DNA of 64,000 nt from an uncultured Nitrososphaerales archaeon (GTDB taxonomy: Archaea > Thermoproteota > Nitrososphaeria > Nitrososphaerales > Nitrososphaeraceae): positions 64,001 to 128,000 of the forward strand of contig CAVQMO010000001.1 of assembly GCA_963713605.1 (NCBI GenBank), in the 5' to 3' direction. The notes under the pieces were generated by a model. The model did no database searches and was not told the origin of the DNA. It saw nothing but the letters and a program-made list of their open reading frames with translations. The position numbers and the translations under genes were made by a program. Every line of letters begins with the position of its first letter. Within the stretch, counting starts at the first letter, position 1. Below, in pieces: positions 1-64,000 of this stretch.

Positions 1-57
1 CTTTCTTGCCGCCGGGATGAAAGAGAACGATTAGATTAGAGATCATGAAAGGCGATA

Positions 58-366
58 CTAGTAGCTTATCTTAAATTCCTGAAATTCCCCTGAGTATGTA
101 TCATAGCTCAGTTCAATCTTATCTACGTGTGCATTTGGGGGCCCCACCTTAAACCAACTAATTGCAACTTCAACAGAATTTTTGTCACCCTCGAGTATCG
201 CCGCTACACTACCATCCTCTACGTTGTGTACCCGACCTGTAACTCCATATTCATTGCAAATGCGTTGAGCATTCTGTCTGAAATATACTCCCTGTACCTT
301 ACCTTTAACAACGATATTTGCTCTGATCTTAATTTGGCTATTCTTGTTCCGGTTCAAGTCGTTCAT
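58..366 (-). CDS. acyP: Acylphosphatase
   Basis: Motifs VKGKVQGVYFR, G(R)VHNVEDGSV and GPPNAHV; about 100 aa. Confidence 0.93.
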   Translation of the reverse strand: MNDLNRNKNSQIKIRANIVVKGKVQGVYFRQNAQRICNEYGVTGRVHNVEDGSVAAILEGDKNSVEVAISWFKVGPPNAHVDKIELSYDTYSGEFQEFKISY

Positions 367-433
367 TGTACTGATGCATAATCATTGACAAGTACACCGG
401 TGCACATTTCATCCCAGTTGTTATGACACCACA

Positions 434-1784
434 TTAGATCAAGCTTCCACCCTCGTCGATAAACAATTGTTCATAGGACGTTCCTCTTCTAATTAGCTTG
501 TATTCGCCGTTCATGGTCTTCATGATAATGGAAGGTTTCGTTTGGCAATGGAAAGGCATATTGAAGACAACAGAATAAGCACCTACGTTGTAAAATGAAA
601 CATACCTACCAATTCTTGCACCAGTAAGATCTGATGACTTAGATTGAGGAAATACATCATATGTATCGCATAATCGACCTGCTAAATGAATGCCCTTACC
701 ATTAGTGTTACGGTCTTGTTCATTGGTATAGCCAAGCGTTAATACTGTTTCTTGTGGGTATTCTTGCTTTAGAAGAGCTGCGTCTAATAAAAGATGGTAC
801 CCTGTATCAACTATGACTATTTTTTGTTCATTATACTCCTTTGTGTTTACTATCTTTGATACCAGAATCGATGATTCTGCAACAAGATATCTCCCGCTTT
901 CAATCAAAAGATCCAATGGTCCATGTGATTCGACCAATCTGTTGAGCCTAGGTACGTAACTGTCTGCCATTTGCGAAGGAGTTGGCACGGACTCGTTATA
1001 ATATACTGGGGTACCTCCACCTATGTCTAACGTATTTACGGTAAATTTCGGAAACTCCTTTTTCATCTTTGTCATAAAGCTGTGCATCTTATCAATAGCG
1101 TGGATAAAACATGAGAAATCTGTGATTTGAGATCCGAGATGGAAATGAAATCCCTCAAAATGCAACAAATCATTATCCATAAGATGCTTGACCATTTTTG
1201 TAGCACTGTCAATGGTGCCGCCATTAAAAGGAACACCAAATTTCCCGTTTCTATATGAGGCACGTATCCCTGCTTTCACACCGACCTCTGGATTAACTCT
1301 GATCATTGTCAGAGGTTTGACAGCGAGCTTCTGCTGCTGCTTTGGCTAAATTAGTCATACCATTAAAAGAACTAACTACTACCTTTCTTATCCCCGATTG
1401 CAACACTACAGAGTATTCCTGAAATTCTTCGGTAATGCTAGTGTATACTATGTTTTCAGGGGGTGCCATGCATCTTCTCAGAAAGTGAAGTTCTCCTAAC
1501 GAAGTAATATCAAAAGTGATTCCATCCTTAATGAACGAGGTTAGAACAGCGGGAGTGAAATTTGCCTTTACTGAATATGCAAGCTTCACAGGTCCTTTGA
1601 ACTTAGAGTAGGCGTCTCGAAGATCATGCACCTTCTTATGCAGCGTACTTTCATCGATAATGTACAAAGGAGTGCCATATCGTACGGCGAGCTTCTCGAT
1701 TTCGACTGGTTCTGCAAAATGATTGAGGCGATGTGTTGATAGATTTAGTTTTTTTGTTAATTGAAGTTGCGAATTTTCCATCAA
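434..1784 (-). CDS. Group IV PLP-dependent basic amino-acid decarboxylase (ornithine/lysine/DAP decarboxylase family), split by a +1 frameshift at ~1325
   Basis: N-part 1293-1784 has YGTPLYI and YSVKAN (PLP Lys). C-part 434-1306 has HFHLGSQ, LDIGGG, ESGRYLV, LCDTYD and GAY. Removing one base at GCTCGCT joins them as ...AEAAVKPLTMIRVNP. Confidence 0.85.
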
Positions 1785-2125
1785 TTTTTTTTTGTTAGTT
1801 AACGGTAAATCATATAACTTAAAAACATTGCTCCATCCAGTCCAGGACGGATCGGGGGATTAACGTTCTACTATTACAAAATGTATCACCCAGACAATAG
1901 GAATGCATTTTCTTCAACCCCCTCTGATTATGATAGGCTGTACATAGACCGCTCTTGGTGTTCCTTCATGTAAGCCAGAAGGAAAATTGATACAAGTTGC
2001 ATTACCGTGCCGACCATCGACGTACCGTTTCCTAACATAATGTAATAAGTGAAATTAATGGTACCCTACGCCCGTTTGAATTCAATAGGCTGATTTTGAT
2101 ATATTTACCATAGTGAGTATCGGTA

Positions 2126-4299
<2,174 letters not shown>

Positions 4300-4452
4300 G
4301 ATGATACCTAGAACTTTACTCATCTTTATACCTTATTAGCTTTCGCTTTCGTTTTTGCTCTTCAAATAATATGTGTAAGTAGCCTCTAAGATACCTAGTG
4401 TTAGCATAAACTTAAAATCACCTATTTAGAATCCTTGATTTGATTATCCAAG

Positions 4453-5185
4453 TTGGGGAAGAGAACCTTAGTCCGAAGAAGAGGAAGAGGAGGAAAACAA
4501 TTTAGAGCGATTATAGTAGGCAAGCTGAGCACCTGCAAAGTATCCCTATTATAGTTTGGATGAAAATCATTCTGGAGTAATTGTTGATCTGGTTCGTGAG
4601 AGGGGAAGGGATGCCCCATTAGCCAAAGTGCGTTTTGAGAATGGTATTAATTCCTATATTCCTGCTTCTGATGGATCGAAAGTCGGAGATAATATTGAAA
4701 TGGGACGAGGCGCTAGTGCAACGGCGAGAAACATACTTCCACTAGAATCAATCCCAGATGGAACCACAATATGCAATATTGAAAAGAATGTTGGCGATGG
4801 AGGAAAGTTGATCAAATCTGCTGGTTCTTCAGCCATAGTGTTTTCTCATGGCATGGAAGGCGTTACTATCAAATTTCCCTCAGGCAAGTTTTCTATGCTA
4901 AACCGTAGATGCAGAGCCATGATAGGAGCAATCTCAGGGGGAGGAAGGAGAGAGAAACCATTTTTGAAAGCAGGCAACAAAGAAAGGTTTATGCATTCAC
5001 GTGGAAAGCTTTATCCTAAGGTTAGGGGAATAGCTCAAGCAGCTGTGTATCACCCACATGGAGGTGGCAGACATCAGCACATTGGACGTCAATCTTCAGT
5101 AGGTAGAACAACCCCTCCTGGGAGAAAGGTTGGAAACATTTCTCCAAGGAAGACTGGGAGAGGAAGGGTCAAGGAGCGCAGGTAA
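4453..5185 (+). CDS. rpl2: 50S ribosomal protein uL2, frameshift at ~4527
   Basis: TTG start gives MGKRTLVRRRGRGGKQFRA. The downstream frame carries YPKVRGIAQAAVYHPHGGGRHQH and PPGRKVG. Confidence 0.95.
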
Positions 5186-5198
5186 TTTTATTTTTTAT
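5186..5198 (+). terminator. Oligo-T archaeal terminator after rpl2
   Basis: ttttattttttt directly follows the TAA stop. Confidence 0.5.
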
Positions 5199-5401
5199 AT
5201 AGGCGGAACAATTTCTGCTCTCTGATGTATACAGAAGTATAATCAAGAACTTGCTTGCTTCGAAAACCCCTTTATTGGTAAGAGCGGCTGAGACATCTCG
5301 CTTATTGAGCGTCTAAAGTAGAGTGCTGATCTGTCCTTCGTCTTGATCTGTTAGCAAACGAATGGCCATGCCGACTAAATTCATATTCTAGCCAGACTAT
5401 A

Positions 5402-5977
5402 ATGAAACTTGTCATGACGAGATACAGGATGTTACTCATTATCTTTGCATCATTCATTATCATTGGAGGAACTGTTATAGGCTGTCACCCACCCTCTGAA
5501 GAAATCAAAGCTCAACATCACAGTGCACCACCTCCAGCAGCAGCGATTGGAGACAGAAAGTTGGTATTAGATATGCAAACAGTACCGGTAAATATTATTC
5601 AAGGTGACGATTTACTAATGACGATTGGATTCCTAGATGAAGGAAAAAATGCAAATATTCAACATGTGACATTTAGAATGGATATTTCTAAGGATGGAAA
5701 ACACATATTCTCTGACTTCTTTCACGATCATAACGGTGAAGTCAGATTGATGTTCAAAGATAAAGGAGGAAGTTTATCAAGTCACACTATCGGGGGAAAC
5801 CAAGACGTGCTTACAAACGCATGGATAGCTGATCCAGGGTCCCCTATAACGATTAGGGGCCCTGTATTCAATCAAAGTGGTACATATAATGTAGATTTGG
5901 AGTTAACTACGATAGACAATGACAAGACAGACTTAGTAGAGCCATTAGACTACCCCTTCGATGTTAATGTTTCATAG
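5402..5977 (+). CDS. Exported or membrane-anchored hypothetical protein (beta-sandwich-like, His motifs)
   Basis: Basic N-terminus, hydrophobic helix ending VIGC, then QHH, IQHVTF and FFHDHNG motifs; 191 aa. Confidence 0.7.
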   Translation: MKLVMTRYRMLLIIFASFIIIGGTVIGCHPPSEEIKAQHHSAPPPAAAIGDRKLVLDMQTVPVNIIQGDDLLMTIGFLDEGKNANIQHVTFRMDISKDGKHIFSDFFHDHNGEVRLMFKDKGGSLSSHTIGGNQDVLTNAWIADPGSPITIRGPVFNQSGTYNVDLELTTIDNDKTDLVEPLDYPFDVNVS

Positions 5978-6238
5978 AGGTGAGAACTTTTTGAGTCACA
6001 ATTTTTTCAATAATCAAACGATGAATCGTTGGAATGAGATTCTTTCCATGGTCCAACACGTAACCCACACCAAATTTCTTGCATTTCCACCATGGGTATA
6101 TACAGATATTGCCAGCTATTTTTTCACTATGTTTAGAGCCGCAAATCTTTTTTTCGCACTCCCTCTTAGTCACCGTTCCGAACGTTGCCAGCCTATGTTG
6201 ATTGAATCTCAAATCTCAACCTTAATATCTGAGAAAAT

Positions 6239-6664
6239 TTGAATATTATATTGGATCTTTCCTTTTTACCTATTGAATTAAGATCTTCGATCATAAGGAA
6301 TATCAAAACAGCGTTAAGATCTCAAAACAATCTAGTTGGCATTCCTGAAACCAAGTCAAATTCAATGACTTTAGACAGCTATGAAAATAGAGTAGTTGGT
6401 TTCACAGACGAAACTGATCGGCTTTATACTGTTCAGTGGGTCAATGGTTCATTAAAGGATTTCAAACTTTTTGTAGAAAATATACTACGAAGCAATCATG
6501 ATGGGTACATAATGGCAGAAGATACCGACGCGATTAATACCTTAACAATACTAAAACAAGGCGATGTCGAACAGTTTGGAATGCACATGTGTAGTCATTG
6601 TGGGACATTCTTTAAAAGTATAGAGGAAAGAACAGTACATGAAAGGATCCATTATTTCATGTAG
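6239..6664 (+). CDS. Hypothetical protein with a C-terminal C2H2 zinc finger
   Basis: CSHCGTFFKSIEERTVHERIH fits C-x2-C-x3-F-x8-H-x3-H. Confidence 0.75.
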   Translation: MNIILDLSFLPIELRSSIIRNIKTALRSQNNLVGIPETKSNSMTLDSYENRVVGFTDETDRLYTVQWVNGSLKDFKLFVENILRSNHDGYIMAEDTDAINTLTILKQGDVEQFGMHMCSHCGTFFKSIEERTVHERIHYFM

Positions 6665-7021
6665 CATAGATTAATATCCTGACCAAACCTCATCCACTTA
6701 ATGCACAGTACGCAGCTTACACCTCATTCGAACATCAGGATCCACGTTGCAAGAGCAACAGGGGTCTCTCCTTTACCAAAGCTAAGGAACTACACAAAGC
6801 TTCAATGCTCAGCTAGTAGATGCAAAAATTTGGTTACTACATTCAGTTCATTCAAAAAAAAGCCAGACCATGTAAAAAAAGTTATTAGAGATCGGGGTTA
6901 AAGCCACTTTGCATGGAACATCGATCTTTTAATTCTCAAAGTTACTGTTAGAAGAAAGTTGACACCATTGTCTTATTTCAAAAACTATAAAGTATTTACA
7001 ATTCTTGTGTACGTTAGAACA

Positions 7022-7198
7022 TTGCATACTAGTATAATTAGGAATATTGGTATTGGTAACGCATCCGAAAAGACTATTTCTAGCATCAAAAAAAATATTG
7101 AGAAGGCCAGATCCCATCTTAATTATCATGTCACTGAAGAAGGAAAAGTAATTAGTCTTGATAAAAAATGTGAGTATTGCCAGGTTTATATGCAGTGA
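7022..7198 (+). CDS. Possible small metal-binding protein
   Basis: TTG start inside ORF 6959-7198; C-terminal HLNYH...CEYC motif. Confidence 0.35.
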   Translation: MHTSIIRNIGIGNASEKTISSIKKNIEKARSHLNYHVTEEGKVISLDKKCEYCQVYMQ

Positions 7199-7818
7199 TC
7201 GAATTCGCTAATTCGATCGACCCATCATTGATATATACCTTTAATGTTTAATATTGCGCTTTTACTCGTTATGTTTTCTCGACAACATATTCCAAGCTTA
7301 AGGAGAAAGCACGTGTGTTACTAGGAAGTGATGTTTTGGTTGCGCTGCAAAATGGAGGGGGCCCTCAGGATAGGTCCCACTAGTTTTCCGATATAGAGTG
7401 ATATTCAATTCATTTCAATGATATATGGAAGTCATTAATGGTTGTAAATGCATTGGACGATTCATTATCGTGATCTATGCTTTTTGAATGAATCAAAAAT
7501 GTGGGTCACTGTTATCAACTCAAATGAGCAAAAAGATTTAGAGCAAACACTTGTGATCCTCTGGTACAGTATACCTACACGGTTGTTCTCATCAATACCT
7601 CTGATTGAAGTGTGATCCTTGCTTTGTACCCTGTTATGAAAAATTACATATAATAGCAAATGATCAAAAAGGATTTGTAGTTGACATAAAATCAGATGTG
7701 GGAGCTATAGGATTGACAGCAACTCCAATCGACAATCTTCTCATACTTTTAGGAAAATTAAGAGGCAAGAAAAAAGAAATAGGGGACGATTTGTTACATT
7801 TCTCAATATATTAATAGG

Positions 7819-8478
7819 CTAGTAAATTGAGCTTTCAGTCCTTGATTCCTGACCCTGAGTCGGGAGGTCGGGAAATTTGTCCCTGGTATTTTCTTCAACA
7901 ACAGCAGTAGCCTCTTCAATAATTTTTACAGCTTCATCATCTAGGCTAAGTGTGCCACTAGCTATTTCAGGAGAAGGTATCTGACCTGTGCCAGACATTA
8001 TATTGCCTAATAGATCAGAAATTTGACCGAAAGATTGATCTGCATGAGGCATCATCGAGGAAAGTCCACCTTGGATCCCCTTTATGACAGACATCGCTGG
8101 ACTAAGTGTGATCACGACATCGCCTAGTTCAGTCATGGTGTTAAGCCGTAATTGTATCTGTTCTAATGCCAACTTAGCTGAATTGACCATCTTGTTCATC
8201 CTTCTGATCTGAGATAGCTCATTTGATAATAGTTTTGCATAGCGGCTATCATGATTCTGCATTGCAGTTACTATCCTACCGAAAATGAGTTTATCTTTTT
8301 CCTGCATTTTGCTAGATATCGTTTCTAACTTTGTAACCTGCATCTGCAATTTGCTTCTAGCTTCCTCTATACGCGGCTTCAGTGGAACTTGTGGTTTTAC
8401 ACCTTCAAGTATTTTGTTTCTAACGGATTCACCCACGCTATCTCCCTGCTGTTTATTCCATTTATTGCGAAACGACAT
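7819..8478 (-). CDS. cdvB: ESCRT-III/Snf7-family cell division protein (CdvB paralog)
   Basis: Snf7 helical core (LEQIQLRLNTMTELGDVVITLSPAMSVIKG) and a C-terminal FPDLP motif. Confidence 0.9.
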   Translation of the reverse strand: MSFRNKWNKQQGDSVGESVRNKILEGVKPQVPLKPRIEEARSKLQMQVTKLETISSKMQEKDKLIFGRIVTAMQNHDSRYAKLLSNELSQIRRMNKMVNSAKLALEQIQLRLNTMTELGDVVITLSPAMSVIKGIQGGLSSMMPHADQSFGQISDLLGNIMSGTGQIPSPEIASGTLSLDDEAVKIIEEATAVVEENTRDKFPDLPTQGQESRTESSIY

Positions 8479-9023
8479 GATAGGTACTGCTACAGTTTTG
8501 ATTTTGATTATTCTTAATACATATTAAAAAAAATTGTTAATGAGCTTTAACTAATTAATCTTGATCCCTGCTATTCCAGAGGTCCAATCGGCCAAAAAAA
8601 CCGACCCCCATTACTAAATAGCAACGATATCCCATAGTAAAGGTCAACCAATGGCTACATTGAATAGTCCACATGAAATAGACTTAGGTAGAGGAAGATT
8701 GCATGTGAAAAGATAAATAAACCGACATTTAAAGAGCAGTTGAGATGGGTATGTTGAGAAGACGAATTTTCGCTAAAAAGCACACTCAAGCTCGCTATCC
8801 GACTATAATTCAGTATACGGCTAATGATAACACCCGATTTGTGAATGGCTCAGTTGGTTATACTACTAGATTAGTTAGAGCTCGATATTTAGTTAGCCAT
8901 TCAATTCAATGACCAAGAACATGAAAGACAACTACGGCATTTGGTGTTTTGTCAGGTTTAGGAAGAGAAGTATTTACATATCCAAGTTTTTACTTCCCGA
9001 CTAAGGAAGGCGAACTTTACAAA

Positions 9024-9224
9024 ATGCCCGAACATAGGAAACCTCGGATGTCCTCATTCACAAGACTAGGAATAGCCTTACTTGTTGTTGGAGCAATCAT
9101 AGTAGGCATAGGAACCTATTATGATCGTGGTGCCATTTCACTGTATGGCCTATTCTTTGTAATCGCTGGTTTCTTTTTGTATTTCGCTTCATCTATTATT
9201 ACCTATAAGAAGACTAGGAAATGA
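9024..9224 (+). CDS. Small two-TM membrane protein
   Basis: Two hydrophobic helices (LGIALLVVGAIIVGIG; LYGLFFVIAGFFLYFA) with basic termini. Confidence 0.65.
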   Translation: MPEHRKPRMSSFTRLGIALLVVGAIIVGIGTYYDRGAISLYGLFFVIAGFFLYFASSIITYKKTRK

Positions 9225-9234
9225 AAAACAAGTA

Positions 9235-12200
9235 TCAGACTAGATACACAGCCGGCTTGAATGGTCGAGAGGATTTAGCTTTGGATTGTGGATCTTTTTT
9301 CTTTGCTTTCTCGTCATCTTCACCAGACACTGAAATTTCTATCTTCGAGTCACCCAATTCAGATGAAATCAGCGAGGCAGCGTCTTCAATTGCTCCGAGC
9401 TCGTCCAGATTTTTGATACTTAACCTAAGTGAGCGCCGCTCCACTGGAGTTGAAAGAACATCCTCCATAATTTTCTTTATCAACTTTACATCTGACCGAG
9501 CGTGAGAAATTTCTGAATCTTCGCCTAGTGCTCTCATGACATCACTCAGGCTCGAATTACGGTTGGCGATTATTAGTTCTAGTATTCTTTGATATACCTT
9601 CCACTTCCACTTTGCCGCAGTGTATATATTGACATTAGTAGGTTTCATTTTAGTAACCTTCAAAATATTTTGTATGTCTTGTATCAGATTCTTGATCAAG
9701 TCTTCCGATTCTTCAGCAGTGGGATCAATGTATTCCTCCATTGCTCTCGGCCAATCCAAATCCTCTTTTATTCTAGTAGCCTCGTCAGTGATGCTATTCC
9801 AAACTTCGCCAGCCAAAAAAGGAGCAAACGGTGCAATCATTTTGATTCTAGTCTCTAGAAACGTTGATAGTATTATATTTACTGATAACTCGGGTCTTCC
9901 CTTAGATTTGATTCGCTTGTTATACCACTGTAAATCTTGCTCCATCGAGTACAATATTGTGTGCAATACCTCTCTCACTCGTAGCCGATCCATCAATTCC
10001 GTAGTGTCTCTTATCCTTCTCTGTATCATATTCAAAATCCACTTGTCTTCAGACTCAGTAGTCCTTTGACTATGATATAGCTGTTTTAGCGACTTTTGGC
10101 TATTGTTAGAGCTGGAAAGGTGTATCCCCATTTGATAAATATCATCCAACCGAGATCTAATCCCCCGCAGAGCCTCGAATGAAAAATCTGCGTCTTGAAG
10201 AAGTTCAGCTGAACTCAACAAAGCAACCCGAATTGTGTCCGCACTATGATCTCTTATGGCTTGTCGTAGGGGAATAATATTTCCGAATGATTTAGACATT
10301 TTCTTACCGTCCATAAGCACCGAACCATTTACTACAATTTGCCTAGGCCAATTGGCTCTATCAAATATAGCTACGTGATTAAAGACAAAGAAGGTGAGAT
10401 GATTAGGGACCAAATCCCTTCCAGAATGCCGTGTGTCAACGGGATAAAAGTACTTAAATTCTGCTCTCATATTTAATATAAGTTCCTCAGATAGTTTAGT
10501 CTCTGCGGAAATTTTTTTCGGAGAGCCTTCTCCTAAAAATACATAGTCAAAAAGGGACTCAGTTAGATTTTGTGCAGTAATGTTGTTATCATCATCAAAA
10601 TGAATATACCTTGAAAGAATGTAGTATGCAGTGTATATGACCGAATCGGATAGGCTTTCGATAATCCAGTCTTGATCCCAAGGCAATCGTGTCCCAAGAC
10701 CAGACTTCCTCGCACAGGCTCTCTCCTTCAACCAGTCTACTACATAATTGAATTCAGATCTTATTTCATCTGGAACGATATCCATTCTATTTATGCATTC
10801 GTGGGCTAAGTCTTTCCATTGAGCATCACTATAATTGAGAAACCATTGATCGCTTAATACCTTTACAACACATTCCTCCCCACACCTACATTTAACTGGT
10901 TTTTTGATAAATTCATAAAGGATTTCTCCAATTCCGTTCTGCAGTAATTCAGATCTTATAAGATCTTTTGCCTCCGAGACTGTCATACCAGCATACTTCC
11001 CAGCATTTCCTTTTAGCCTCCCCTTGTAGAATTCATGCGAGTATAAATCCGCAGTAGCTTTTTCCAAAAGAGGATCATGCTGATCCTTCACACCTAGCCT
11101 TTCAATTATGATCTGAGAGGGAACCAAGTTGTCACCTTCATAGCCTTCAGATTCGATAATTGTTATTGGCTTGACTATCTCGTGGTTATGCATTTCTTTA
11201 GATGAATTACCATTTGTGAAATCTAGCAAGGCTTGGTAGTCGTATGGAGCGTGTGCTGGGACAGACATGACCAATCCACTGCCATCTTTAGGATCCACGA
11301 AGGACGCAGGATATACAGGAAGGCTGTTCTGCGTTATAGGATTACTCACATACTGCCCTATTAGTTTCATCCCATCTATTTCGTGGCTAATGTCCACATT
11401 ATGACCTTGATGCTTTAATTTCATTGCTGCATCACGACTGATAATCCACATTGGTTCGTTACCTTCCCCTACACGCGCGACTACATACCTTACATGAGGG
11501 TTAACCCATAGATTGGTAACACCATAAACCGTTTCAGGCCTTAGTGTAGCCACTGGTAGAACATATGTGTCACCTAAACGGAACTTGATTAGCATATATT
11601 CAATGAAATTGGGTTCTATGTCTCCTAATGTATCATGCTGGCTAACGGGATTCTGGTCTCTAGGACACCATCCTACTGGATGAGACCCTTGGATTATGAG
11701 GCCCTTTTTCTTGAGAAGGTTAAATTGCCATGATATGAATATAGAAAACGCTTCATCGATAGTAGTGAATTCCCTTCTCCAATCTATCGAGAATCCCATT
11801 TCCTTCATCCCTTCTTTTATTTCCTGGTGGAAAAATCTTGCTATATTAACTGGTTCATTGAATGATTTTATTACCTCAGAGGGAACACCATACACATTGC
11901 GAAAAGTATTATATAAATCCGTATCCCCTGATACCAATCTACGAGACATTGCTAGTATGGGGGTGCCTGTATAGTGAAAGCCCATTGGAAATAAAACATT
12001 GTATCCTCTCATCCTCTTGTAACGAGCGTGAACGTCAGCAAGTGTGTATGTTCTCCCATGACCTATATGCTGTGGGGAATTTGGATATGGATATGCAACT
12101 GTTACTAAATATTTTTGCTTTGTAGAATCAGGATTCGATTCGAATGGCCTCTGTTCATCCCAAATCTGCCTCCACTTTTTCTCCGTTAAATTCCAGTCTG

Positions 12201-12243
12201 GACTAGGAGCATGCTTTTGTGGACGTAAGTACGAATCAGACAT
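9235..12243 (-). CDS. leuS: Leucine--tRNA ligase (archaeal type)
   Basis: AYPYPNSPQHIGH, KMSKS, ATLRPET, VMSVPAHAPYDY; 1002 aa. Confidence 0.97.
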   Translation of the reverse strand: MSDSYLRPQKHAPSPDWNLTEKKWRQIWDEQRPFESNPDSTKQKYLVTVAYPYPNSPQHIGHGRTYTLADVHARYKRMRGYNVLFPMGFHYTGTPILAMSRRLVSGDTDLYNTFRNVYGVPSEVIKSFNEPVNIARFFHQEIKEGMKEMGFSIDWRREFTTIDEAFSIFISWQFNLLKKKGLIIQGSHPVGWCPRDQNPVSQHDTLGDIEPNFIEYMLIKFRLGDTYVLPVATLRPETVYGVTNLWVNPHVRYVVARVGEGNEPMWIISRDAAMKLKHQGHNVDISHEIDGMKLIGQYVSNPITQNSLPVYPASFVDPKDGSGLVMSVPAHAPYDYQALLDFTNGNSSKEMHNHEIVKPITIIESEGYEGDNLVPSQIIIERLGVKDQHDPLLEKATADLYSHEFYKGRLKGNAGKYAGMTVSEAKDLIRSELLQNGIGEILYEFIKKPVKCRCGEECVVKVLSDQWFLNYSDAQWKDLAHECINRMDIVPDEIRSEFNYVVDWLKERACARKSGLGTRLPWDQDWIIESLSDSVIYTAYYILSRYIHFDDDNNITAQNLTESLFDYVFLGEGSPKKISAETKLSEELILNMRAEFKYFYPVDTRHSGRDLVPNHLTFFVFNHVAIFDRANWPRQIVVNGSVLMDGKKMSKSFGNIIPLRQAIRDHSADTIRVALLSSAELLQDADFSFEALRGIRSRLDDIYQMGIHLSSSNNSQKSLKQLYHSQRTTESEDKWILNMIQRRIRDTTELMDRLRVREVLHTILYSMEQDLQWYNKRIKSKGRPELSVNIILSTFLETRIKMIAPFAPFLAGEVWNSITDEATRIKEDLDWPRAMEEYIDPTAEESEDLIKNLIQDIQNILKVTKMKPTNVNIYTAAKWKWKVYQRILELIIANRNSSLSDVMRALGEDSEISHARSDVKLIKKIMEDVLSTPVERRSLRLSIKNLDELGAIEDAASLISSELGDSKIEISVSGEDDEKAKKKDPQSKAKSSRPFKPAVYLV

Positions 12244-12249
12244 AGCATT

Positions 12250-14981
12250 TCATCGCCCAATGGTTTGAGAAACCATCTCTTCTAATGATGATATTGTTTC
12301 TCGTATTTTTTGCCTCAACTTCCCGCCTCCTTGACCAAATGCCGCGTTTCCTCCACCTGATCCCCCGAGTGTCTGTGAAAGCCGCTGGGCTAAATCGCCT
12401 GCCTTAACCCTTTTCCTTGCAACTTCTCCTGCAAACGTAATAACACGTACACCTTGACCTTTACCGATAAGTGCGACGAAAATCAGGTATGGATCATTCT
12501 GAATCACCGTCTCACCTAATGAAATATAGTACTCTTCCCCTAGCTCCTCATCGTAACGTACTAAATAATTTGATTCCATCAGACGAAATCACTTTTGAAT
12601 TTTTGAAAATGGAATTCATAACAGAGGGTAGAGTTTTTCTTACGACAGCTTTAAGTTTCCTTTTGGTCTCATCTGCTTCGTCAACAGATTTACGCAATGA
12701 TTCTACAACCTTCTCCTTACTTGCTCCTAGGACGCGCGAGATGGTATTAAGCTGGTTATCTTGTTTTTCCACATAGTCTATAGCAGCCTCACCTGCTACG
12801 AATTCTAGTCTTACAACACCATCCTGAATTCTTTCAGTCCTAAAAATCTTTATCAGGCCGATTTCACCGGTACGACTAACATGAGTTCCTCCACAGGCTT
12901 CTATATCCCAATCCTTAATATTTACAATTCTGACTGTACCGGATGGGACCACACCTCCCTGATAAATTCTAAAGGAGTAATTTCTTTCCGCATCGATACG
13001 ATCGAATGTGTTTATTAGTACCGGGCTATCCTGCCTCACAACCTTGTTTGCAGCTCTTTCTATCCCTTCGATCTCCTCTCGGGTAAGTGATGAATGGTGG
13101 GTGATATCCAGTCTTGCGTAGTCCTCGTCCTTGGACGCTGAATTTTGCCATACCCAGGGTCCAAGTATGCTTCTTGCAGATGCATTTACAATATGCGTAG
13201 CAGTATGATGTTTAGTGATTAGGTCTCTTCTTCTTGGATTAATGCGGACCCTGATCTTCATTCCGGGCAAGAGGCCCTTTGAAGAACTTACTTTATGAAT
13301 TACAATTTCATTTTGTTTTATTACGTCTAATACTTTAATACCTTCAATATCGCCACTATCAGGCTCCTGACCTCCACCTCGAGGATAAAATACAGTCTGA
13401 TCAAGTATAACATAATTGTTTTCAATAATGGCCAAGATTTTGGCATCAGACTCGGTCATCAAATCATGTTCATAATATAGTAATCTAGTTGGTTGCAGCT
13501 CTTCGATGCCAGTAATTGGTCCCAGACTATGCGAAGGACGGTGAGATTCATGCAGTTCAGATAACTGTACATAAAAGGCTTGAGGAATACTTTCAATTAC
13601 TCCTGACTCTATAAGGAATTCAGGCGTGATGCCATCTGATTCGTACAGTCTTATAAGATCATCAACCGAAAGGCTTCGTTTCTTGCCTTTTATTGACGAG
13701 GTAATGGAATTCATTCTTTCCTTCGACCCTAGATATCTATTAGACTCAATCTGCAAAATTGTTCTAACATCTTTTACATGTTCTTCTAATTCCGGGTACA
13801 TCCTTCTCAGATATCCGATGTGAGTGTCAGCGATTTCAGCCAAATCAAATTTCCAACCCATTCTCTCCAGTATTGCCAATGCTCTTCTAAGAATCACTCT
13901 TAGATTATAGCCGCCTCCCACGTTAGATGGAATTGAACCATCGCTAATGGCAAAGAGTAAAGTCCTAGTATGATCAGCGACAGTATACATTGCTTCAAAC
14001 GGATTAACGATCTTGCTCAAATCTTCAAATGAGACTTTCATTTCCTTCGCAAATGTGGTCTTGAGAGCTCTTAATATCCACCTCTGTTCTCTCGAGTGCA
14101 TTTGAGACAAACCTAAAGTAACTTCCTAGTATTTCTTTATCGAGCATCGTTCCAGTTTTACTCATCATCTCATTAATGACTGGACCGAATGTACAGTCGT
14201 AACTAGTCGGTGTGCCCATTGTAATCCATGAGAAACGTTCCAATCCTGCCCCCATATCTATAATTCGGTGTTTCATTGTTCGGTATTCATTTTCGTCTCC
14301 TTCGAATTCAGTGAACACCGCGTTACCCAGTTCAAGCCCATTAACAAAATATTCTAGTGAACACCCAAAGGCTCCTGCTCCCATCCAGACGTCTTCTACG
14401 AAGGTGATGGCCTTAGGATCAATTCCCAATATTTTTGTCAACAATTGGTAATCTAAATCCAAGCAACGATCTTTCCAATATCCTCCTTCCGCATCTGCAT
14501 TGCAGGTTTGACCTATCATGCAAAAGGTTGTGTAATGGCGACCACTGAGGCCCACATTTTCGATGTCGTTGAAACGAACGCACATCTGTGGTACTACTAG
14601 TGGATTGGCAGGAAGTTCAAAAAACACCTTGTTTTGAACTACTCTCTGAAAATCAACGATGGAGGCTATTGTATAATAAAGGTCATCGCGCCATCTGCAG
14701 ACAACAGGGTACCTGCTTACTACAGTGTGTTTGTTTGACCCAAAGAATGCTTCGACTTCCTTCCACGTATCAATATAGTCTAGACGTTTGCTTGTTGGAG
14801 GATTTCCAAGAAACCCATAAGCCTCGTGATCGGGGCAAACTGCCCTATCTACAAGAGACCAAAAAAATTTACCACAAAGATTACATTTGTGCCGTTGAAA
14901 TCCAACTTTATCGAATAGTGCTACTTTATAGTATCTGTCTGGATTAGCGGAAAACAGAGAAGAAAGTTCCTTTTTGCCCAA
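12250..14981 (-). CDS. alaS: Alanine--tRNA ligase, split in three by frameshifts at ~14070 and ~12557
   Basis: RWRDDLYYTIASI, GRHYTTF, DMGAGLER, editing motifs HTATH and CGGTH, C-terminal GGSGGG (DHHA1). Confidence 0.95.
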
Positions 14982-15808
14982 TACTTTGTATGCCTTGTTA
15001 AATACAGTAATAACGGTTTCGATCTTTCTTGACATATAGGTTGATACACAGGACAATTTGATTCTAAGAATGGTATTACCCCATGCGGGAAATTGAGTTC
15101 AATACTATTTTAATCTAGAACAGGTTATCTCGCTGATTTTAAATACAGTCCATTCAAATCGGAAGTGAGAGATTCTCCCTGGTTTTACTCGAGTGGTAAT
15201 AATTCTAAACTAATGTTCAGCCAAATCTGGATAATTTCATCAAAACTATAGATTCAGTAGTTCATCGTTAACGGATTTTTTGGCTGCAAGTTCGTAAGTG
15301 GTCTGCAAGTTAGTAATGGTGTACAGTGAGAAACAATAGACTAACCCCCTATTGATAACGAGTAAATATGGGTCAGCTTTTGTGGTTCAATATATGTATA
15401 TTTCAAATATTTAGCATCCAAATTAGCTACCTTCCAAAATCCCCGTAGAATATCTGCTGTGGTTAGGTCACTAGTATACAAGTTTGGTTGCAACCCCCAA
15501 CAAACGGGATCAGAGAACAGAAATTGTAGATCCTATTTATGCAGTATCAATTAGACAAAAACAGAGTCAGATATAATTCTGGTACAGAGTCAGAATTCAT
15601 AAACCTCATGTAATAAACTTGCTATTAGGGCTTTGTATTCTTAAATACTCTTGGTACCGTTCATGTATTCAGGATTCTCAAATAACCTAGAAAAACTATT
15701 TAATTGCATTCTGTTCCTTAGTGACTACCCTGAAGGACGAAGCTGAACTGGACCTTACCTGTTAAACCAATTATAGCAAGGTTCAAATCCATTTATTGTT
15801 TAACTGAT

Positions 15809-16307
15809 GTGGTTATGGCTAGGAAGATGGTAGTTTTGTTACCTGCCATTTTAGCCGCCTTTATTATTGGAGTATTAGGTCTCCTATTGGTCCCTTCCGA
15901 GGTTAAGAACAGAGATCTCAGTTTTCCTACGGGCACAATAAAAATTGACAATGATACTATCAAAGTAGAGGTAGCGAAATCACCTGAAGAGAGACAAAGA
16001 TGGTTGATGTTTAGAGCGGATCCGATTCCTCTGGACTCGGGAATGCTATTAGTTTATGGAAAGCCAGATCTTTACGCACTATGGCTTATAAACATTCAAT
16101 ATAATCTTGATTTGATCTGGTTTGATGAGAATGGGCATGTGGTATATACAAAAGAAAATGCACAAATCTGCAACAACCCATTTGATGCTTCAAAATGTAC
16201 TTACAAGAATACCTCGCTCGCTAAGTATGTGATAGCTCGCCTCATCAGGATTCGTAGCAAATCATAATATTTCATCGAGCTCAACAATGGAGATAGTTTC
16301 AATTTGA
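15809..16307 (+). CDS. DUF192-family exported protein, frameshift at ~16238
   Basis: N-terminal TM, VEVAKSPEERQRWLMFR, GMLLVY, LDLIWFDENG. The corrected end IAASSGFVANHNI...SI stops at 16307. Confidence 0.85.
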
Positions 16308-16852
16308 TACAACACTATTTTGATTGCTTTACATTATTATCAATTTGTGACTTAATCTAACTCATCTATAGATCTTTATTTTGTCAGATTTTAATAGATA
16401 GGTCATTATGATCTTGTAGAAGAGATCACTTAGATAGACACTCGAATAACATAGTACCCTTTACTGCGTCACTATAAACATTGAATGCATTCCTTACTCC
16501 TTTCTAGGTAATTGTGGCTCGTAATTCAGCCAGTTGATTTGGTAGATTGTTTATTTGGGGATACCATTCTAAAGGGAGTATCCGCATACTTCAGTAATGG
16601 GAACCGAATTGCAAGACATTCCAAAAACAAAATATGGTACTGCACAGTAACCATACTCGGCTTAAGTGTGTTCTTTAATGAATTCGCAAAAAAAGTGTTG
16701 GATTCCCCTAATAATTCCTATGTTGTACAAGCATCAATCCATCAGGACATTAAACGAATCGCGTCGGGTCACCCTCGCATACCAAAGCTCTGGCATTAAC
16801 GAACTTGTGATGACGACGGGTCGAGATAAGTGAAAACTAAGGGACAAAAACA

Positions 16853-16861
16853 GTTTATATG
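16853..16861 (+). promoter_or_regulatory. TATA box upstream of the queD fusion
   Basis: An A-rich BRE-like run followed by TTTATAT, about 33 bp before ATG 16893. Confidence 0.5.
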
Positions 16862-16892
16862 TGAAAGCGCTAATAATTTGTGGATATTTTAT

Positions 16893-17715
16893 ATGAAAAG
16901 TCTTCAAGATAAAGACATTAGGTATCTAGATAAGAAGAGAGTAATTTATAGAAGTAGGACTGAATCGACTCTCGCAAAATTGCTATCATTTTTGGATCAT
17001 GAATTTGATTATGACGTAGTTTTCCCAGGAATGTCTAATGGTAAACCATTAACGGTAGATTTCAAAATTGGAAAGAAGTATATTGAGGTAGTTGATTCCG
17101 AGACTGATCTCCAGAAATTCAAGGCTATAAAACAGAAAAATCCCGACGCTAACATCATTGCTATAGGCTCATCAAGATATCTTGCAAAGGTAGACGAACT
17201 AGAATCAGTCTTCGTGTACGATTCACATGAGAATGAAACTAGCTCTATTTTTATCGAAGATCCATCACTAGCATTTGATTATGCACATATTCTTCCCTTA
17301 GTCGAAAGGTGCTCTATACTGCATGGACATACATCAAACGTCATGGTAGAGATAATAGGGACGACCAAGAATAACCTTGTGATAGATTTTGGAGATGCTA
17401 AACGGATCATCAAACAAACCTTGAATTTGATGGATCACAAGTTCTTCATTAGCAAAAAATATGTTGTAAAAGAGGACGAGAAGCACTATTTTGTTTCCTT
17501 CAAAGGTCTACATGGGGATTTCAACCTACAAGTACCTAAGGCTACGACATTTATGTTGTCAGGTGAGGCAACAGTCGAAAATCTTTCAACCGAAATAATA
17601 AGGCTCGCTTGCTCCAAAGATGCCACCCAATGTCGATGCGTTGGGAGTTTATATTTACGAAGGAACCAACAAAGGTGCCCACATTATATGCGGAATAGAT
17701 AGAAGATCTTACTAG
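16893..17715 (+). CDS. queD: 6-carboxy-5,6,7,8-tetrahydropterin synthase (QueD/PTPS) with an extra ~110-aa N-terminal domain; frameshift at ~17606
   Basis: FDYAHIL..CSILHGHT, VIDFGDAK, MDHKFF, ATVENLS. Corrected end LLAPKMPPNVDALGVYIYEGTNKGAHII. Confidence 0.85.
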
Positions 17716-17944
17716 GGCATCAAGACTCAGAAGCAGATGACGGTCATAATTTCTGACATTCTGATCACTTAGATGGTTTGAATAACGCGTGTTTGGAGAA
17801 CGTCCTCCTAGGGTCGAATCCCTGTACTGCATAATGTATCGCTTCCAGAATTTAGTTCCGTGTAAATGCCATGATCTCTGCTGAATACACTGTGTTTGGA
17901 GCAGCGAATCTCACATTGTCATTATCGAGTGGAGAACAAATGCA

Positions 17945-17952
17945 TTTATAAC
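17945..17952 (+). promoter_or_regulatory. TATA box of the CoA ligase gene (likely leaderless or short-leader mRNA)
   Basis: TTTATAAC about 30 bp upstream of ATG 17979. Confidence 0.5.
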
Positions 17953-17978
17953 TATCCTTCTGGGTTTTTACCTCTAGT

Positions 17979-20096
17979 ATGGCAGATGAGGGAACCCAAC
18001 GGGTATTTCTGTCGCCTTCTTCCATAGCAGTAATTGGTGCGTCAGAAAGACCCGGTGTAGGAAGGGCAATATTTTCTAATATACAGAAAGGATATAAGGG
18101 AAAGATCTACCCTGTTACTCCTTCCAATCCTACCGTTTTCGATTTGAAAGCCTACAAGAGTGTACTGGACATTCCCGACGATATCGATCTTGCGGTCATC
18201 GCGACTCCTAACAAAACTGTGCCTTCGGTTATTGAGGAAGTCGGAAAGAAAAGAATAAAGGGAGCAATAATAGTAACCGCGGGGTTTAAGGAGGTTGACA
18301 GCGATGGTGCAAACCTTGAGAAAGAAGTTGGGGAGATAGGTGCGAAATACGGAACAAGAATCATCGGTCCAAATTGTTTGGGGATAATGAGTCTTTCACC
18401 AGAAAACATGATGAATGCCACTTTTCTCAAAATAACGCCTAAGCATGGAGGGATTGCCTTGGTATCGCAAAGCGGTGCAATTTGTGCTGCCACGGTAGAA
18501 GATGCTATTGCACAAGGAATAGGATTTTCAAAAGTTGTTAGTATGGGAAACAAAGTTGATATGGACGAAAATGATGTCTTGGAACTGTTAGCCGATGACG
18601 TAGAAACACGGGTAATAGTGATGTATCTGGAAGATATTCACGATGCAAGGAGATTCATGAAGATAGCCAAGAAGACAACAAAGGAATACAAGAAGCCTAT
18701 CATTGTCCTTAAGTCAGGAAGAACGCCTGAAGGAGCAAAAGCGGCAATGTCACACACAGGGGCTCTAATGGGATCAGATGAAGCTTACGATGCGCTTTTT
18801 GATCAGTCAGGAGTTATTCGTGTAGATACGATGCAAAGCCTATTCGAATTGGCCACGGCATTTTCAAAACAATTAGTTCCAGCTAAGGATTCAGGAATTG
18901 CTATCGTGTCAAACGCAGGAGGACCAGCCATAATCTCCACCGATATATGTGCTAAATTTCGGTTGAAAATGGCAGACTTATCTGATTCCAGAGATGTAAT
19001 TTCAAAGGTTATTCCCCACCATGGATCGGCTAGAAATCCGGTTGACATAGTTGGAGACGCGGATTACAAGAGATTCGAGAAGGTATTGGTTGAATTGCTG
19101 TCTAATAGTAACGTTGGAGCAATAGTAACAATGTGTACCCCATCTGCGACTTTAGACTATACGGAACTTGCAAGGACTATTGTGAATACTTCGAAAGGAA
19201 CAAAGAGAACAATGCTTGCAGCCCTAATGGGTTTAGCGGAGGGTGAGGAAAACAAGAAAGTACTATCTGAAGGAGATATCCCGCATTTCATGTACGCTGA
19301 ACCAGCTATACAAACACTTGCCGCAATGTATAAGTTCAGAGAGTGGCTCTCAAGAGAAGAAGAACCACCAAAGAACTTTCAAGTAGATGTTGACAAAGTA
19401 ACAAAAATTTTCGATCACGTTCGGAGCGAAGGACGTCCCAACCTATTGGAAGAAGAGGGGTACGAGGTTCTTCAGGCCTATGGTTTTCAGATACCAAAGA
19501 GCTTCTTGGCAAAAAGCGAAGATGAATGCGCTGAGGCAGCGCGAAGCATCGGATATCCTTTGGTTATGAAGATAGTCTCTCCCCAGATCATTCATAAATC
19601 GGATGCAGGAGGAGTCAAAATTGGCCTTTCCACTGAGCAGGAAGTTAGGAAAGGTTACAATGATATCATCGGAAACATACGAAAATACGATAAGGACGCC
19701 TTAATCAAAGGGATTTTAGTTCAGGAAATGGTAAGATCCGGTAAAGAAACTATTATCGGTGCCAAACGTGATCCCTTGTTCGGTCCGTTATTGATGTTTG
19801 GTCTAGGAGGCATTTATGTGGAAGTTCTTAAAGACGTAACGTTTCGAATAGCCCCTGTGACTGAAAAAGACATTGCTGAGATGATCGAGTCTATAAAGTC
19901 AATTAAATTATTGAAGGGAGCGAGAGGCGAGAAACCCTCCGACTTGAAAGCTTTAGCAGAAAATCTTCAAAGATTATCACAGCTGGTAACTGATTTTCCA
20001 GAAATAGAAGAGTTTGATATGAATCCACTTCTAGTGTTCGAAGAAGGAGGTGGAACAAGGGCAGTAGACGTAAGAATTGGATTAACTAAATCATAG
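17979..20096 (+). CDS. ADP-forming acyl-CoA ligase, fused alpha/beta; most likely the 4-hydroxybutyrate--CoA ligase of the thaumarchaeal 3HP/4HB cycle
   Basis: SIAVIGAS, GPNCLG, SQSGA, phospho-His SHTGALMGS, SNAGGP, ATP-grasp HKSDAGGV. By recollection it closely resembles the Nitrosopumilus 4HB-CoA ligase. Confidence 0.85.
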   Translation: MADEGTQRVFLSPSSIAVIGASERPGVGRAIFSNIQKGYKGKIYPVTPSNPTVFDLKAYKSVLDIPDDIDLAVIATPNKTVPSVIEEVGKKRIKGAIIVTAGFKEVDSDGANLEKEVGEIGAKYGTRIIGPNCLGIMSLSPENMMNATFLKITPKHGGIALVSQSGAICAATVEDAIAQGIGFSKVVSMGNKVDMDENDVLELLADDVETRVIVMYLEDIHDARRFMKIAKKTTKEYKKPIIVLKSGRTPEGAKAAMSHTGALMGSDEAYDALFDQSGVIRVDTMQSLFELATAFSKQLVPAKDSGIAIVSNAGGPAIISTDICAKFRLKMADLSDSRDVISKVIPHHGSARNPVDIVGDADYKRFEKVLVELLSNSNVGAIVTMCTPSATLDYTELARTIVNTSKGTKRTMLAALMGLAEGEENKKVLSEGDIPHFMYAEPAIQTLAAMYKFREWLSREEEPPKNFQVDVDKVTKIFDHVRSEGRPNLLEEEGYEVLQAYGFQIPKSFLAKSEDECAEAARSIGYPLVMKIVSPQIIHKSDAGGVKIGLSTEQEVRKGYNDIIGNIRKYDKDALIKGILVQEMVRSGKETIIGAKRDPLFGPLLMFGLGGIYVEVLKDVTFRIAPVTEKDIAEMIESIKSIKLLKGARGEKPSDLKALAENLQRLSQLVTDFPEIEEFDMNPLLVFEEGGGTRAVDVRIGLTKS

Positions 20097-20349
20097 TTCG
20101 ATCGGATATCGATAAAGTCAATACCAGCCTAGTTTTATCTTTATTCTAAGATAAAGGTAGAGCAACGATCTGACAATTAGATATGCTCTATTCCCAGTTA
20201 GCCTTCTGATCCTCATTATTCGATATCTGATGAATGACATCCCGGTGCTTTTGATCCCTATTATATCTAATTTTCAATATAATCATATCGCTGAAGCTGG
20301 CCTGGTTGTAATGCATGTCAACCACATACAAATTGAGGGCAGATCCGCA

Positions 20350-20411
20350 TGACGAAATTGACGACGAGATTGACGACAAACTTGACGAGGGTTCACGACG
20401 GTTTCGACGAA
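20350..20411 (+). repeat. Six imperfect direct repeats with core (T)GACGA, mostly 11-12 bp apart
   Basis: tgacgaaat tgacgacgagat tgacgacaaact tgacgagggt tcacgacggtt tcgacgaa. Confidence 0.75.
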
Positions 20412-20453
20412 TACTCATATATAAGAAATAGTACTAGAAATGTACTAGAAGAA

Positions 20454-22158
20454 TTGAAAGTGGGATTACCTCATTATACAAAAATGGAGATAATATCTAG
20501 ATGGACAGAGAGACAGGATTGCTGCTGATTTGGAACTAGGAGCGGGGACAGTTTCAGCCGTAGTCTCGGATTGGAAGATAGAGATAGGCATCCCTAATGC
20601 TGATGCACTAAGGCAGTTTTAGACTGAGCTACGACGGCTGGGAGCTACCCCATCGCAATGCGTTTCAGATTGTAGAATTCTCAGTGTGCTAATAAAGATA
20701 CGGATAGATGAGGAAAGTCTAGAATCGTTTGCTTCTCAGATATATCAAAGATGCCTGAGTAAAAACATCACACCTGAGGTGCTTGTTGAATGCTCACTAG
20801 AGATACTTTCTACAGCTGAAAAGATTCCAATTTCGCGGATTCCACAATTCGTTCAGAGGATGATCGTGGAAAAGCAAGACTTAGAACAGGAGCTTAGAAT
20901 ATTGAGAAGGGAGCAGGCAAACGCCAAGAAAGAACGAGAAGAAGCGCTGAAGAACAGCCAGATTACCACTCGTAACATCAACGAGTTTATCGGATTGAAG
21001 GATATGTTATCTAAATCTGGGTTAACATTTGACAATCTCTCCGAAATAAACAAGTTGGCAAGGGTACTTTATAACGTTAAAGATTGTTCTTACGATCCCA
21101 GGACGGTCACGATCAAATTATCTACTATTAATAACCTTCAGGAAAGAAAACTAAAGCTACAGGAAAAAGTAGCAATTGAAGAACAAAAATTAAACAGGAT
21201 TATTAAAGAGCGAGTGGAGAGCGAGAAAATACTATCCCGCTGCCGGATACGTCTTGAATTGTATGATCAGCTTGAGAGTATGGAATGCGGTCTGAAGGAG
21301 CTAACTCTGCTAAAGAATATTATTCTCGAAATTTCAAACAATAATAGTATAAATCCACATTTCGCATTTAAGAAATTTTGTAGTGATCTCAAAGATCAAT
21401 ATGATGCTAAGCTTGGCCTCCAGAAGAAGATTGATGAGATGAACACATCATTGATTCATGCCAGACAGGAGCTTCACCCAATTTCGTTAGAGTACTCGAA
21501 ACTTAGGGATCTCAATAATAAACTCGAAGAATTGAATTACGGTGTTTCACAAGGTGATATTGTATGTTGGAACAATATTGTCAAGGGATATACAAAAGAT
21601 TTGTCCAGTATGAATGAGGATTTGATTCAATACGGAGGCCTAGTGAATGCGAAGACACATCTTGATTCAAAAGTGAAGTCTTTAAGTTTGGAAAGTGTAG
21701 AGCTATCAGCTAAAGTTCAAGTGTTGAGAGAGGAAGGTAAAAAATTTCATTAAGCATTGGATTTGATATGTCTCACGGAAGAAAAATAGTTCAGACTTTT
21801 TTTGAAGGATTTGGAGGCAAAAATTAGTGAATCGAATAAGACCACAGATAAGTCTCTCCAAATAATGAAGCATCAATCGTTTTCCATTGCTGAACAGGTG
21901 GCAAAAAGCCTGCAAACTATCGACACCAATACAAAACAACAGATGGATCTCTTTCAGAAGATTGGAGCGGCTGCAGAATTCTCACCACTCATAAAAGCCG
22001 CAAGAGGACAGTATGTTGATTTAGATGAATTGAAAGGATCTGTAATTAGGGCTATGGGCATTATGCATTCCAGATTGAATAATACGCTAAATGGCGGAAC
22101 AATGGACACACTCCATAAAGCGATTGAGAACCTAGAATCAGATTTACTCGTCGCGTGA
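20454..22158 (+). pseudogene. Disrupted ~570-aa protein with an N-terminal HTH and a long coiled coil
   Basis: TTG 20454 gives MKVGLPHYTKMEIISRW. After a frameshift at ~20505 it reads QRDRIAADLELGAGTVSAVVSDW (HTH). In-frame TAG at 20620 precedes ORF 20686-21753 in the same frame. Two compensating homopolymer indels (~21742, ~21800) link it to ORF 21802-22158. Confidence 0.75.
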
Positions 22159-22891
22159 AGGCTCAACCACCGATATGCCCGTGACATGGTCGGATAGCGA
22201 CAAAAGTATTGAGCAACAATTGGGGGACCGATAAGAAATCATGACAATGATATAGCTTTAGCGACATTTACTCAAATGGTATTGCTAAATAGTTATTTTC
22301 TTTTCAAACTACATTCTGGAAATCTAAATAAAGGTTTTAGCAATGTATATCATAAACAAAATATAAGGAGAATCAAAGGAACTTATTTTTTTAATAATAG
22401 CACACGTGAAAATTAAAGTTTCCTAATGGCCCCAGAGGCAACCGCTCTTCATTCAAAGGATCAGCTAGTTGATACATCATATGGTATTAATGACTACCAG
22501 GATAATTTAGAGTGTTCAACAGGCTGAGACAATGAAAAATACTTCCAAATGTACTGATTCAATCGTTCATCATTTGATCACACTATGCATTTTTAATCAC
22601 AATTATGATAGTAAGCATGCCATCCTCCGTAACAGAAATATTTGGTTTGAGGCAAACCCTTTCAAATAAAATTGATAACTAAAATGAACGTGTTAATGCC
22701 ATACTAATGTCGAAGAACTACCCAAGTATTTGTTTCTGAAACAACCTATGTAATACGTTACCACTATAGCCTATTTAAGGGGAGAATTTTATAGTTCATA
22801 GTTAGCGGCATGAACATGACCCATCAAGGACTTATGAAATCTTGAATCTATCTTGAAATAGTATATATGGGCTACTAGTTGCCTGACCATT

Positions 22892-23833
22892 ATGAGCAGT
22901 GCATGGAGAGTTCTTATCTGTGACTCAATTGATAGGATAGGGGTCGAGATATTAACCAAGGCTGGAATGATTGTTGATTACCAGCCAGAAATAACATTCG
23001 AAAAACTCGTTTCCTTGGTTAACGGATATGACGTTTTAGTTGTTAGGAGCAGGACCAATGTTTCCAAAGACGTAATTGAAAATGGAAATTCTCTTAAGGT
23101 CATAGCACGGGTAGGTGTCGGATTGGACAACGTTGATACCAACTATGCGAAAAGTAAGAACATTGAAGTCATAAATGCTCAAGAAGCAGCAACAAAGGCG
23201 GTATCAGAATTGGTGATTGGGTTCATGATATCATTGGCTCGCCTCATTCCATATGCCCATTCTGAAACGTCAAAAGGAAATTGGATAAAAAAGTCTCTGA
23301 TGGGAACAGAACTGAGTGGAAAGTATCTGGGCATCGTCGGAGTAGGGAATATAGGCAGAAATGTAGGGCGCGTTGCTAGAGCATTGCGAATGAACATCAT
23401 AGGCTACGACATTTACCCTATTAGCAGAGAATACATCAACGAAGTTGGCATGATTAACGCTGATCTAAATACACTGGTTGAAAGTTCTGATTTCATAACC
23501 ATCCATGTTCCGCTGTCGTCCGACACATACCATCTTTTTGATAATGAGCTTCTTTCTAGAATGAAAGAGTCAAGCTACATTATAAATACTTCAAGAGGAG
23601 GGATCGTGGATGAAAGTGCCCTATATGACCTTTTGAAAGATCAAAAAATTGCGGGAGCTGGACTGGACGTCTTTGAGGTCGAGCCACCTACTAGTAAAAA
23701 ATTCTTAGAATTGCCCAACGTATTATGCACTCCTCATATTGGTGCACAAACCAAAGAAGCACAAGAATTGGCAGCCAGAGTGATTGCTGAAAAACTCATA
23801 CACAAATTTCAAGAGGCGTCCGTTGGACAATAA
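22892..23833 (+). CDS. D-2-hydroxyacid dehydrogenase, short SerA-like (no ACT domain)
   Basis: ARVGVGLDNVD, GIVGVGNIG, INTSRGGIVDE, GLDVFEVEP, TPHIGAQT. Confidence 0.9.
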   Translation: MSSAWRVLICDSIDRIGVEILTKAGMIVDYQPEITFEKLVSLVNGYDVLVVRSRTNVSKDVIENGNSLKVIARVGVGLDNVDTNYAKSKNIEVINAQEAATKAVSELVIGFMISLARLIPYAHSETSKGNWIKKSLMGTELSGKYLGIVGVGNIGRNVGRVARALRMNIIGYDIYPISREYINEVGMINADLNTLVESSDFITIHVPLSSDTYHLFDNELLSRMKESSYIINTSRGGIVDESALYDLLKDQKIAGAGLDVFEVEPPTSKKFLELPNVLCTPHIGAQTKEAQELAARVIAEKLIHKFQEASVGQ

Positions 23834-23896
23834 TAAAATGAAATGGGACTAGAATTGTGTTGCAGAGTTTGGTTGTTGCATCAAAAGGTAATGAAA

Positions 23897-24301
23897 CTAC
23901 GTCCTAAATTTTCGTATAATAGACATTGCATTATCCGCCAATTTTATTGTGAATGCTCCTGCGTCGTCCGTAGTAATATGAGATAAATCCTCTAGAAATT
24001 TGGCCTTGTCTTTACCTCTTTCATATACTCCTGCTGATTCCTTAATGCAAAGGGGGAATTTTTGCATCTTAAACCCATTTGATTTAAGATAACTGACAAA
24101 GCTTCTATACGCATTAATGTCATACCAATCGATTCCTCTCTCGTCACAAAACATAATCCATACATCAATAGTGTTTTGAAAAAGTGCTTTTGAACGAAGA
24201 AGATCCAGCGCCAATGATAGATTACGAATAAAAGTAAAGACCTTTCGGCTTATTGAATTTATTGGTATGTTATCCTCGACTTTATGCCTTGAATAGTTCA
24301 T
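23897..24301 (-). CDS. Hypothetical protein (true start may be TTG ~24213)
   Basis: Clean ORF with a globular-looking region LALDLLRSKALFQNTIDVW...FPLCIKESAGVYERG. Confidence 0.6.
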   Translation of the reverse strand: MNYSRHKVEDNIPINSISRKVFTFIRNLSLALDLLRSKALFQNTIDVWIMFCDERGIDWYDINAYRSFVSYLKSNGFKMQKFPLCIKESAGVYERGKDKAKFLEDLSHITTDDAGAFTIKLADNAMSIIRKFRT

Positions 24302-24612
24302 CGATTTAGCGAATACTGCGGTTTATACCGCTGAAATAGCGAATTAGTGGACCTAGGTCATAAAAAATGACGATTTTCGTAAATTCTTATGAAGTAAGGT
24401 AATGATGTGATGGTGCGTACTGTTATTGATGATACAGCACGATATACTTGGTATAGTTAATGCGTAAGGGTGGCGCCAGCATAGATCATGTTATACCATT
24501 ATCAGCCAGTTATGCTACAGAACACAAGGTCTAGACCTCCTCAATCCTGCGGATTTGAATTTGAATTTGATCCACGTAGAATAACCGTTGTATAGAATGC
24601 AAGTATTATACA

Positions 24613-25182
24613 TTAAATGTAGGTATGCGTCATTGACGCACCTTGAATCGTTCCTCTATTCCTCCAAATACCATTGGGATGAATTATCAAAATCCTTCGT
24701 GGAGTCCATATCGTCCTTGATTGTACTTTGATTGTTTGCGCTTCTTCTTTTTGTTGTCTTGGATACTTTTCACTGTTTGTCAGTGGGGGGTTTATTGCTT
24801 TTGTAACCATATTCTTTATATTATAATCATCTATCAATGTATCAACTAATTTAGAGAACTCTTCCCCTGGTAGTTTCACACCTGCAGGACTTGACATCTG
24901 GATAGATTCTATTGCCTTGAGCTTCCACTGGGTAGCGAAATCTTTGTTATTGTTAACAATACCAGTAGATGCTATAGAAGATGGAGCAGCAGTTGTAGGC
25001 GTGGGAGAAGGTGAAGGTGAAGACCTATCTGAGACAGGAATATTGGCATGGTAACCACTTGAATCACCTCTGCTAATTTTTTCTTGTAATTGCGCAAACG
25101 CATCGGCTATAATCGTCATTTCTTTATTATGGATATCAGAGATGATTGCAGGATATACACTAGATGATACGATTAGAAACAT
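24613..25182 (-). pseudogene. Degraded exported protein with a Ser/Pro/Thr-rich linker
   Basis: Remnant signal-like N-terminus interrupted by a stop upstream of 25182, linker SSPSPSPTPTTAAPSS, and a C-terminus that appears to drift out of frame. Confidence 0.4.
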
Positions 25183-25987
25183 TGGTCGTACACCTTAACT
25201 TCCCAATCCTAAATAGATGGAACAACTTTGTTTTCCATAACACAGAAAAGAAACCGATATTATCTACATTCGGTTACTTTGGAATACCCATTTTATGTTG
25301 GAATTCCTACATAAGATTCGATGTGTTTTTTCTAACTTAGAGTTAGTCTTAATCTGACATGCTTTATTGCAACTATACGTTCCTGCTACGTGTAATCGGT
25401 CAAGCGTAAGTTAGTGGTAAACTAAAACTGAACGTAGCACCACCCCCATTTGTGTCATCCATTTCAGTGTTATTTTATAATGATTACTAATGATCAAAAA
25501 TCTCACAGATTAATTAGTTCTGCAGTTAATTCTTATATCAATTTTGGAAGGTCGGTAGCCCTGCTGTTGCTGGGACTTAGGGGGGGTTAGATTCCAGGTA
25601 AAGCGGCTTATTACCAGTATCGGAGATACACTACCTAAAAATTGATTCAGTTCATAGAACCATGTTGTAATAGGCTTTACCGGTAGATAAACGATTCATT
25701 AAATAGCTTGTAAACTGTCTCAACTCTTTTCTCTTGATTTGGCACTCTCTGCCCAATTTCGTATAAAGTTAAATCTTGATAAATATTCTTCCTTCTAATG
25801 TTATTATGTGAGCTATTTCATAACCAATTGCTCAGATTAAGTAACCCGGCAATCTTTCTATATGCGCTAAAGTTGGATATATCGCAAACCTCTCAAAATC
25901 ACTTTTACCTGGATAGACAATGCTATAATATAACACTCTAGTTAGTGCCAATGCAGACTTTATACTTTGAGGGGAGATCTAATTCTC

Positions 25988-26277
25988 TAACTAGTTACTC
26001 CATTACATGATCTTAGCGCCGCAGTAATTTCGTTTGCAGATTGGTATTCACCTATTATTACCTGTGATAACACGTCGTTCTTACATACGTACATATGCTT
26101 CTGAAAAGTGACCTGAGGTGTATCCCGTATATGCGAACCCGACTCCTATCAGTATTGACAATCCTGCGACGACGACGATCGTATGCATCAATGTCGTATG
26201 GTTGGTTGTTAAGGGTGTATCTGTAGGTATTTCTTCCTTCTTACTTCTGGTTTTTTTACATACATCAGTCTACTCAT
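25988..26277 (-). pseudogene. Frameshifted small single-TM protein
   Basis: Segments MSRLMYVKK / ...HTIVVVAGLSILIGVGFAYTGY / CKNDVLSQVIIGEYQSANEITAALRSCNGVTS* join with two single-base corrections (A-run ~26255; GTACG ~26089). Confidence 0.4.
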
Positions 26278-26954
26278 AATGTCAAATACAGGAACGATAC
26301 TCAATAAGTTTTGTATATTCTGTGTATGATTAATAGAAAATCCTCCTTGTTTGAATAGAAGATTATGATTTATAATAACCCTTTATTCATATCAATGCTT
26401 CCCCGAATCTTGTGAACAAATGAATTTACGATACTTATATCAAGTATAATCGCAGATTTTGTAGCTGCGACATCCAATGCATTTTTGGATCCTTCGTGTC
26501 GTAATAAACTGCGTCTAATGCTTCTTTAATATAATGGGCAATTTGTGGATCCAATGTTGATGGTTGACTGCAGTCTTTCTAGATCGAATTCCGTCACTTA
26601 CTTCAAAGATTCGCTTTCTATTATTTGCTGCCTGTTGCTCCCTTTTATAATCGATAATTGTCTTTAATCCATTGTTATTAATAGCAACGATGGGTCAGTC
26701 GTTTGCGTATTATTTAACCGTAGTATAAGTTGGGATTAATTGAATTTAACTGTAGCTGGAATAAATTCCGCGACATACATCAAAATGAAGACGCAACCAG
26801 TCTTGCTAGAAACAATCAACACCAATTTGAGAAACGAAATCGCTTCATTCTACTATCGTTTAGTTTTTTCCGGTTTCAAGATCATGGCATTCACTTAACC
26901 ATCACAAACTTAGAGATTCAACAAATATATTCTAGAATTTTATACCTCTACGCG

Positions 26955-27353
26955 ATGAATGACGCTGATGAAGAGAAATTAAGAGAAAACAGAAAGTTAT
27001 GTAGGCAATTTTTGGAGCTATCACCCAAAATTAGATATGTCGGATTAATGAACAATTTTGGAAGAACTATTTCAGGACAGCTTAGAAAGGGAGTTATACC
27101 ATTGTTTTCTCCTGATGAAGCTAGAGATGAGAACTTTCTGGAAGCCACTAGGAATCTGCTAAGAAAGAAATTTGAAAAGGCCATAGGTAAGACAAGATTC
27201 ACAATTACTGAAAATGAAAAGGTCAAAATAGTATCGATACCAATAACTAGAGGATTTTTCTATATTACCTTGGAAAAAGACACAGAGAATGAAGAAATCC
27301 TAAAGATAATTGAATCTATTAAAACGCATGAAGATCCCATCTTGAGCAATTGA
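26955..27353 (+). CDS. Thaumarchaeal DUF6659-like (roadblock/profilin-like) protein
   Basis: LC..FL.LSPKIRYVGLMNNFGRTISGQLRKGVIPL...RKKFEKAIGKTRFTITENEKVKIVSIP, a pattern typical of this multicopy AOA family. ATG 26955 follows an AT-rich TATA-like run. Confidence 0.7.
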   Translation: MNDADEEKLRENRKLCRQFLELSPKIRYVGLMNNFGRTISGQLRKGVIPLFSPDEARDENFLEATRNLLRKKFEKAIGKTRFTITENEKVKIVSIPITRGFFYITLEKDTENEEILKIIESIKTHEDPILSN

Positions 27354-27385
27354 GAATAAACTAACGATATGCATTGCAGCCTTGT

Positions 27386-27844
27386 CTATTTCGAAAAAGC
27401 GACAAGCTTTCCTCTCATTTCTCTATCTTTAGAAACGGATCTATGCATGGGATCAACCAACACGACCTCAAACCACTGATGCATTCCGTCCTTATGCAAG
27501 TAATAAGATCCCACTACTTCTAAATTTGGAAACTTCTCACCCACTCTTCTTTCTGCGACTTTTCGCATACTAGTCCCTTGTTTTATACGTACAACCCCTA
27601 AGTGTTTGGGTCTTCTCCCTGCCACGGGTCTTTGTTTTCTCATTCCGCCTCTGCCCACTCTTGCACGCACCACAACTATGCCTTGTTTAGCCTTATAACC
27701 AATCTTTCGAGCACGATCTAGTCTACTCGGTCTTGGAATCCTATGAATTGAAGGTTCTTTCCTCCAATTAATTGCCTTTCCCTTTAGTTCATCTGAATTT
27801 GATTTCCACATTTTAAGCCAGGTGTCAGCAATGTATTGTCGCAT
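27386..27844 (-). CDS. rpl15e: 50S ribosomal protein eL15
   Basis: RPSRLDRARKIGYKAKQG, VAERRVGEKFPNLEVVGSY, WFEVVLVDP. Confidence 0.95.
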   Translation of the reverse strand: MRQYIADTWLKMWKSNSDELKGKAINWRKEPSIHRIPRPSRLDRARKIGYKAKQGIVVVRARVGRGGMRKQRPVAGRRPKHLGVVRIKQGTSMRKVAERRVGEKFPNLEVVGSYYLHKDGMHQWFEVVLVDPMHRSVSKDREMRGKLVAFSK

Positions 27845-28609
27845 AAGGTGTGGGTAAGAAGAAAAACCCCTAATAATTGTATTGGATGGTTGAAAGAGGT
27901 CAGCCTTGATACGTACATGTTCATTAAACCAAGTATCAAAAAGTGAATCCTCATACTTTGCAGCTTCTGCATTATGCGGCGGCTTAAGTTCTTTTCCAAG
28001 TTTTCCACCTAAGGTACATATTCCGATATTCCTTCGTTTTATAGGACGTTCAATAAACTCAGTCTCTATTACATGAGTTTGCTTCTGTTATTTTGTTCTC
28101 GAATACTACTCTCAATTCATCTCGATTTTTCGATAATAGATCAAACTTTCATGGATCTAATGGACCTTACATAATTAGTATATCATAGATAATTCCAAAT
28201 TACACAGATTAACTTCTAGTGATTGAAGCCTATTCTGCAGTTATCGACAAGAAGGCAAACTTATTGAGGGAGCAAGTCTACGAAGAATTGACAGCAGGTG
28301 ATACTGCTGTGATAAGATTCCTAACTCGTGAATAAAATACTGAATCAGACAATCTCATTTGGGTATCTCTATATACAGGCGACTGAAGCATCTACATCTA
28401 ACAAATTCAAAAGCCTTGCGTAAATATTAATTCACGTACATAGTAGTAACATTACGTAATTGTTGATTCATCAGAGTCTCCTACTAATGAGTAATCCATA
28501 AATGGTTAATAATGTACTAGCATATTAAATGACAACGATTTATGGCAGTTAAATAATTAAGTATTTATTATTACAACATAAAGAGATAGCTGGAAGAATG
28601 TGGAAGAAT

Positions 28610-29209
28610 TTATGAGGAAGAAAGATTGCCTCTTTTAGATTCGTATTCTTTTATGGCTCCTTCCAATTCAAGAGTTAGCCCTATTTCATCTAAACCTTGC
28701 ATTAACATCCTTTTGTGAAAGCCATTAATGAGAAAACTAAATGACCGATCACGACAATCTACTTTTTGTTTATTTAAATCAACTATGATGTCCTCATCTT
28801 CAGAATTTTTAAATAGAAATTCTACCTCTTGGTGTTCGAGCTGGATAGGTAAGAGTGCATTCTTGAAGCAGTTATTATAGAAGATATCTGCGAATGAAGG
28901 AGCAATGAGGACAATAACCCCAAAATCTCTTAATGCCCATACCGCATGTTCGCGGGAGCTCCCGCTGCCAAAATTATCCCGAGTAAGAAGGATTCGTCTT
29001 CCCGCGTATCTCTTGTCGTTTAGAACAAAGTCAGTTGAAAGCGTTCCATTGTCTTGATATCGCCAATTGTAAAAAAGAAATTCGCCATAGCCCTCCTTCT
29101 TTACCATCTTAAGAAACTGCTTTGGAATGATCTGGTCAGTATCAACGTTTATGATATCCAACGGGATTGCCTTATCGCGTATGAAATTGAAGGGTTTCAT
29201 TTTACCCAA
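28610..29209 (-). CDS. leuD: 3-isopropylmalate dehydratase small subunit
   Basis: NVDTDQIIPKQFL, NFGSGSSREHAVWAL, SFADIFYNN, GLDEIGLTL. Confidence 0.95.
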   Translation of the reverse strand: MGKMKPFNFIRDKAIPLDIINVDTDQIIPKQFLKMVKKEGYGEFLFYNWRYQDNGTLSTDFVLNDKRYAGRRILLTRDNFGSGSSREHAVWALRDFGVIVLIAPSFADIFYNNCFKNALLPIQLEHQEVEFLFKNSEDEDIIVDLNKQKVDCRDRSFSFLINGFHKRMLMQGLDEIGLTLELEGAIKEYESKRGNLSSS

Positions 29210-29221
29210 GTTCCAATCGAT

Positions 29222-30667
29222 CTAAAACCAATCTCTCACATCAACAAATTTTCCTTCCACTGCTGCAGCCGCGGCCATGATTGGGCTAACTAAATGAGTC
29301 CTTCCGCCAAATCCTTGTCGTCCTTCAAAGTTGCGATTAGATGTACTTGCACATCTCTGCTTAGGAGCAAGTATATCGGGATTCATTCCTAGGCACATGC
29401 TACATCCAGATTCGCGCCATTCGAAGCCAGCCTTCTTAAAAATTATATCGATACCTTTCTCTTCAGCAGCCCTTTTCACAGATTGAGAACCAGGAACCAC
29501 CATTGCATTGACCCTTGACGAGACAGTCCTTCCCTCAATCATTCTAGACGCATCTATTAAATCTTCCAACCTAGCATTCGTGCAAGATCCAATAAACACA
29601 CGATCTATGTTTATCTCGGTTATAGGCACGCCAGGCTCTAGACCCATGTACTCCAATGCCCTCTTGGCTGATTTTTCTTGCTCGATATTTCCATCAGCAA
29701 ATTCTTCTGGGTACGGGATATTTTCTGTGACATCTACAACCATCGAAGGATTTGTCCCCCAACTGACCTGAGGGGCTAGTTTCGAAAGATCCATGCTGAT
29801 GGATTTGTCGAAACAAGTTTCAGAATCCGTAATTAGAGAAGATTGCCAATACTCAATTAGCTTATCTAACTTTTCTCCGGAGGGCGCAAATGGACGTCCT
29901 CTAATGTAATCGAAGGTAACATCATCTGGAGCCATCAAACCAGCCCTTGCTCCACCCTCAATAGACATGTTACAGATTGTCATTCTTTGCTCCATTGAAA
30001 GAGTGGAAATTCCTTCACCACTGTACTCAATCACCGAACCTATCCCGCCAGATATGCCCATATTTCTAATTGTTGCAAGAATAATATCTTTAGCAGATAA
30101 TCCTCGACGGTCGTTAATTGTTCCAACGAATTTGATGTTGAGGCTCTTGGGCTTTTGCATCCAGAGACATTGTGTAGCAAGTACGTGTTCGACATCACTT
30201 GTTCCTATACCCATCGCTAACGCTCCAAATGCACCGTGAGTGGATGTATGGCTATCTCCACAAACAATTGTCATTCCTGGCAGAGTAAGGCCCAGTTCCG
30301 GACCGATGACATGGACTATGCCCTGTTGCGGGCTGAGCATATCAAAGAGCGTGATGTCAAACTCTTTACAGTTGTCACTCAATGCATGCATTTGTACTGT
30401 GGAGTCACCATCGATTAATGGAATAGAACGGTTAGTTGTTGGAACATTGTGATCCATCGTTGCGAACGTCAGCTCTGGGCGTCTGACCGTTCGTCCACGT
30501 TGCTTCAAGCCAGCAAAAGCTTGAGGGGATGTGACCTCGTGTATGAGATGACAATCTATGTAAAGTAGAGATGGATTACCGTACGCTGTGTCCATTCCTT
30601 GATAAACTACATGATTATCCCAAATCTTATCAAACAGCGTCCTTTCCATCACTACAGCAATGACCAT
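29222..30667 (-). CDS. leuC: 3-isopropylmalate dehydratase large subunit
   Basis: HEVTSPQAF, CGDSHTSTHGAFG, IGSCTNARLED, GCSMCLGMNPD, STSNRNFEGRQG. Confidence 0.96.
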   Translation of the reverse strand: MVIAVVMERTLFDKIWDNHVVYQGMDTAYGNPSLLYIDCHLIHEVTSPQAFAGLKQRGRTVRRPELTFATMDHNVPTTNRSIPLIDGDSTVQMHALSDNCKEFDITLFDMLSPQQGIVHVIGPELGLTLPGMTIVCGDSHTSTHGAFGALAMGIGTSDVEHVLATQCLWMQKPKSLNIKFVGTINDRRGLSAKDIILATIRNMGISGGIGSVIEYSGEGISTLSMEQRMTICNMSIEGGARAGLMAPDDVTFDYIRGRPFAPSGEKLDKLIEYWQSSLITDSETCFDKSISMDLSKLAPQVSWGTNPSMVVDVTENIPYPEEFADGNIEQEKSAKRALEYMGLEPGVPITEINIDRVFIGSCTNARLEDLIDASRMIEGRTVSSRVNAMVVPGSQSVKRAAEEKGIDIIFKKAGFEWRESGCSMCLGMNPDILAPKQRCASTSNRNFEGRQGFGGRTHLVSPIMAAAAAVEGKFVDVRDWF

Positions 30668-30842
30668 TTACTCGAATATAATTATTAGGAGTACAATCTG
30701 AAATTATAGCGATAACGTACGTGTTGAATTTTGACGTCTGATATCGGAAACGGTTAGGCCATCGACTTAGAACCAATCCGGCTTTTCAGAAGATAATAGA
30801 TTGGACAATACTTAAATTTAGTACCCGTTTCATACCTGTAGG

Positions 30843-31502
30843 ATGGATCTACAGAATAGCGGATACTCGAAGTATGTTCTAGAGCATATGAAGAAAGGTA
30901 CTACTACATGTGCCTTAACCTGTAGTGATGGAGTAGTTCTTGCTGCTGACACAAGGGCAAGTGCAGGATTCTTCATAGCAGATAGACATGTCATGAAAAT
31001 TCAGAAGGTCGATAGGCATCTAGGCATGACAATAGCAGGGGGTGTAGCAGACGCTCAAAATCTTGTCGACATCATGAGGTATAATGCCAATATATTTAGA
31101 CTTTCGAACAGAAAATTGATGCCAGTCAAGTCTGCCGCTAGGCTGTGCTCTAACGTGCTCTTCAATCAAAGATATTTCCCTTATTACGTGCAGATCATAA
31201 TGGCTGGCTATGACTCCGAGGAAGTAGCCAAGATTTATAACATTGATCTATTTGGGTCAATGACTACTGAAAACTTTATCTCTACTGGAAGTGGTTCCCC
31301 CGTTGCATACGGATACTTAGAATCTGAATTCCGAAATGACTTGAATGTAGACGATGGCTACAAATTAGCTATCCGTGCAATTGCTGGAGCCATCCGAAGA
31401 AATGCGGGCACGGGCGACGGTATTAACGTTGTTATTATAGATAAGGACGGATTTAGAGAACTCCCCAAGGAGAAGAAGGAGGCAGTGAAAGTAGCTAATT
31501 AA
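30843..31502 (+). CDS. psmB: Proteasome beta subunit
   Basis: Propeptide followed by G|TTT, VVLAADTRAS, GGVADAQ, STGSGSPVAYG. Confidence 0.95.
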   Translation: MDLQNSGYSKYVLEHMKKGTTTCALTCSDGVVLAADTRASAGFFIADRHVMKIQKVDRHLGMTIAGGVADAQNLVDIMRYNANIFRLSNRKLMPVKSAARLCSNVLFNQRYFPYYVQIIMAGYDSEEVAKIYNIDLFGSMTTENFISTGSGSPVAYGYLESEFRNDLNVDDGYKLAIRAIAGAIRRNAGTGDGINVVIIDKDGFRELPKEKKEAVKVAN

Positions 31503-31760
31503 GTATGGCAACGTTAAGAAAAATGTACTCATAACGGATAATAATTTCTGGGAACTCGCTCCGTTGGGGCGGAATTTTTGCCAATTCTGGGTGGTCCAGG
31601 TGTGAGCTCCATCATGAGACTTGGCTATGGTTCTTGCCTCATTACAACAATTATTACTACAACACTATGAAATTATTTTTTCCCTATTTTGTGCTTCGTG
31701 CAATATAAAACAGGATCCAAATTATTGCACAAGTCAGGTTTTAGTTGCAACTCCAATAAA

Positions 31761-33339
31761 CTATCTACTGTCATCCTCATATTCAAGAATTGTTATATTG
31801 CCATGATTTAGTGGATTGCGATTCAGAGTGTTTCTAACAGCCTTGTTCGCGTAGATTACAATTTCTTCAAAACGGTTCGAGTTCACAAATGCTTTCAAAG
31901 ACTTGATAGTTTGGTCATACGAATACTCCATCGCTTCGTCATCAGAATTAGCCCGTTTCGACAGATTGTGAGCAGCGGGATATATATCACATAATTCAAC
32001 CGGAATTATTCCCAAGAAAGCGTTATACGAGCAAATCTGAAATCCTTCATATTCGTGTACAAGATCAATGTATTGATTACTAGAATAAAACGGCTTTAAG
32101 TCTTGTTCTGGATAGAACAACACGCGTGACTTAGACGACTTGAACCTGGCAACCATCTCCCTGTATTGCTTTGCTTCTGGCCTGTAACAATCTATTGATT
32201 CAAAGAAAAAAGCCGCCTTACTTTTGAATCTCTTGGTCCCAGATTCTATACTTGGATGATCTTTTATGTAAGCCAAGGCCTCCATGAGCTTTGGGTGGGA
32301 GCGTGCTTTCTGTACTACATATTCCCACAGTCTGCCATCCACTATCGCTTGTTTCAATATATTGATCTCCAATTTCAAAATATACAGATTATGTTTTGCC
32401 AGTTCAATTGTCCTAGTACCATGATCCATACTACGAAATTCCTTTGCAGAATGAAAAACTACATACAGGACAGCTACAAGGAAGATAGGTCAATTCATTG
32501 AGTTTAGCAGTTCCATAGGGGGTAATGTATCTATTGTCACGTGCATATAATATATAGGAAGCAGAATCAAAGCTGTCGCATCCCAGCGCCACAGCAAGGG
32601 AAATGGCAAGTGGGTGACCTGCCCCAAAAAGGTGTAAGGGTTTGTTGGGTATTGACTCCTTAGCTGTTAGGATCATCTTCGCCAATAACCGGAAATCATA
32701 TGCCTCCATGACTTCGACAGGACTCCCAAGCGCAAAAAAATCGAATCCGAGTTTAGCAAGTTCCTTAGTGGAATACTTGATTAAATCGAGATGTTCTGCC
32801 CCTTGAATAGTACCAACCCAAATTGGCCTCTTTATGTCACTCATTCCATCTGCAGCTAATTGATTTCGATGATCAAGTTGATTTTTAACTATATTTATAG
32901 TGGATTTGGCATTTAGGAGTGTCTCCTCTACAAAATCTGTGGCACGCCCATAATCTAATCTATAGCCAGTTGGTCTGTCTAGCATCACGGGCAGATCACT
33001 TTTAATGTCAAATTGGAATTTTGCCATGGTTTCTGGCCCTATTTCAATATCGCCGTACTCCAACACCTGATACCCTCCCGAATCAGTCATTACTATTCCG
33101 TCAAAATCGATTAGATTATGTATACCACTTTGTATTGCTTGCTCTTTATGACGCTTAAGCGTAATATACGCATTGGTGATTACAGCATTGAATCCTAAAT
33201 CTCTTAAAAACTGAGGTCGTATTACTTGATCGATGGGATGAACAACAGGAAGAAAAGCCGGAGTCTCCAGGACTCCGTGCATTGTCTTCAATTGCCCTAT
33301 TCTACCTGCTAGGTCAGTATATCTGACCTCGAAGGACAA
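31761..33339 (-). CDS. tgtA: Archaeosine tRNA-guanine(15) transglycosylase lacking the C2/PUA domains; frameshift at ~32455
   Basis: ETPAFLPV, MTDSGGYQVL, HLFGAGHP, GCDSFDSASY, Zn site CSCPVC...HNL, GRLWEYV..KARSHPKL. Confidence 0.92.
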
Positions 33340-33341
33340 AT

Positions 33342-33755
33342 TTACTTCCTGTTCTCCCTCATGAACTCATCATAAATGACTCTAACTCTATCGGCTGCTA
33401 AACCAGATCCTTCTTCTACACCAGTTTCTGTTACTTTTATCTTATCCATAACTATAATCGCGCCCACATCCTCTCTAATCCTTACAAGACCGGGAAAAAC
33501 CTTGGAGAGTCTTTCGGAAAGGGCTTTAAAATCAAAGGGCTTCTCCATTAGTTTAATCTCCTTCACATATACTCCATTGATGATCATTTTCAGTATTCCA
33601 GTACCTTCAACGTCATTTAGGACCAAGTCAAGTCTCTCGTCGATGCCAGTTAAAGTTCCTTTATATACTCTCTGATCGGAAGTTTCTACAGAAACCTTTT
33701 TACCAAGAAACTGAATCGCTTCTTCCCCAAATTTGCGTATTAACACTGTGGACAT
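33342..33755 (-). CDS. Lsm/Sm-like RNA-binding protein with a C-terminal extension (SmAP3 type)
   Basis: Sm fold (GKKVSVET...YKGTLTGIDERLDLVL...IINGVYV) plus C-domain PFDFKALSERLSKVFPG. Confidence 0.85.
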   Translation of the reverse strand: MSTVLIRKFGEEAIQFLGKKVSVETSDQRVYKGTLTGIDERLDLVLNDVEGTGILKMIINGVYVKEIKLMEKPFDFKALSERLSKVFPGLVRIREDVGAIIVMDKIKVTETGVEEGSGLAADRVRVIYDEFMRENRK

Positions 33756-33907
33756 AATCTTTACACCGGCTTTATAGACTTGGATATATATATTTGAATT
33801 ACAATGAGGGCGTGGCTAAGAAACATCATAAGAATACACAAGAACCAATTCCTCGGGTTACAATTGAATGACTCGGTGCCCACTGGATGACACGACGGTC
33901 TTAAAAA

Positions 33908-34526
33908 TTACGAATATTCTAGGAATCGTCCTACGTCACCTTTTTCGTATACCATAGATAGCCAATCTACAACCCCAATTTTTCTACTCGTCTTAATACT
34001 TATTAAGGAAATTATCTTCTCACAAACCTCTGCAGGTGTAGATTGAGTCGTATCTAACTCAGCGAGTTTTTCTATTCCAAAGCACTGTAACTGAGTCGTA
34101 CAGCGTTATTCCTAAAATTTCGCTGGCGACATTTTCTCTGATCTTTTCGGCAGAATATTTCCTGTTTTCTAAGGTGCTAAGAATGGCATATGGAGACTTG
34201 CGCAATACTACCGCTAAGTCAATCCATTCCTTTTTCAGGACATAAGGAGCTATATGCCCCACAATTATTGTTCTTTGTGATTCTCCAAGCTTCGACTCTA
34301 TAATATTTGCTATCTTATTTGAATCAATTTCTATGTTAGGTATTTGCAGAAAGGCATGATATTTAATAGCCAAATCATTAATATCAATAACCGTAAAGTC
34401 CAAAATTTTTCTTAGCTCCAACGCCGTGGTGTGTTTACCAACGCCGGGATTCCCAGTTATGACCAATCTAAATGAATCCGAAATATTGCCATCCAAAACG
34501 ACTTGATTATTAGACTTTGAATTCAT
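33908..34526 (-). CDS. AK6/Fap7-type adenylate kinase, frameshift at ~34089
   Basis: VITGNPGVGKHT, IIVGH, VVLR, RKYSAEKIRENVASE. The corrected C-terminus ELDTT...GVVDWL stops at 33908. Confidence 0.88.
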
Positions 34527-34776
34527 TTATGAAACTATCTATTGAGATTTTACATTTGCGAAATCTTCGAGATTAAGGAAATAAGATGGTGGCAAATAGT
34601 CAATATCTGTCAATCGAAATCGTGAAGGTGAAGTTATCGGATCTTTGAAATATCATATGCAAATCTGGAGATGCACAAGAGCAATATTATCTAATGTAGA
34701 TAAATTCTCTTCACACTTGCTTTGAGCGCTTTTCATATACCATTAAATCCCCCAATGACAGGATTGAAACCGAAAA

Positions 34777-35611
34777 TTAATCAAAGTGTACTTCCCATAG
34801 CTTATCACTTGCTCGCACAGAAGGTAGCCTGATATTATATTGAAACCCGCACTGATCAAGTATGTGCTCAAACTCAAATTTTTCAGTCTCTGAAATGGGA
34901 CCTTCTTTTTTTAACCAATTCATCAAGTGAGAATAGATTTTGTCTTTCAGGTTTTCGTCGCGCACATAGACGTACCAGAGGTTATGTGCAGATCGAAGGT
35001 CTGTCAGCAAATTTCTAAGGATACTGTCATTAATCAACTGTTGTGTATAGTATCTGTTCATTAACTCATGATTTACATCAATCCACGAAGGAGTCCGCCA
35101 CCAAGCAACACGGCTGTATCCAAATTCTTCATATTCACAACCACTATGGATTCCGCACTGTCCACCTTGGTCAAAAGTGGTTATGACACATTTGGCCATA
35201 TTCAGCTACACGAAGCCTGAAGTCTACCCCCGGCTCCATCCATCCAACGAATGCAACATCTATTGGTTGGCTCACACATTCTATCGGGAGTGACACAATG
35301 TGTTCAGGTTTGGGTCTGTTTAAGCGATAGTAAATTGTTGCGTCTTTTTCTATACCGATTGCGCTGGGGATATACCGAATGACTTTGTTAAGAAAGTCTC
35401 CATATCCACAGCCTATGTCCAAGTACTGCGGGTTGGAGGATATTGCTCTTGCAATAGTAACGATCCTCAAAACATCAATTTTGCGGTAGGCAAAGTATGT
35501 ACCTTCAAAAAAAGGAAAAATATATCGAGCGTGACCTTGATAGCGTGAACTTGTAGTAAAATTTAGATACTCTTGATATGCATTAAGCAAGTCCTGGCGA
35601 TCGAATGGCAT
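34777..35611 (-). CDS. Class I SAM-dependent methyltransferase, frameshift at ~35203
   Basis: YLDIGCGYGDFL and AIGIEKD. The two ORFs join as ...RVANMAKCVITTF. Confidence 0.75.
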
Positions 35612-35731
35612 ATGCTCCTTAGTCTACCTTTTTTGTTATATCTGTAATTAACTAATATACCAAACTCGACATAGTAAAATAATATCTTGTACCCCCAAAA
35701 GGCTTATTAACTTCCAATAGAATGTGGACAT

Positions 35732-35950
35732 ATGGTTAGAAAATTCGAAGAATGGTGGGCTACTGTTCCTGACGATTTGAAAAGGAAGAGTCGACAAGGT
35801 GATGAGCAAAACAAGCCATTGCTGAATCAGGTTAACTATGTACTATTGCATCTTCATTTAGCTGGGAAACATGATGCCAAGCCAAGTCACGATGAGCTGA
35901 AGGATTGGCTGCACAGCGGACAAGTAGATGTTCTTAGAATGAATAAATAA
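35732..35950 (+). CDS. Small hypothetical protein (72 aa)
   Basis: TTATTAA about 25 bp upstream, T-rich terminator downstream, protein-like composition. Confidence 0.7.
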   Translation: MVRKFEEWWATVPDDLKRKSRQGDEQNKPLLNQVNYVLLHLHLAGKHDAKPSHDELKDWLHSGQVDVLRMNK

Positions 35951-36075
35951 GTTTTTAGTAACTTTTTGCACCCGCTTTTTTTATTTCTTCAGCTTTTGCG
36001 TTGATATAACGCTGTTTTACGATTGACATAGTGTTTAAATACTCTTGAGGAGATGCACCATTAGTGAATTAGAAG

Positions 36076-36369
36076 ATGCCAATGGCCATAATCCCAGATA
36101 TAGACGAACAGAGATGTATTGGTTGTGCTCTCTGCGTAGAGATTTGTACAGCTTTAGGTCCAGATGTGCTCAGAGTAAAGCCAGTAGAAGGATGGAAAAG
36201 AGGAAAAGCATTCATCTTTTATCCTGAAAGATGCATATCAGATGGCGCATGCTTAGGGGTATGTCCTACCCATGCGATATTCTGGATGAGACCTATGGAA
36301 TACACTTCAGGACAACCGATTCCTCTACACAAGAATGGTGTGTTTGAGAAAGGTTGGGAAGAAGGTTAG
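36076..36369 (+). CDS. Dicluster ferredoxin (thaumarchaeal type)
   Basis: CIGCALCVEIC and CISDGACLGVCP; TTTAAATA upstream and oligo-T downstream (~36405). Confidence 0.92.
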   Translation: MPMAIIPDIDEQRCIGCALCVEICTALGPDVLRVKPVEGWKRGKAFIFYPERCISDGACLGVCPTHAIFWMRPMEYTSGQPIPLHKNGVFEKGWEEG

Positions 36370-36769
36370 TAGGACCGAACAATCAAATTATCCTAACTAC
36401 CGCATTTTTTTTATATTTTTTTATGATCTTTTATTGTAATTGAATCAGATTAATCTGTAATAGCTGCAGTTAACACAGGCTATCTAATAACGGTTATCAG
36501 TTCAACCATTCACCCAATCAATTTTAATGAAGCTAAATTTCTGTGAACGACTCAGGCTTGTCATTTGTAGATAAAGTTCTAGTAGTTCCGTTATGTCAAC
36601 GTGATCCCTTGTTGCTTCTTACTCTTCCAAATCTGCAAATTGAAATGCACTAGGCAAAAACAACTTCCCTCTGCGAAGATTCTTATCTGCTCAGGCTAAG
36701 TTACGAGAGTCCTAGATTCGATGCATTCAAGACGATGGTATTTATAATCATGGAATATAGAAACTTAGA

Positions 36770-37528
36770 TTGGACATTTCAGAGTTTGTATCTTCATTAC
36801 CGGAAAATGTACTAACGGGTGATGATATATCTTTACCTGAAAGTGTAATAAGAAAAATCTTTAGATTTGGAGAGGTTAACAGTGATGATATCTTTTACCA
36901 TCTTGGCTGTGGGGTTGGGAATACGGTACAAATTGCTGCCAAGGAGTTTGGGGTGAAACGTTCTATCGGTGTCGAGATAAGAGATGAAATAGCCTCTGTG
37001 GCAGAAAAAAGGATAAGAAGGCTGAAGAATGCACAAATAATTGTTGAAGATATCAGAAACGTTAGTCTTTCTGACGCGACAGTAGTTTTGTTTTGGTTTA
37101 ATGATGAACAAATAGCAGATAAAATGACGGCGAAATTCAAGAAAGAGACAAAGGAAAACATCAGGATACTAACAATTCTATCCCCGCTTGGATTGATCAA
37201 ACCATCAAAAGTAAATTTTCCGTTCTTCATGACTATGAAACCTTTTGAATTTTATCGTGACTTGCAGGAGCAGATTGAAATCATTCACGGTACCAAATGC
37301 CTAGATTTTACAGGATCATGGAATATAGCAAGTAGATATATTACGGAAATGGAAGTAGTCCCAGGAGAGCACCAGCGATTCGTGACCATGGTTCAATGCA
37401 TGGTTATCTGGATAAACGCTTGGAACATAGGTATTGCATGCGAAAGCGAAATACCTCCCCCAGTGAAAGCTTATATTGGAATTTTGAAGGAGTTCTTCAA
37501 TTTGGACTTGTCAAGTATGATACAATAG
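36770..37528 (+). CDS. SAM-dependent methyltransferase, DOT1/aKMT-like, with a C-terminal helical domain
   Basis: DDIFYHLGCGVG, AAKEFGVKRSIGVEI, EDI...SDATVVLFW. Confidence 0.8.
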   Translation: MDISEFVSSLPENVLTGDDISLPESVIRKIFRFGEVNSDDIFYHLGCGVGNTVQIAAKEFGVKRSIGVEIRDEIASVAEKRIRRLKNAQIIVEDIRNVSLSDATVVLFWFNDEQIADKMTAKFKKETKENIRILTILSPLGLIKPSKVNFPFFMTMKPFEFYRDLQEQIEIIHGTKCLDFTGSWNIASRYITEMEVVPGEHQRFVTMVQCMVIWINAWNIGIACESEIPPPVKAYIGILKEFFNLDLSSMIQ

Positions 37529-37615
37529 TCACTACGGAAACAACAGGGTTAGTCGTCCGATTTCTCAAAATGGTCAAAAGGCCTCAATCAATTGTCCGAA
37601 GGCTAAACATTTTCC

Positions 37616-37786
37616 CTAGGTGAAGGCTGGAAGTGATTCGCCCAACCCAGGACGCTCTTTCTCTAAACGAGCTATGTTGCGTGACATGTATTCCATAGTA
37701 CCAGGGATATGACACTTGCACACACATTCTTCACAATCAATATGATTTCCGTTTTTACAATTATTAGATAATTCCTTTCTATTCAT
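37616..37786 (-). CDS. Small Cys/His-rich putative zinc-binding protein
   Basis: CKNGNHIDCEECVCKCH motif in a 56-aa ORF. Confidence 0.55.
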   Translation of the reverse strand: MNRKELSNNCKNGNHIDCEECVCKCHIPGTMEYMSRNIARLEKERPGLGESLPAFT

Positions 37787-37933
37787 CGTACATTTGACTA
37801 TGTAGACTAATTTTAATTTTATCAACCATAGAAGCTTTTCGTTCGTAACAATTTTCATACCAGAACGAAACAAACCAGAGCATTTACGCTTCGAATATTA
37901 GATGCGCGTGTATAGACGGGTGATAAGCAAGGC

Positions 37934-38580
37934 TTAGAGTTCATAGAATAAGATTATTTCCCCATTTGTATGCTTTTTTACATCTCTAAGCTTTAGCGGT
38001 ATGCCTTTAGAAATCCGATCGCAACCTTCACCCTCTACTAATGTGACTGCAGATCTCCCCCCAACAATCCGAGGAGACATCGTAATTATTAATTCGTCAA
38101 CAATACCAAGTTTTAGAACGGACCAATTTAGCTCTCCTCCTCCCTCCACTAAAATCCTCTTATAACCCATCTCTTCCAACATTCTGAAAACCTTCCTAAG
38201 CTCAACCTTATTTCGTCCTGCAACTAGAACTTTTGCGCCAGTACCCTCTATCCGACTGATATTGTCAAAAGAAATCTTATGAGAGGCAGCCACTATGGTA
38301 TTTAATTCATTAGCTTTTTCAGGAGCCTAGAACTTGAAGGAATCCTCCCGGTGCTATCAACGACCACTCTTGTTGGAGACCTTGAAACGGCCGTGCCAAA
38401 TCTGACTGTCAGCTGGGGATCATCTGCAAGCACTGTAGAAATACCGACCATTATCGCGTCCGCAGAATTCCTTAATTGATGAACTCTTCTCAAATCAACG
38501 TTTGATGATATAGCTGAATTTCCGCTTTTAGTGGCTATTTTTCCATCAGCTGTCATTGCTGCATTAATAACAATCTTCAA
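37934..38580 (-). CDS. arfC: 2,5-diamino-6-ribosylamino-4(3H)-pyrimidinone 5'-phosphate reductase (Rib7/ArfC type), -1 frameshift at ~38315
   Basis: NAAMTADGKIAT, VHQLRNSADAIMVGISTVLADDPQLTVR, ILVEGGGELN. No deaminase domain. Confidence 0.9.
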
Positions 38581-38597
38581 TTATCTGACTGCCTCTT

Positions 38598-39869
38598 TCA
38601 CAAATTCACTGTTACAAATTCTCCGTTTATCATCAAACCCATGATTGAACTTTGGCCAGCCCTTTGCACTATAGATGCATAAGGATCGTGGATTGGAAAT
38701 AGGTCGACATGGTTCTTGTCAATAAACATTATGTCAGCGGATCGCCCAGGTTCGATGCAACCAGAATTCAAGTGAAGAATTTCGGCTCCATTAACTGTAG
38801 CCATCTTCAATATATCTCGCGCACTTATCTGATGTACACCCGTAGCCCTGGAAACCTTCCAAATGTAGTCCATTTCCTTGAATAAATCTGGGGAATTAAG
38901 CATAACGTTATCAGTTCCTAATCCGACTACGCAACCGTTGTTTATCATATCCGCAATTCTAGGGACACCACAACCTAGTAATCCATTAGATCTTGGACAA
39001 ACCACTATACCCATTTTATTTGTCGCTATAGCTGCAATGTCCTTATCATTCGCTTGCGTCATATGAATAACGAAGTCAGGCTGGAGGAACCTGATTGCTC
39101 TTTCAACTTCTGTCAACCCAGACTTCCTAATGGACAGTGCGGTCGTTTTTTGAGACTCGGCAGTATGGATCGCGAGTAATCTCTTGGTTCCCAGCCTATT
39201 TGTGCTATCGTAGTTTCTAACCGCCTTCGAATATTCGGTTAGCGACCGATCGGTATTTTCATTTGTCCCGCTTATTCCGAGTCCATCCGAAACATCAAGC
39301 ACATCAAACACCTCCTGTGTTAAAACTGAAGAATCTACCGATGATCCTTTATTTTCGGTACCTGAGTTAGAATGGAGATAGGGAGACTCAAAGTATTTCT
39401 CTATTCTACCCAAGACTAAAGGTTTAATTTTTAAGCCGGAGACAGCTCTCCTTAATAGCCTTACGCCATCCAGACCTCCCTCACGGAAATCTGCAAACGC
39501 TACAATTCCACCTTTTAACATCGAGATCGCGGTATTTCTCATGAATGCCTCGAGGTGGGTGGGATCAGTTCTGGAAAGGATCTTGCGTTTTATACCGACA
39601 ATTGGATCAACAGTGGACGACAAATCGGGATCTGAGGTAAAGTCCTTTGCAATGGAATCCCCGATGTGTGTGTGCGCATTTATGAGTCCCGGAACTAGCA
39701 AAAGACCTTCCGCATCAAAAATTGATGATTCCCTATCCATGGGGCTAAGTTCCCGATCAGTTCCAACCCTAGTAATGATACCATTGTCAGAGATCTGTAC
39801 GACTCCTCTTTCAACAAATATTAGATCTGGCCCTCTCAGAAGACTTGCATTCTTTATGAGAACAGGCAT
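38598..39869 (-). CDS. Metal-dependent amidohydrolase (deaminase-like) inside the rib operon
   Basis: PGLINAHTHIGD, IHTAES, IHMT, VVCPRSN, GLGTDN, MATVNGA. Its start overlaps the gch3 stop. Confidence 0.88.
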   Translation of the reverse strand: MPVLIKNASLLRGPDLIFVERGVVQISDNGIITRVGTDRELSPMDRESSIFDAEGLLLVPGLINAHTHIGDSIAKDFTSDPDLSSTVDPIVGIKRKILSRTDPTHLEAFMRNTAISMLKGGIVAFADFREGGLDGVRLLRRAVSGLKIKPLVLGRIEKYFESPYLHSNSGTENKGSSVDSSVLTQEVFDVLDVSDGLGISGTNENTDRSLTEYSKAVRNYDSTNRLGTKRLLAIHTAESQKTTALSIRKSGLTEVERAIRFLQPDFVIHMTQANDKDIAAIATNKMGIVVCPRSNGLLGCGVPRIADMINNGCVVGLGTDNVMLNSPDLFKEMDYIWKVSRATGVHQISARDILKMATVNGAEILHLNSGCIEPGRSADIMFIDKNHVDLFPIHDPYASIVQRAGQSSIMGLMINGEFVTVNL

Positions 39870-40618
39870 TATATTTCATAAATTGAAACGTGTGTTCCAT
39901 TATCTCTTAATTCTCTAACTTTGTCAAGGGCCTTCGTTGCAATCATAGCAGCTTCTCTCCCTGTTTTTCCTTTTCCTATTCCACAATTAAGAGGAATACG
40001 TGTATCTTCTGTAATTTCAAGCAGTATGTTTTCTACTTCCTCTTTGAGTATATTGCTTGCTATCACCATGAAATTATCCCCTCCAAGATAAAAAGTAAGG
40101 CAATCCTTTTCCATAAATTTATCTACTAATCGCGAATATATGTCAAATATCATCGATGTTACTTGATAAGGGGACATTTCCAAATTCAGTTTACTGAGTC
40201 CACTAACATCGATATGCATTATCCGGATATCGGTCATATGATTTCCTACTCCATGTAAGTCATGTCCATAGATTCCTCGAGACGCGATTTGAACCCCCTT
40301 TTTTCGAGCTTCAAAAGCGCTTCTGTCTGCCTGAGTAGGAGTGTCACCGTATCCTAAGGCCATGGAAAAACCCAGCTGCGGATACAATTTGGTAAGCTTT
40401 CTTTGTATATCCACTAATTCTGAAATTAGCAATCCATTGGTGATAGCAAAGAATTCATCAAATCTATTGGGGTAGACAATGCAATGCTTTTCAGAAAATA
40501 GTCGCTGGATATCAAAATAAATCCTTGCTTGAAGCATTTGGAGTGCTGATTCTCGATCGCTGCCGAGAGTTAGAGTCCATGGACCATATCTATCAATCTT
40601 TATTATTGTCAAGTGCAT
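39869..40618 (-). CDS. gch3: GTP cyclohydrolase III
   Basis: IDRYGPWTLTLGSDRE..LQ.LQA, RFDEFFAITNG, IMHIDV, FYLGGDNFM. Confidence 0.9.
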   Translation of the reverse strand: MHLTIIKIDRYGPWTLTLGSDRESALQMLQARIYFDIQRLFSEKHCIVYPNRFDEFFAITNGLLISELVDIQRKLTKLYPQLGFSMALGYGDTPTQADRSAFEARKKGVQIASRGIYGHDLHGVGNHMTDIRIMHIDVSGLSKLNLEMSPYQVTSMIFDIYSRLVDKFMEKDCLTFYLGGDNFMVIASNILKEEVENILLEITEDTRIPLNCGIGKGKTGREAAMIATKALDKVRELRDNGTHVSIYEI

Positions 40619-40624
40619 ATCTAA

Positions 40625-41092
40625 CTACACTATTACTTTCAAGGAAGTACTAAAACCAGATCTTTGCGTTTTTAATTTTTTTAGGCGTCGCGCCATGTTA
40701 ACTGCTGCAATTACTGTCCTTGATGAAATAATCTCAACTCGATGTCTTGCTTGTTGCAGAGTCATATCTGGCCCACTGATGCCAAGTATGACAGGTTTAC
40801 GATACTTTAATGAAAGATCAATGAAGCTCTTGGCTACACTATTGGCAATTAGCTCGTCATGTTTTGTTTCTCCTTTGATAATTGCCCCCAATGTGATTAC
40901 TGCATCAACATCCCTTCGTTTTAATAACTCGTTAATGATCAGTGGCATGTCGTAACAACCAGGGACGTAACACACATAGCTCAATGTGACATCGTTTTGC
41001 TTGTAAATGTTTTCTTTTGCAAGATCAGACATTTTATAAGTGATTTGTTTATTAAATTCAGATACAACTAAGGCAATCCTGATCTTGTCCAA
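40625..41092 (-). CDS. ribH: 6,7-dimethyl-8-ribityllumazine synthase
   Basis: VVSEFN, VPGCYDMP, DAVITLGAIIKGETKHDE, GISGP. Confidence 0.93.
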   Translation of the reverse strand: MDKIRIALVVSEFNKQITYKMSDLAKENIYKQNDVTLSYVCYVPGCYDMPLIINELLKRRDVDAVITLGAIIKGETKHDELIANSVAKSFIDLSLKYRKPVILGISGPDMTLQQARHRVEIISSRTVIAAVNMARRLKKLKTQRSGFSTSLKVIV

Positions 41093-41101
41093 AGAATTTC
41101 G

Positions 41102-41785
41102 TTATACCGCCTTAGCATAATTTGTTAGTTGACTACCTTCGAGTATAAGGATGTTATTTTCGCTAGCATACTTTTGAGCCCCGCCGATGGTCAATGCACG
41201 ATGTGTATTTATGTCAAGCATCTCGCAAACGACAACTGAGTGAGTAAGTCCTGAGACTTGAGCCAAATACATACACAGTTCAGTATGACCTATTCTGTCA
41301 TTAAGTAGTCCCTTCGATGCAATCAAGATTGGAACATGACCTGGAGCCCTGAAGGAATTGGAAAACCTTTCTGGCCCATCCGAGTCAATGTTTCTACACA
41401 CCTCTGCAATTTTATTAATTGTTAACGCCCTGTCGTAATCAGTAATACCTGTATAGGTATCACGATGGTTCACAGAAATAGAAAAAGCAGATCGATCACC
41501 ATACGGGGACCTGCTAAAGGTAAGCTTCGAAAGCTCAGGAGCAGTAGTAGACATATGTTTTAAGATGTCATGCATATACATCAAGCCCAGTTTTGACGCA
41601 GCTTCATGGGTGATCGCAGTACAAATTAAACCACCTGCATGCCTGCGCATAATGGCAACGTGCATAGGGGTTACGAACTCCGCTGCGATTACCATATCGA
41701 CCTCATTCTCTCTCCCTTTGTCGTCATGGATAAGTACAAATTTACCGGCTGAGAGTGCGGCTATTGCATCTTCAAGTGAATACAA
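41102..41785 (-). CDS. ribB: 3,4-dihydroxy-2-butanone 4-phosphate synthase (archaeal type)
   Basis: HDDKGRENEVD, GGLIC, SAFSISVNH..TYTGITDYDRA, FRAPGHV, RIGHTE, VCEML. Confidence 0.94.
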   Translation of the reverse strand: MYSLEDAIAALSAGKFVLIHDDKGRENEVDMVIAAEFVTPMHVAIMRRHAGGLICTAITHEAASKLGLMYMHDILKHMSTTAPELSKLTFSRSPYGDRSAFSISVNHRDTYTGITDYDRALTINKIAEVCRNIDSDGPERFSNSFRAPGHVPILIASKGLLNDRIGHTELCMYLAQVSGLTHSVVVCEMLDINTHRALTIGGAQKYASENNILILEGSQLTNYAKAV

Positions 41786-41830
41786 TCAAATATTAGTCGA
41801 CATCAATTTGTTATATATCTTACTAATTTT

Positions 41831-42457
41831 TTAGTTATTACCAATATTCTGGTAATTAATCACGTAGCGACATATCACATCAATCTCTATATTTACTAAA
41901 TCTCCTTGTTGCTTTAAACCTAATGTAGTATTTTCCAGCGTAAAGGGAATAAGTGAAACAGAAAATCTATTCTTTTTATCATCTACATCATTTGAGGTTA
42001 GACTTATCCCATCAATTGCAATAGAGCCTTTCTGGGCAATATAAGGCATGAGAGAATGATCTTCACATGTGATCCACATTTTTGTCTCTGTGTCTTTTCT
42101 TTTAACCTCGTCAATAATTCCCATTCCATCTGTATGCCCTAAAACGATGTGGCCTCCTAGTCTGTCGCCTAACCGTAGGCTCCTTTCGATATTAACTAAG
42201 TCTCCCTTTTTTAATTGTCCCATTTGTGATCTCCTAGTTGTCTCACGCACTAATTCGAATTCGACCATTTGGTTTCGTTTGTTTATAACTGTCAAACAGG
42301 TTCCATTGAGATTCATACTATCACCCAACTTGAGCCCTTTCAATAATCTTGCCGGGATTTTCAATTTTAGCCTCATGTGAGCAGATCGTCCCAAATTTTT
42401 TTTCAAGCTGGAGAGAGATCTCACCTCGCCTAACCCTTCAATAATTCCTGTAAACAT
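41831..42457 (-). CDS. ribE: Riboflavin synthase, bacterial/eukaryotic (alpha-chain) type
   Basis: N-terminal MFTGII, NGTCLTV, VNIERSL, GGHIVLGHTDG, KGSIAIDGISLT, VNIEID. Confidence 0.94.
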   Translation of the reverse strand: MFTGIIEGLGEVRSLSSLKKNLGRSAHMRLKLKIPARLLKGLKLGDSMNLNGTCLTVINKRNQMVEFELVRETTRRSQMGQLKKGDLVNIERSLRLGDRLGGHIVLGHTDGMGIIDEVKRKDTETKMWITCEDHSLMPYIAQKGSIAIDGISLTSNDVDDKKNRFSVSLIPFTLENTTLGLKQQGDLVNIEIDVICRYVINYQNIGNN

Positions 42458-42794
42458 ATGTAGTTACAACGAAATGAACAAATAAGTGCATATTAAATCT
42501 CGCTAAGTTTTGCAGAGTGAGAATATCCTCAGGCTGTGTTTGTTGTAAATTTTGCATATTGCTAAAACGGGTAAATAGTTAGATATGGCTACTACTATCA
42601 ATATCTATGGGAATCAGTCATATGGAGGTATTATTTTGCAAGATACTTTCTCGTATGTGCATTAATCCGTCCTACAACCTTGAAGGATGTATCGCACGTA
42701 GTATTGTCCATGCAAATGCCTTTCGATCAATACATGGATGCAGATGTAACTAGTTAGCCCAAGAAGTGTGGTTGGTATCACAATATGATCGGTC

Positions 42795-43172
42795 CTATGA
42801 TCCCATCATTCCTGGTAGTTTGATGGGTGTTCTATACATCTTCGTCAGGTTCAGGCCCTCACTGGTGGTGACAGTAACGAAGTCAAGCGGGACGTTTCCG
42901 GGCGGAGATAACAGCATTTTCTGTCCTGGTGAAATTGATTCCACTGACTCAGTACTCTGTCCACCATAATTTATTACTACGTTGGTTAGAGGAAGCTTTC
43001 CTGTATTTGATAGTGTGACTCTTGCAGTACTAAAGAGGTTTTGTTCGTCCTTAAGAGGATCTATTTCAAGATTGTAATCCGCAGAAAATATGTTAAAACC
43101 ATAGACTACTATCAACACCCCTGACAACGCAATTATAGCACTTATAATAACAACGACAATACTACGACGCAT
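42795..43172 (-). CDS. Membrane-anchored small Ig-like protein
   Basis: N-terminal TM and VTLSNTGKLPLTNV (CARDB/Ig-like strand pattern). Confidence 0.7.
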   Translation of the reverse strand: MRRSIVVVIISAIIALSGVLIVVYGFNIFSADYNLEIDPLKDEQNLFSTARVTLSNTGKLPLTNVVINYGGQSTESVESISPGQKMLLSPPGNVPLDFVTVTTSEGLNLTKMYRTPIKLPGMMGS

Positions 43173-43710
43173 CCTCTGTCTTACTTAGGTAGGAAGTGTA
43201 TTTAACATTTATCAGAAAGAATGAGCCACCTTACATGTTTGGCAAAACCGAGCCAACAATACTAAAAAAACGGTCGAGTAACTAAATCAATCTATCAAGA
43301 ACAAATTTACGCATTATTTACATTAAGGTCAATTTTAGACTGACAAAGGTTCGGTAGATAAAGGATATTCTGTTGCCATTGCTCACCAAAGTTGATTATT
43401 TTGCACAATGCTAAGGTCATAATACGCATCAAAAACACATAGGCTCCAGAAATTAATCTTCATTTTATTTTGAGTGCCTGAATTGAGTACATACATAGTA
43501 GTACTTAACACATGTAGCCTTGAGAAATTTCTATCTCAAAACATCTGTCATAAACAAAATATAGTCTAGATCGATGTATATTGCTTTTAAAGATAGGAGC
43601 TCTTGTTACAAGTCAGTTATTTTCATTCTTCCTGAACTCGCTTTACAAGCCTCTCAAGTAACATTAGGACGAATCTCACGTTTTGGTACAGGCTATTGTA
43701 GCAGGCGAGC

Positions 43711-45782
43711 TCAAGCCTTTGCATAAAATCCTGCTTTCCGTTCGAAGATTTGGCCATTTTGCATGGCTTTTCTTAGATAATTTTTTGCCTCATCTTCCGT
43801 AAATTTTCCAGTATTTATGAGTTCGTCAATGAAGTTTCTTTCACTTACGTCATTCTTATCTTCGCCTGCAAGGGCATTAAATATCTCTATAAATAGCTTC
43901 AGTTTAGAGACTTCGCTGTGTGGTTTACCGTGAAGTACCCCTAGATCTACCTTCCCAGTATTCACATCCATACCAGCCGTCTCTAGCATTCTTTGCACCA
44001 AATATATTGCACGTTCAGCATCATCAATTTCTACCATGTCCTTTAACAACAATCGGGCTCGAGCAGTCGCTAACCTCACGAGTCCTTCAAGTTGTCTGGG
44101 AGTAACAGTAATCATTCCCTCGGCTTCTACATTTCGCATTTTCATGTAATAGTCTTTAATTATATCCATTGCTTCATTCGATAGAGAAGGCTCGACTTGC
44201 TTTGCATATGCGAGATACTTACTAAGTAATTCTGTATCAATCGCGGGTTGAGCGAGCTCGATTAGCATCCCTATGAATTTCCAGAATATGGCTTGCGACC
44301 CGACTATCTTTTTCTCTTTCAGGAGTGTCCCGAACCACAAAAATAAGATCAAACCTCGTAAGGAGGGGGATAGGTAGATTAACGTTTTCTGTAATATTCT
44401 TGAAAGGATCGTATTTTCCATACATTGGGTTGGCAGCAGAAAGAATAGATGTTCTTGCATTCAACGTAGCTACGATTCCTCCTTTCGCAACAGAACAAGT
44501 TTGTTGTTCCATTACCTCATGTAACGCAGATCGATCTTCCGGTCTCATCTTATCAAATTCATCTATGCAAACCAATCCTTGATCGCCCAATACGACTGCT
44601 CCTGCCTCCAGCATCATTATACCGGATTTGTCCCTAATTACGGCTGCAGTTAGTCCGGCCGACAGTAGAGCCTCTCCCTGAAGTATAAAGCCCCCTAGGA
44701 GCTATCTTTGCCGCAAACTTTAGCATCTCTGATTTTGCTGTACCCGGGTCACCTACTAGGAAGACATTCATATCTCCTCTTCTGGTTGATCCGTCACTAA
44801 GTTTCTTTGTTAAACTACCAACGATCAAAAGTAATATGGACTCCTTTATCACTTCATGTCCGTATACATGTGGGGCGAATGATGCAATCAATTTATCATA
44901 TGCATCGGCTTTACTTGATACAGTTATGATTTGTCTTTCATCTTCGCTCCTTATGGTTAGACGCTCTATTGTGCGCGAGTCCTTATTGCCAGTTCCTCCA
45001 CCAAGATATTCTATATTATTGCCTTCCATTCTTAGTCTGAATAGACTGGTTCTGATCTGGGGAGAGACTTGTTCTTGTTCTATTCTTACGATTCCAGTTA
45101 GCATAATTCTGTCACCGGGACGACACTGATCGACAAGGTCTCCCATGACAGTCACTTCCACATAATGTGGCAATTGACCGGCAGGTAAATCCTCCGGAAG
45201 CTCTTGAAGTCGTACCAATTGGAAGTCGGTAAAGATACTATTCTCTGGATCCATCTCAAGCTCCTTTTCTGCACAATTCACGCATTTTGCCGGTTTCTTT
45301 AACAACAGACCTTTGAGCTGCGCTTCATTAATCGTTTGACAATTCGTACATCTATACCCGATCCTCTTGGCTAAGGGCTTAACTTCTGAAGATCTTACAA
45401 CCATACCCCAGACCCCTATTAGCTTATCGATCACCTCTGCGTTAATATCACGTAATGTTCTCTGAACAGAATAATTGCCAATCCTAACCTTTATTCTGTC
45501 GATTATTTCTTCAGCATAATCCGGATGAATCTCGTTCAATACTGTCAAGACTGCAGAGTTAAATGCTTCGAGCATGTCATCAGGATGATGGGTCATTTCC
45601 TTTGCAAGGTCAGGAGTAAAAGTATCAAAATCAATATAGTCAATTACAACAGATGTAGAGCCGAGAGCCATCATGTGATTTATTCTTTCAAAGTACTTGT
45701 AATTGCCTAGGTTATCCTTAAAACCTCTCAGAAATCTTTCAAGTTCATTAGATAACGATGCAGAGGTCTGCTGTTCAGTCAA
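43711..45782 (-). CDS. mcm: MCM replicative helicase, split in three by frameshifts at ~44662 and ~44254; no intein
   Basis: Zn finger CTNC...[48 protein letters not shown]-terminal wHTH. Confidence 0.96.
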
Positions 45783-46321
45783 ATTTCCTTAAAACCTTCT
45801 TTTTGAACGCAATAGTCGACTCATGAATTAAATCATACAGTTCGCGCTCCTCCACTGATAATTTTTCTCTTATTGCCGGTGTTAATGTGGAGGTTGCAGA
45901 CCAACTTGACAATTTTTTCGATTCTCGATACTACGAATGAATTAAGTGATACAATTATTCTTTCCCGATCCTTTTCGTCTAATGAGGAGAGATAGTCGTT
46001 AACTCGGATGTAGAAGTCGGCGTTTATGCCAGAAAGATCGTGAGCCCTTGCAATTCTCTCCAAGTTGAGTGTTCTTGAAACGTAAGCGGCATCGTCCTTG
46101 TCGTTGATTGTGACTATTCCTGACTCCGAGAGGTTCTGCGCCAGCCACCGAGGAATCGAGCTAATGTCGCCTTCCTTCGAATCGATAACAATTTCATCCA
46201 GTGACACATTTAAAGCCTCCTTGTACTGCACTTTAACATCTTCTACTAGGTATCCCAACTTGTACGAATCTTGGATACTAGTCAGTCGCTTCTCATTCGA
46301 GAAACATTGGTAGTTTGCCAT
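45775..46321 (-). CDS. gins23: GINS complex subunit (Gins23 type), frameshift at ~45900
   Basis: IPRWLAQNL (B-domain), ADFY, RIEKIVKL, corrected KLSVEERELY. The corrected stop overlaps the mcm start. Confidence 0.82.
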
Positions 46322-46614
46322 TTTATCACGCTCCTACTTTTAACTTAATCATTCGAGTTATATTTTTTCTTATGACAGTTTTATTTAAGCGGTGGGTAAA
46401 TCAAACGTAACGTACAGTAACCAAAAAATGAACATGACTTTGGAGTTTTCAGTAAACTTGAATAGCCGTTAACTCGTTGGTGCTTTGGCACCGGTTTTTC
46501 AATCATACCATAAAATACCTAATAAGAACTCATCATTTTTTTTAGATAAGTCCAAGGTTTACAACTCGAATGATCGCTATGCATGAGGAGAGTAGGCAAC
46601 TACATATTTGTGTG

Positions 46615-48427
46615 TCACAAATCCCGTAGTTCCTGCACATTTTTTTCAACTAAATCAAATCCCTGCTGCCAAAAGTCCCTGGAAGAGATGTCGATTCCTA
46701 TATCAGACAAAATTTCCTCTGTCTTACGAGAATCCTCCGGACGAAAGCAATTTGTAGTATTTAGGAATAAATGACAACTTTCCCTCTTTTCTGAATTGAT
46801 GGTAAAGAGACAGAACTAGCAAATTTCCGAATGAATACGCGTAGCAATAGAATGGACTATGATATAAGTGTGGAATGTATAGCCATTCCCATCGAAAATC
46901 ATCTGAAACAGTTACCGAATCACCGAACTGATCTTCAAGATTTTGTAAGTACAGGTCTGATACTTCGTTTATATTTGCATTCTTTTCAGTTATGGCCTTA
47001 TGAGCTTCAATCTCAAATAGGGTAAAGTAAGCTTGTCTCATAATAGTAGCGTACATATCATCGATCTGAGAAGCTAGCAGGACAGCTTTCTGCTCGCGTG
47101 TTAATTTGCTGATGAGTTTATCATTAAGGAGAATTTCAGCAAAGACTGACGCTGTTTCGGCCAAGGGTAATGGAGCGTGGGCAACAGATATTGGTTTATC
47201 TGAGGCTGCCATACTGTGTATAGCATGACCTAGTTCATGAGCCATAGTGCTAACATCTCTAATTCTACCATCAAAATTAAGAAGTATATATGGCGTAAGT
47301 TTTGGCGTAACCGTGTAACAGAAGGCGCCACCTTGTTTTGCTTTTCTTATTTCGGAATCCACATGTTTTTCATTGAATACTTTTGTTGCAAATTTACCAA
47401 ATCTAGGATCAAAATCAGAAAATGTGTCGATGACCGTGCTAACCGCGTTCTGGTAGCTAAATCTTTCCCGATACCTCCCACTGAGGGTTAGGGGCGCGTA
47501 CAAATGGTACCTGTGAAGCTTTTTGAGGCCTATCATCGCAGCTTTTTCTTTGAAGTACCTCTGGAATACCTTTGCATTAGAACGACAAGCTTGGAGAAGA
47601 GATTCTACGGTTGAATCATCTAGATTGTTGTATGTATTCCGTACCGAGATTGGTCTCTTAAATCCACGTAATTTTATGAATTCATCATGCCACTGTATCA
47701 CCTTATTGAAATAAATTTCGCCTAGGACACCACTATTCTTTTTGTATTCCTTTAGTAGCGACTTGTATGCTGACACCCTCTCTTCCTTCTTTGTGCTCCT
47801 AATCATCGAGAGCATCTTTTCCTTATTGTTGAATTTTTTTTCTATGACCAGTTTACCTTTTTTTAGCTGTACAACGAATTCTAGAGAGCTTGTCATTCTG
47901 TCGTATATCTTTGTGAGGGCTCCTGACCCGCTCACCTCCAGTGTACTAATAATCTTCTCTTCAGGTTCAGATAATGTGAATTTGGCCAGAAGCCGACTAT
48001 GTTTCAGATGCTCTCTATAAACAATCGGAGCAGAATTTATCAGACGTTCGGCGTTCAAATCATCAAGTTGTTTTTTAAACCAGATGTCAAAAAATAATAA
48101 GCGGTTTGATACGTCTGCTGACAGCATTTCCATCTTAGTTAGTAGGGCAGCGGCTTCGTTTGACGAGGTATCAGAGGCATATTTCAGATGGGCGTACCCA
48201 ACTGCAATACTGATCTGCTCATTTATTCCTTCAACAAGATTCATGAGTTTTTGAAATTGACTTGCAGAAATGCTCTCTTTAAGCATCCCACGTTCGCCTT
48301 CGATCCGCTTTGCAGCCTGCTCAATCGATTTTATCAGATTCTGTAATTCTTCTCCTTTATGGTTCTCTATCAACTGTGATAGATTCCATATTGTCGGTTT
48401 AGGTCGCATTAAAAGCGTCATACCCAT
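46615..48427 (-). CDS. pepF: M3B oligoendopeptidase F, frameshift at ~46732
   Basis: KQGGAFC, TMAHELGHAIH, AETASVFAE, HLYHSPFYCYAYSFG. Corrected end GGSRKTEEIL...DFWQQGF. Confidence 0.92.
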
Positions 48428-48598
48428 CAGCAGAATCCTATGAAGTGGTCACATATGTTTCTTGCATGTTCTGGTTTTAGCCTGATCCAATTGCATTGAT
48501 GTTTTCAGTTTTTGAAGAGAACAAACAGAAAGGTATCATTACAGATCTGCAATCTAATGTATGGCGATTCTTGCATTGTACTTTAGAAAACCAGTATT

Positions 48599-51002
48599 AT
48601 GTTTAATAATCGAATATTTGGAAATACTTTAGGATTGAGTCGAACTCATAGAATTGAAGAGAAGAAATGGAATTCCGATAATGAAGCGAAAATTCGTCAA
48701 AAATGGGAGAATGCTAGGACTGATAATACCCCAATCAATAGAGGACAGGCCCCTTTTGTAATCGATACTCCCCCTCCATACCCTTCAGGTCGGCCATGGC
48801 ATATCGGAGCAGCGGCTCATTATGCGCAGATCGATATGATAGCTAGGAGCGCTCGAATGAGGGGCTTCAACGTCCTGTTTCCAATAGGTATCGATCGAAA
48901 TGGTCTTCCAATTGAAATCTATACGGAAAAGAAATACAAAATTAGGATGAGGAAAACAGATAGGAGGAAATTCTTAGAATTGTGCAAGAGTGCTTTGGAC
49001 GAACTTGAACAAGAGATGATTGAGATTATGAAGTCGATTGGATTGAGTGCAGACTTCAAGAATTACTATAAGACCGATTCAAGTAAATTTAGAGCGCTAA
49101 CTCAAAGTACTTTCATAGAGCTGTGGAACAGGAAGTTGATCTACATTGCTAATAGGCCTAATAACCTATGTCCAGACTGCGGAACCACTATAGCAGATGC
49201 GGAAATTGTATACGAGGAAGTTCCCACCAAGCTCGTATACATGAATTTTAGTATAAAGGACGAAACAAAGGGAATAATAGTGGCATCAACTAGACCAGAA
49301 TTGCTTTTTGCTTGTCAAGCAGTTATAGTAAATCCTAATGACGAGCGCTATGCGGATATTGTAGGGAAGAAGGTATCTGTTCCTCTCTTCGACAAGCAAG
49401 TCCCAGTTTATGCACACCACTCAGCTAGACCAGAATTTGGAACTGGTGTAGTTATGGTCTGTAGTTATGGCGATCAGAATGACGTTTCATTATTTAGAGA
49501 GCTCGGATTGAAGGAAGTTATCGCTATAGATATCTATGGGCGCACTACAGTCGAAGCTGGCTCATATGCTAATCTTCCAATACAAGAAGCTAGAGTTAAG
49601 ATAATTTCTGACTTGAAGACAAACGGCTTTCTACAAAAAACCGAGGATATTATGCATAGAACTCCTTTATGCGAGAGAAGCAAAACTCCTGTGGAGATTG
49701 TTCCATTGCAAGATTATTACCTTAAACAAATTGAGTATATTCCCCAACTAAGGCAGCTGACAACCCATCTCAAGTTTTATCCTGAAATTCACAGACAAAT
49801 TCTAATGAACTGGCTTGATTCGGTTGCAACTGATTGGCCCATTTCAAGGAGACGATATTATGGAACAGAGATTCCTATCTGGTATTGTGTGAATTGCAAT
49901 TATCCCAACCTACCGCCCCCTGGCAAATATTACAGACCTTGGGAAGAGGATCCTCCATTTGATAAATGCACCAGTTGCGGAGCAGGAAAATTTGTTGGAG
50001 AAGAACGAACATTCGATACTTGGATGGACTCCAGCTTGACTGCTATATACATAGGTAAATATGGGGAATCAGATAGAATCCAACATCCTTACCCCGGTAC
50101 GATTAGACCCCAAGCAAAGGACATTGTTAGAACTTGGCTATACTATTCAATGCTACGTTGTGTTCAATTGACCGATAAGCTGCCTTGGTCAAAGGCCTGG
50201 ATAATGGGTTTTGGAGTTGACGAAAGGGGCGAGAAAATGAGTAAGAGCAGAGGTAATGCAATGGATCCTATACCTATAATCAATACATATGGGGCGGATG
50301 CGTTCAGATTCTGGTCAGCATCGGAATGTAATTTAGGCTATGATTTTCGGTGCTCTGAACAAAAGATATCAGTTGCAAAGAACTTCTTGTCTAAATTATG
50401 GAATGTTGCAAGGTTCATATCCTCGTTTGATAATGTCTCTGAAAAGCCAACAACTTTAGCTCCAAGTGACATGTGGTTGCTGGGAGAATTGCAGAAACTA
50501 GTTGAGGAATGTAGGATAGGATTTTCCGAATTCAATTTCTTTATTCCCTCGAACGCCATACGAGAATTCACCTGGAACGTTTTTGCAGACTCACTACATT
50601 GAGATGGTCAAGTGGAGGGCATACCTTGATGGGTCTAGTCAATCTCGGCAGTCATCGATCTATACCCTTCATAAAAGTATGACGACAATCCTTACATTGT
50701 TGGCCCCGATATGTCCGTATATAACCGAGGAGATCTGGACGAGCATGTATAGCAATGAAAATGAAAGCATCCATCTGCGTAAGCTACCAGAAGTAGAGGG
50801 AGATTACAGTGAGTATTCTAAGTATACGCAGCTAATTATCATTTTTAACTCCATGGTCTGGAACAAGAAAAAGTCTTTTATTTCTCCAGAAACCGGAAAG
50901 CCGCTATCACTAAAGGATCCTATAGAATTAGCGATTCCCGAGAACCTATTGCCTTTCGAAGAAGATCTAATTAAAATGCATAACATTAGCAGAGCAGTGT
51001 AA
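48599..51002 (+). CDS. valS: Valine--tRNA ligase, frameshift at ~50589
   Basis: IDTPPPYPSGRPWHIGA, ASTRPEL, DWPISRRRYYG, DTWMDS, KMSKSRGN, LLAPICPYITEEIW. Confidence 0.95.
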
Positions 51003-51015
51003 CAAGGAATACGGA

Positions 51016-51927
51016 ATGTCCCTCTTGAACCTAAACATTGCAGTTACAGCGAGTAGGAGAGCAGGTGAGCTAGCCCAGATCATAAGATCGCTCGGAGGAA
51101 GGCCGTACATCGCTCCCACAACAGGAATCAAAAGAGAGGAATGTACCATTTTTGATGTATCAAAATTTATAGAACTCGCCAAGGAAAGCAGGCCAGATTT
51201 TGTCGTGTTTATGACAGGTCCAAGTGTATACTCACTAATCGATTTGTCCTCAGAACTTGGAAAGAAGGAACCATTAATCAATATACTTAGAAATACGATA
51301 TTGGTTGCACGAAGTCCAAAAACCCAGATGTCGCTATTTAATTTTGGCCTGAGGCCAATTCTAATCCCTAATCTAGATTATACATCTACTGGAGTGCTGA
51401 AGCTCTTCGAAAGTATGGGAGTGACGGAGAAGAAAATCGCAATCATCTGGCATGGTACCTCTTCCCGACATTTAGTTGATGGACTTGAGCGATTGAGAAA
51501 TAAGATTATTGAAGTACATGTGTACAGATATTCAGAAACCAATGATCTCAATGAAACCAGAATTCTCGAGTACATGGGTTTTAAATCCGTTCTAAGTGAT
51601 GAAACCGTGGTTACAAATCTGGTAAGGGATATAAATCTACGGAATATCGATGCTATAACCTTTACAAGTCCACCATCAGTTAGAGGACTGCTAAATTTTG
51701 CAAAGAGACACAAATTATGGGAAACTTTACAAAATTCACTTAATTCAATAACGATAGTCGTGGCGATTGGACCCTCCACGGCCAGTGAGCTAGACAAGAA
51801 CGGGGTAGTGGTGGATGTCGTTCCTCAAGTCTTTAAAATGAAACCAATGATCGATGCATTGACATTGTACATCCAAAGCGATACTGTCAATGAGAAAGTT
51901 AAAAGACTATCTCACTGCAGCAAATAA
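51016..51927 (+). CDS. hemD: Uroporphyrinogen-III synthase
   Basis: IAVTASRRAGEL, VVFMTGPSV, ARSPKT, DAITFTSPPSV, VAIGPSTA. Confidence 0.88.
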   Translation: MSLLNLNIAVTASRRAGELAQIIRSLGGRPYIAPTTGIKREECTIFDVSKFIELAKESRPDFVVFMTGPSVYSLIDLSSELGKKEPLINILRNTILVARSPKTQMSLFNFGLRPILIPNLDYTSTGVLKLFESMGVTEKKIAIIWHGTSSRHLVDGLERLRNKIIEVHVYRYSETNDLNETRILEYMGFKSVLSDETVVTNLVRDINLRNIDAITFTSPPSVRGLLNFAKRHKLWETLQNSLNSITIVVAIGPSTASELDKNGVVVDVVPQVFKMKPMIDALTLYIQSDTVNEKVKRLSHCSK

Positions 51928-52050
51928 AACATTTAGTATGATATGGCCCATTTCTGTGATAATTTCACGTTTTATCGATTTTTACTTTTATTTATTATAT
52001 CGCAAATATAGTTTGAAAACCTTATATCGTGAACTAATTTATACGAGCCT

Positions 52051-52398
52051 ATGAAGCGGATTGAGGCAATTATACCTAATGAAAAGATTAGCGCAGTAAA
52101 TGAAGCCTTCAAGAAGGCTGGTATAGGCGGATGTACCATCATGGAAGCAAAAGGCAGAGGTAAGGGTGAGAAGCCCATGGTTCAAAGTGGGAGAGGGACA
52201 AGTAGGTTTGTATCTGAATTTTCAGTCCGTGCCAATATCATTACAGTAGTTCCTGATTCCCAAGTAGAAAATGTGGTTAATGCAATACTGGACTCGGTAA
52301 GTACGGGCTCAGCAGGAGATGGAAAAATATTCATCTCTCCTGTTCTTGAGACGATAGATATAGGAACAAGACAACGTGGTGAAGAGGCGATTATTTAG
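52051..52398 (+). CDS. glnB: P-II nitrogen regulatory protein
   Basis: MKRIEAII, GRG T-loop, TGSAGDGKIFISPV, IGT..RGEEAI. Confidence 0.92.
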   Translation: MKRIEAIIPNEKISAVNEAFKKAGIGGCTIMEAKGRGKGEKPMVQSGRGTSRFVSEFSVRANIITVVPDSQVENVVNAILDSVSTGSAGDGKIFISPVLETIDIGTRQRGEEAII

Positions 52399-53887
52399 AA
52401 GATAAAAGGGTGGGGCTTTTCTTTCTAAAGAATTTTTTAGTTTCACCGTACGTTTTGATATCCAATTGAGGAACCTTAACTATTATTGGAAGTTCCTGAA
52501 CCATTTTTCCGATTAAGAGTGAATGCCTCTGAGGAAGAGTCCTAACTATCGACCTGATCGTATCCTTGTCAACTAGTGAAATTTTAGAAATTCTTTCTAA
52601 GTCAGATTCATTCACGAAATTGAACAAGAAAATGTTGTCAACTTGCCTCAAGATCCCTTCTCCTAATGCCTCTGGGTGATTAGTAATAAACGTAGAATAA
52701 ATTCCAAAGTGACGCATTCTCGTGATAATGTCGTCCCAGTAGGTCTCTTTGATATACAGATGGGCTTCCTCCGCAAAGAGAAATATGGGGGGGATGACAT
52801 CGTTTCCCAGCAACTCAACCAATTTATTTAGTATCAACTCTACGACCATATGTCTTATGGTCGGTGCAAAAGTTCCCATTTTCACGATCATTGCCAGTCC
52901 ATGAACATTATTGGAAATCAAATTTTCGAATCTTAATCCATCATATTCATCATTTTTCTCGTCATTGAGAAATAGCCTCGAATTATATATCGTATGAAAC
53001 CTTGAGATTAATGCGTCACGAACAAGATCATTGAAATTCCAATTATTAATTGCATTTGAAAATGCTTCTAATGTTAGGACGTCTCTTTTGAAAAGATTAT
53101 CCCAAATTCTAAAGAACTCTCGCAATGATGTGGAAGGCATATCTAAAGCGTTCTTTAGCATGGAAGACACAGATGGTTTGCCACAATACTCTAATGAAAA
53201 GCGCAAATTCTTTCCTGGTTCAAGAAGAACGATCTTTGATTCAATATTTGAGCCCAAGCCATTGGTCTTAACTCCTAATCCCGTATATTCATTATTTAGA
53301 TCAAATACAAGAATAAATGCTCCATGTTCTAGGAGGGACTTAACAAGTAATTTTGACAAATGTGATTTACCCGATTCTTTCTTACCTGCAATGATGTTTA
53401 GCCTGCCATCAAGGTCTTCAGCGTATATCATAAACGGATCTTGACTATTACCAACGAAGCCGATCGAAATGGGAGACTCACCACCTCTGTTAAGTATATG
53501 ATTCAGTTCAGAAATTGAAAGACGTCTAATCCTCGAATTTACTCTCGAAGGTAACCAATTGATATCACTTGACATATTGGTACTTGCACCAACGGAAGAA
53601 CCTCTTATCTTGGCCTTGAAAAGTCTCGAATCGCGCACTACGCCTGATATTAATCCTATTTCTAACGGATCATATGATACTCCAGGACTGGTTGCGCGAA
53701 TTATTTCGTCTTTGACGATATCCTCAACAATAGATTGGTTCGAGAGATATTCTTCATTATATACTTGAACTATCAGTTCCCTTTTCATTTCAGTATCCTC
53801 AATCAGAAAGTAGTCGCCCTTGGAGACCATTTCTGATTTTACTGCCAACAGTATCAATTCATCATTCGTTTTTTGAAGGATTTTCAA
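52391..53887 (-). CDS. herA: HerA-family ATPase/translocase
   Basis: N-terminal HAS-barrel-like region, Walker A GKKESGKS, VFDLNNEY, Walker B FLFAEEAHLY, RMRHFG, ITNHP. Confidence 0.88.
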   Translation of the reverse strand: MKILQKTNDELILLAVKSEMVSKGDYFLIEDTEMKRELIVQVYNEEYLSNQSIVEDIVKDEIIRATSPGVSYDPLEIGLISGVVRDSRLFKAKIRGSSVGASTNMSSDINWLPSRVNSRIRRLSISELNHILNRGGESPISIGFVGNSQDPFMIYAEDLDGRLNIIAGKKESGKSHLSKLLVKSLLEHGAFILVFDLNNEYTGLGVKTNGLGSNIESKIVLLEPGKNLRFSLEYCGKPSVSSMLKNALDMPSTSLREFFRIWDNLFKRDVLTLEAFSNAINNWNFNDLVRDALISRFHTIYNSRLFLNDEKNDEYDGLRFENLISNNVHGLAMIVKMGTFAPTIRHMVVELILNKLVELLGNDVIPPIFLFAEEAHLYIKETYWDDIITRMRHFGIYSTFITNHPEALGEGILRQVDNIFLFNFVNESDLERISKISLVDKDTIRSIVRTLPQRHSLLIGKMVQELPIIVKVPQLDIKTYGETKKFFRKKSPTLLSSK

Positions 53888-54936
53888 ACAAACGAGACCC
53901 CCAAAATGTTCTTTCTAGTAGCAGTTTGGTCAACCTCTTCAGCGCCATAACTCCTTGATATGAATCCCTTTAATGATGAGACCTCTGTGGTAGTGAAAGT
54001 TGAAATGTGATGTGCAATCCTAAGTGATTCGGGATAGCTACGAAAGAGTATGTCATTTCCGATTAGTCTCTCTAAACATTCCAAATCATTACCATTCGCA
54101 GAGCATATGTCAGCTCGGAGGACATACTCATTTTCATTTTTTCCAAGTTTCACTAGCATATTATTACCCAATGTATTTCTTGCCAGACTCTTAATCACAC
54201 AATCCGTATCGATGCAAGCCGAGTAAGGCATTGTTTTAAGTAAACTTTCAAATTGATTAAGAATCGTCATGCTCGTGTTTTTAGACAACCCTATGACATC
54301 ATTATTACTTAAAGTGGACATTTCAATTACTTTGTTGATGGTACAGCTGTAATCCTCAAATACAGAGGGCCTCAGAGCTCCATCAATTAGTATTATCGAA
54401 TTATTCAAGCGGTTGGAGAGCACTAGTTGAATTGCTCTCTCTAATCTAATTCTGATAAGACGTTTGGCGATGCTGCTGTCAACGAGCAATAGATTTCCTA
54501 AATTATGATCTATTTTGGAGTTATCCAGGAATTCCTCGGTTAGATAGATGAGCATGGGGCCTAGCCTGATATGGCGTCGGATTCTTCTGCCGGATGATAT
54601 GACGACTCCAGATTTTGCAGCATACAACCTTCCTTCTTCCGTCCTCGCTAAATGAATAACACTTGAATCTATAGCGCTGATGTAGGTTATCTCCTCACTT
54701 GGTTGAAGGACCATAGGAGTCACTGCGCAAGCCTGTTCAAAGCTACCCTGCCTTCTAACTGGAACAGTCGTTTGTTCAATTGAATCAAAAATAATTCTTC
54801 TCCCCTTGAGGATTTCCTCTAATTGATTTGCCAAACACATTTTCATCGATTTTCTGAAAGTGTTTTCAAATTCTGTTATACAATCTTCCTCAAGATAGAA
54901 GTTTAAATGCGCATTTGCATTCATTTTGATCAACAA
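53884..54936 (-). CDS. nurA: NurA-family nuclease
   Basis: SAIDSS, ILIDGAL, IGLSKNT, SYPESLRIAH. 4-bp overlap with herA. Confidence 0.85.
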   Translation of the reverse strand: MLIKMNANAHLNFYLEEDCITEFENTFRKSMKMCLANQLEEILKGRRIIFDSIEQTTVPVRRQGSFEQACAVTPMVLQPSEEITYISAIDSSVIHLARTEEGRLYAAKSGVVISSGRRIRRHIRLGPMLIYLTEEFLDNSKIDHNLGNLLLVDSSIAKRLIRIRLERAIQLVLSNRLNNSIILIDGALRPSVFEDYSCTINKVIEMSTLSNNDVIGLSKNTSMTILNQFESLLKTMPYSACIDTDCVIKSLARNTLGNNMLVKLGKNENEYVLRADICSANGNDLECLERLIGNDILFRSYPESLRIAHHISTFTTTEVSSLKGFISRSYGAEEVDQTATRKNILGVSFV

Positions 54937-55037
54937 TATCTGCGAACCGAACCTAATTAATGTTGCGCAAGATGCGCAAGATGCAAAGGAACAAGTTTAT
55001 CAAGGTGAACTTTTCCAACGTTGCTTGTTCAACATGA

Positions 55038-55538
55038 ATGATAGCCCCCCACCACTCAGCTGCGCAGTCGGATGAAGTGAAGATCAGGCTGAAGCACAAT
55101 GGATGGGAAGTCGAAATAACATGCGCAGAAAACAAAGTCAAGGAGGTGGTTCAAAACGTCCTTGATAGTATCGATCATCCAAGTCCATTGGATGAAAAGA
55201 ATGCGGTAGCTATTGGCGAACTTCAACATCAGGTTGAAAATATAAAAATGCTTATAGATTCTAACCCTATACCTCCTAGTAAAGAGGTAATTAGGAGAGA
55301 AAGAAAATCATCGCATAAAACAGGTATGACATGCAGAATACTTCTGGAAACACTATGGGGAGAAGGGTACTTCATTACCCAGCGACTCCTAGCAGAAATT
55401 CATGAAGAGTGACTGCGAAGGGGGTACAGCTACGACAGAACGGCTGTTTCACATTCACTAACCGATATGGTTAGAGAAGGCATTATAGTCCGAAATGGAA
55501 CCGCCCGTAATTATGTCTATTTACAGAAGACGACTTGA
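55038..55538 (+). CDS. Winged-helix protein with an N-terminal beta-beta-alpha domain; in-frame TGA at 55410
   Basis: The same frame continues past the TGA as EIHEE*LRRGYSYDRTAVSHSLTDMVREGIIVRNGTARNYVY, completing the wHTH. Confidence 0.75.
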
Positions 55539-55580
55539 AATGAACTCGTTCAGGTAACAAACCTCATCATATATGATCAT

Positions 55581-56171
55581 CTATTCCAGTCCTTGTATTT
55601 TTTTCCGTCTTGCAAGCATAGAATTTAGCCAGCTGATTCCTGCGGTGGTGATTCGGTATGCTGGTAATTCACCGCCATTTCTGACGATGTCTCTTTGTAC
55701 GTATCCTACTTTAACCAATTCGGACAATCTTGAACTAATAGATTTTGATTTTAGACCCGTTGCTGATTGTAGGTCAGATATACGTAGTCTGTCATCCTCA
55801 GTCTTCCCTAATCCCTTTCCGATACGGGAAGCAACCAGTTGAAGGGCAACGATTTGTTTGTCTGAGAACTTTCTAAGTTCGACTCCGTCCAATATTGGAA
55901 TTATCTTCGGACCTTCGGGGGTAATCTTGATGATATCTGAATATGATTCAACAAGATCGGCAATAGTGTAATTAAGTGAAATCCTATTAGCCAGTTCCAA
56001 TGAGGGAATTTGTTTTGTCAGAAATGATATCACGGAAGTTATAACCGAATCTGCAGATCCATTAAACTGGACCCGAATATCGCCTATGCAGATTGAAACA
56101 TTTACGTTAGCTCCCGGGTCAGCAGTACTTCCGATTTCTTCCTTACCCCGATCACTTTGTTCGATAGACAC
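55581..56171 (-). CDS. Winged-helix DNA-binding protein
   Basis: LRISDLQSATGLKSKSISSRLSELVKVGYVQR...YRITTAGISWL. Confidence 0.82.
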   Translation of the reverse strand: MSIEQSDRGKEEIGSTADPGANVNVSICIGDIRVQFNGSADSVITSVISFLTKQIPSLELANRISLNYTIADLVESYSDIIKITPEGPKIIPILDGVELRKFSDKQIVALQLVASRIGKGLGKTEDDRLRISDLQSATGLKSKSISSRLSELVKVGYVQRDIVRNGGELPAYRITTAGISWLNSMLARRKKIQGLE

Positions 56172-56341
56172 CAGATTTCACCTCACCTTCGAGATATTGA
56201 TTATAAATATATATGCGTATTTCTAAATACTCGCGCTTAGCTCTTGTACTGCAAGGAGGAGCAAAAATGTCCTTGCCGAATAGACCTTACGTGAAAAGAT
56301 AAATTAAACTTATTAATACAAGCTTAAGCATCGTCAAGGTT

Positions 56342-57691
56342 TTGAAATTGAGCGAATTATTGCATGAACAAGAATTAGGTGATTGGAGAAGAACCCATTA
56401 CTCTAGGGAGATTCTGCCTACTTTAGATACCAGGCAGATCACTGTAATGGGATGGGTTTCTAGCACAAGGAGCCACGGTAATATTCAATTTGTTGTAATA
56501 AGAGATCGACTAGGTGAAATACAAGTAACTGCAAAACGAGGCGAATGTTCAGACAAGGTTCTCGATCAACTCTCACGTATAAAGGAACACACGTCCTTAG
56601 CGGTCAGAGGGAAAGTTCGAGCACAAAATAGGTCACCCAATGGAATAGAGGTTATTCCCAACGAGGTAAGAATCTTCTCGTTGGCTAAGCAAGCAGCACC
56701 ATTTACCATCCAGGCAAATAAATCAACTGTAGGTATTGATACTCGCCTCGATCTTAGAGCTATAGATTTAAGGCGAAATTTTTTACGAAGCACATTTGGA
56801 ATCCGTCATACCACACTTAGTTCTGTTAGAGAGTTTCTTGATGCGAAAGGCTTTATTGAAGTCAACACACCCAAAATGATCGCAACAGCTACTGAAGGGG
56901 GAGCTGCCCTGTTTCCAATTTTCTACTATAACAAGGAGGCATACCTGGCACAAAGTCCCCAATTGTATAAGGAACAGCTCACGATGGCTTTTGAGAATCT
57001 CTACGAGATTGGACCTATTTTTAGAGCAGAGCCCTCAAGAACAAAAAGACACTTATCCGAAGCAACCTCGATTGACGTTGAACAGGCCTTCGCAGATTAC
57101 AATGACCTTATGGATTTACTAGAAGCAATGATCAAACATATTATCAAATCGATAAATGACAGACATCGGGATGATCTTCAAAGTATGCATAGCACATTGC
57201 CTAACATCAAGACGCCTTTCCCAAGATACAGGTACGATGAGATTATTGATAAGCTTCAAGCAAAAGGTGAACGTATCAGATGGGGTGACGATATCAACCC
57301 TCAGATTATAAAAGGACTTTCAAATGAAGTCTTCAACAGCGATACTTTTTACTACATAACAGAATGGCCCACTGCTATAAAACCATTCTATGTAAAGCCG
57401 ACTTCCAAATCTGACAAGTTTTGTGAATCATTTGATCTAATGTTTGGTTCTCTTGAAATCTCCTCTGGCAGTACCAGGATAAATAGGAAGGAGTCTCTTC
57501 TAGCAAGTATGAAAAAACAAGGGCTAAATACGGAATTGTTTGATTTCCATCTTAGAGTTTTTGATTATGGTGTTCCACCTCATGCAGGTTTCGGAGTAGG
57601 CATGGAAAGACTCATGATGGTACTCCTAAATATCGAGAATATCCGAGACGCTACATTCTATCCAAGGGATATTGATCGCCTTACCCCGTGA
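56342..57691 (+). CDS. aspS: Non-discriminating aspartate--tRNA(Asp/Asn) ligase
   Basis: OB fold, [36 protein letters not shown]. In an operon with gatCAB. Confidence 0.95.
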
Positions 57692-57711
57692 ATGAGGAGA
57701 ATTAAATCGGA

Positions 57712-57993
57712 ATGGTTTCAAAGGACGAGATAAGGCATTTAGGCTGGCTTGCAAGGTTAGACCTATCAGAGGAAGAGCTATCAAAATATGAATCTCAAAT
57801 TGATCGAATTATTCAACATTTTGACATCTTAGATAGCTTAGAATTAGATATCATGGAACCTACTTACTTGACTAAGTCGGTGCGCAACTTACGTCTCGAT
57901 AAAGCAAAGGATTTTGGCGAGAATGTACTTCCCAAAACCAAAAATAGAAAGGATGGCTATTTGAAAGGCCCTAAAAGTGATGTGAAACAATGA
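57712..57993 (+). CDS. gatC: Asp/Glu-tRNA amidotransferase subunit C (true stop probably 57985 after an A-run correction)
   Basis: EIRHLGWLARLDL, LRLD, DGYLKGPK. Directly upstream of gatA. Confidence 0.9.
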   Translation: MVSKDEIRHLGWLARLDLSEEELSKYESQIDRIIQHFDILDSLELDIMEPTYLTKSVRNLRLDKAKDFGENVLPKTKNRKDGYLKGPKSDVKQ

Positions 57994-59435
57994 GTAGGCT
58001 ATGTGATCTCTCGATCGATGAGGTTACAGACGGTATAAGAAATCAACATTTTTCTGCAGAGGAATATGTATCCCAAACCCTGGAGCGTATAGCAAAACTA
58101 GATGTCGATATCAAGGCCTTTGTGGGTGTGAATACTGATGGCGCTATAGAATCTGCGCGGAGACTAGATAGCAAGATTCGTAGGGGAGAGAAGGTTGGCC
58201 ATTTGGCAGGTATCACAGTGGGTATAAAGGACAACATAAGCACCAAAGGATTAAGAACTACATGTGCTTCAAGGGTCTTGGCAGATTATGTCCCACCCTA
58301 TGACGCGACTGTAATTCGAAAATTGAAAGAATGCGATGCAATCATTATCGGAAAATTGAATTTAGATGAGTTTGCGATGGGTTCAACAACTGAGTTTAGT
58401 AATTTCGGACCTACAAGAAATCCGTGGAATCTAGATTATGTCACCGGTGGCTCATCGGGGGGTAGTGCGGCTGCTGTTGCAGCAGCCGAGTGCACCGCGT
58501 CATTAGGATCGGATACTGGGGGTTCAGTTAGATGTCCTGCAAGTTTCTGTTCAGTAGTAGGATTCAAGCCCACATATGGTTCGGTTAGTAGATATGGTTT
58601 AATAGCCTATTCTAATAGCCTGGAGCAAATTGGTCCAATTGCTCGAACAGTACCAGGTGTTGTCAGATTGATGAACGCAATTTCAGGAGTAGATCCTAAT
58701 GATGATACCACACGCACAGTGGCTTTGCCCTATTCTGTTGAAGCACCTAAAAATCATCTTCGGATAGCTTTACTAAACAATTTGACCGTCGATGCTCAAC
58801 CTGAAGTTTCCAAGTGTATATATTCCGCGATGGATACGCTGTCTTCAGCAGGATGCATCTGCGAGGAGTTAACATTAAACTCATTGGATTATGCTCTTGC
58901 TTCATACTACGTTATCGCTATGGCAGAAGCGAGTAGTAATCTTGCACGGTACGACAATATTCGTTACGGATTCAATTTGGATCCTGAAGGGTATGAATGG
59001 AATTCATATTTTGCGAAAGTAAGAAGTAATTTTGGCGAAGAAGTCAAAAGACGAATTATCGTCGGCACATATGTTCTCTCTTCAGGATACTATGGACGAT
59101 ATTATCTTAAGGCACAAAAAGTAAGAGCCTTGTTAAGACGAGAGTTCAAGTCGTTGTATTCCAAATATGATGTTATAATAGCTCCTACCATGCCTATACT
59201 ACCCTTTAGAATTGGTGAAAAAATAGGTGACCCGATAAAGCTTTATTACGTGGATATTGACACCGTTGTTTCCAATCTCACAGGAATGCCTGCAATTTCA
59301 ATACCTGCTGGGTTTAGCAATGGTCTCCCGATAGGTCTCCAAATTATGTCAGATGAATTTCAAGAACAGAAGATTTTTGATGCAGCTCTACTTTTCGAAA
59401 GAACGGCCAAAATTCAGGTGAGAACTCCATTATGA
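57990..59435 (+). CDS. gatA: Asp/Glu-tRNA amidotransferase subunit A
   Basis: Amidase signature IKDNI, GGSSGGSAA, GSDTGGSVRCPA; EASSNLARYD. Confidence 0.96.
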   Translation: MSRLCDLSIDEVTDGIRNQHFSAEEYVSQTLERIAKLDVDIKAFVGVNTDGAIESARRLDSKIRRGEKVGHLAGITVGIKDNISTKGLRTTCASRVLADYVPPYDATVIRKLKECDAIIIGKLNLDEFAMGSTTEFSNFGPTRNPWNLDYVTGGSSGGSAAAVAAAECTASLGSDTGGSVRCPASFCSVVGFKPTYGSVSRYGLIAYSNSLEQIGPIARTVPGVVRLMNAISGVDPNDDTTRTVALPYSVEAPKNHLRIALLNNLTVDAQPEVSKCIYSAMDTLSSAGCICEELTLNSLDYALASYYVIAMAEASSNLARYDNIRYGFNLDPEGYEWNSYFAKVRSNFGEEVKRRIIVGTYVLSSGYYGRYYLKAQKVRALLRREFKSLYSKYDVIIAPTMPILPFRIGEKIGDPIKLYYVDIDTVVSNLTGMPAISIPAGFSNGLPIGLQIMSDEFQEQKIFDAALLFERTAKIQVRTPL

Positions 59436-60865
59436 TGTCTACATACAGTACTAAAATTGGATTGGAAATCCATTGTCAACTTACTGGTTTAAGAAGCAAG
59501 CTATTTTGTTCATGCCATTGCAATTATCGTGAATACAGTCCCAATGAGAATATCTGTCCGACGTGCACAGGGCTTCCGGGCACCCTACCTCTATTGAATC
59601 AGACAGCAATAGAAATAGCGGCAATGGTTTGCATGGCTTTAAGGTGTACTATTCCAAATAATATACTATTCTACAGAAAGAACTATTTCTATTTAGATCT
59701 ACCTAAGAATTTTCAACTTACCCAATATAATGCCCATGGAATTACCAGCATTGGTGTAGATGGGTTGCTGGGATATGGACAAGGAGAAACTAGAATACGT
59801 AGAGTTCAGCTCGAAGAGGACCCTGGTAGATTATCATATATGAATGGAAGTTCAGGCTCACTAATCGACTACAACCGGGCTGGAATACCCCTTGTGGAAA
59901 TCGTGACCGAGCCAGATTTTCATGACCCAAAAGATGTGAGATTATTTCTGAATAAATTAGCATCGATAGTTGAACACCTGGGAGTTTGTGATACGAGCCT
60001 TGAAGGAGCAGTTAGATGCGACGCGAATATTTCCATAGGTGATTCAAGAAGAGTTGAAATAAAAAACGTCTCTTCCTTTGGAGATGTCGAAAAGGCTCTC
60101 AAGTTTGAAATGACCAGGCAAAAAGCTATGCTTAATTATGAAATGGAAATCAGAGGTGAAACCAGACATTGGGACGAACAAAGAAAAATAACCAAGCAGT
60201 CAAGGACCAAGGAAGAGGAACAAGACTACAGATACTTTTACGAGCCAGATATACCATCAATTCAGATCGATGAGGATTATTTGAAGGAATTACACTCAAA
60301 AATGCCTGAGCTTCCAGATGAACGGAAAGAACGGTTTATCAATTATTATAAACTTACGGAGCACGTCTCCAAAGTATTAATAGATCATAAAGATCTCGCA
60401 GATTACTTCGAGGAGTCAGTCAAGATCTATTTTGCCCCCAAAGAAATAGCAAATATTATCGTGACTGACCTTATGAGCTATGCAGATGACAATTCTAAGA
60501 AACTTGGATCTCCAATAAGGAACATAAAGATGACACCCAAACAATTAGCTGAAATAGCTCGAATGATAAAGGAAGGGATCGTTAATAGAAAAACTGCTAA
60601 GCAAATCCTATATGAAGCTGTATTATCAGGCAAATTAATAACTCCAAGTGAAAATGACACGAATTTTAGAAAGATCAACGATGAGGGCCTAATATTGCGT
60701 TCTATTGAAAATGTCTTTGAGGCAGAGTCCATAGCAGTGCTTGATGCAAGAAAAAATCCTAATGTATCCAACTATCTGCTCGGAAAGGTGATGGAACTCA
60801 CTAAGGGCAGAGTTGATCCAGGGCGTGCATTAAGCCTAATCAACAAAAAGTTGTTGGAATACTAA
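59432..60865 (+). CDS. gatB: Asp/Glu-tRNA amidotransferase subunit B
   Basis: IGLEIHCQL, RKNYFY.DLPK, LEEDPG, DYNRAGIPLVEIVTEPD, RCDANIS, DYRYFYEPD. Confidence 0.96.
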   Translation: MMSTYSTKIGLEIHCQLTGLRSKLFCSCHCNYREYSPNENICPTCTGLPGTLPLLNQTAIEIAAMVCMALRCTIPNNILFYRKNYFYLDLPKNFQLTQYNAHGITSIGVDGLLGYGQGETRIRRVQLEEDPGRLSYMNGSSGSLIDYNRAGIPLVEIVTEPDFHDPKDVRLFLNKLASIVEHLGVCDTSLEGAVRCDANISIGDSRRVEIKNVSSFGDVEKALKFEMTRQKAMLNYEMEIRGETRHWDEQRKITKQSRTKEEEQDYRYFYEPDIPSIQIDEDYLKELHSKMPELPDERKERFINYYKLTEHVSKVLIDHKDLADYFEESVKIYFAPKEIANIIVTDLMSYADDNSKKLGSPIRNIKMTPKQLAEIARMIKEGIVNRKTAKQILYEAVLSGKLITPSENDTNFRKINDEGLILRSIENVFEAESIAVLDARKNPNVSNYLLGKVMELTKGRVDPGRALSLINKKLLEY

Positions 60866-60930
60866 ATAGGTAGAGAAAATCATGATCCAGCTTATTATTA
60901 ATTAACGCTTGATGGTAATTAGGACTATAA

Positions 60931-61269
60931 TCACGTTGTCAGATTAATTATCGCTTGAGCCAGATCGCCCTTTGAATCGGTAAGTGCTTGAATAGCTCTA
61001 TCCTTACTGACGCTCGCTTGCTGCATCACCAGCACAACGTCCTCCTCTTTGAATGACGGAACTTCTTTTTGTCTTTCTTCGATATCTGTTGCAACTACCT
61101 GAAAAATGGTACTATCCTTTCCTTTCATTTCAACTACTTGCGGTTTTATAAGATAAAGTTCTTTAGTTTCTGTTCGAATAACGACTTCTTCAATTTCGCC
61201 CATTTCTTTCATCTCTAGCCCCATTTTATCTAACATTCGTCTCATTTCGCGGTTACCACCTCGCATCAT
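60931..61269 (-). CDS. nac: Archaeal nascent polypeptide-associated complex protein
   Basis: MRRMLDKMG, EEVVIRT, PQV, C-terminal UBA (EEDVVLVMQQA...GDLAQAI). Confidence 0.93.
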   Translation of the reverse strand: MMRGGNREMRRMLDKMGLEMKEMGEIEEVVIRTETKELYLIKPQVVEMKGKDSTIFQVVATDIEERQKEVPSFKEEDVVLVMQQASVSKDRAIQALTDSKGDLAQAIINLTT

Positions 61270-61739
61270 ACAAATCCTTCTGTACTTGTCCCGCTTTTTA
61301 TTCCTTGTCTAACCCTTACCGCAACCCCGGTATCAAACCCTTTCATCATATTTGACGCAAATCTTGCACGTCCTACAGCCAAAATCTTTTCGTTATCATC
61401 TATAACTACAACGTCTGACCCAACTTTAACGTTAGACCCACACCATTTTACGTGTTTGCAAAAAAGGGAGCGTCCTTCGCTAACGAAGGGAACAGCTTCC
61501 TGAATTGGTATAACACAATTTGTTTTGAATAGCGGGTTCTTCATCAAGAGCTCAGCTCCCGAAAGTGTTAGAGCTATTCCACCGTCCGTCCTTAAAGTCC
61601 CAGCCAGTTGATTGTCAAAACTAAAGCTCTTTATGCGTCCAGTTCTTCTCGAAAAGTCGAAGGTAGTTGATTTTGGGAGGATAAAATATGCGCCGAATAA
61701 TGCGTTCAAATGATGGCGAATTTTCTCGTGAGGGTCCAC
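61266..61739 (-). CDS. Stand-alone TGT-C2/PUA domain protein
   Basis: SRRTGRIK, LRTDGGIALTLSGA, PFVSEGRSLFCKHV, LAVGRA, GVAVRVRQG. Likely GTG start at 61739; the longer ORF overlaps phoU. Confidence 0.85.
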   Translation of the reverse strand: MDPHEKIRHHLNALFGAYFILPKSTTFDFSRRTGRIKSFSFDNQLAGTLRTDGGIALTLSGAELLMKNPLFKTNCVIPIQEAVPFVSEGRSLFCKHVKWCGSNVKVGSDVVVIDDNEKILAVGRARFASNMMKGFDTGVAVRVRQGIKSGTSTEGFV

Positions 61740-61843
61740 AGAAATAGGATCCAATAGAACCTTAACTGGAATATTTGGATAAATATGTTTTTGATTAAAT
61801 GATCTATATAGGAAAAAATACAAATATATAGTTCGCCTTACTA

Positions 61844-62924
61844 GTGTTTGCGGTGACATCGACGGAAAATACGCAGTCTTCTGATCAAAGGGAAGAGACC
61901 CGGAAGATACAATACACAGGAGGATCATCTTTTATCGTCTCTTTACCCAAGAGATGGATTCAGGAATTAGGACTCAAACAGGGAGATCACGTCTTGATTT
62001 CGAGACAAGCAAACTCATTCTTGCAGATCTCGCCTGCCTCGCGTAGATCAATAAAGGAGCAAAAAGAAGCTACTATTGAAGTACTAAATGAAAACAATCC
62101 ATACTATCTTGCTAGAAAATTGGTTTCTCTTTATTTCCTCGGCTATCATATGATTCACATTTTTCCAAAAGAAAACAACAGATTAACCAGTGATCAACGA
62201 GATGTAATCAAAGATTTAGTCCGACGACTTTTGATGGGGACAGAGATTATTGCAGACTCAGCCAGTGGAATGACTTTGCAAGTCCTAATCAATTTACTGG
62301 ATCTATCAGTTGACGCAGCTTTCAAGAGAATGATTCTTATTGCAAAGTCGATGCACGCTGACGTCATGCTGTCAATGAAGGAGAACAATATAGAATTAGC
62401 TGAGAGAGGTACTTAAGTCGGATGATGAAGTTGACCGATTTAGCTTTTACATAGTTAGGCAGCTAAATATTGCAATTAAGAACGAATATCTACTTAGTGA
62501 AATTGGTTTGCAAGACTCTAGGAGCTGCTTGGGATATAGATTAATTACTAAATTTGCAGAAAGAATAGCAGATCATGCGGTGTTAATAGCTAAAGAACTA
62601 ATAGATTCTAGACGACCGGTTAATCTAGATATCGTGAAAAGGATTACTGCAATGAGCAATTTTGCTTTGGGAGTATTGGATGAAGCCTGTTTGTCCATGT
62701 TTAAACAGGATTATAATTCAGCTGACAAGGCAATCGAGAAGGCGCGAGAAATTGATTATTTAGAAAAGTCAATCATGAATGGTTTAAGCAATTTGAGGAA
62801 CATGAATGATATTTATCGAGTAAAAATAATAACTGAAAACCTTCGAAGAGTCGCAGAATACTCGAGCGATATCGCAGAAATCGTACTCAATATGACGGTC
62901 CAGCAAACTTTAAAGAAAGGCTAA
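61844..62924 (+). CDS. phoU: Archaeal phosphate uptake regulator (AbrB + two PhoU domains), frameshift at ~62409
   Basis: RKIQYTGGSSFIVSLPKRW, corrected VLKSDDEVDRF, ERIADHA, RRVAEYSSDIAE. Confidence 0.9.
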
Positions 62925-62949
62925 AACAGGTTAATTTAAGGGCTTAAAC

Positions 62950-63435
62950 TTGCCAACGTCTTCATCATCATCATTTTGCGAAGTGTGCGGGCGACAGGTT
63001 AACGAGGATTTTAAGGTTGTAGTGATTGAAGGAACGATCTTTAGAGTGTGTTCTCAATGTTCTAGGCGAGGAAAGCCCTACAATCCAGGGATCACTAAAA
63101 CCAATAAACCATCAATCAATTCTTCGACACAATCAACATTTCGCCAGCCTCTTACTAAAAACCAACCAGTAGTCAAGAAGCGAGGATATTCGAGTAATAG
63201 ACTCCAACTTACCGACGAAACGTTACTGTCACAAGATTTTGGAAGAATGATTCGAGAAGCACGTATGAAAAAGGGGTTTACCCATGAACAGCTAGCCATA
63301 AAGATGAGTGAAAAGGCCTCACTCCTTAAGAAGATAGAGACAGGGGCATTGAAGCCAGACGAGTTGCTTGCAAAGAAGTTTGAAAGGTATCTCCAAATAA
63401 AACTATACGTGTCAGCTGATGAGGAACAAGAATAG
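62950..63435 (+). CDS. mbf1: Archaeal multiprotein bridging factor (Zn ribbon + HTH)
   Basis: CEVCG...VCSQC, IREARMKKGFTHEQLA, IETGALKPD. Confidence 0.92.
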   Translation: MPTSSSSSFCEVCGRQVNEDFKVVVIEGTIFRVCSQCSRRGKPYNPGITKTNKPSINSSTQSTFRQPLTKNQPVVKKRGYSSNRLQLTDETLLSQDFGRMIREARMKKGFTHEQLAIKMSEKASLLKKIETGALKPDELLAKKFERYLQIKLYVSADEEQE

Positions 63436-63568
63436 ATCAGAGGCGACCTTATCTAATTTCAAAAGCATACGTTTCTTTCAAAAATACATGAGATTCCGAT
63501 GAAGCAGTAGCCATTGTATGAATCATAGTCAGGAAAAGACTAACTATTGAGTATGAAAGAATATCTGA

Positions 63569-64000
63569 CTAGCCAGTTTGTTCTCTCTTAATTTCCTTCA
63601 TAACCTCCTGCAAATAGTCTTTCATTGCATCATAAGAGTCTTCCAATTCCCTTGCTTTAGTCTCTGTTTCATGCAATTCAGTCGTTCTCCTTTTTACCTC
63701 TCCTTGTAATATGTTGTTCCATTCCACAAGAATGAACACTAATACTACAATGGCCGCAAGCGTACCAGCAAGTAAGAGATAGATCTTGACCTCTTCTAAG
63801 TATAATGAATTCTGAATCTGAGAATATATATGAGTTGTTGGAGTAATAACCTGCAAAAAATATTGTGGTTCGCCGTTTACTAGCACAGGCTGTTGGGTAT
63901 TAATTCTTTCTCCAGCACCATAATCGTAGACGGCATAGGAAGGCTGAGAGAATGTGATCAACGATTTTGTTAAATTGTTAACGACCTCATTATGGTTGAC
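63569..64000 (-). CDS. C-terminal part of a Cache-type sensor membrane protein, ending in a short coiled coil (partial; open at the window edge)
   Basis: YDYGAGERINTQQPVLVNGEPQYFLQVITP, a TM helix, then WNNILQGEVKRRTTEL (S-helix-like) and a stop. Confidence 0.65.
   Translation of the reverse strand, partial: VNHNEVVNNLTKSLITFSQPSYAVYDYGAGERINTQQPVLVNGEPQYFLQVITPTTHIYSQIQNSLYLEEVKIYLLLAGTLAAIVVLVFILVEWNNILQGEVKRRTTELHETETKARELEDSYDAMKDYLQEVMKEIKREQTG

Follow-up and report, generated by a model that had tools for sequence, protein, structure and literature searches.

Conserved genes in the window, which is the whole 64,000-nucleotide stretch of DNA analysed here from an uncultured member of the Nitrososphaeraceae, are interrupted by frameshifts that are almost certainly single-base assembly errors and not biology. 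The extra bases gather at GCWGC and, across the genome, at GTAC and AGCT as well. They are most likely consensus errors of a long-read assembly, the platform presumably being nanopore. The explanation as a whole, in which long-read consensus errors arise at GCWGC, GTAC, and AGCT words that are putatively marked by m4C, is probably correct. Artefacts of this type are already known from long-read consensus sequences, and no concept is changed by the present case.

An initial annotation had listed eight frameshifts in conserved genes at GCNGC, explained by two stereotyped insertions. Nucleotide alignment shows that at all eight sites one base is absent in every covering same-genus genome (4–8 genomes per site, 84–93% identical). 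All eight are thus real in the record, and seven had been placed correctly. Five were described as GCT[C]GC, where the brackets here and below enclose the extra base. This product is seen directly in the PTPS/queD-like gene, where an extra C is present at 17606 (plus strand) and 4/4 relatives have GCTGC, and in the MCM gene (44254–44255, minus strand), where the site reads GC[G]AGC on the plus strand and the extra base is absent in 8/8 relatives. In the DUF192 gene (16237–16238, plus strand), the extra base gives GCTCGC and is absent in 4/4 relatives, which show GCTGC or GCCGC, leaving either as the original. The site in cdc48 (3175–3177, minus strand) reads GC[G]AGC on the plus strand; the extra base is absent in 4/4 relatives, which have CCAGC or CTAGC, and an original GCAGC is suggested by the signature common to the other sites. 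The fifth case does not hold as described. The site in the Orn/Arg decarboxylase gene had been placed at ~1325, but GCGAGC at 1323 is native and is present in the relatives too. The extra base lies instead at 1334–1335 (minus strand), within CTGC[T]GCTGC on the plus strand. It is absent in 5/5 relatives, and its deletion restores the amino acids of the relatives exactly.

The second product, GCNG[A]C, is borne out by the alignments at each of its three sites. In MCM, an extra A gives GCCG[A]CAG (44662, minus strand; absent in 8/8 relatives), the sole GCSGC case. The extra A of GCAG[A]C at 45900 (minus strand; absent in 8/8 relatives) lies in ORF 45833–46321, named gins in the initial annotation and without a Pfam match. 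In ValRS, GCAG[A]CT is observed at 50589 (plus strand; absent in 5/5 relatives) in place of an original GCAGCT; GATC had been offered as an alternative original at this site and is contradicted by the GCAGCT of the relatives. The effect on the genes is visible in Pfam matches. The Orn/Arg decarboxylase matches its profile in two successive pieces, at positions 5–106 and 109–247. The cdc48 gene is broken into two parts and MCM into three, the Anticodon_1 domain of ValRS is divided into profile matches 1–41 and 41–121, and the DUF192 and PTPS matches are truncated.

The list of eight was incomplete, as 12 further +1 sites are present in the window, several of them away from GCNGC. In total, alignment to same-genus genomes gives 20 assembly-specific +1 insertions and 7 small deletions in the window, an event being accepted if it was supported by three or more of the same-genus genomes covering the site and by no less than 75% of them. 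Additional broken genes are those for AlaRS, ribosomal protein L2, archaeosine TGT, NurA, and a peptidase. Several of the further insertions lie at or near GTAC or AGCT. Near the 3′ end of cdc48, an extra C adjoins AGTACT in TGT[C]AGTACT (2286, minus strand; absent in 5/5 relatives). An extra G in ATA[G]GTACT is found at the 5′ end of ORF 7819–8478 (8483–8488, minus strand), a net +1 relative to 3/4 relatives and +2 relative to one. An extra A two bases from GTAC (12555–12557, minus strand; absent in 5/5 relatives) splits the alanyl-tRNA synthetase gene (Pfam). AGCT[G]AGC, with an extra G (4527–4528, plus strand; absent in 4/4 relatives), removes the N terminus of ribosomal protein L2 (Pfam). 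An extra T two bases from AGCT (35200–35203, minus strand; absent in 5/5 relatives) joins ORFs 34777–35199 and 35171–35611. In the NurA gene (Pfam), an extra C gives ACT[C]AGCTGC, or AGCT[G]AG on the other strand (55057–55058, minus strand; absent in 5/5 relatives).

The remaining insertions are more varied. CTAG[C]CAG, with an extra C, lies directly upstream of ORF 5402–5977 (5390–5393, unstranded; absent in 4/4 relatives). Extra A residues in A runs are found in ORF 23897–24301 (24236–24243, minus strand) and at 32458 (minus strand), where the archaeosine TGT gene is split (Pfam); each is absent in 5/5 relatives. An extra T in CACTG[T]AACTG lies close to the end of an AAA_18 kinase-like gene (34088, minus strand; absent in 5/5 relatives; Pfam), and an extra A falls inside GATC, as GAG[A]ATCC, at the 3′ end of a peptidase M3 gene (46731–46733, minus strand; absent in 8/8 relatives; Pfam). 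A second lesion in the alanyl-tRNA synthetase gene, TTAA[T]ATCC (14071–14075, minus strand; Pfam), has an extra base that is absent in 5/5 relatives, most of which read TTAGATCC. The placement of this insertion, at 14073, is ambiguous, and it may be located at GATC. Among the deletions, one base is missing at a T run (38314–38319, minus strand), where 5/5 relatives have one more base, in ACG-CTCC (46330–46331, unstranded; one more base in 6/7 relatives), and between the ValRS gene and the next gene (51006–51012, unstranded; one more base in 4/5 relatives).

At three of the sites (1334/1335, 3175–3177, and 2286), the extra base is also absent in two independent metagenome contigs. These contigs were found via a genus-conserved word at 2286 and, at 89–90% identity, serve as extra relatives, not as same-strain controls. 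Scanning metagenomes for a pattern spanning site 3176, with flanks specific to the window, gave 0 matches and thus no near-identical contig. A search of sequencing runs listed 20 from 7 studies that share sampled words with this DNA, the best of them containing 0.65 of the words.

In the 86 kb compared, the events private to this assembly are 27 of +1, 7 of −1, 4 of −2, and 2 of +2. These counts correspond to ~0.3 extra bases per kb and to ~40 frameshifting indels per 86 kb, roughly 0.4–0.5 per kb. The extra bases are strongly concentrated. With a motif hit defined as an insertion at most 2 nt from GCWGC, and with classes set by hand from the alignments, 11 of the 27 insertions fall at GCWGC versus 0.33 expected (P about 1e-14), a clustering far beyond chance. 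GTAC accounts for 4/27 (0.65 expected) and AGCT alone for 3/27. Another 7–8 of the 27 lie at none of the motifs, including those in A runs, CACTG[T]AACTG, and the ambiguous 14073. GATC was considered as an error motif and rejected: it accounts for 1/27 insertions versus 1.1 expected, and the ValRS site derives from GCAGCT.

A genome-wide test leads to the same words. The 16 four-base palindromes, GCWGC, and GCSGC (18 motifs) were counted in 688 extra-base ORF-junction windows and compared with 200 random-coding resamplings. GCWGC is present in 115 of the 688 windows versus 58.4 expected (z 7.7), GTAC in 155 versus 83.1 (z 7.9), and AGCT in 173 versus 115.8 (z 6.1). No enrichment in the 688 windows is observed for GCSGC (z 0.7), GATC (z −2.5), or CGCG (z 0.0), and 12 of the 16 four-base palindromes are, like GCSGC, flat (|z| below 3). 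TTAA and CTAG are set apart among the palindromes because both contain stop codons and the junction windows end in stops. A hypothesis-free ranking of junction 6-mers and 7-mers is led by the error products themselves: GCGAGC (49 versus 5.6 expected), GGCAGC (64 versus 12), GGTACT (65 versus 14), and AGCTGAG (17 versus 3). The stereotyped products are thus GCT[C]GC, GCAG[A]C, [G]GCAGC, [G]GTACT, and AGCT[G]AG. A ratio of 6-mer frequencies between the whole genome and the loci of the relatives was also tried and was dropped, as regional composition (CAG repeats and the like) confounds it.

The genome-wide enrichment that the initial annotation called for is therefore present, with GCGAGC/GCTCGC in 49 of the 688 windows. 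Of the motif that it proposed, GCWGC stands; the extension to GCNGC does not, given the flat genome-wide signal of GCSGC and its one certain case. No word is nearly as error-prone as GCWGC, yet GTAC and AGCT are equally clear genome-wide, and about a quarter of the insertions lie at none of the three. Most copies of the motifs are free of errors, which occur at ~1 in 10 copies of GCWGC and at 1–3 in 100 copies of GTAC and AGCT. Inspection by eye of the 11 GCWGC sites revealed no flanking-base rule for the copies that fail.

The genome encodes enzymes that could place marks at these words. The initial annotation had proposed a cytosine methyltransferase or another modification. A profile search for C5 methylases gave 0 PF00145 matches in this 87% complete genome, so a C5 methylase could sit in the missing part; the candidates that are present are of the m4C type. 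Three full N6_N4 methylases, encoded at G000 C3:133578–134387 (plus strand), C1:279286–280317 (minus strand), and C1:956542–957450 (plus strand), carry the motif IV sequence SPPY (m4C-type, beta-class), and an intact Dam carries DPPY. NCBIfam and PDB sequence searches with the methylases returned only generic beta-class matches, well below curated cut-offs, which point to no specific target for any of the three. The candidate GCWGC methylase is encoded at G000 C1:279286–280317 on the minus strand (PF01555, E 1.5e-43; SPPY at residue 35), and its gene has a zinc alcohol dehydrogenase gene on one side and tiaS on the other. Searches detected this enzyme in 11 of the 13 other genomes of the genus that were covered (10 of 12 when the unpublished G073 is set aside) and, among the other genera of the family, in only 2 of 5 genomes. 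Homologues with ~60% identity are widespread in Nitrososphaeraceae metagenome-assembled genomes.

In the proposed mechanism, the cytosines of GCWGC, GTAC, and AGCT would carry N4-methyl groups, which the three beta-class SPPY methyltransferases could write. The modified bases would shift the signal, and the basecaller or polisher would then add a base at a fraction of the sites. GATC, the expected target of Dam (m6A), is not error-prone here. Base modification at GCWGC, GTAC, and AGCT is a likely cause of the errors. Points against it are the 7–8 insertions outside the motifs, the small share of motif copies affected, and the fact that the errors observed here are insertions, whereas the nanopore modification errors described in PMC11610603 are mostly substitutions. 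It is conceivable, and we propose it tentatively, that GCWGC is a fourth persistent mark of the genus (m4C) beside GATC, AGCT, and GTAC and that its writer is the orphan SPPY enzyme of C1:279286–280317. This enzyme might correspond to the Nitrososphaera group listed with an unknown recognition site in PMC10609329, although a search of the one-contig family member gave no match. If so, assembly errors would reveal the target of a methylase group without an assigned site.

Another genome of the genus assembled into long contigs, G003, likewise shows extra bases private to it: GC[G]AGC twice, [G]GCAGC twice, and [C]AGCT. The junction 6-mers of G003 are topped by GCGAGC, with 6 versus 0.3 expected. 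This signature fits a common methylome and a common basecaller bias equally well. In 400 kb of contig C6 of G066, an assembly without the candidate methylase, 56 type-1 and 55 type-2 junctions are present, and there is no extra-base excess to begin with.

The alternative that survives best is a context bias independent of modification, in which GCWGC, GTAC, and AGCT are merely k-mers that are hard for the basecaller or polisher and the methylases are coincidental. It would account for the fraction of motif copies affected, for the predominance of insertions over substitutions, and for the same products in G003, which was possibly assembled by the same pipeline. However, the three enriched words are all palindromes with a cytosine, GTAC and AGCT are exactly the persistent m4C targets given for Nitrososphaerales in PMC10609329, and there are as many SPPY methylases as enriched words (three). 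The remaining palindromes argue in the same direction, 12 of 16 being flat together with GCSGC while TTAA and CTAG contain stops. A context bias of this type is therefore rather unlikely, and modification of the three words is the preferred reading.

One locus of the record has been assembled twice. The 22-kb block C2:78569–100497 is present again as C13:1–21919 at 99.2% identity, and 41 indels separate the copies, among them [G]GCAGC twice, [G]GTACT three times, GCTGC[C], and GG[T]ACC. Of two copies of the Dam gene, one has two compensating frameshifts. The errors thus fail to recur when one locus is assembled a second time. This disagreement bears on the possibility of real mutations, such as those of a decaying genome or genuine frameshift variants in a population, in which methylated motifs might act as mutational hot spots. 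The extra bases are indeed fixed in the consensus of the record. However, the ~40 frameshifting indels per 86 kb include lesions in MCM (two), ValRS, AlaRS (two), L2, and cdc48 (two), as assigned by Pfam and alignment; 0 lesions are common to congeners among the 5–8 aligned; and the two assemblies of the block disagree at such sites. Real mutations are accordingly very improbable, and the judgement of the initial annotation that these are not true pseudogenes is upheld. Programmed +1 frameshifting or transcript editing at GCWGC, already held to be much less likely in that annotation, would be in keeping with stereotyped products at a defined word, but its probability is negligible, as events are also intergenic or at gene ends (5391, 46330, and 51009), the duplicate assemblies of one locus differ at these sites, and no recoding site is conserved, the relatives encoding the same proteins in one frame at all sites.

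At ~0.4–0.5 frameshifting indels per kb, a third or more of the genes of the record are falsely broken, and the genome completeness of 87% is probably an underestimate because of them. Before this record, or that of at least one congener, is used for annotation, pseudogene counting, or pangenome studies, it needs polishing with homologues or short reads, and the essential genes of the record should be treated as intact. For this genus of uncultured soil Nitrososphaeraceae, the predicted methylome comprises m4C at GTAC and AGCT, both already reported for the order, and at GCWGC, with one candidate enzyme.

Part of this predicted methylome resembles the persistent set of orphan methylases described for Nitrososphaerota in PMC10609329, in which GATC m6A is found in 27/29, GTAC m4C, AGCT m4C, and GATC m6A methylases are persistent in 8/8 Nitrososphaerales, and CGCG m4C and one group with an unknown site are each found in 5/5 Nitrososphaera. 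Similar to that set, the genome has a Dam and three SPPY methylases, and GTAC and AGCT are error-prone. The differences are that GCWGC is absent from the list given there and that CGCG and GATC lack an error signal here. No report of measured GCWGC methylation in Nitrososphaeraceae was found in the literature searched, which lay mostly outside subscription journals. M.AbaBS3I from Chloroflexi, described as a GCWGC-specific m4C methylase (Hiraoka et al. 2019, PMC6329791), shows that GCWGC can bear m4C and that a diverged N4 methylase can target it. For the archaeal GCWGC methylases in Table 1 of PMC11033074, one of them in Nitrosoarchaeum limnia, an m5C activity is predicted, and no enzyme of this class was found in the present genome.

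In nanopore assemblies, methylation motifs that the basecaller has not learned are reported to cause most consensus errors (PMC6591954; PMC11610603). In the benchmark of Wick et al. (2019, PMC6591954), the Dcm motif CCWGG contained ~70% of the consensus errors. As in that case, long-read consensus errors from native DNA gather here at short words on which the basecaller was presumably untrained. Unlike CCWGG, which carries m5C, three words are affected here, m4C is presumed to be the mark, and each error inserts a single base, with both the platform and the modification inferred. The approach is also similar to that of the Hammerhead pipeline (PMC11610603), in which a methylome is read from sequencing errors without raw signal. 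Hammerhead uses strand-specific mismatches in reads, whereas the present analysis uses the finished consensus, relatives, and ORF junctions only.

The studied Nitrososphaeraceae genome (4.09 Mb in 15 contigs, G+C about 39-40%, estimated completeness 87%) carries, in the window at C1:64001-128000, conserved genes that are split or truncated where the initial annotation had placed the breaks, as confirmed with Pfam. The Orn/Arg decarboxylase is broken between a piece matching profile positions 5-106 and a next piece matching 109-247, two pieces make up cdc48 and three MCM, the Anticodon_1 domain of ValRS is matched at profile positions 1-41 and then 41-121, and the DUF192 and PTPS genes give truncated matches. 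The ORF at 45833-46321, annotated as gins, has no Pfam match. The genus was placed in the Nitrososphaeraceae by the titles of same-genus contigs, and direct DNA alignment was possible because its genomes are 81-93% identical in nucleotides. Orthologous loci were compared from five congeners for window positions 1-60000, with three more for the MCM region, and the comparison was extended to C1:128001-188000 of the same contig, for a total of 86,359 positions with at least three relatives covering. Only net indels of lengths not divisible by three, agreed among the covering genomes, were retained by the screen, and the local alignments were then examined. The compared positions contain 27 +1, seven -1, four -2 and two +2 assembly-specific events, and the window alone contains 20 +1 insertions alongside four -1 and three -2 deletions.

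The eight insertions originally listed at GCNGC are real in the alignments, but they are a subset of the 20 in the window. Seven were correctly placed and comprise one extra base each, missing from all covering relatives: at 3175-3177, 16237-16238 and 17606 (4/4 relatives), at 44254, 44662 and 45900 (8/8) and at 50589 (5/5). The eighth, a GCGAGC at 1323, was misplaced, as the relatives carry GCGAGC too; the true extra base lies at 1334/1335, in CTGC[T]GCTGC (square brackets mark bases that the assembly has in excess of its relatives), and is missing from five of five relatives and two metagenome contigs. Without this base the translation has precisely the amino acids of the relatives; the repair first proposed would leave three mismatches. 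Metagenome scans returned just two contigs, at about 90% identity. At 3176 the relatives read CCAGC or CTAGC, and an original GCAGC is inferred because the GC[G]AGC signature is shared with other sites. The original word at 16238 may be GCTGC or GCCGC. At 50589, GATC was rejected as the original, which is GCAGCT.

Twelve insertions had been missed. These are TGT[C]AGTACT at 2286 (end of cdc48), AGCT[G]AGC at 4527 (ribosomal protein L2), 5391, [G]GTACT at 8485, 12556 and 14073, which between them leave alanyl-tRNA synthetase in three fragments, 24240 and 32458, both in A runs and the latter in archaeosine TGT, 34088, 35201, GAG[A]ATCC at 46732 (peptidase M3), and 55057 in NurA, which reads AGCT[G]AG on the opposite strand. 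At 14071-14075, where the motif class is ambiguous, the window reads TTAATATCC and four of five relatives read TTAGATCC; in place of a simple insertion, the change may combine a substitution with an insertion at a GATC site. New insertions in the extended region include GCT[C]GC at 68355, AGCT[G]AGCT at 69280, GCTG[C]CAGC at 77495, AGTAC[G]T at 78977 and GCAG[A]C at 90232. An extra G at 16867, AAA[G]CGCTAAT, adjoining the start of the ORF at 16830-17702, was seen in a first pass against the loci of five relatives and did not survive the stricter screen, since one relative has a compensating one-base gap close by. At 43700-43709, beside a GCGAGC just beyond the MCM end, one base is absent with respect to three relatives, under thin coverage.

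The extra bases are almost certainly assembly errors, an artefact of a known kind. Pseudogenization, already doubted in the initial annotation, is contradicted by three observations: essential genes are struck (MCM, AlaRS and cdc48 twice each, ValRS and L2), none of the assembly-specific indels is common to the congeners, and the copies of a duplicated block disagree. This 22-kb block is present at C2:78569-100497 and C13:1-21919 with 99.2% identity, and its copies differ by 41 indels, including two at [G]GCAGC and three at [G]GTACT as well as GCTGC[C] and GG[T]ACC. With C12:377834-389318 as a further occurrence, the block stands in the record in two or three versions that are 99.2-99.7% identical, which makes the record partly redundant. 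The repetition may reflect contig-end overlaps or co-assembled strains, and part of the estimated contamination of 4.5% may stem from it. Likewise, two copies of the Dam gene (C11:20774-21721 and C15:66992-67939) are identical outside a middle stretch of the C15 copy, which a pair of compensating indels puts in the wrong frame, destroying the DPPY motif. The genes of the window are best regarded as intact, and polishing of the record is needed.

The 27 aligned insertions, assigned to motif classes by hand, are concentrated at particular words. GCWGC lies within 2 nt of 11, against 0.33 expected by chance (P about 1e-14), and allowing GCSGC as well raises the count to 12 against 0.45. GTAC accounts for four (0.65 expected; P 0.004), AGCT for nine (0.85 expected), three of them without GCWGC, and GATC for one (1.11 expected; P 0.68); seven or eight insertions, depending on the ambiguous 14073, have none of these words. 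In the compared region about 1 in 10 copies of GCWGC are affected, and 1-3 in 100 copies of GTAC and AGCT.

The same words emerge genome-wide without relatives, at junctions where same-strand long open frames with coding-like codon usage on either side overlap by at most 150 nt. Restoring the frame requires removal of a base at 688 junctions and addition at 367. Error-product words top a hypothesis-free 6-mer and 7-mer ranking of the 688 windows: GCGAGC/GCTCGC (49 vs 5.6 expected), GGCAGC (64 vs 12), GGTACT (65 vs 14) and AGCTGAG (17 vs 3). All 16 four-base palindromes, together with GCWGC and GCSGC (18 motifs in total), were also compared with 200 resamplings of random coding windows. The indel enrichment proposed earlier as a check was found for GCWGC (115 extra-base windows vs 58.4 expected, z 7.7), and GTAC (155 vs 83.1, z 7.9) and AGCT (173 vs 115.8, z 6.1) are likewise strongly enriched; no enrichment was detected in the 688 windows for GCSGC (z 0.7), CGCG (z 0.0) or GATC (z -2.5). 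Therefore the word is GCWGC, not the GCNGC first considered, and it is one of three rather than the sole error word. TTAA and CTAG are raised in both junction types because both contain stop codons. GATC, ATAT and TGCA are depleted in extra-base windows relative to the random coding sample, with z from -2.0 to -2.9, and GTAC is mildly raised at missing-base junctions too (z 2.6). A control assembly lacking the candidate methylase described below, G066, has no excess of extra-base junctions, a result that speaks neither for nor against the candidate. In the long-contig congener G003, GCGAGC heads the junction 6-mers (6 vs 0.3 expected), and its private extra bases, two at GC[G]AGC, two at [G]GCAGC and one at [C]AGCT, lie on contig C6 aligned to window positions 31387, 38129, 39033, 54618 and 58478. 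This adds to the evidence that such insertions are errors, and G003 therefore needs the same polishing.

Base modification at GCWGC, GTAC and AGCT probably causes the insertions, and reading the error words as a predicted methylome is plausible. The search for a matching methylase yielded no C5 cytosine family member in this 87% complete genome, and did yield an N4-type candidate with GCWGC as predicted target. Three full-length N6_N4 methylases all have SPPY, the signature of N4-cytosine enzymes, as motif IV, equal in number to the enriched words; two methylase fragments, a type I fragment and one intact Dam with DPPY are also present. Two SPPY enzymes were found in 5/5 other genera of the family and would match the GTAC and AGCT groups that span the order. 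The third, C1:279286-280317, is the best candidate for GCWGC because of its distribution, in 11/13 other genus genomes (10/12 without the unpublished G073), G003 with its GC[G]AGC errors among them, and in only 2 of the 5 other genera, and because no restriction-enzyme gene is among its neighbours; a zinc alcohol dehydrogenase gene and the TiaS gene flank it. In the one-contig genome G039, from another family of the order, two identical-scoring copies of the candidate methylase (56% identity) lie at C1:10054-11052 and 493246-494244 and could be a repeat or mobile element.

A REBASE survey describes persistent orphan methylases in the Nitrososphaerota lineage, with GATC m6A enzymes in 27/29 Nitrososphaerota and GTAC m4C and AGCT m4C enzymes in 8/8 Nitrososphaerales each (PMC10609329). 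GCWGC is absent from that survey's list, whereas GTAC and AGCT match its m4C marks; two of the three error words are therefore expected m4C marks. For GCWGC, m4C has been described in Chloroflexi (M.AbaBS3I; PMC6329791), and Table 1 of PMC11033074 gives predicted m5C enzymes from several archaea, a Nitrosoarchaeum among them. Methylation motifs that the basecaller has not learned are an established dominant source of consensus errors in nanopore data (PMC6591954; PMC11610603). The modification-induced assembly errors described in PMC11610603 are mostly substitutions, whereas those observed here are insertions.
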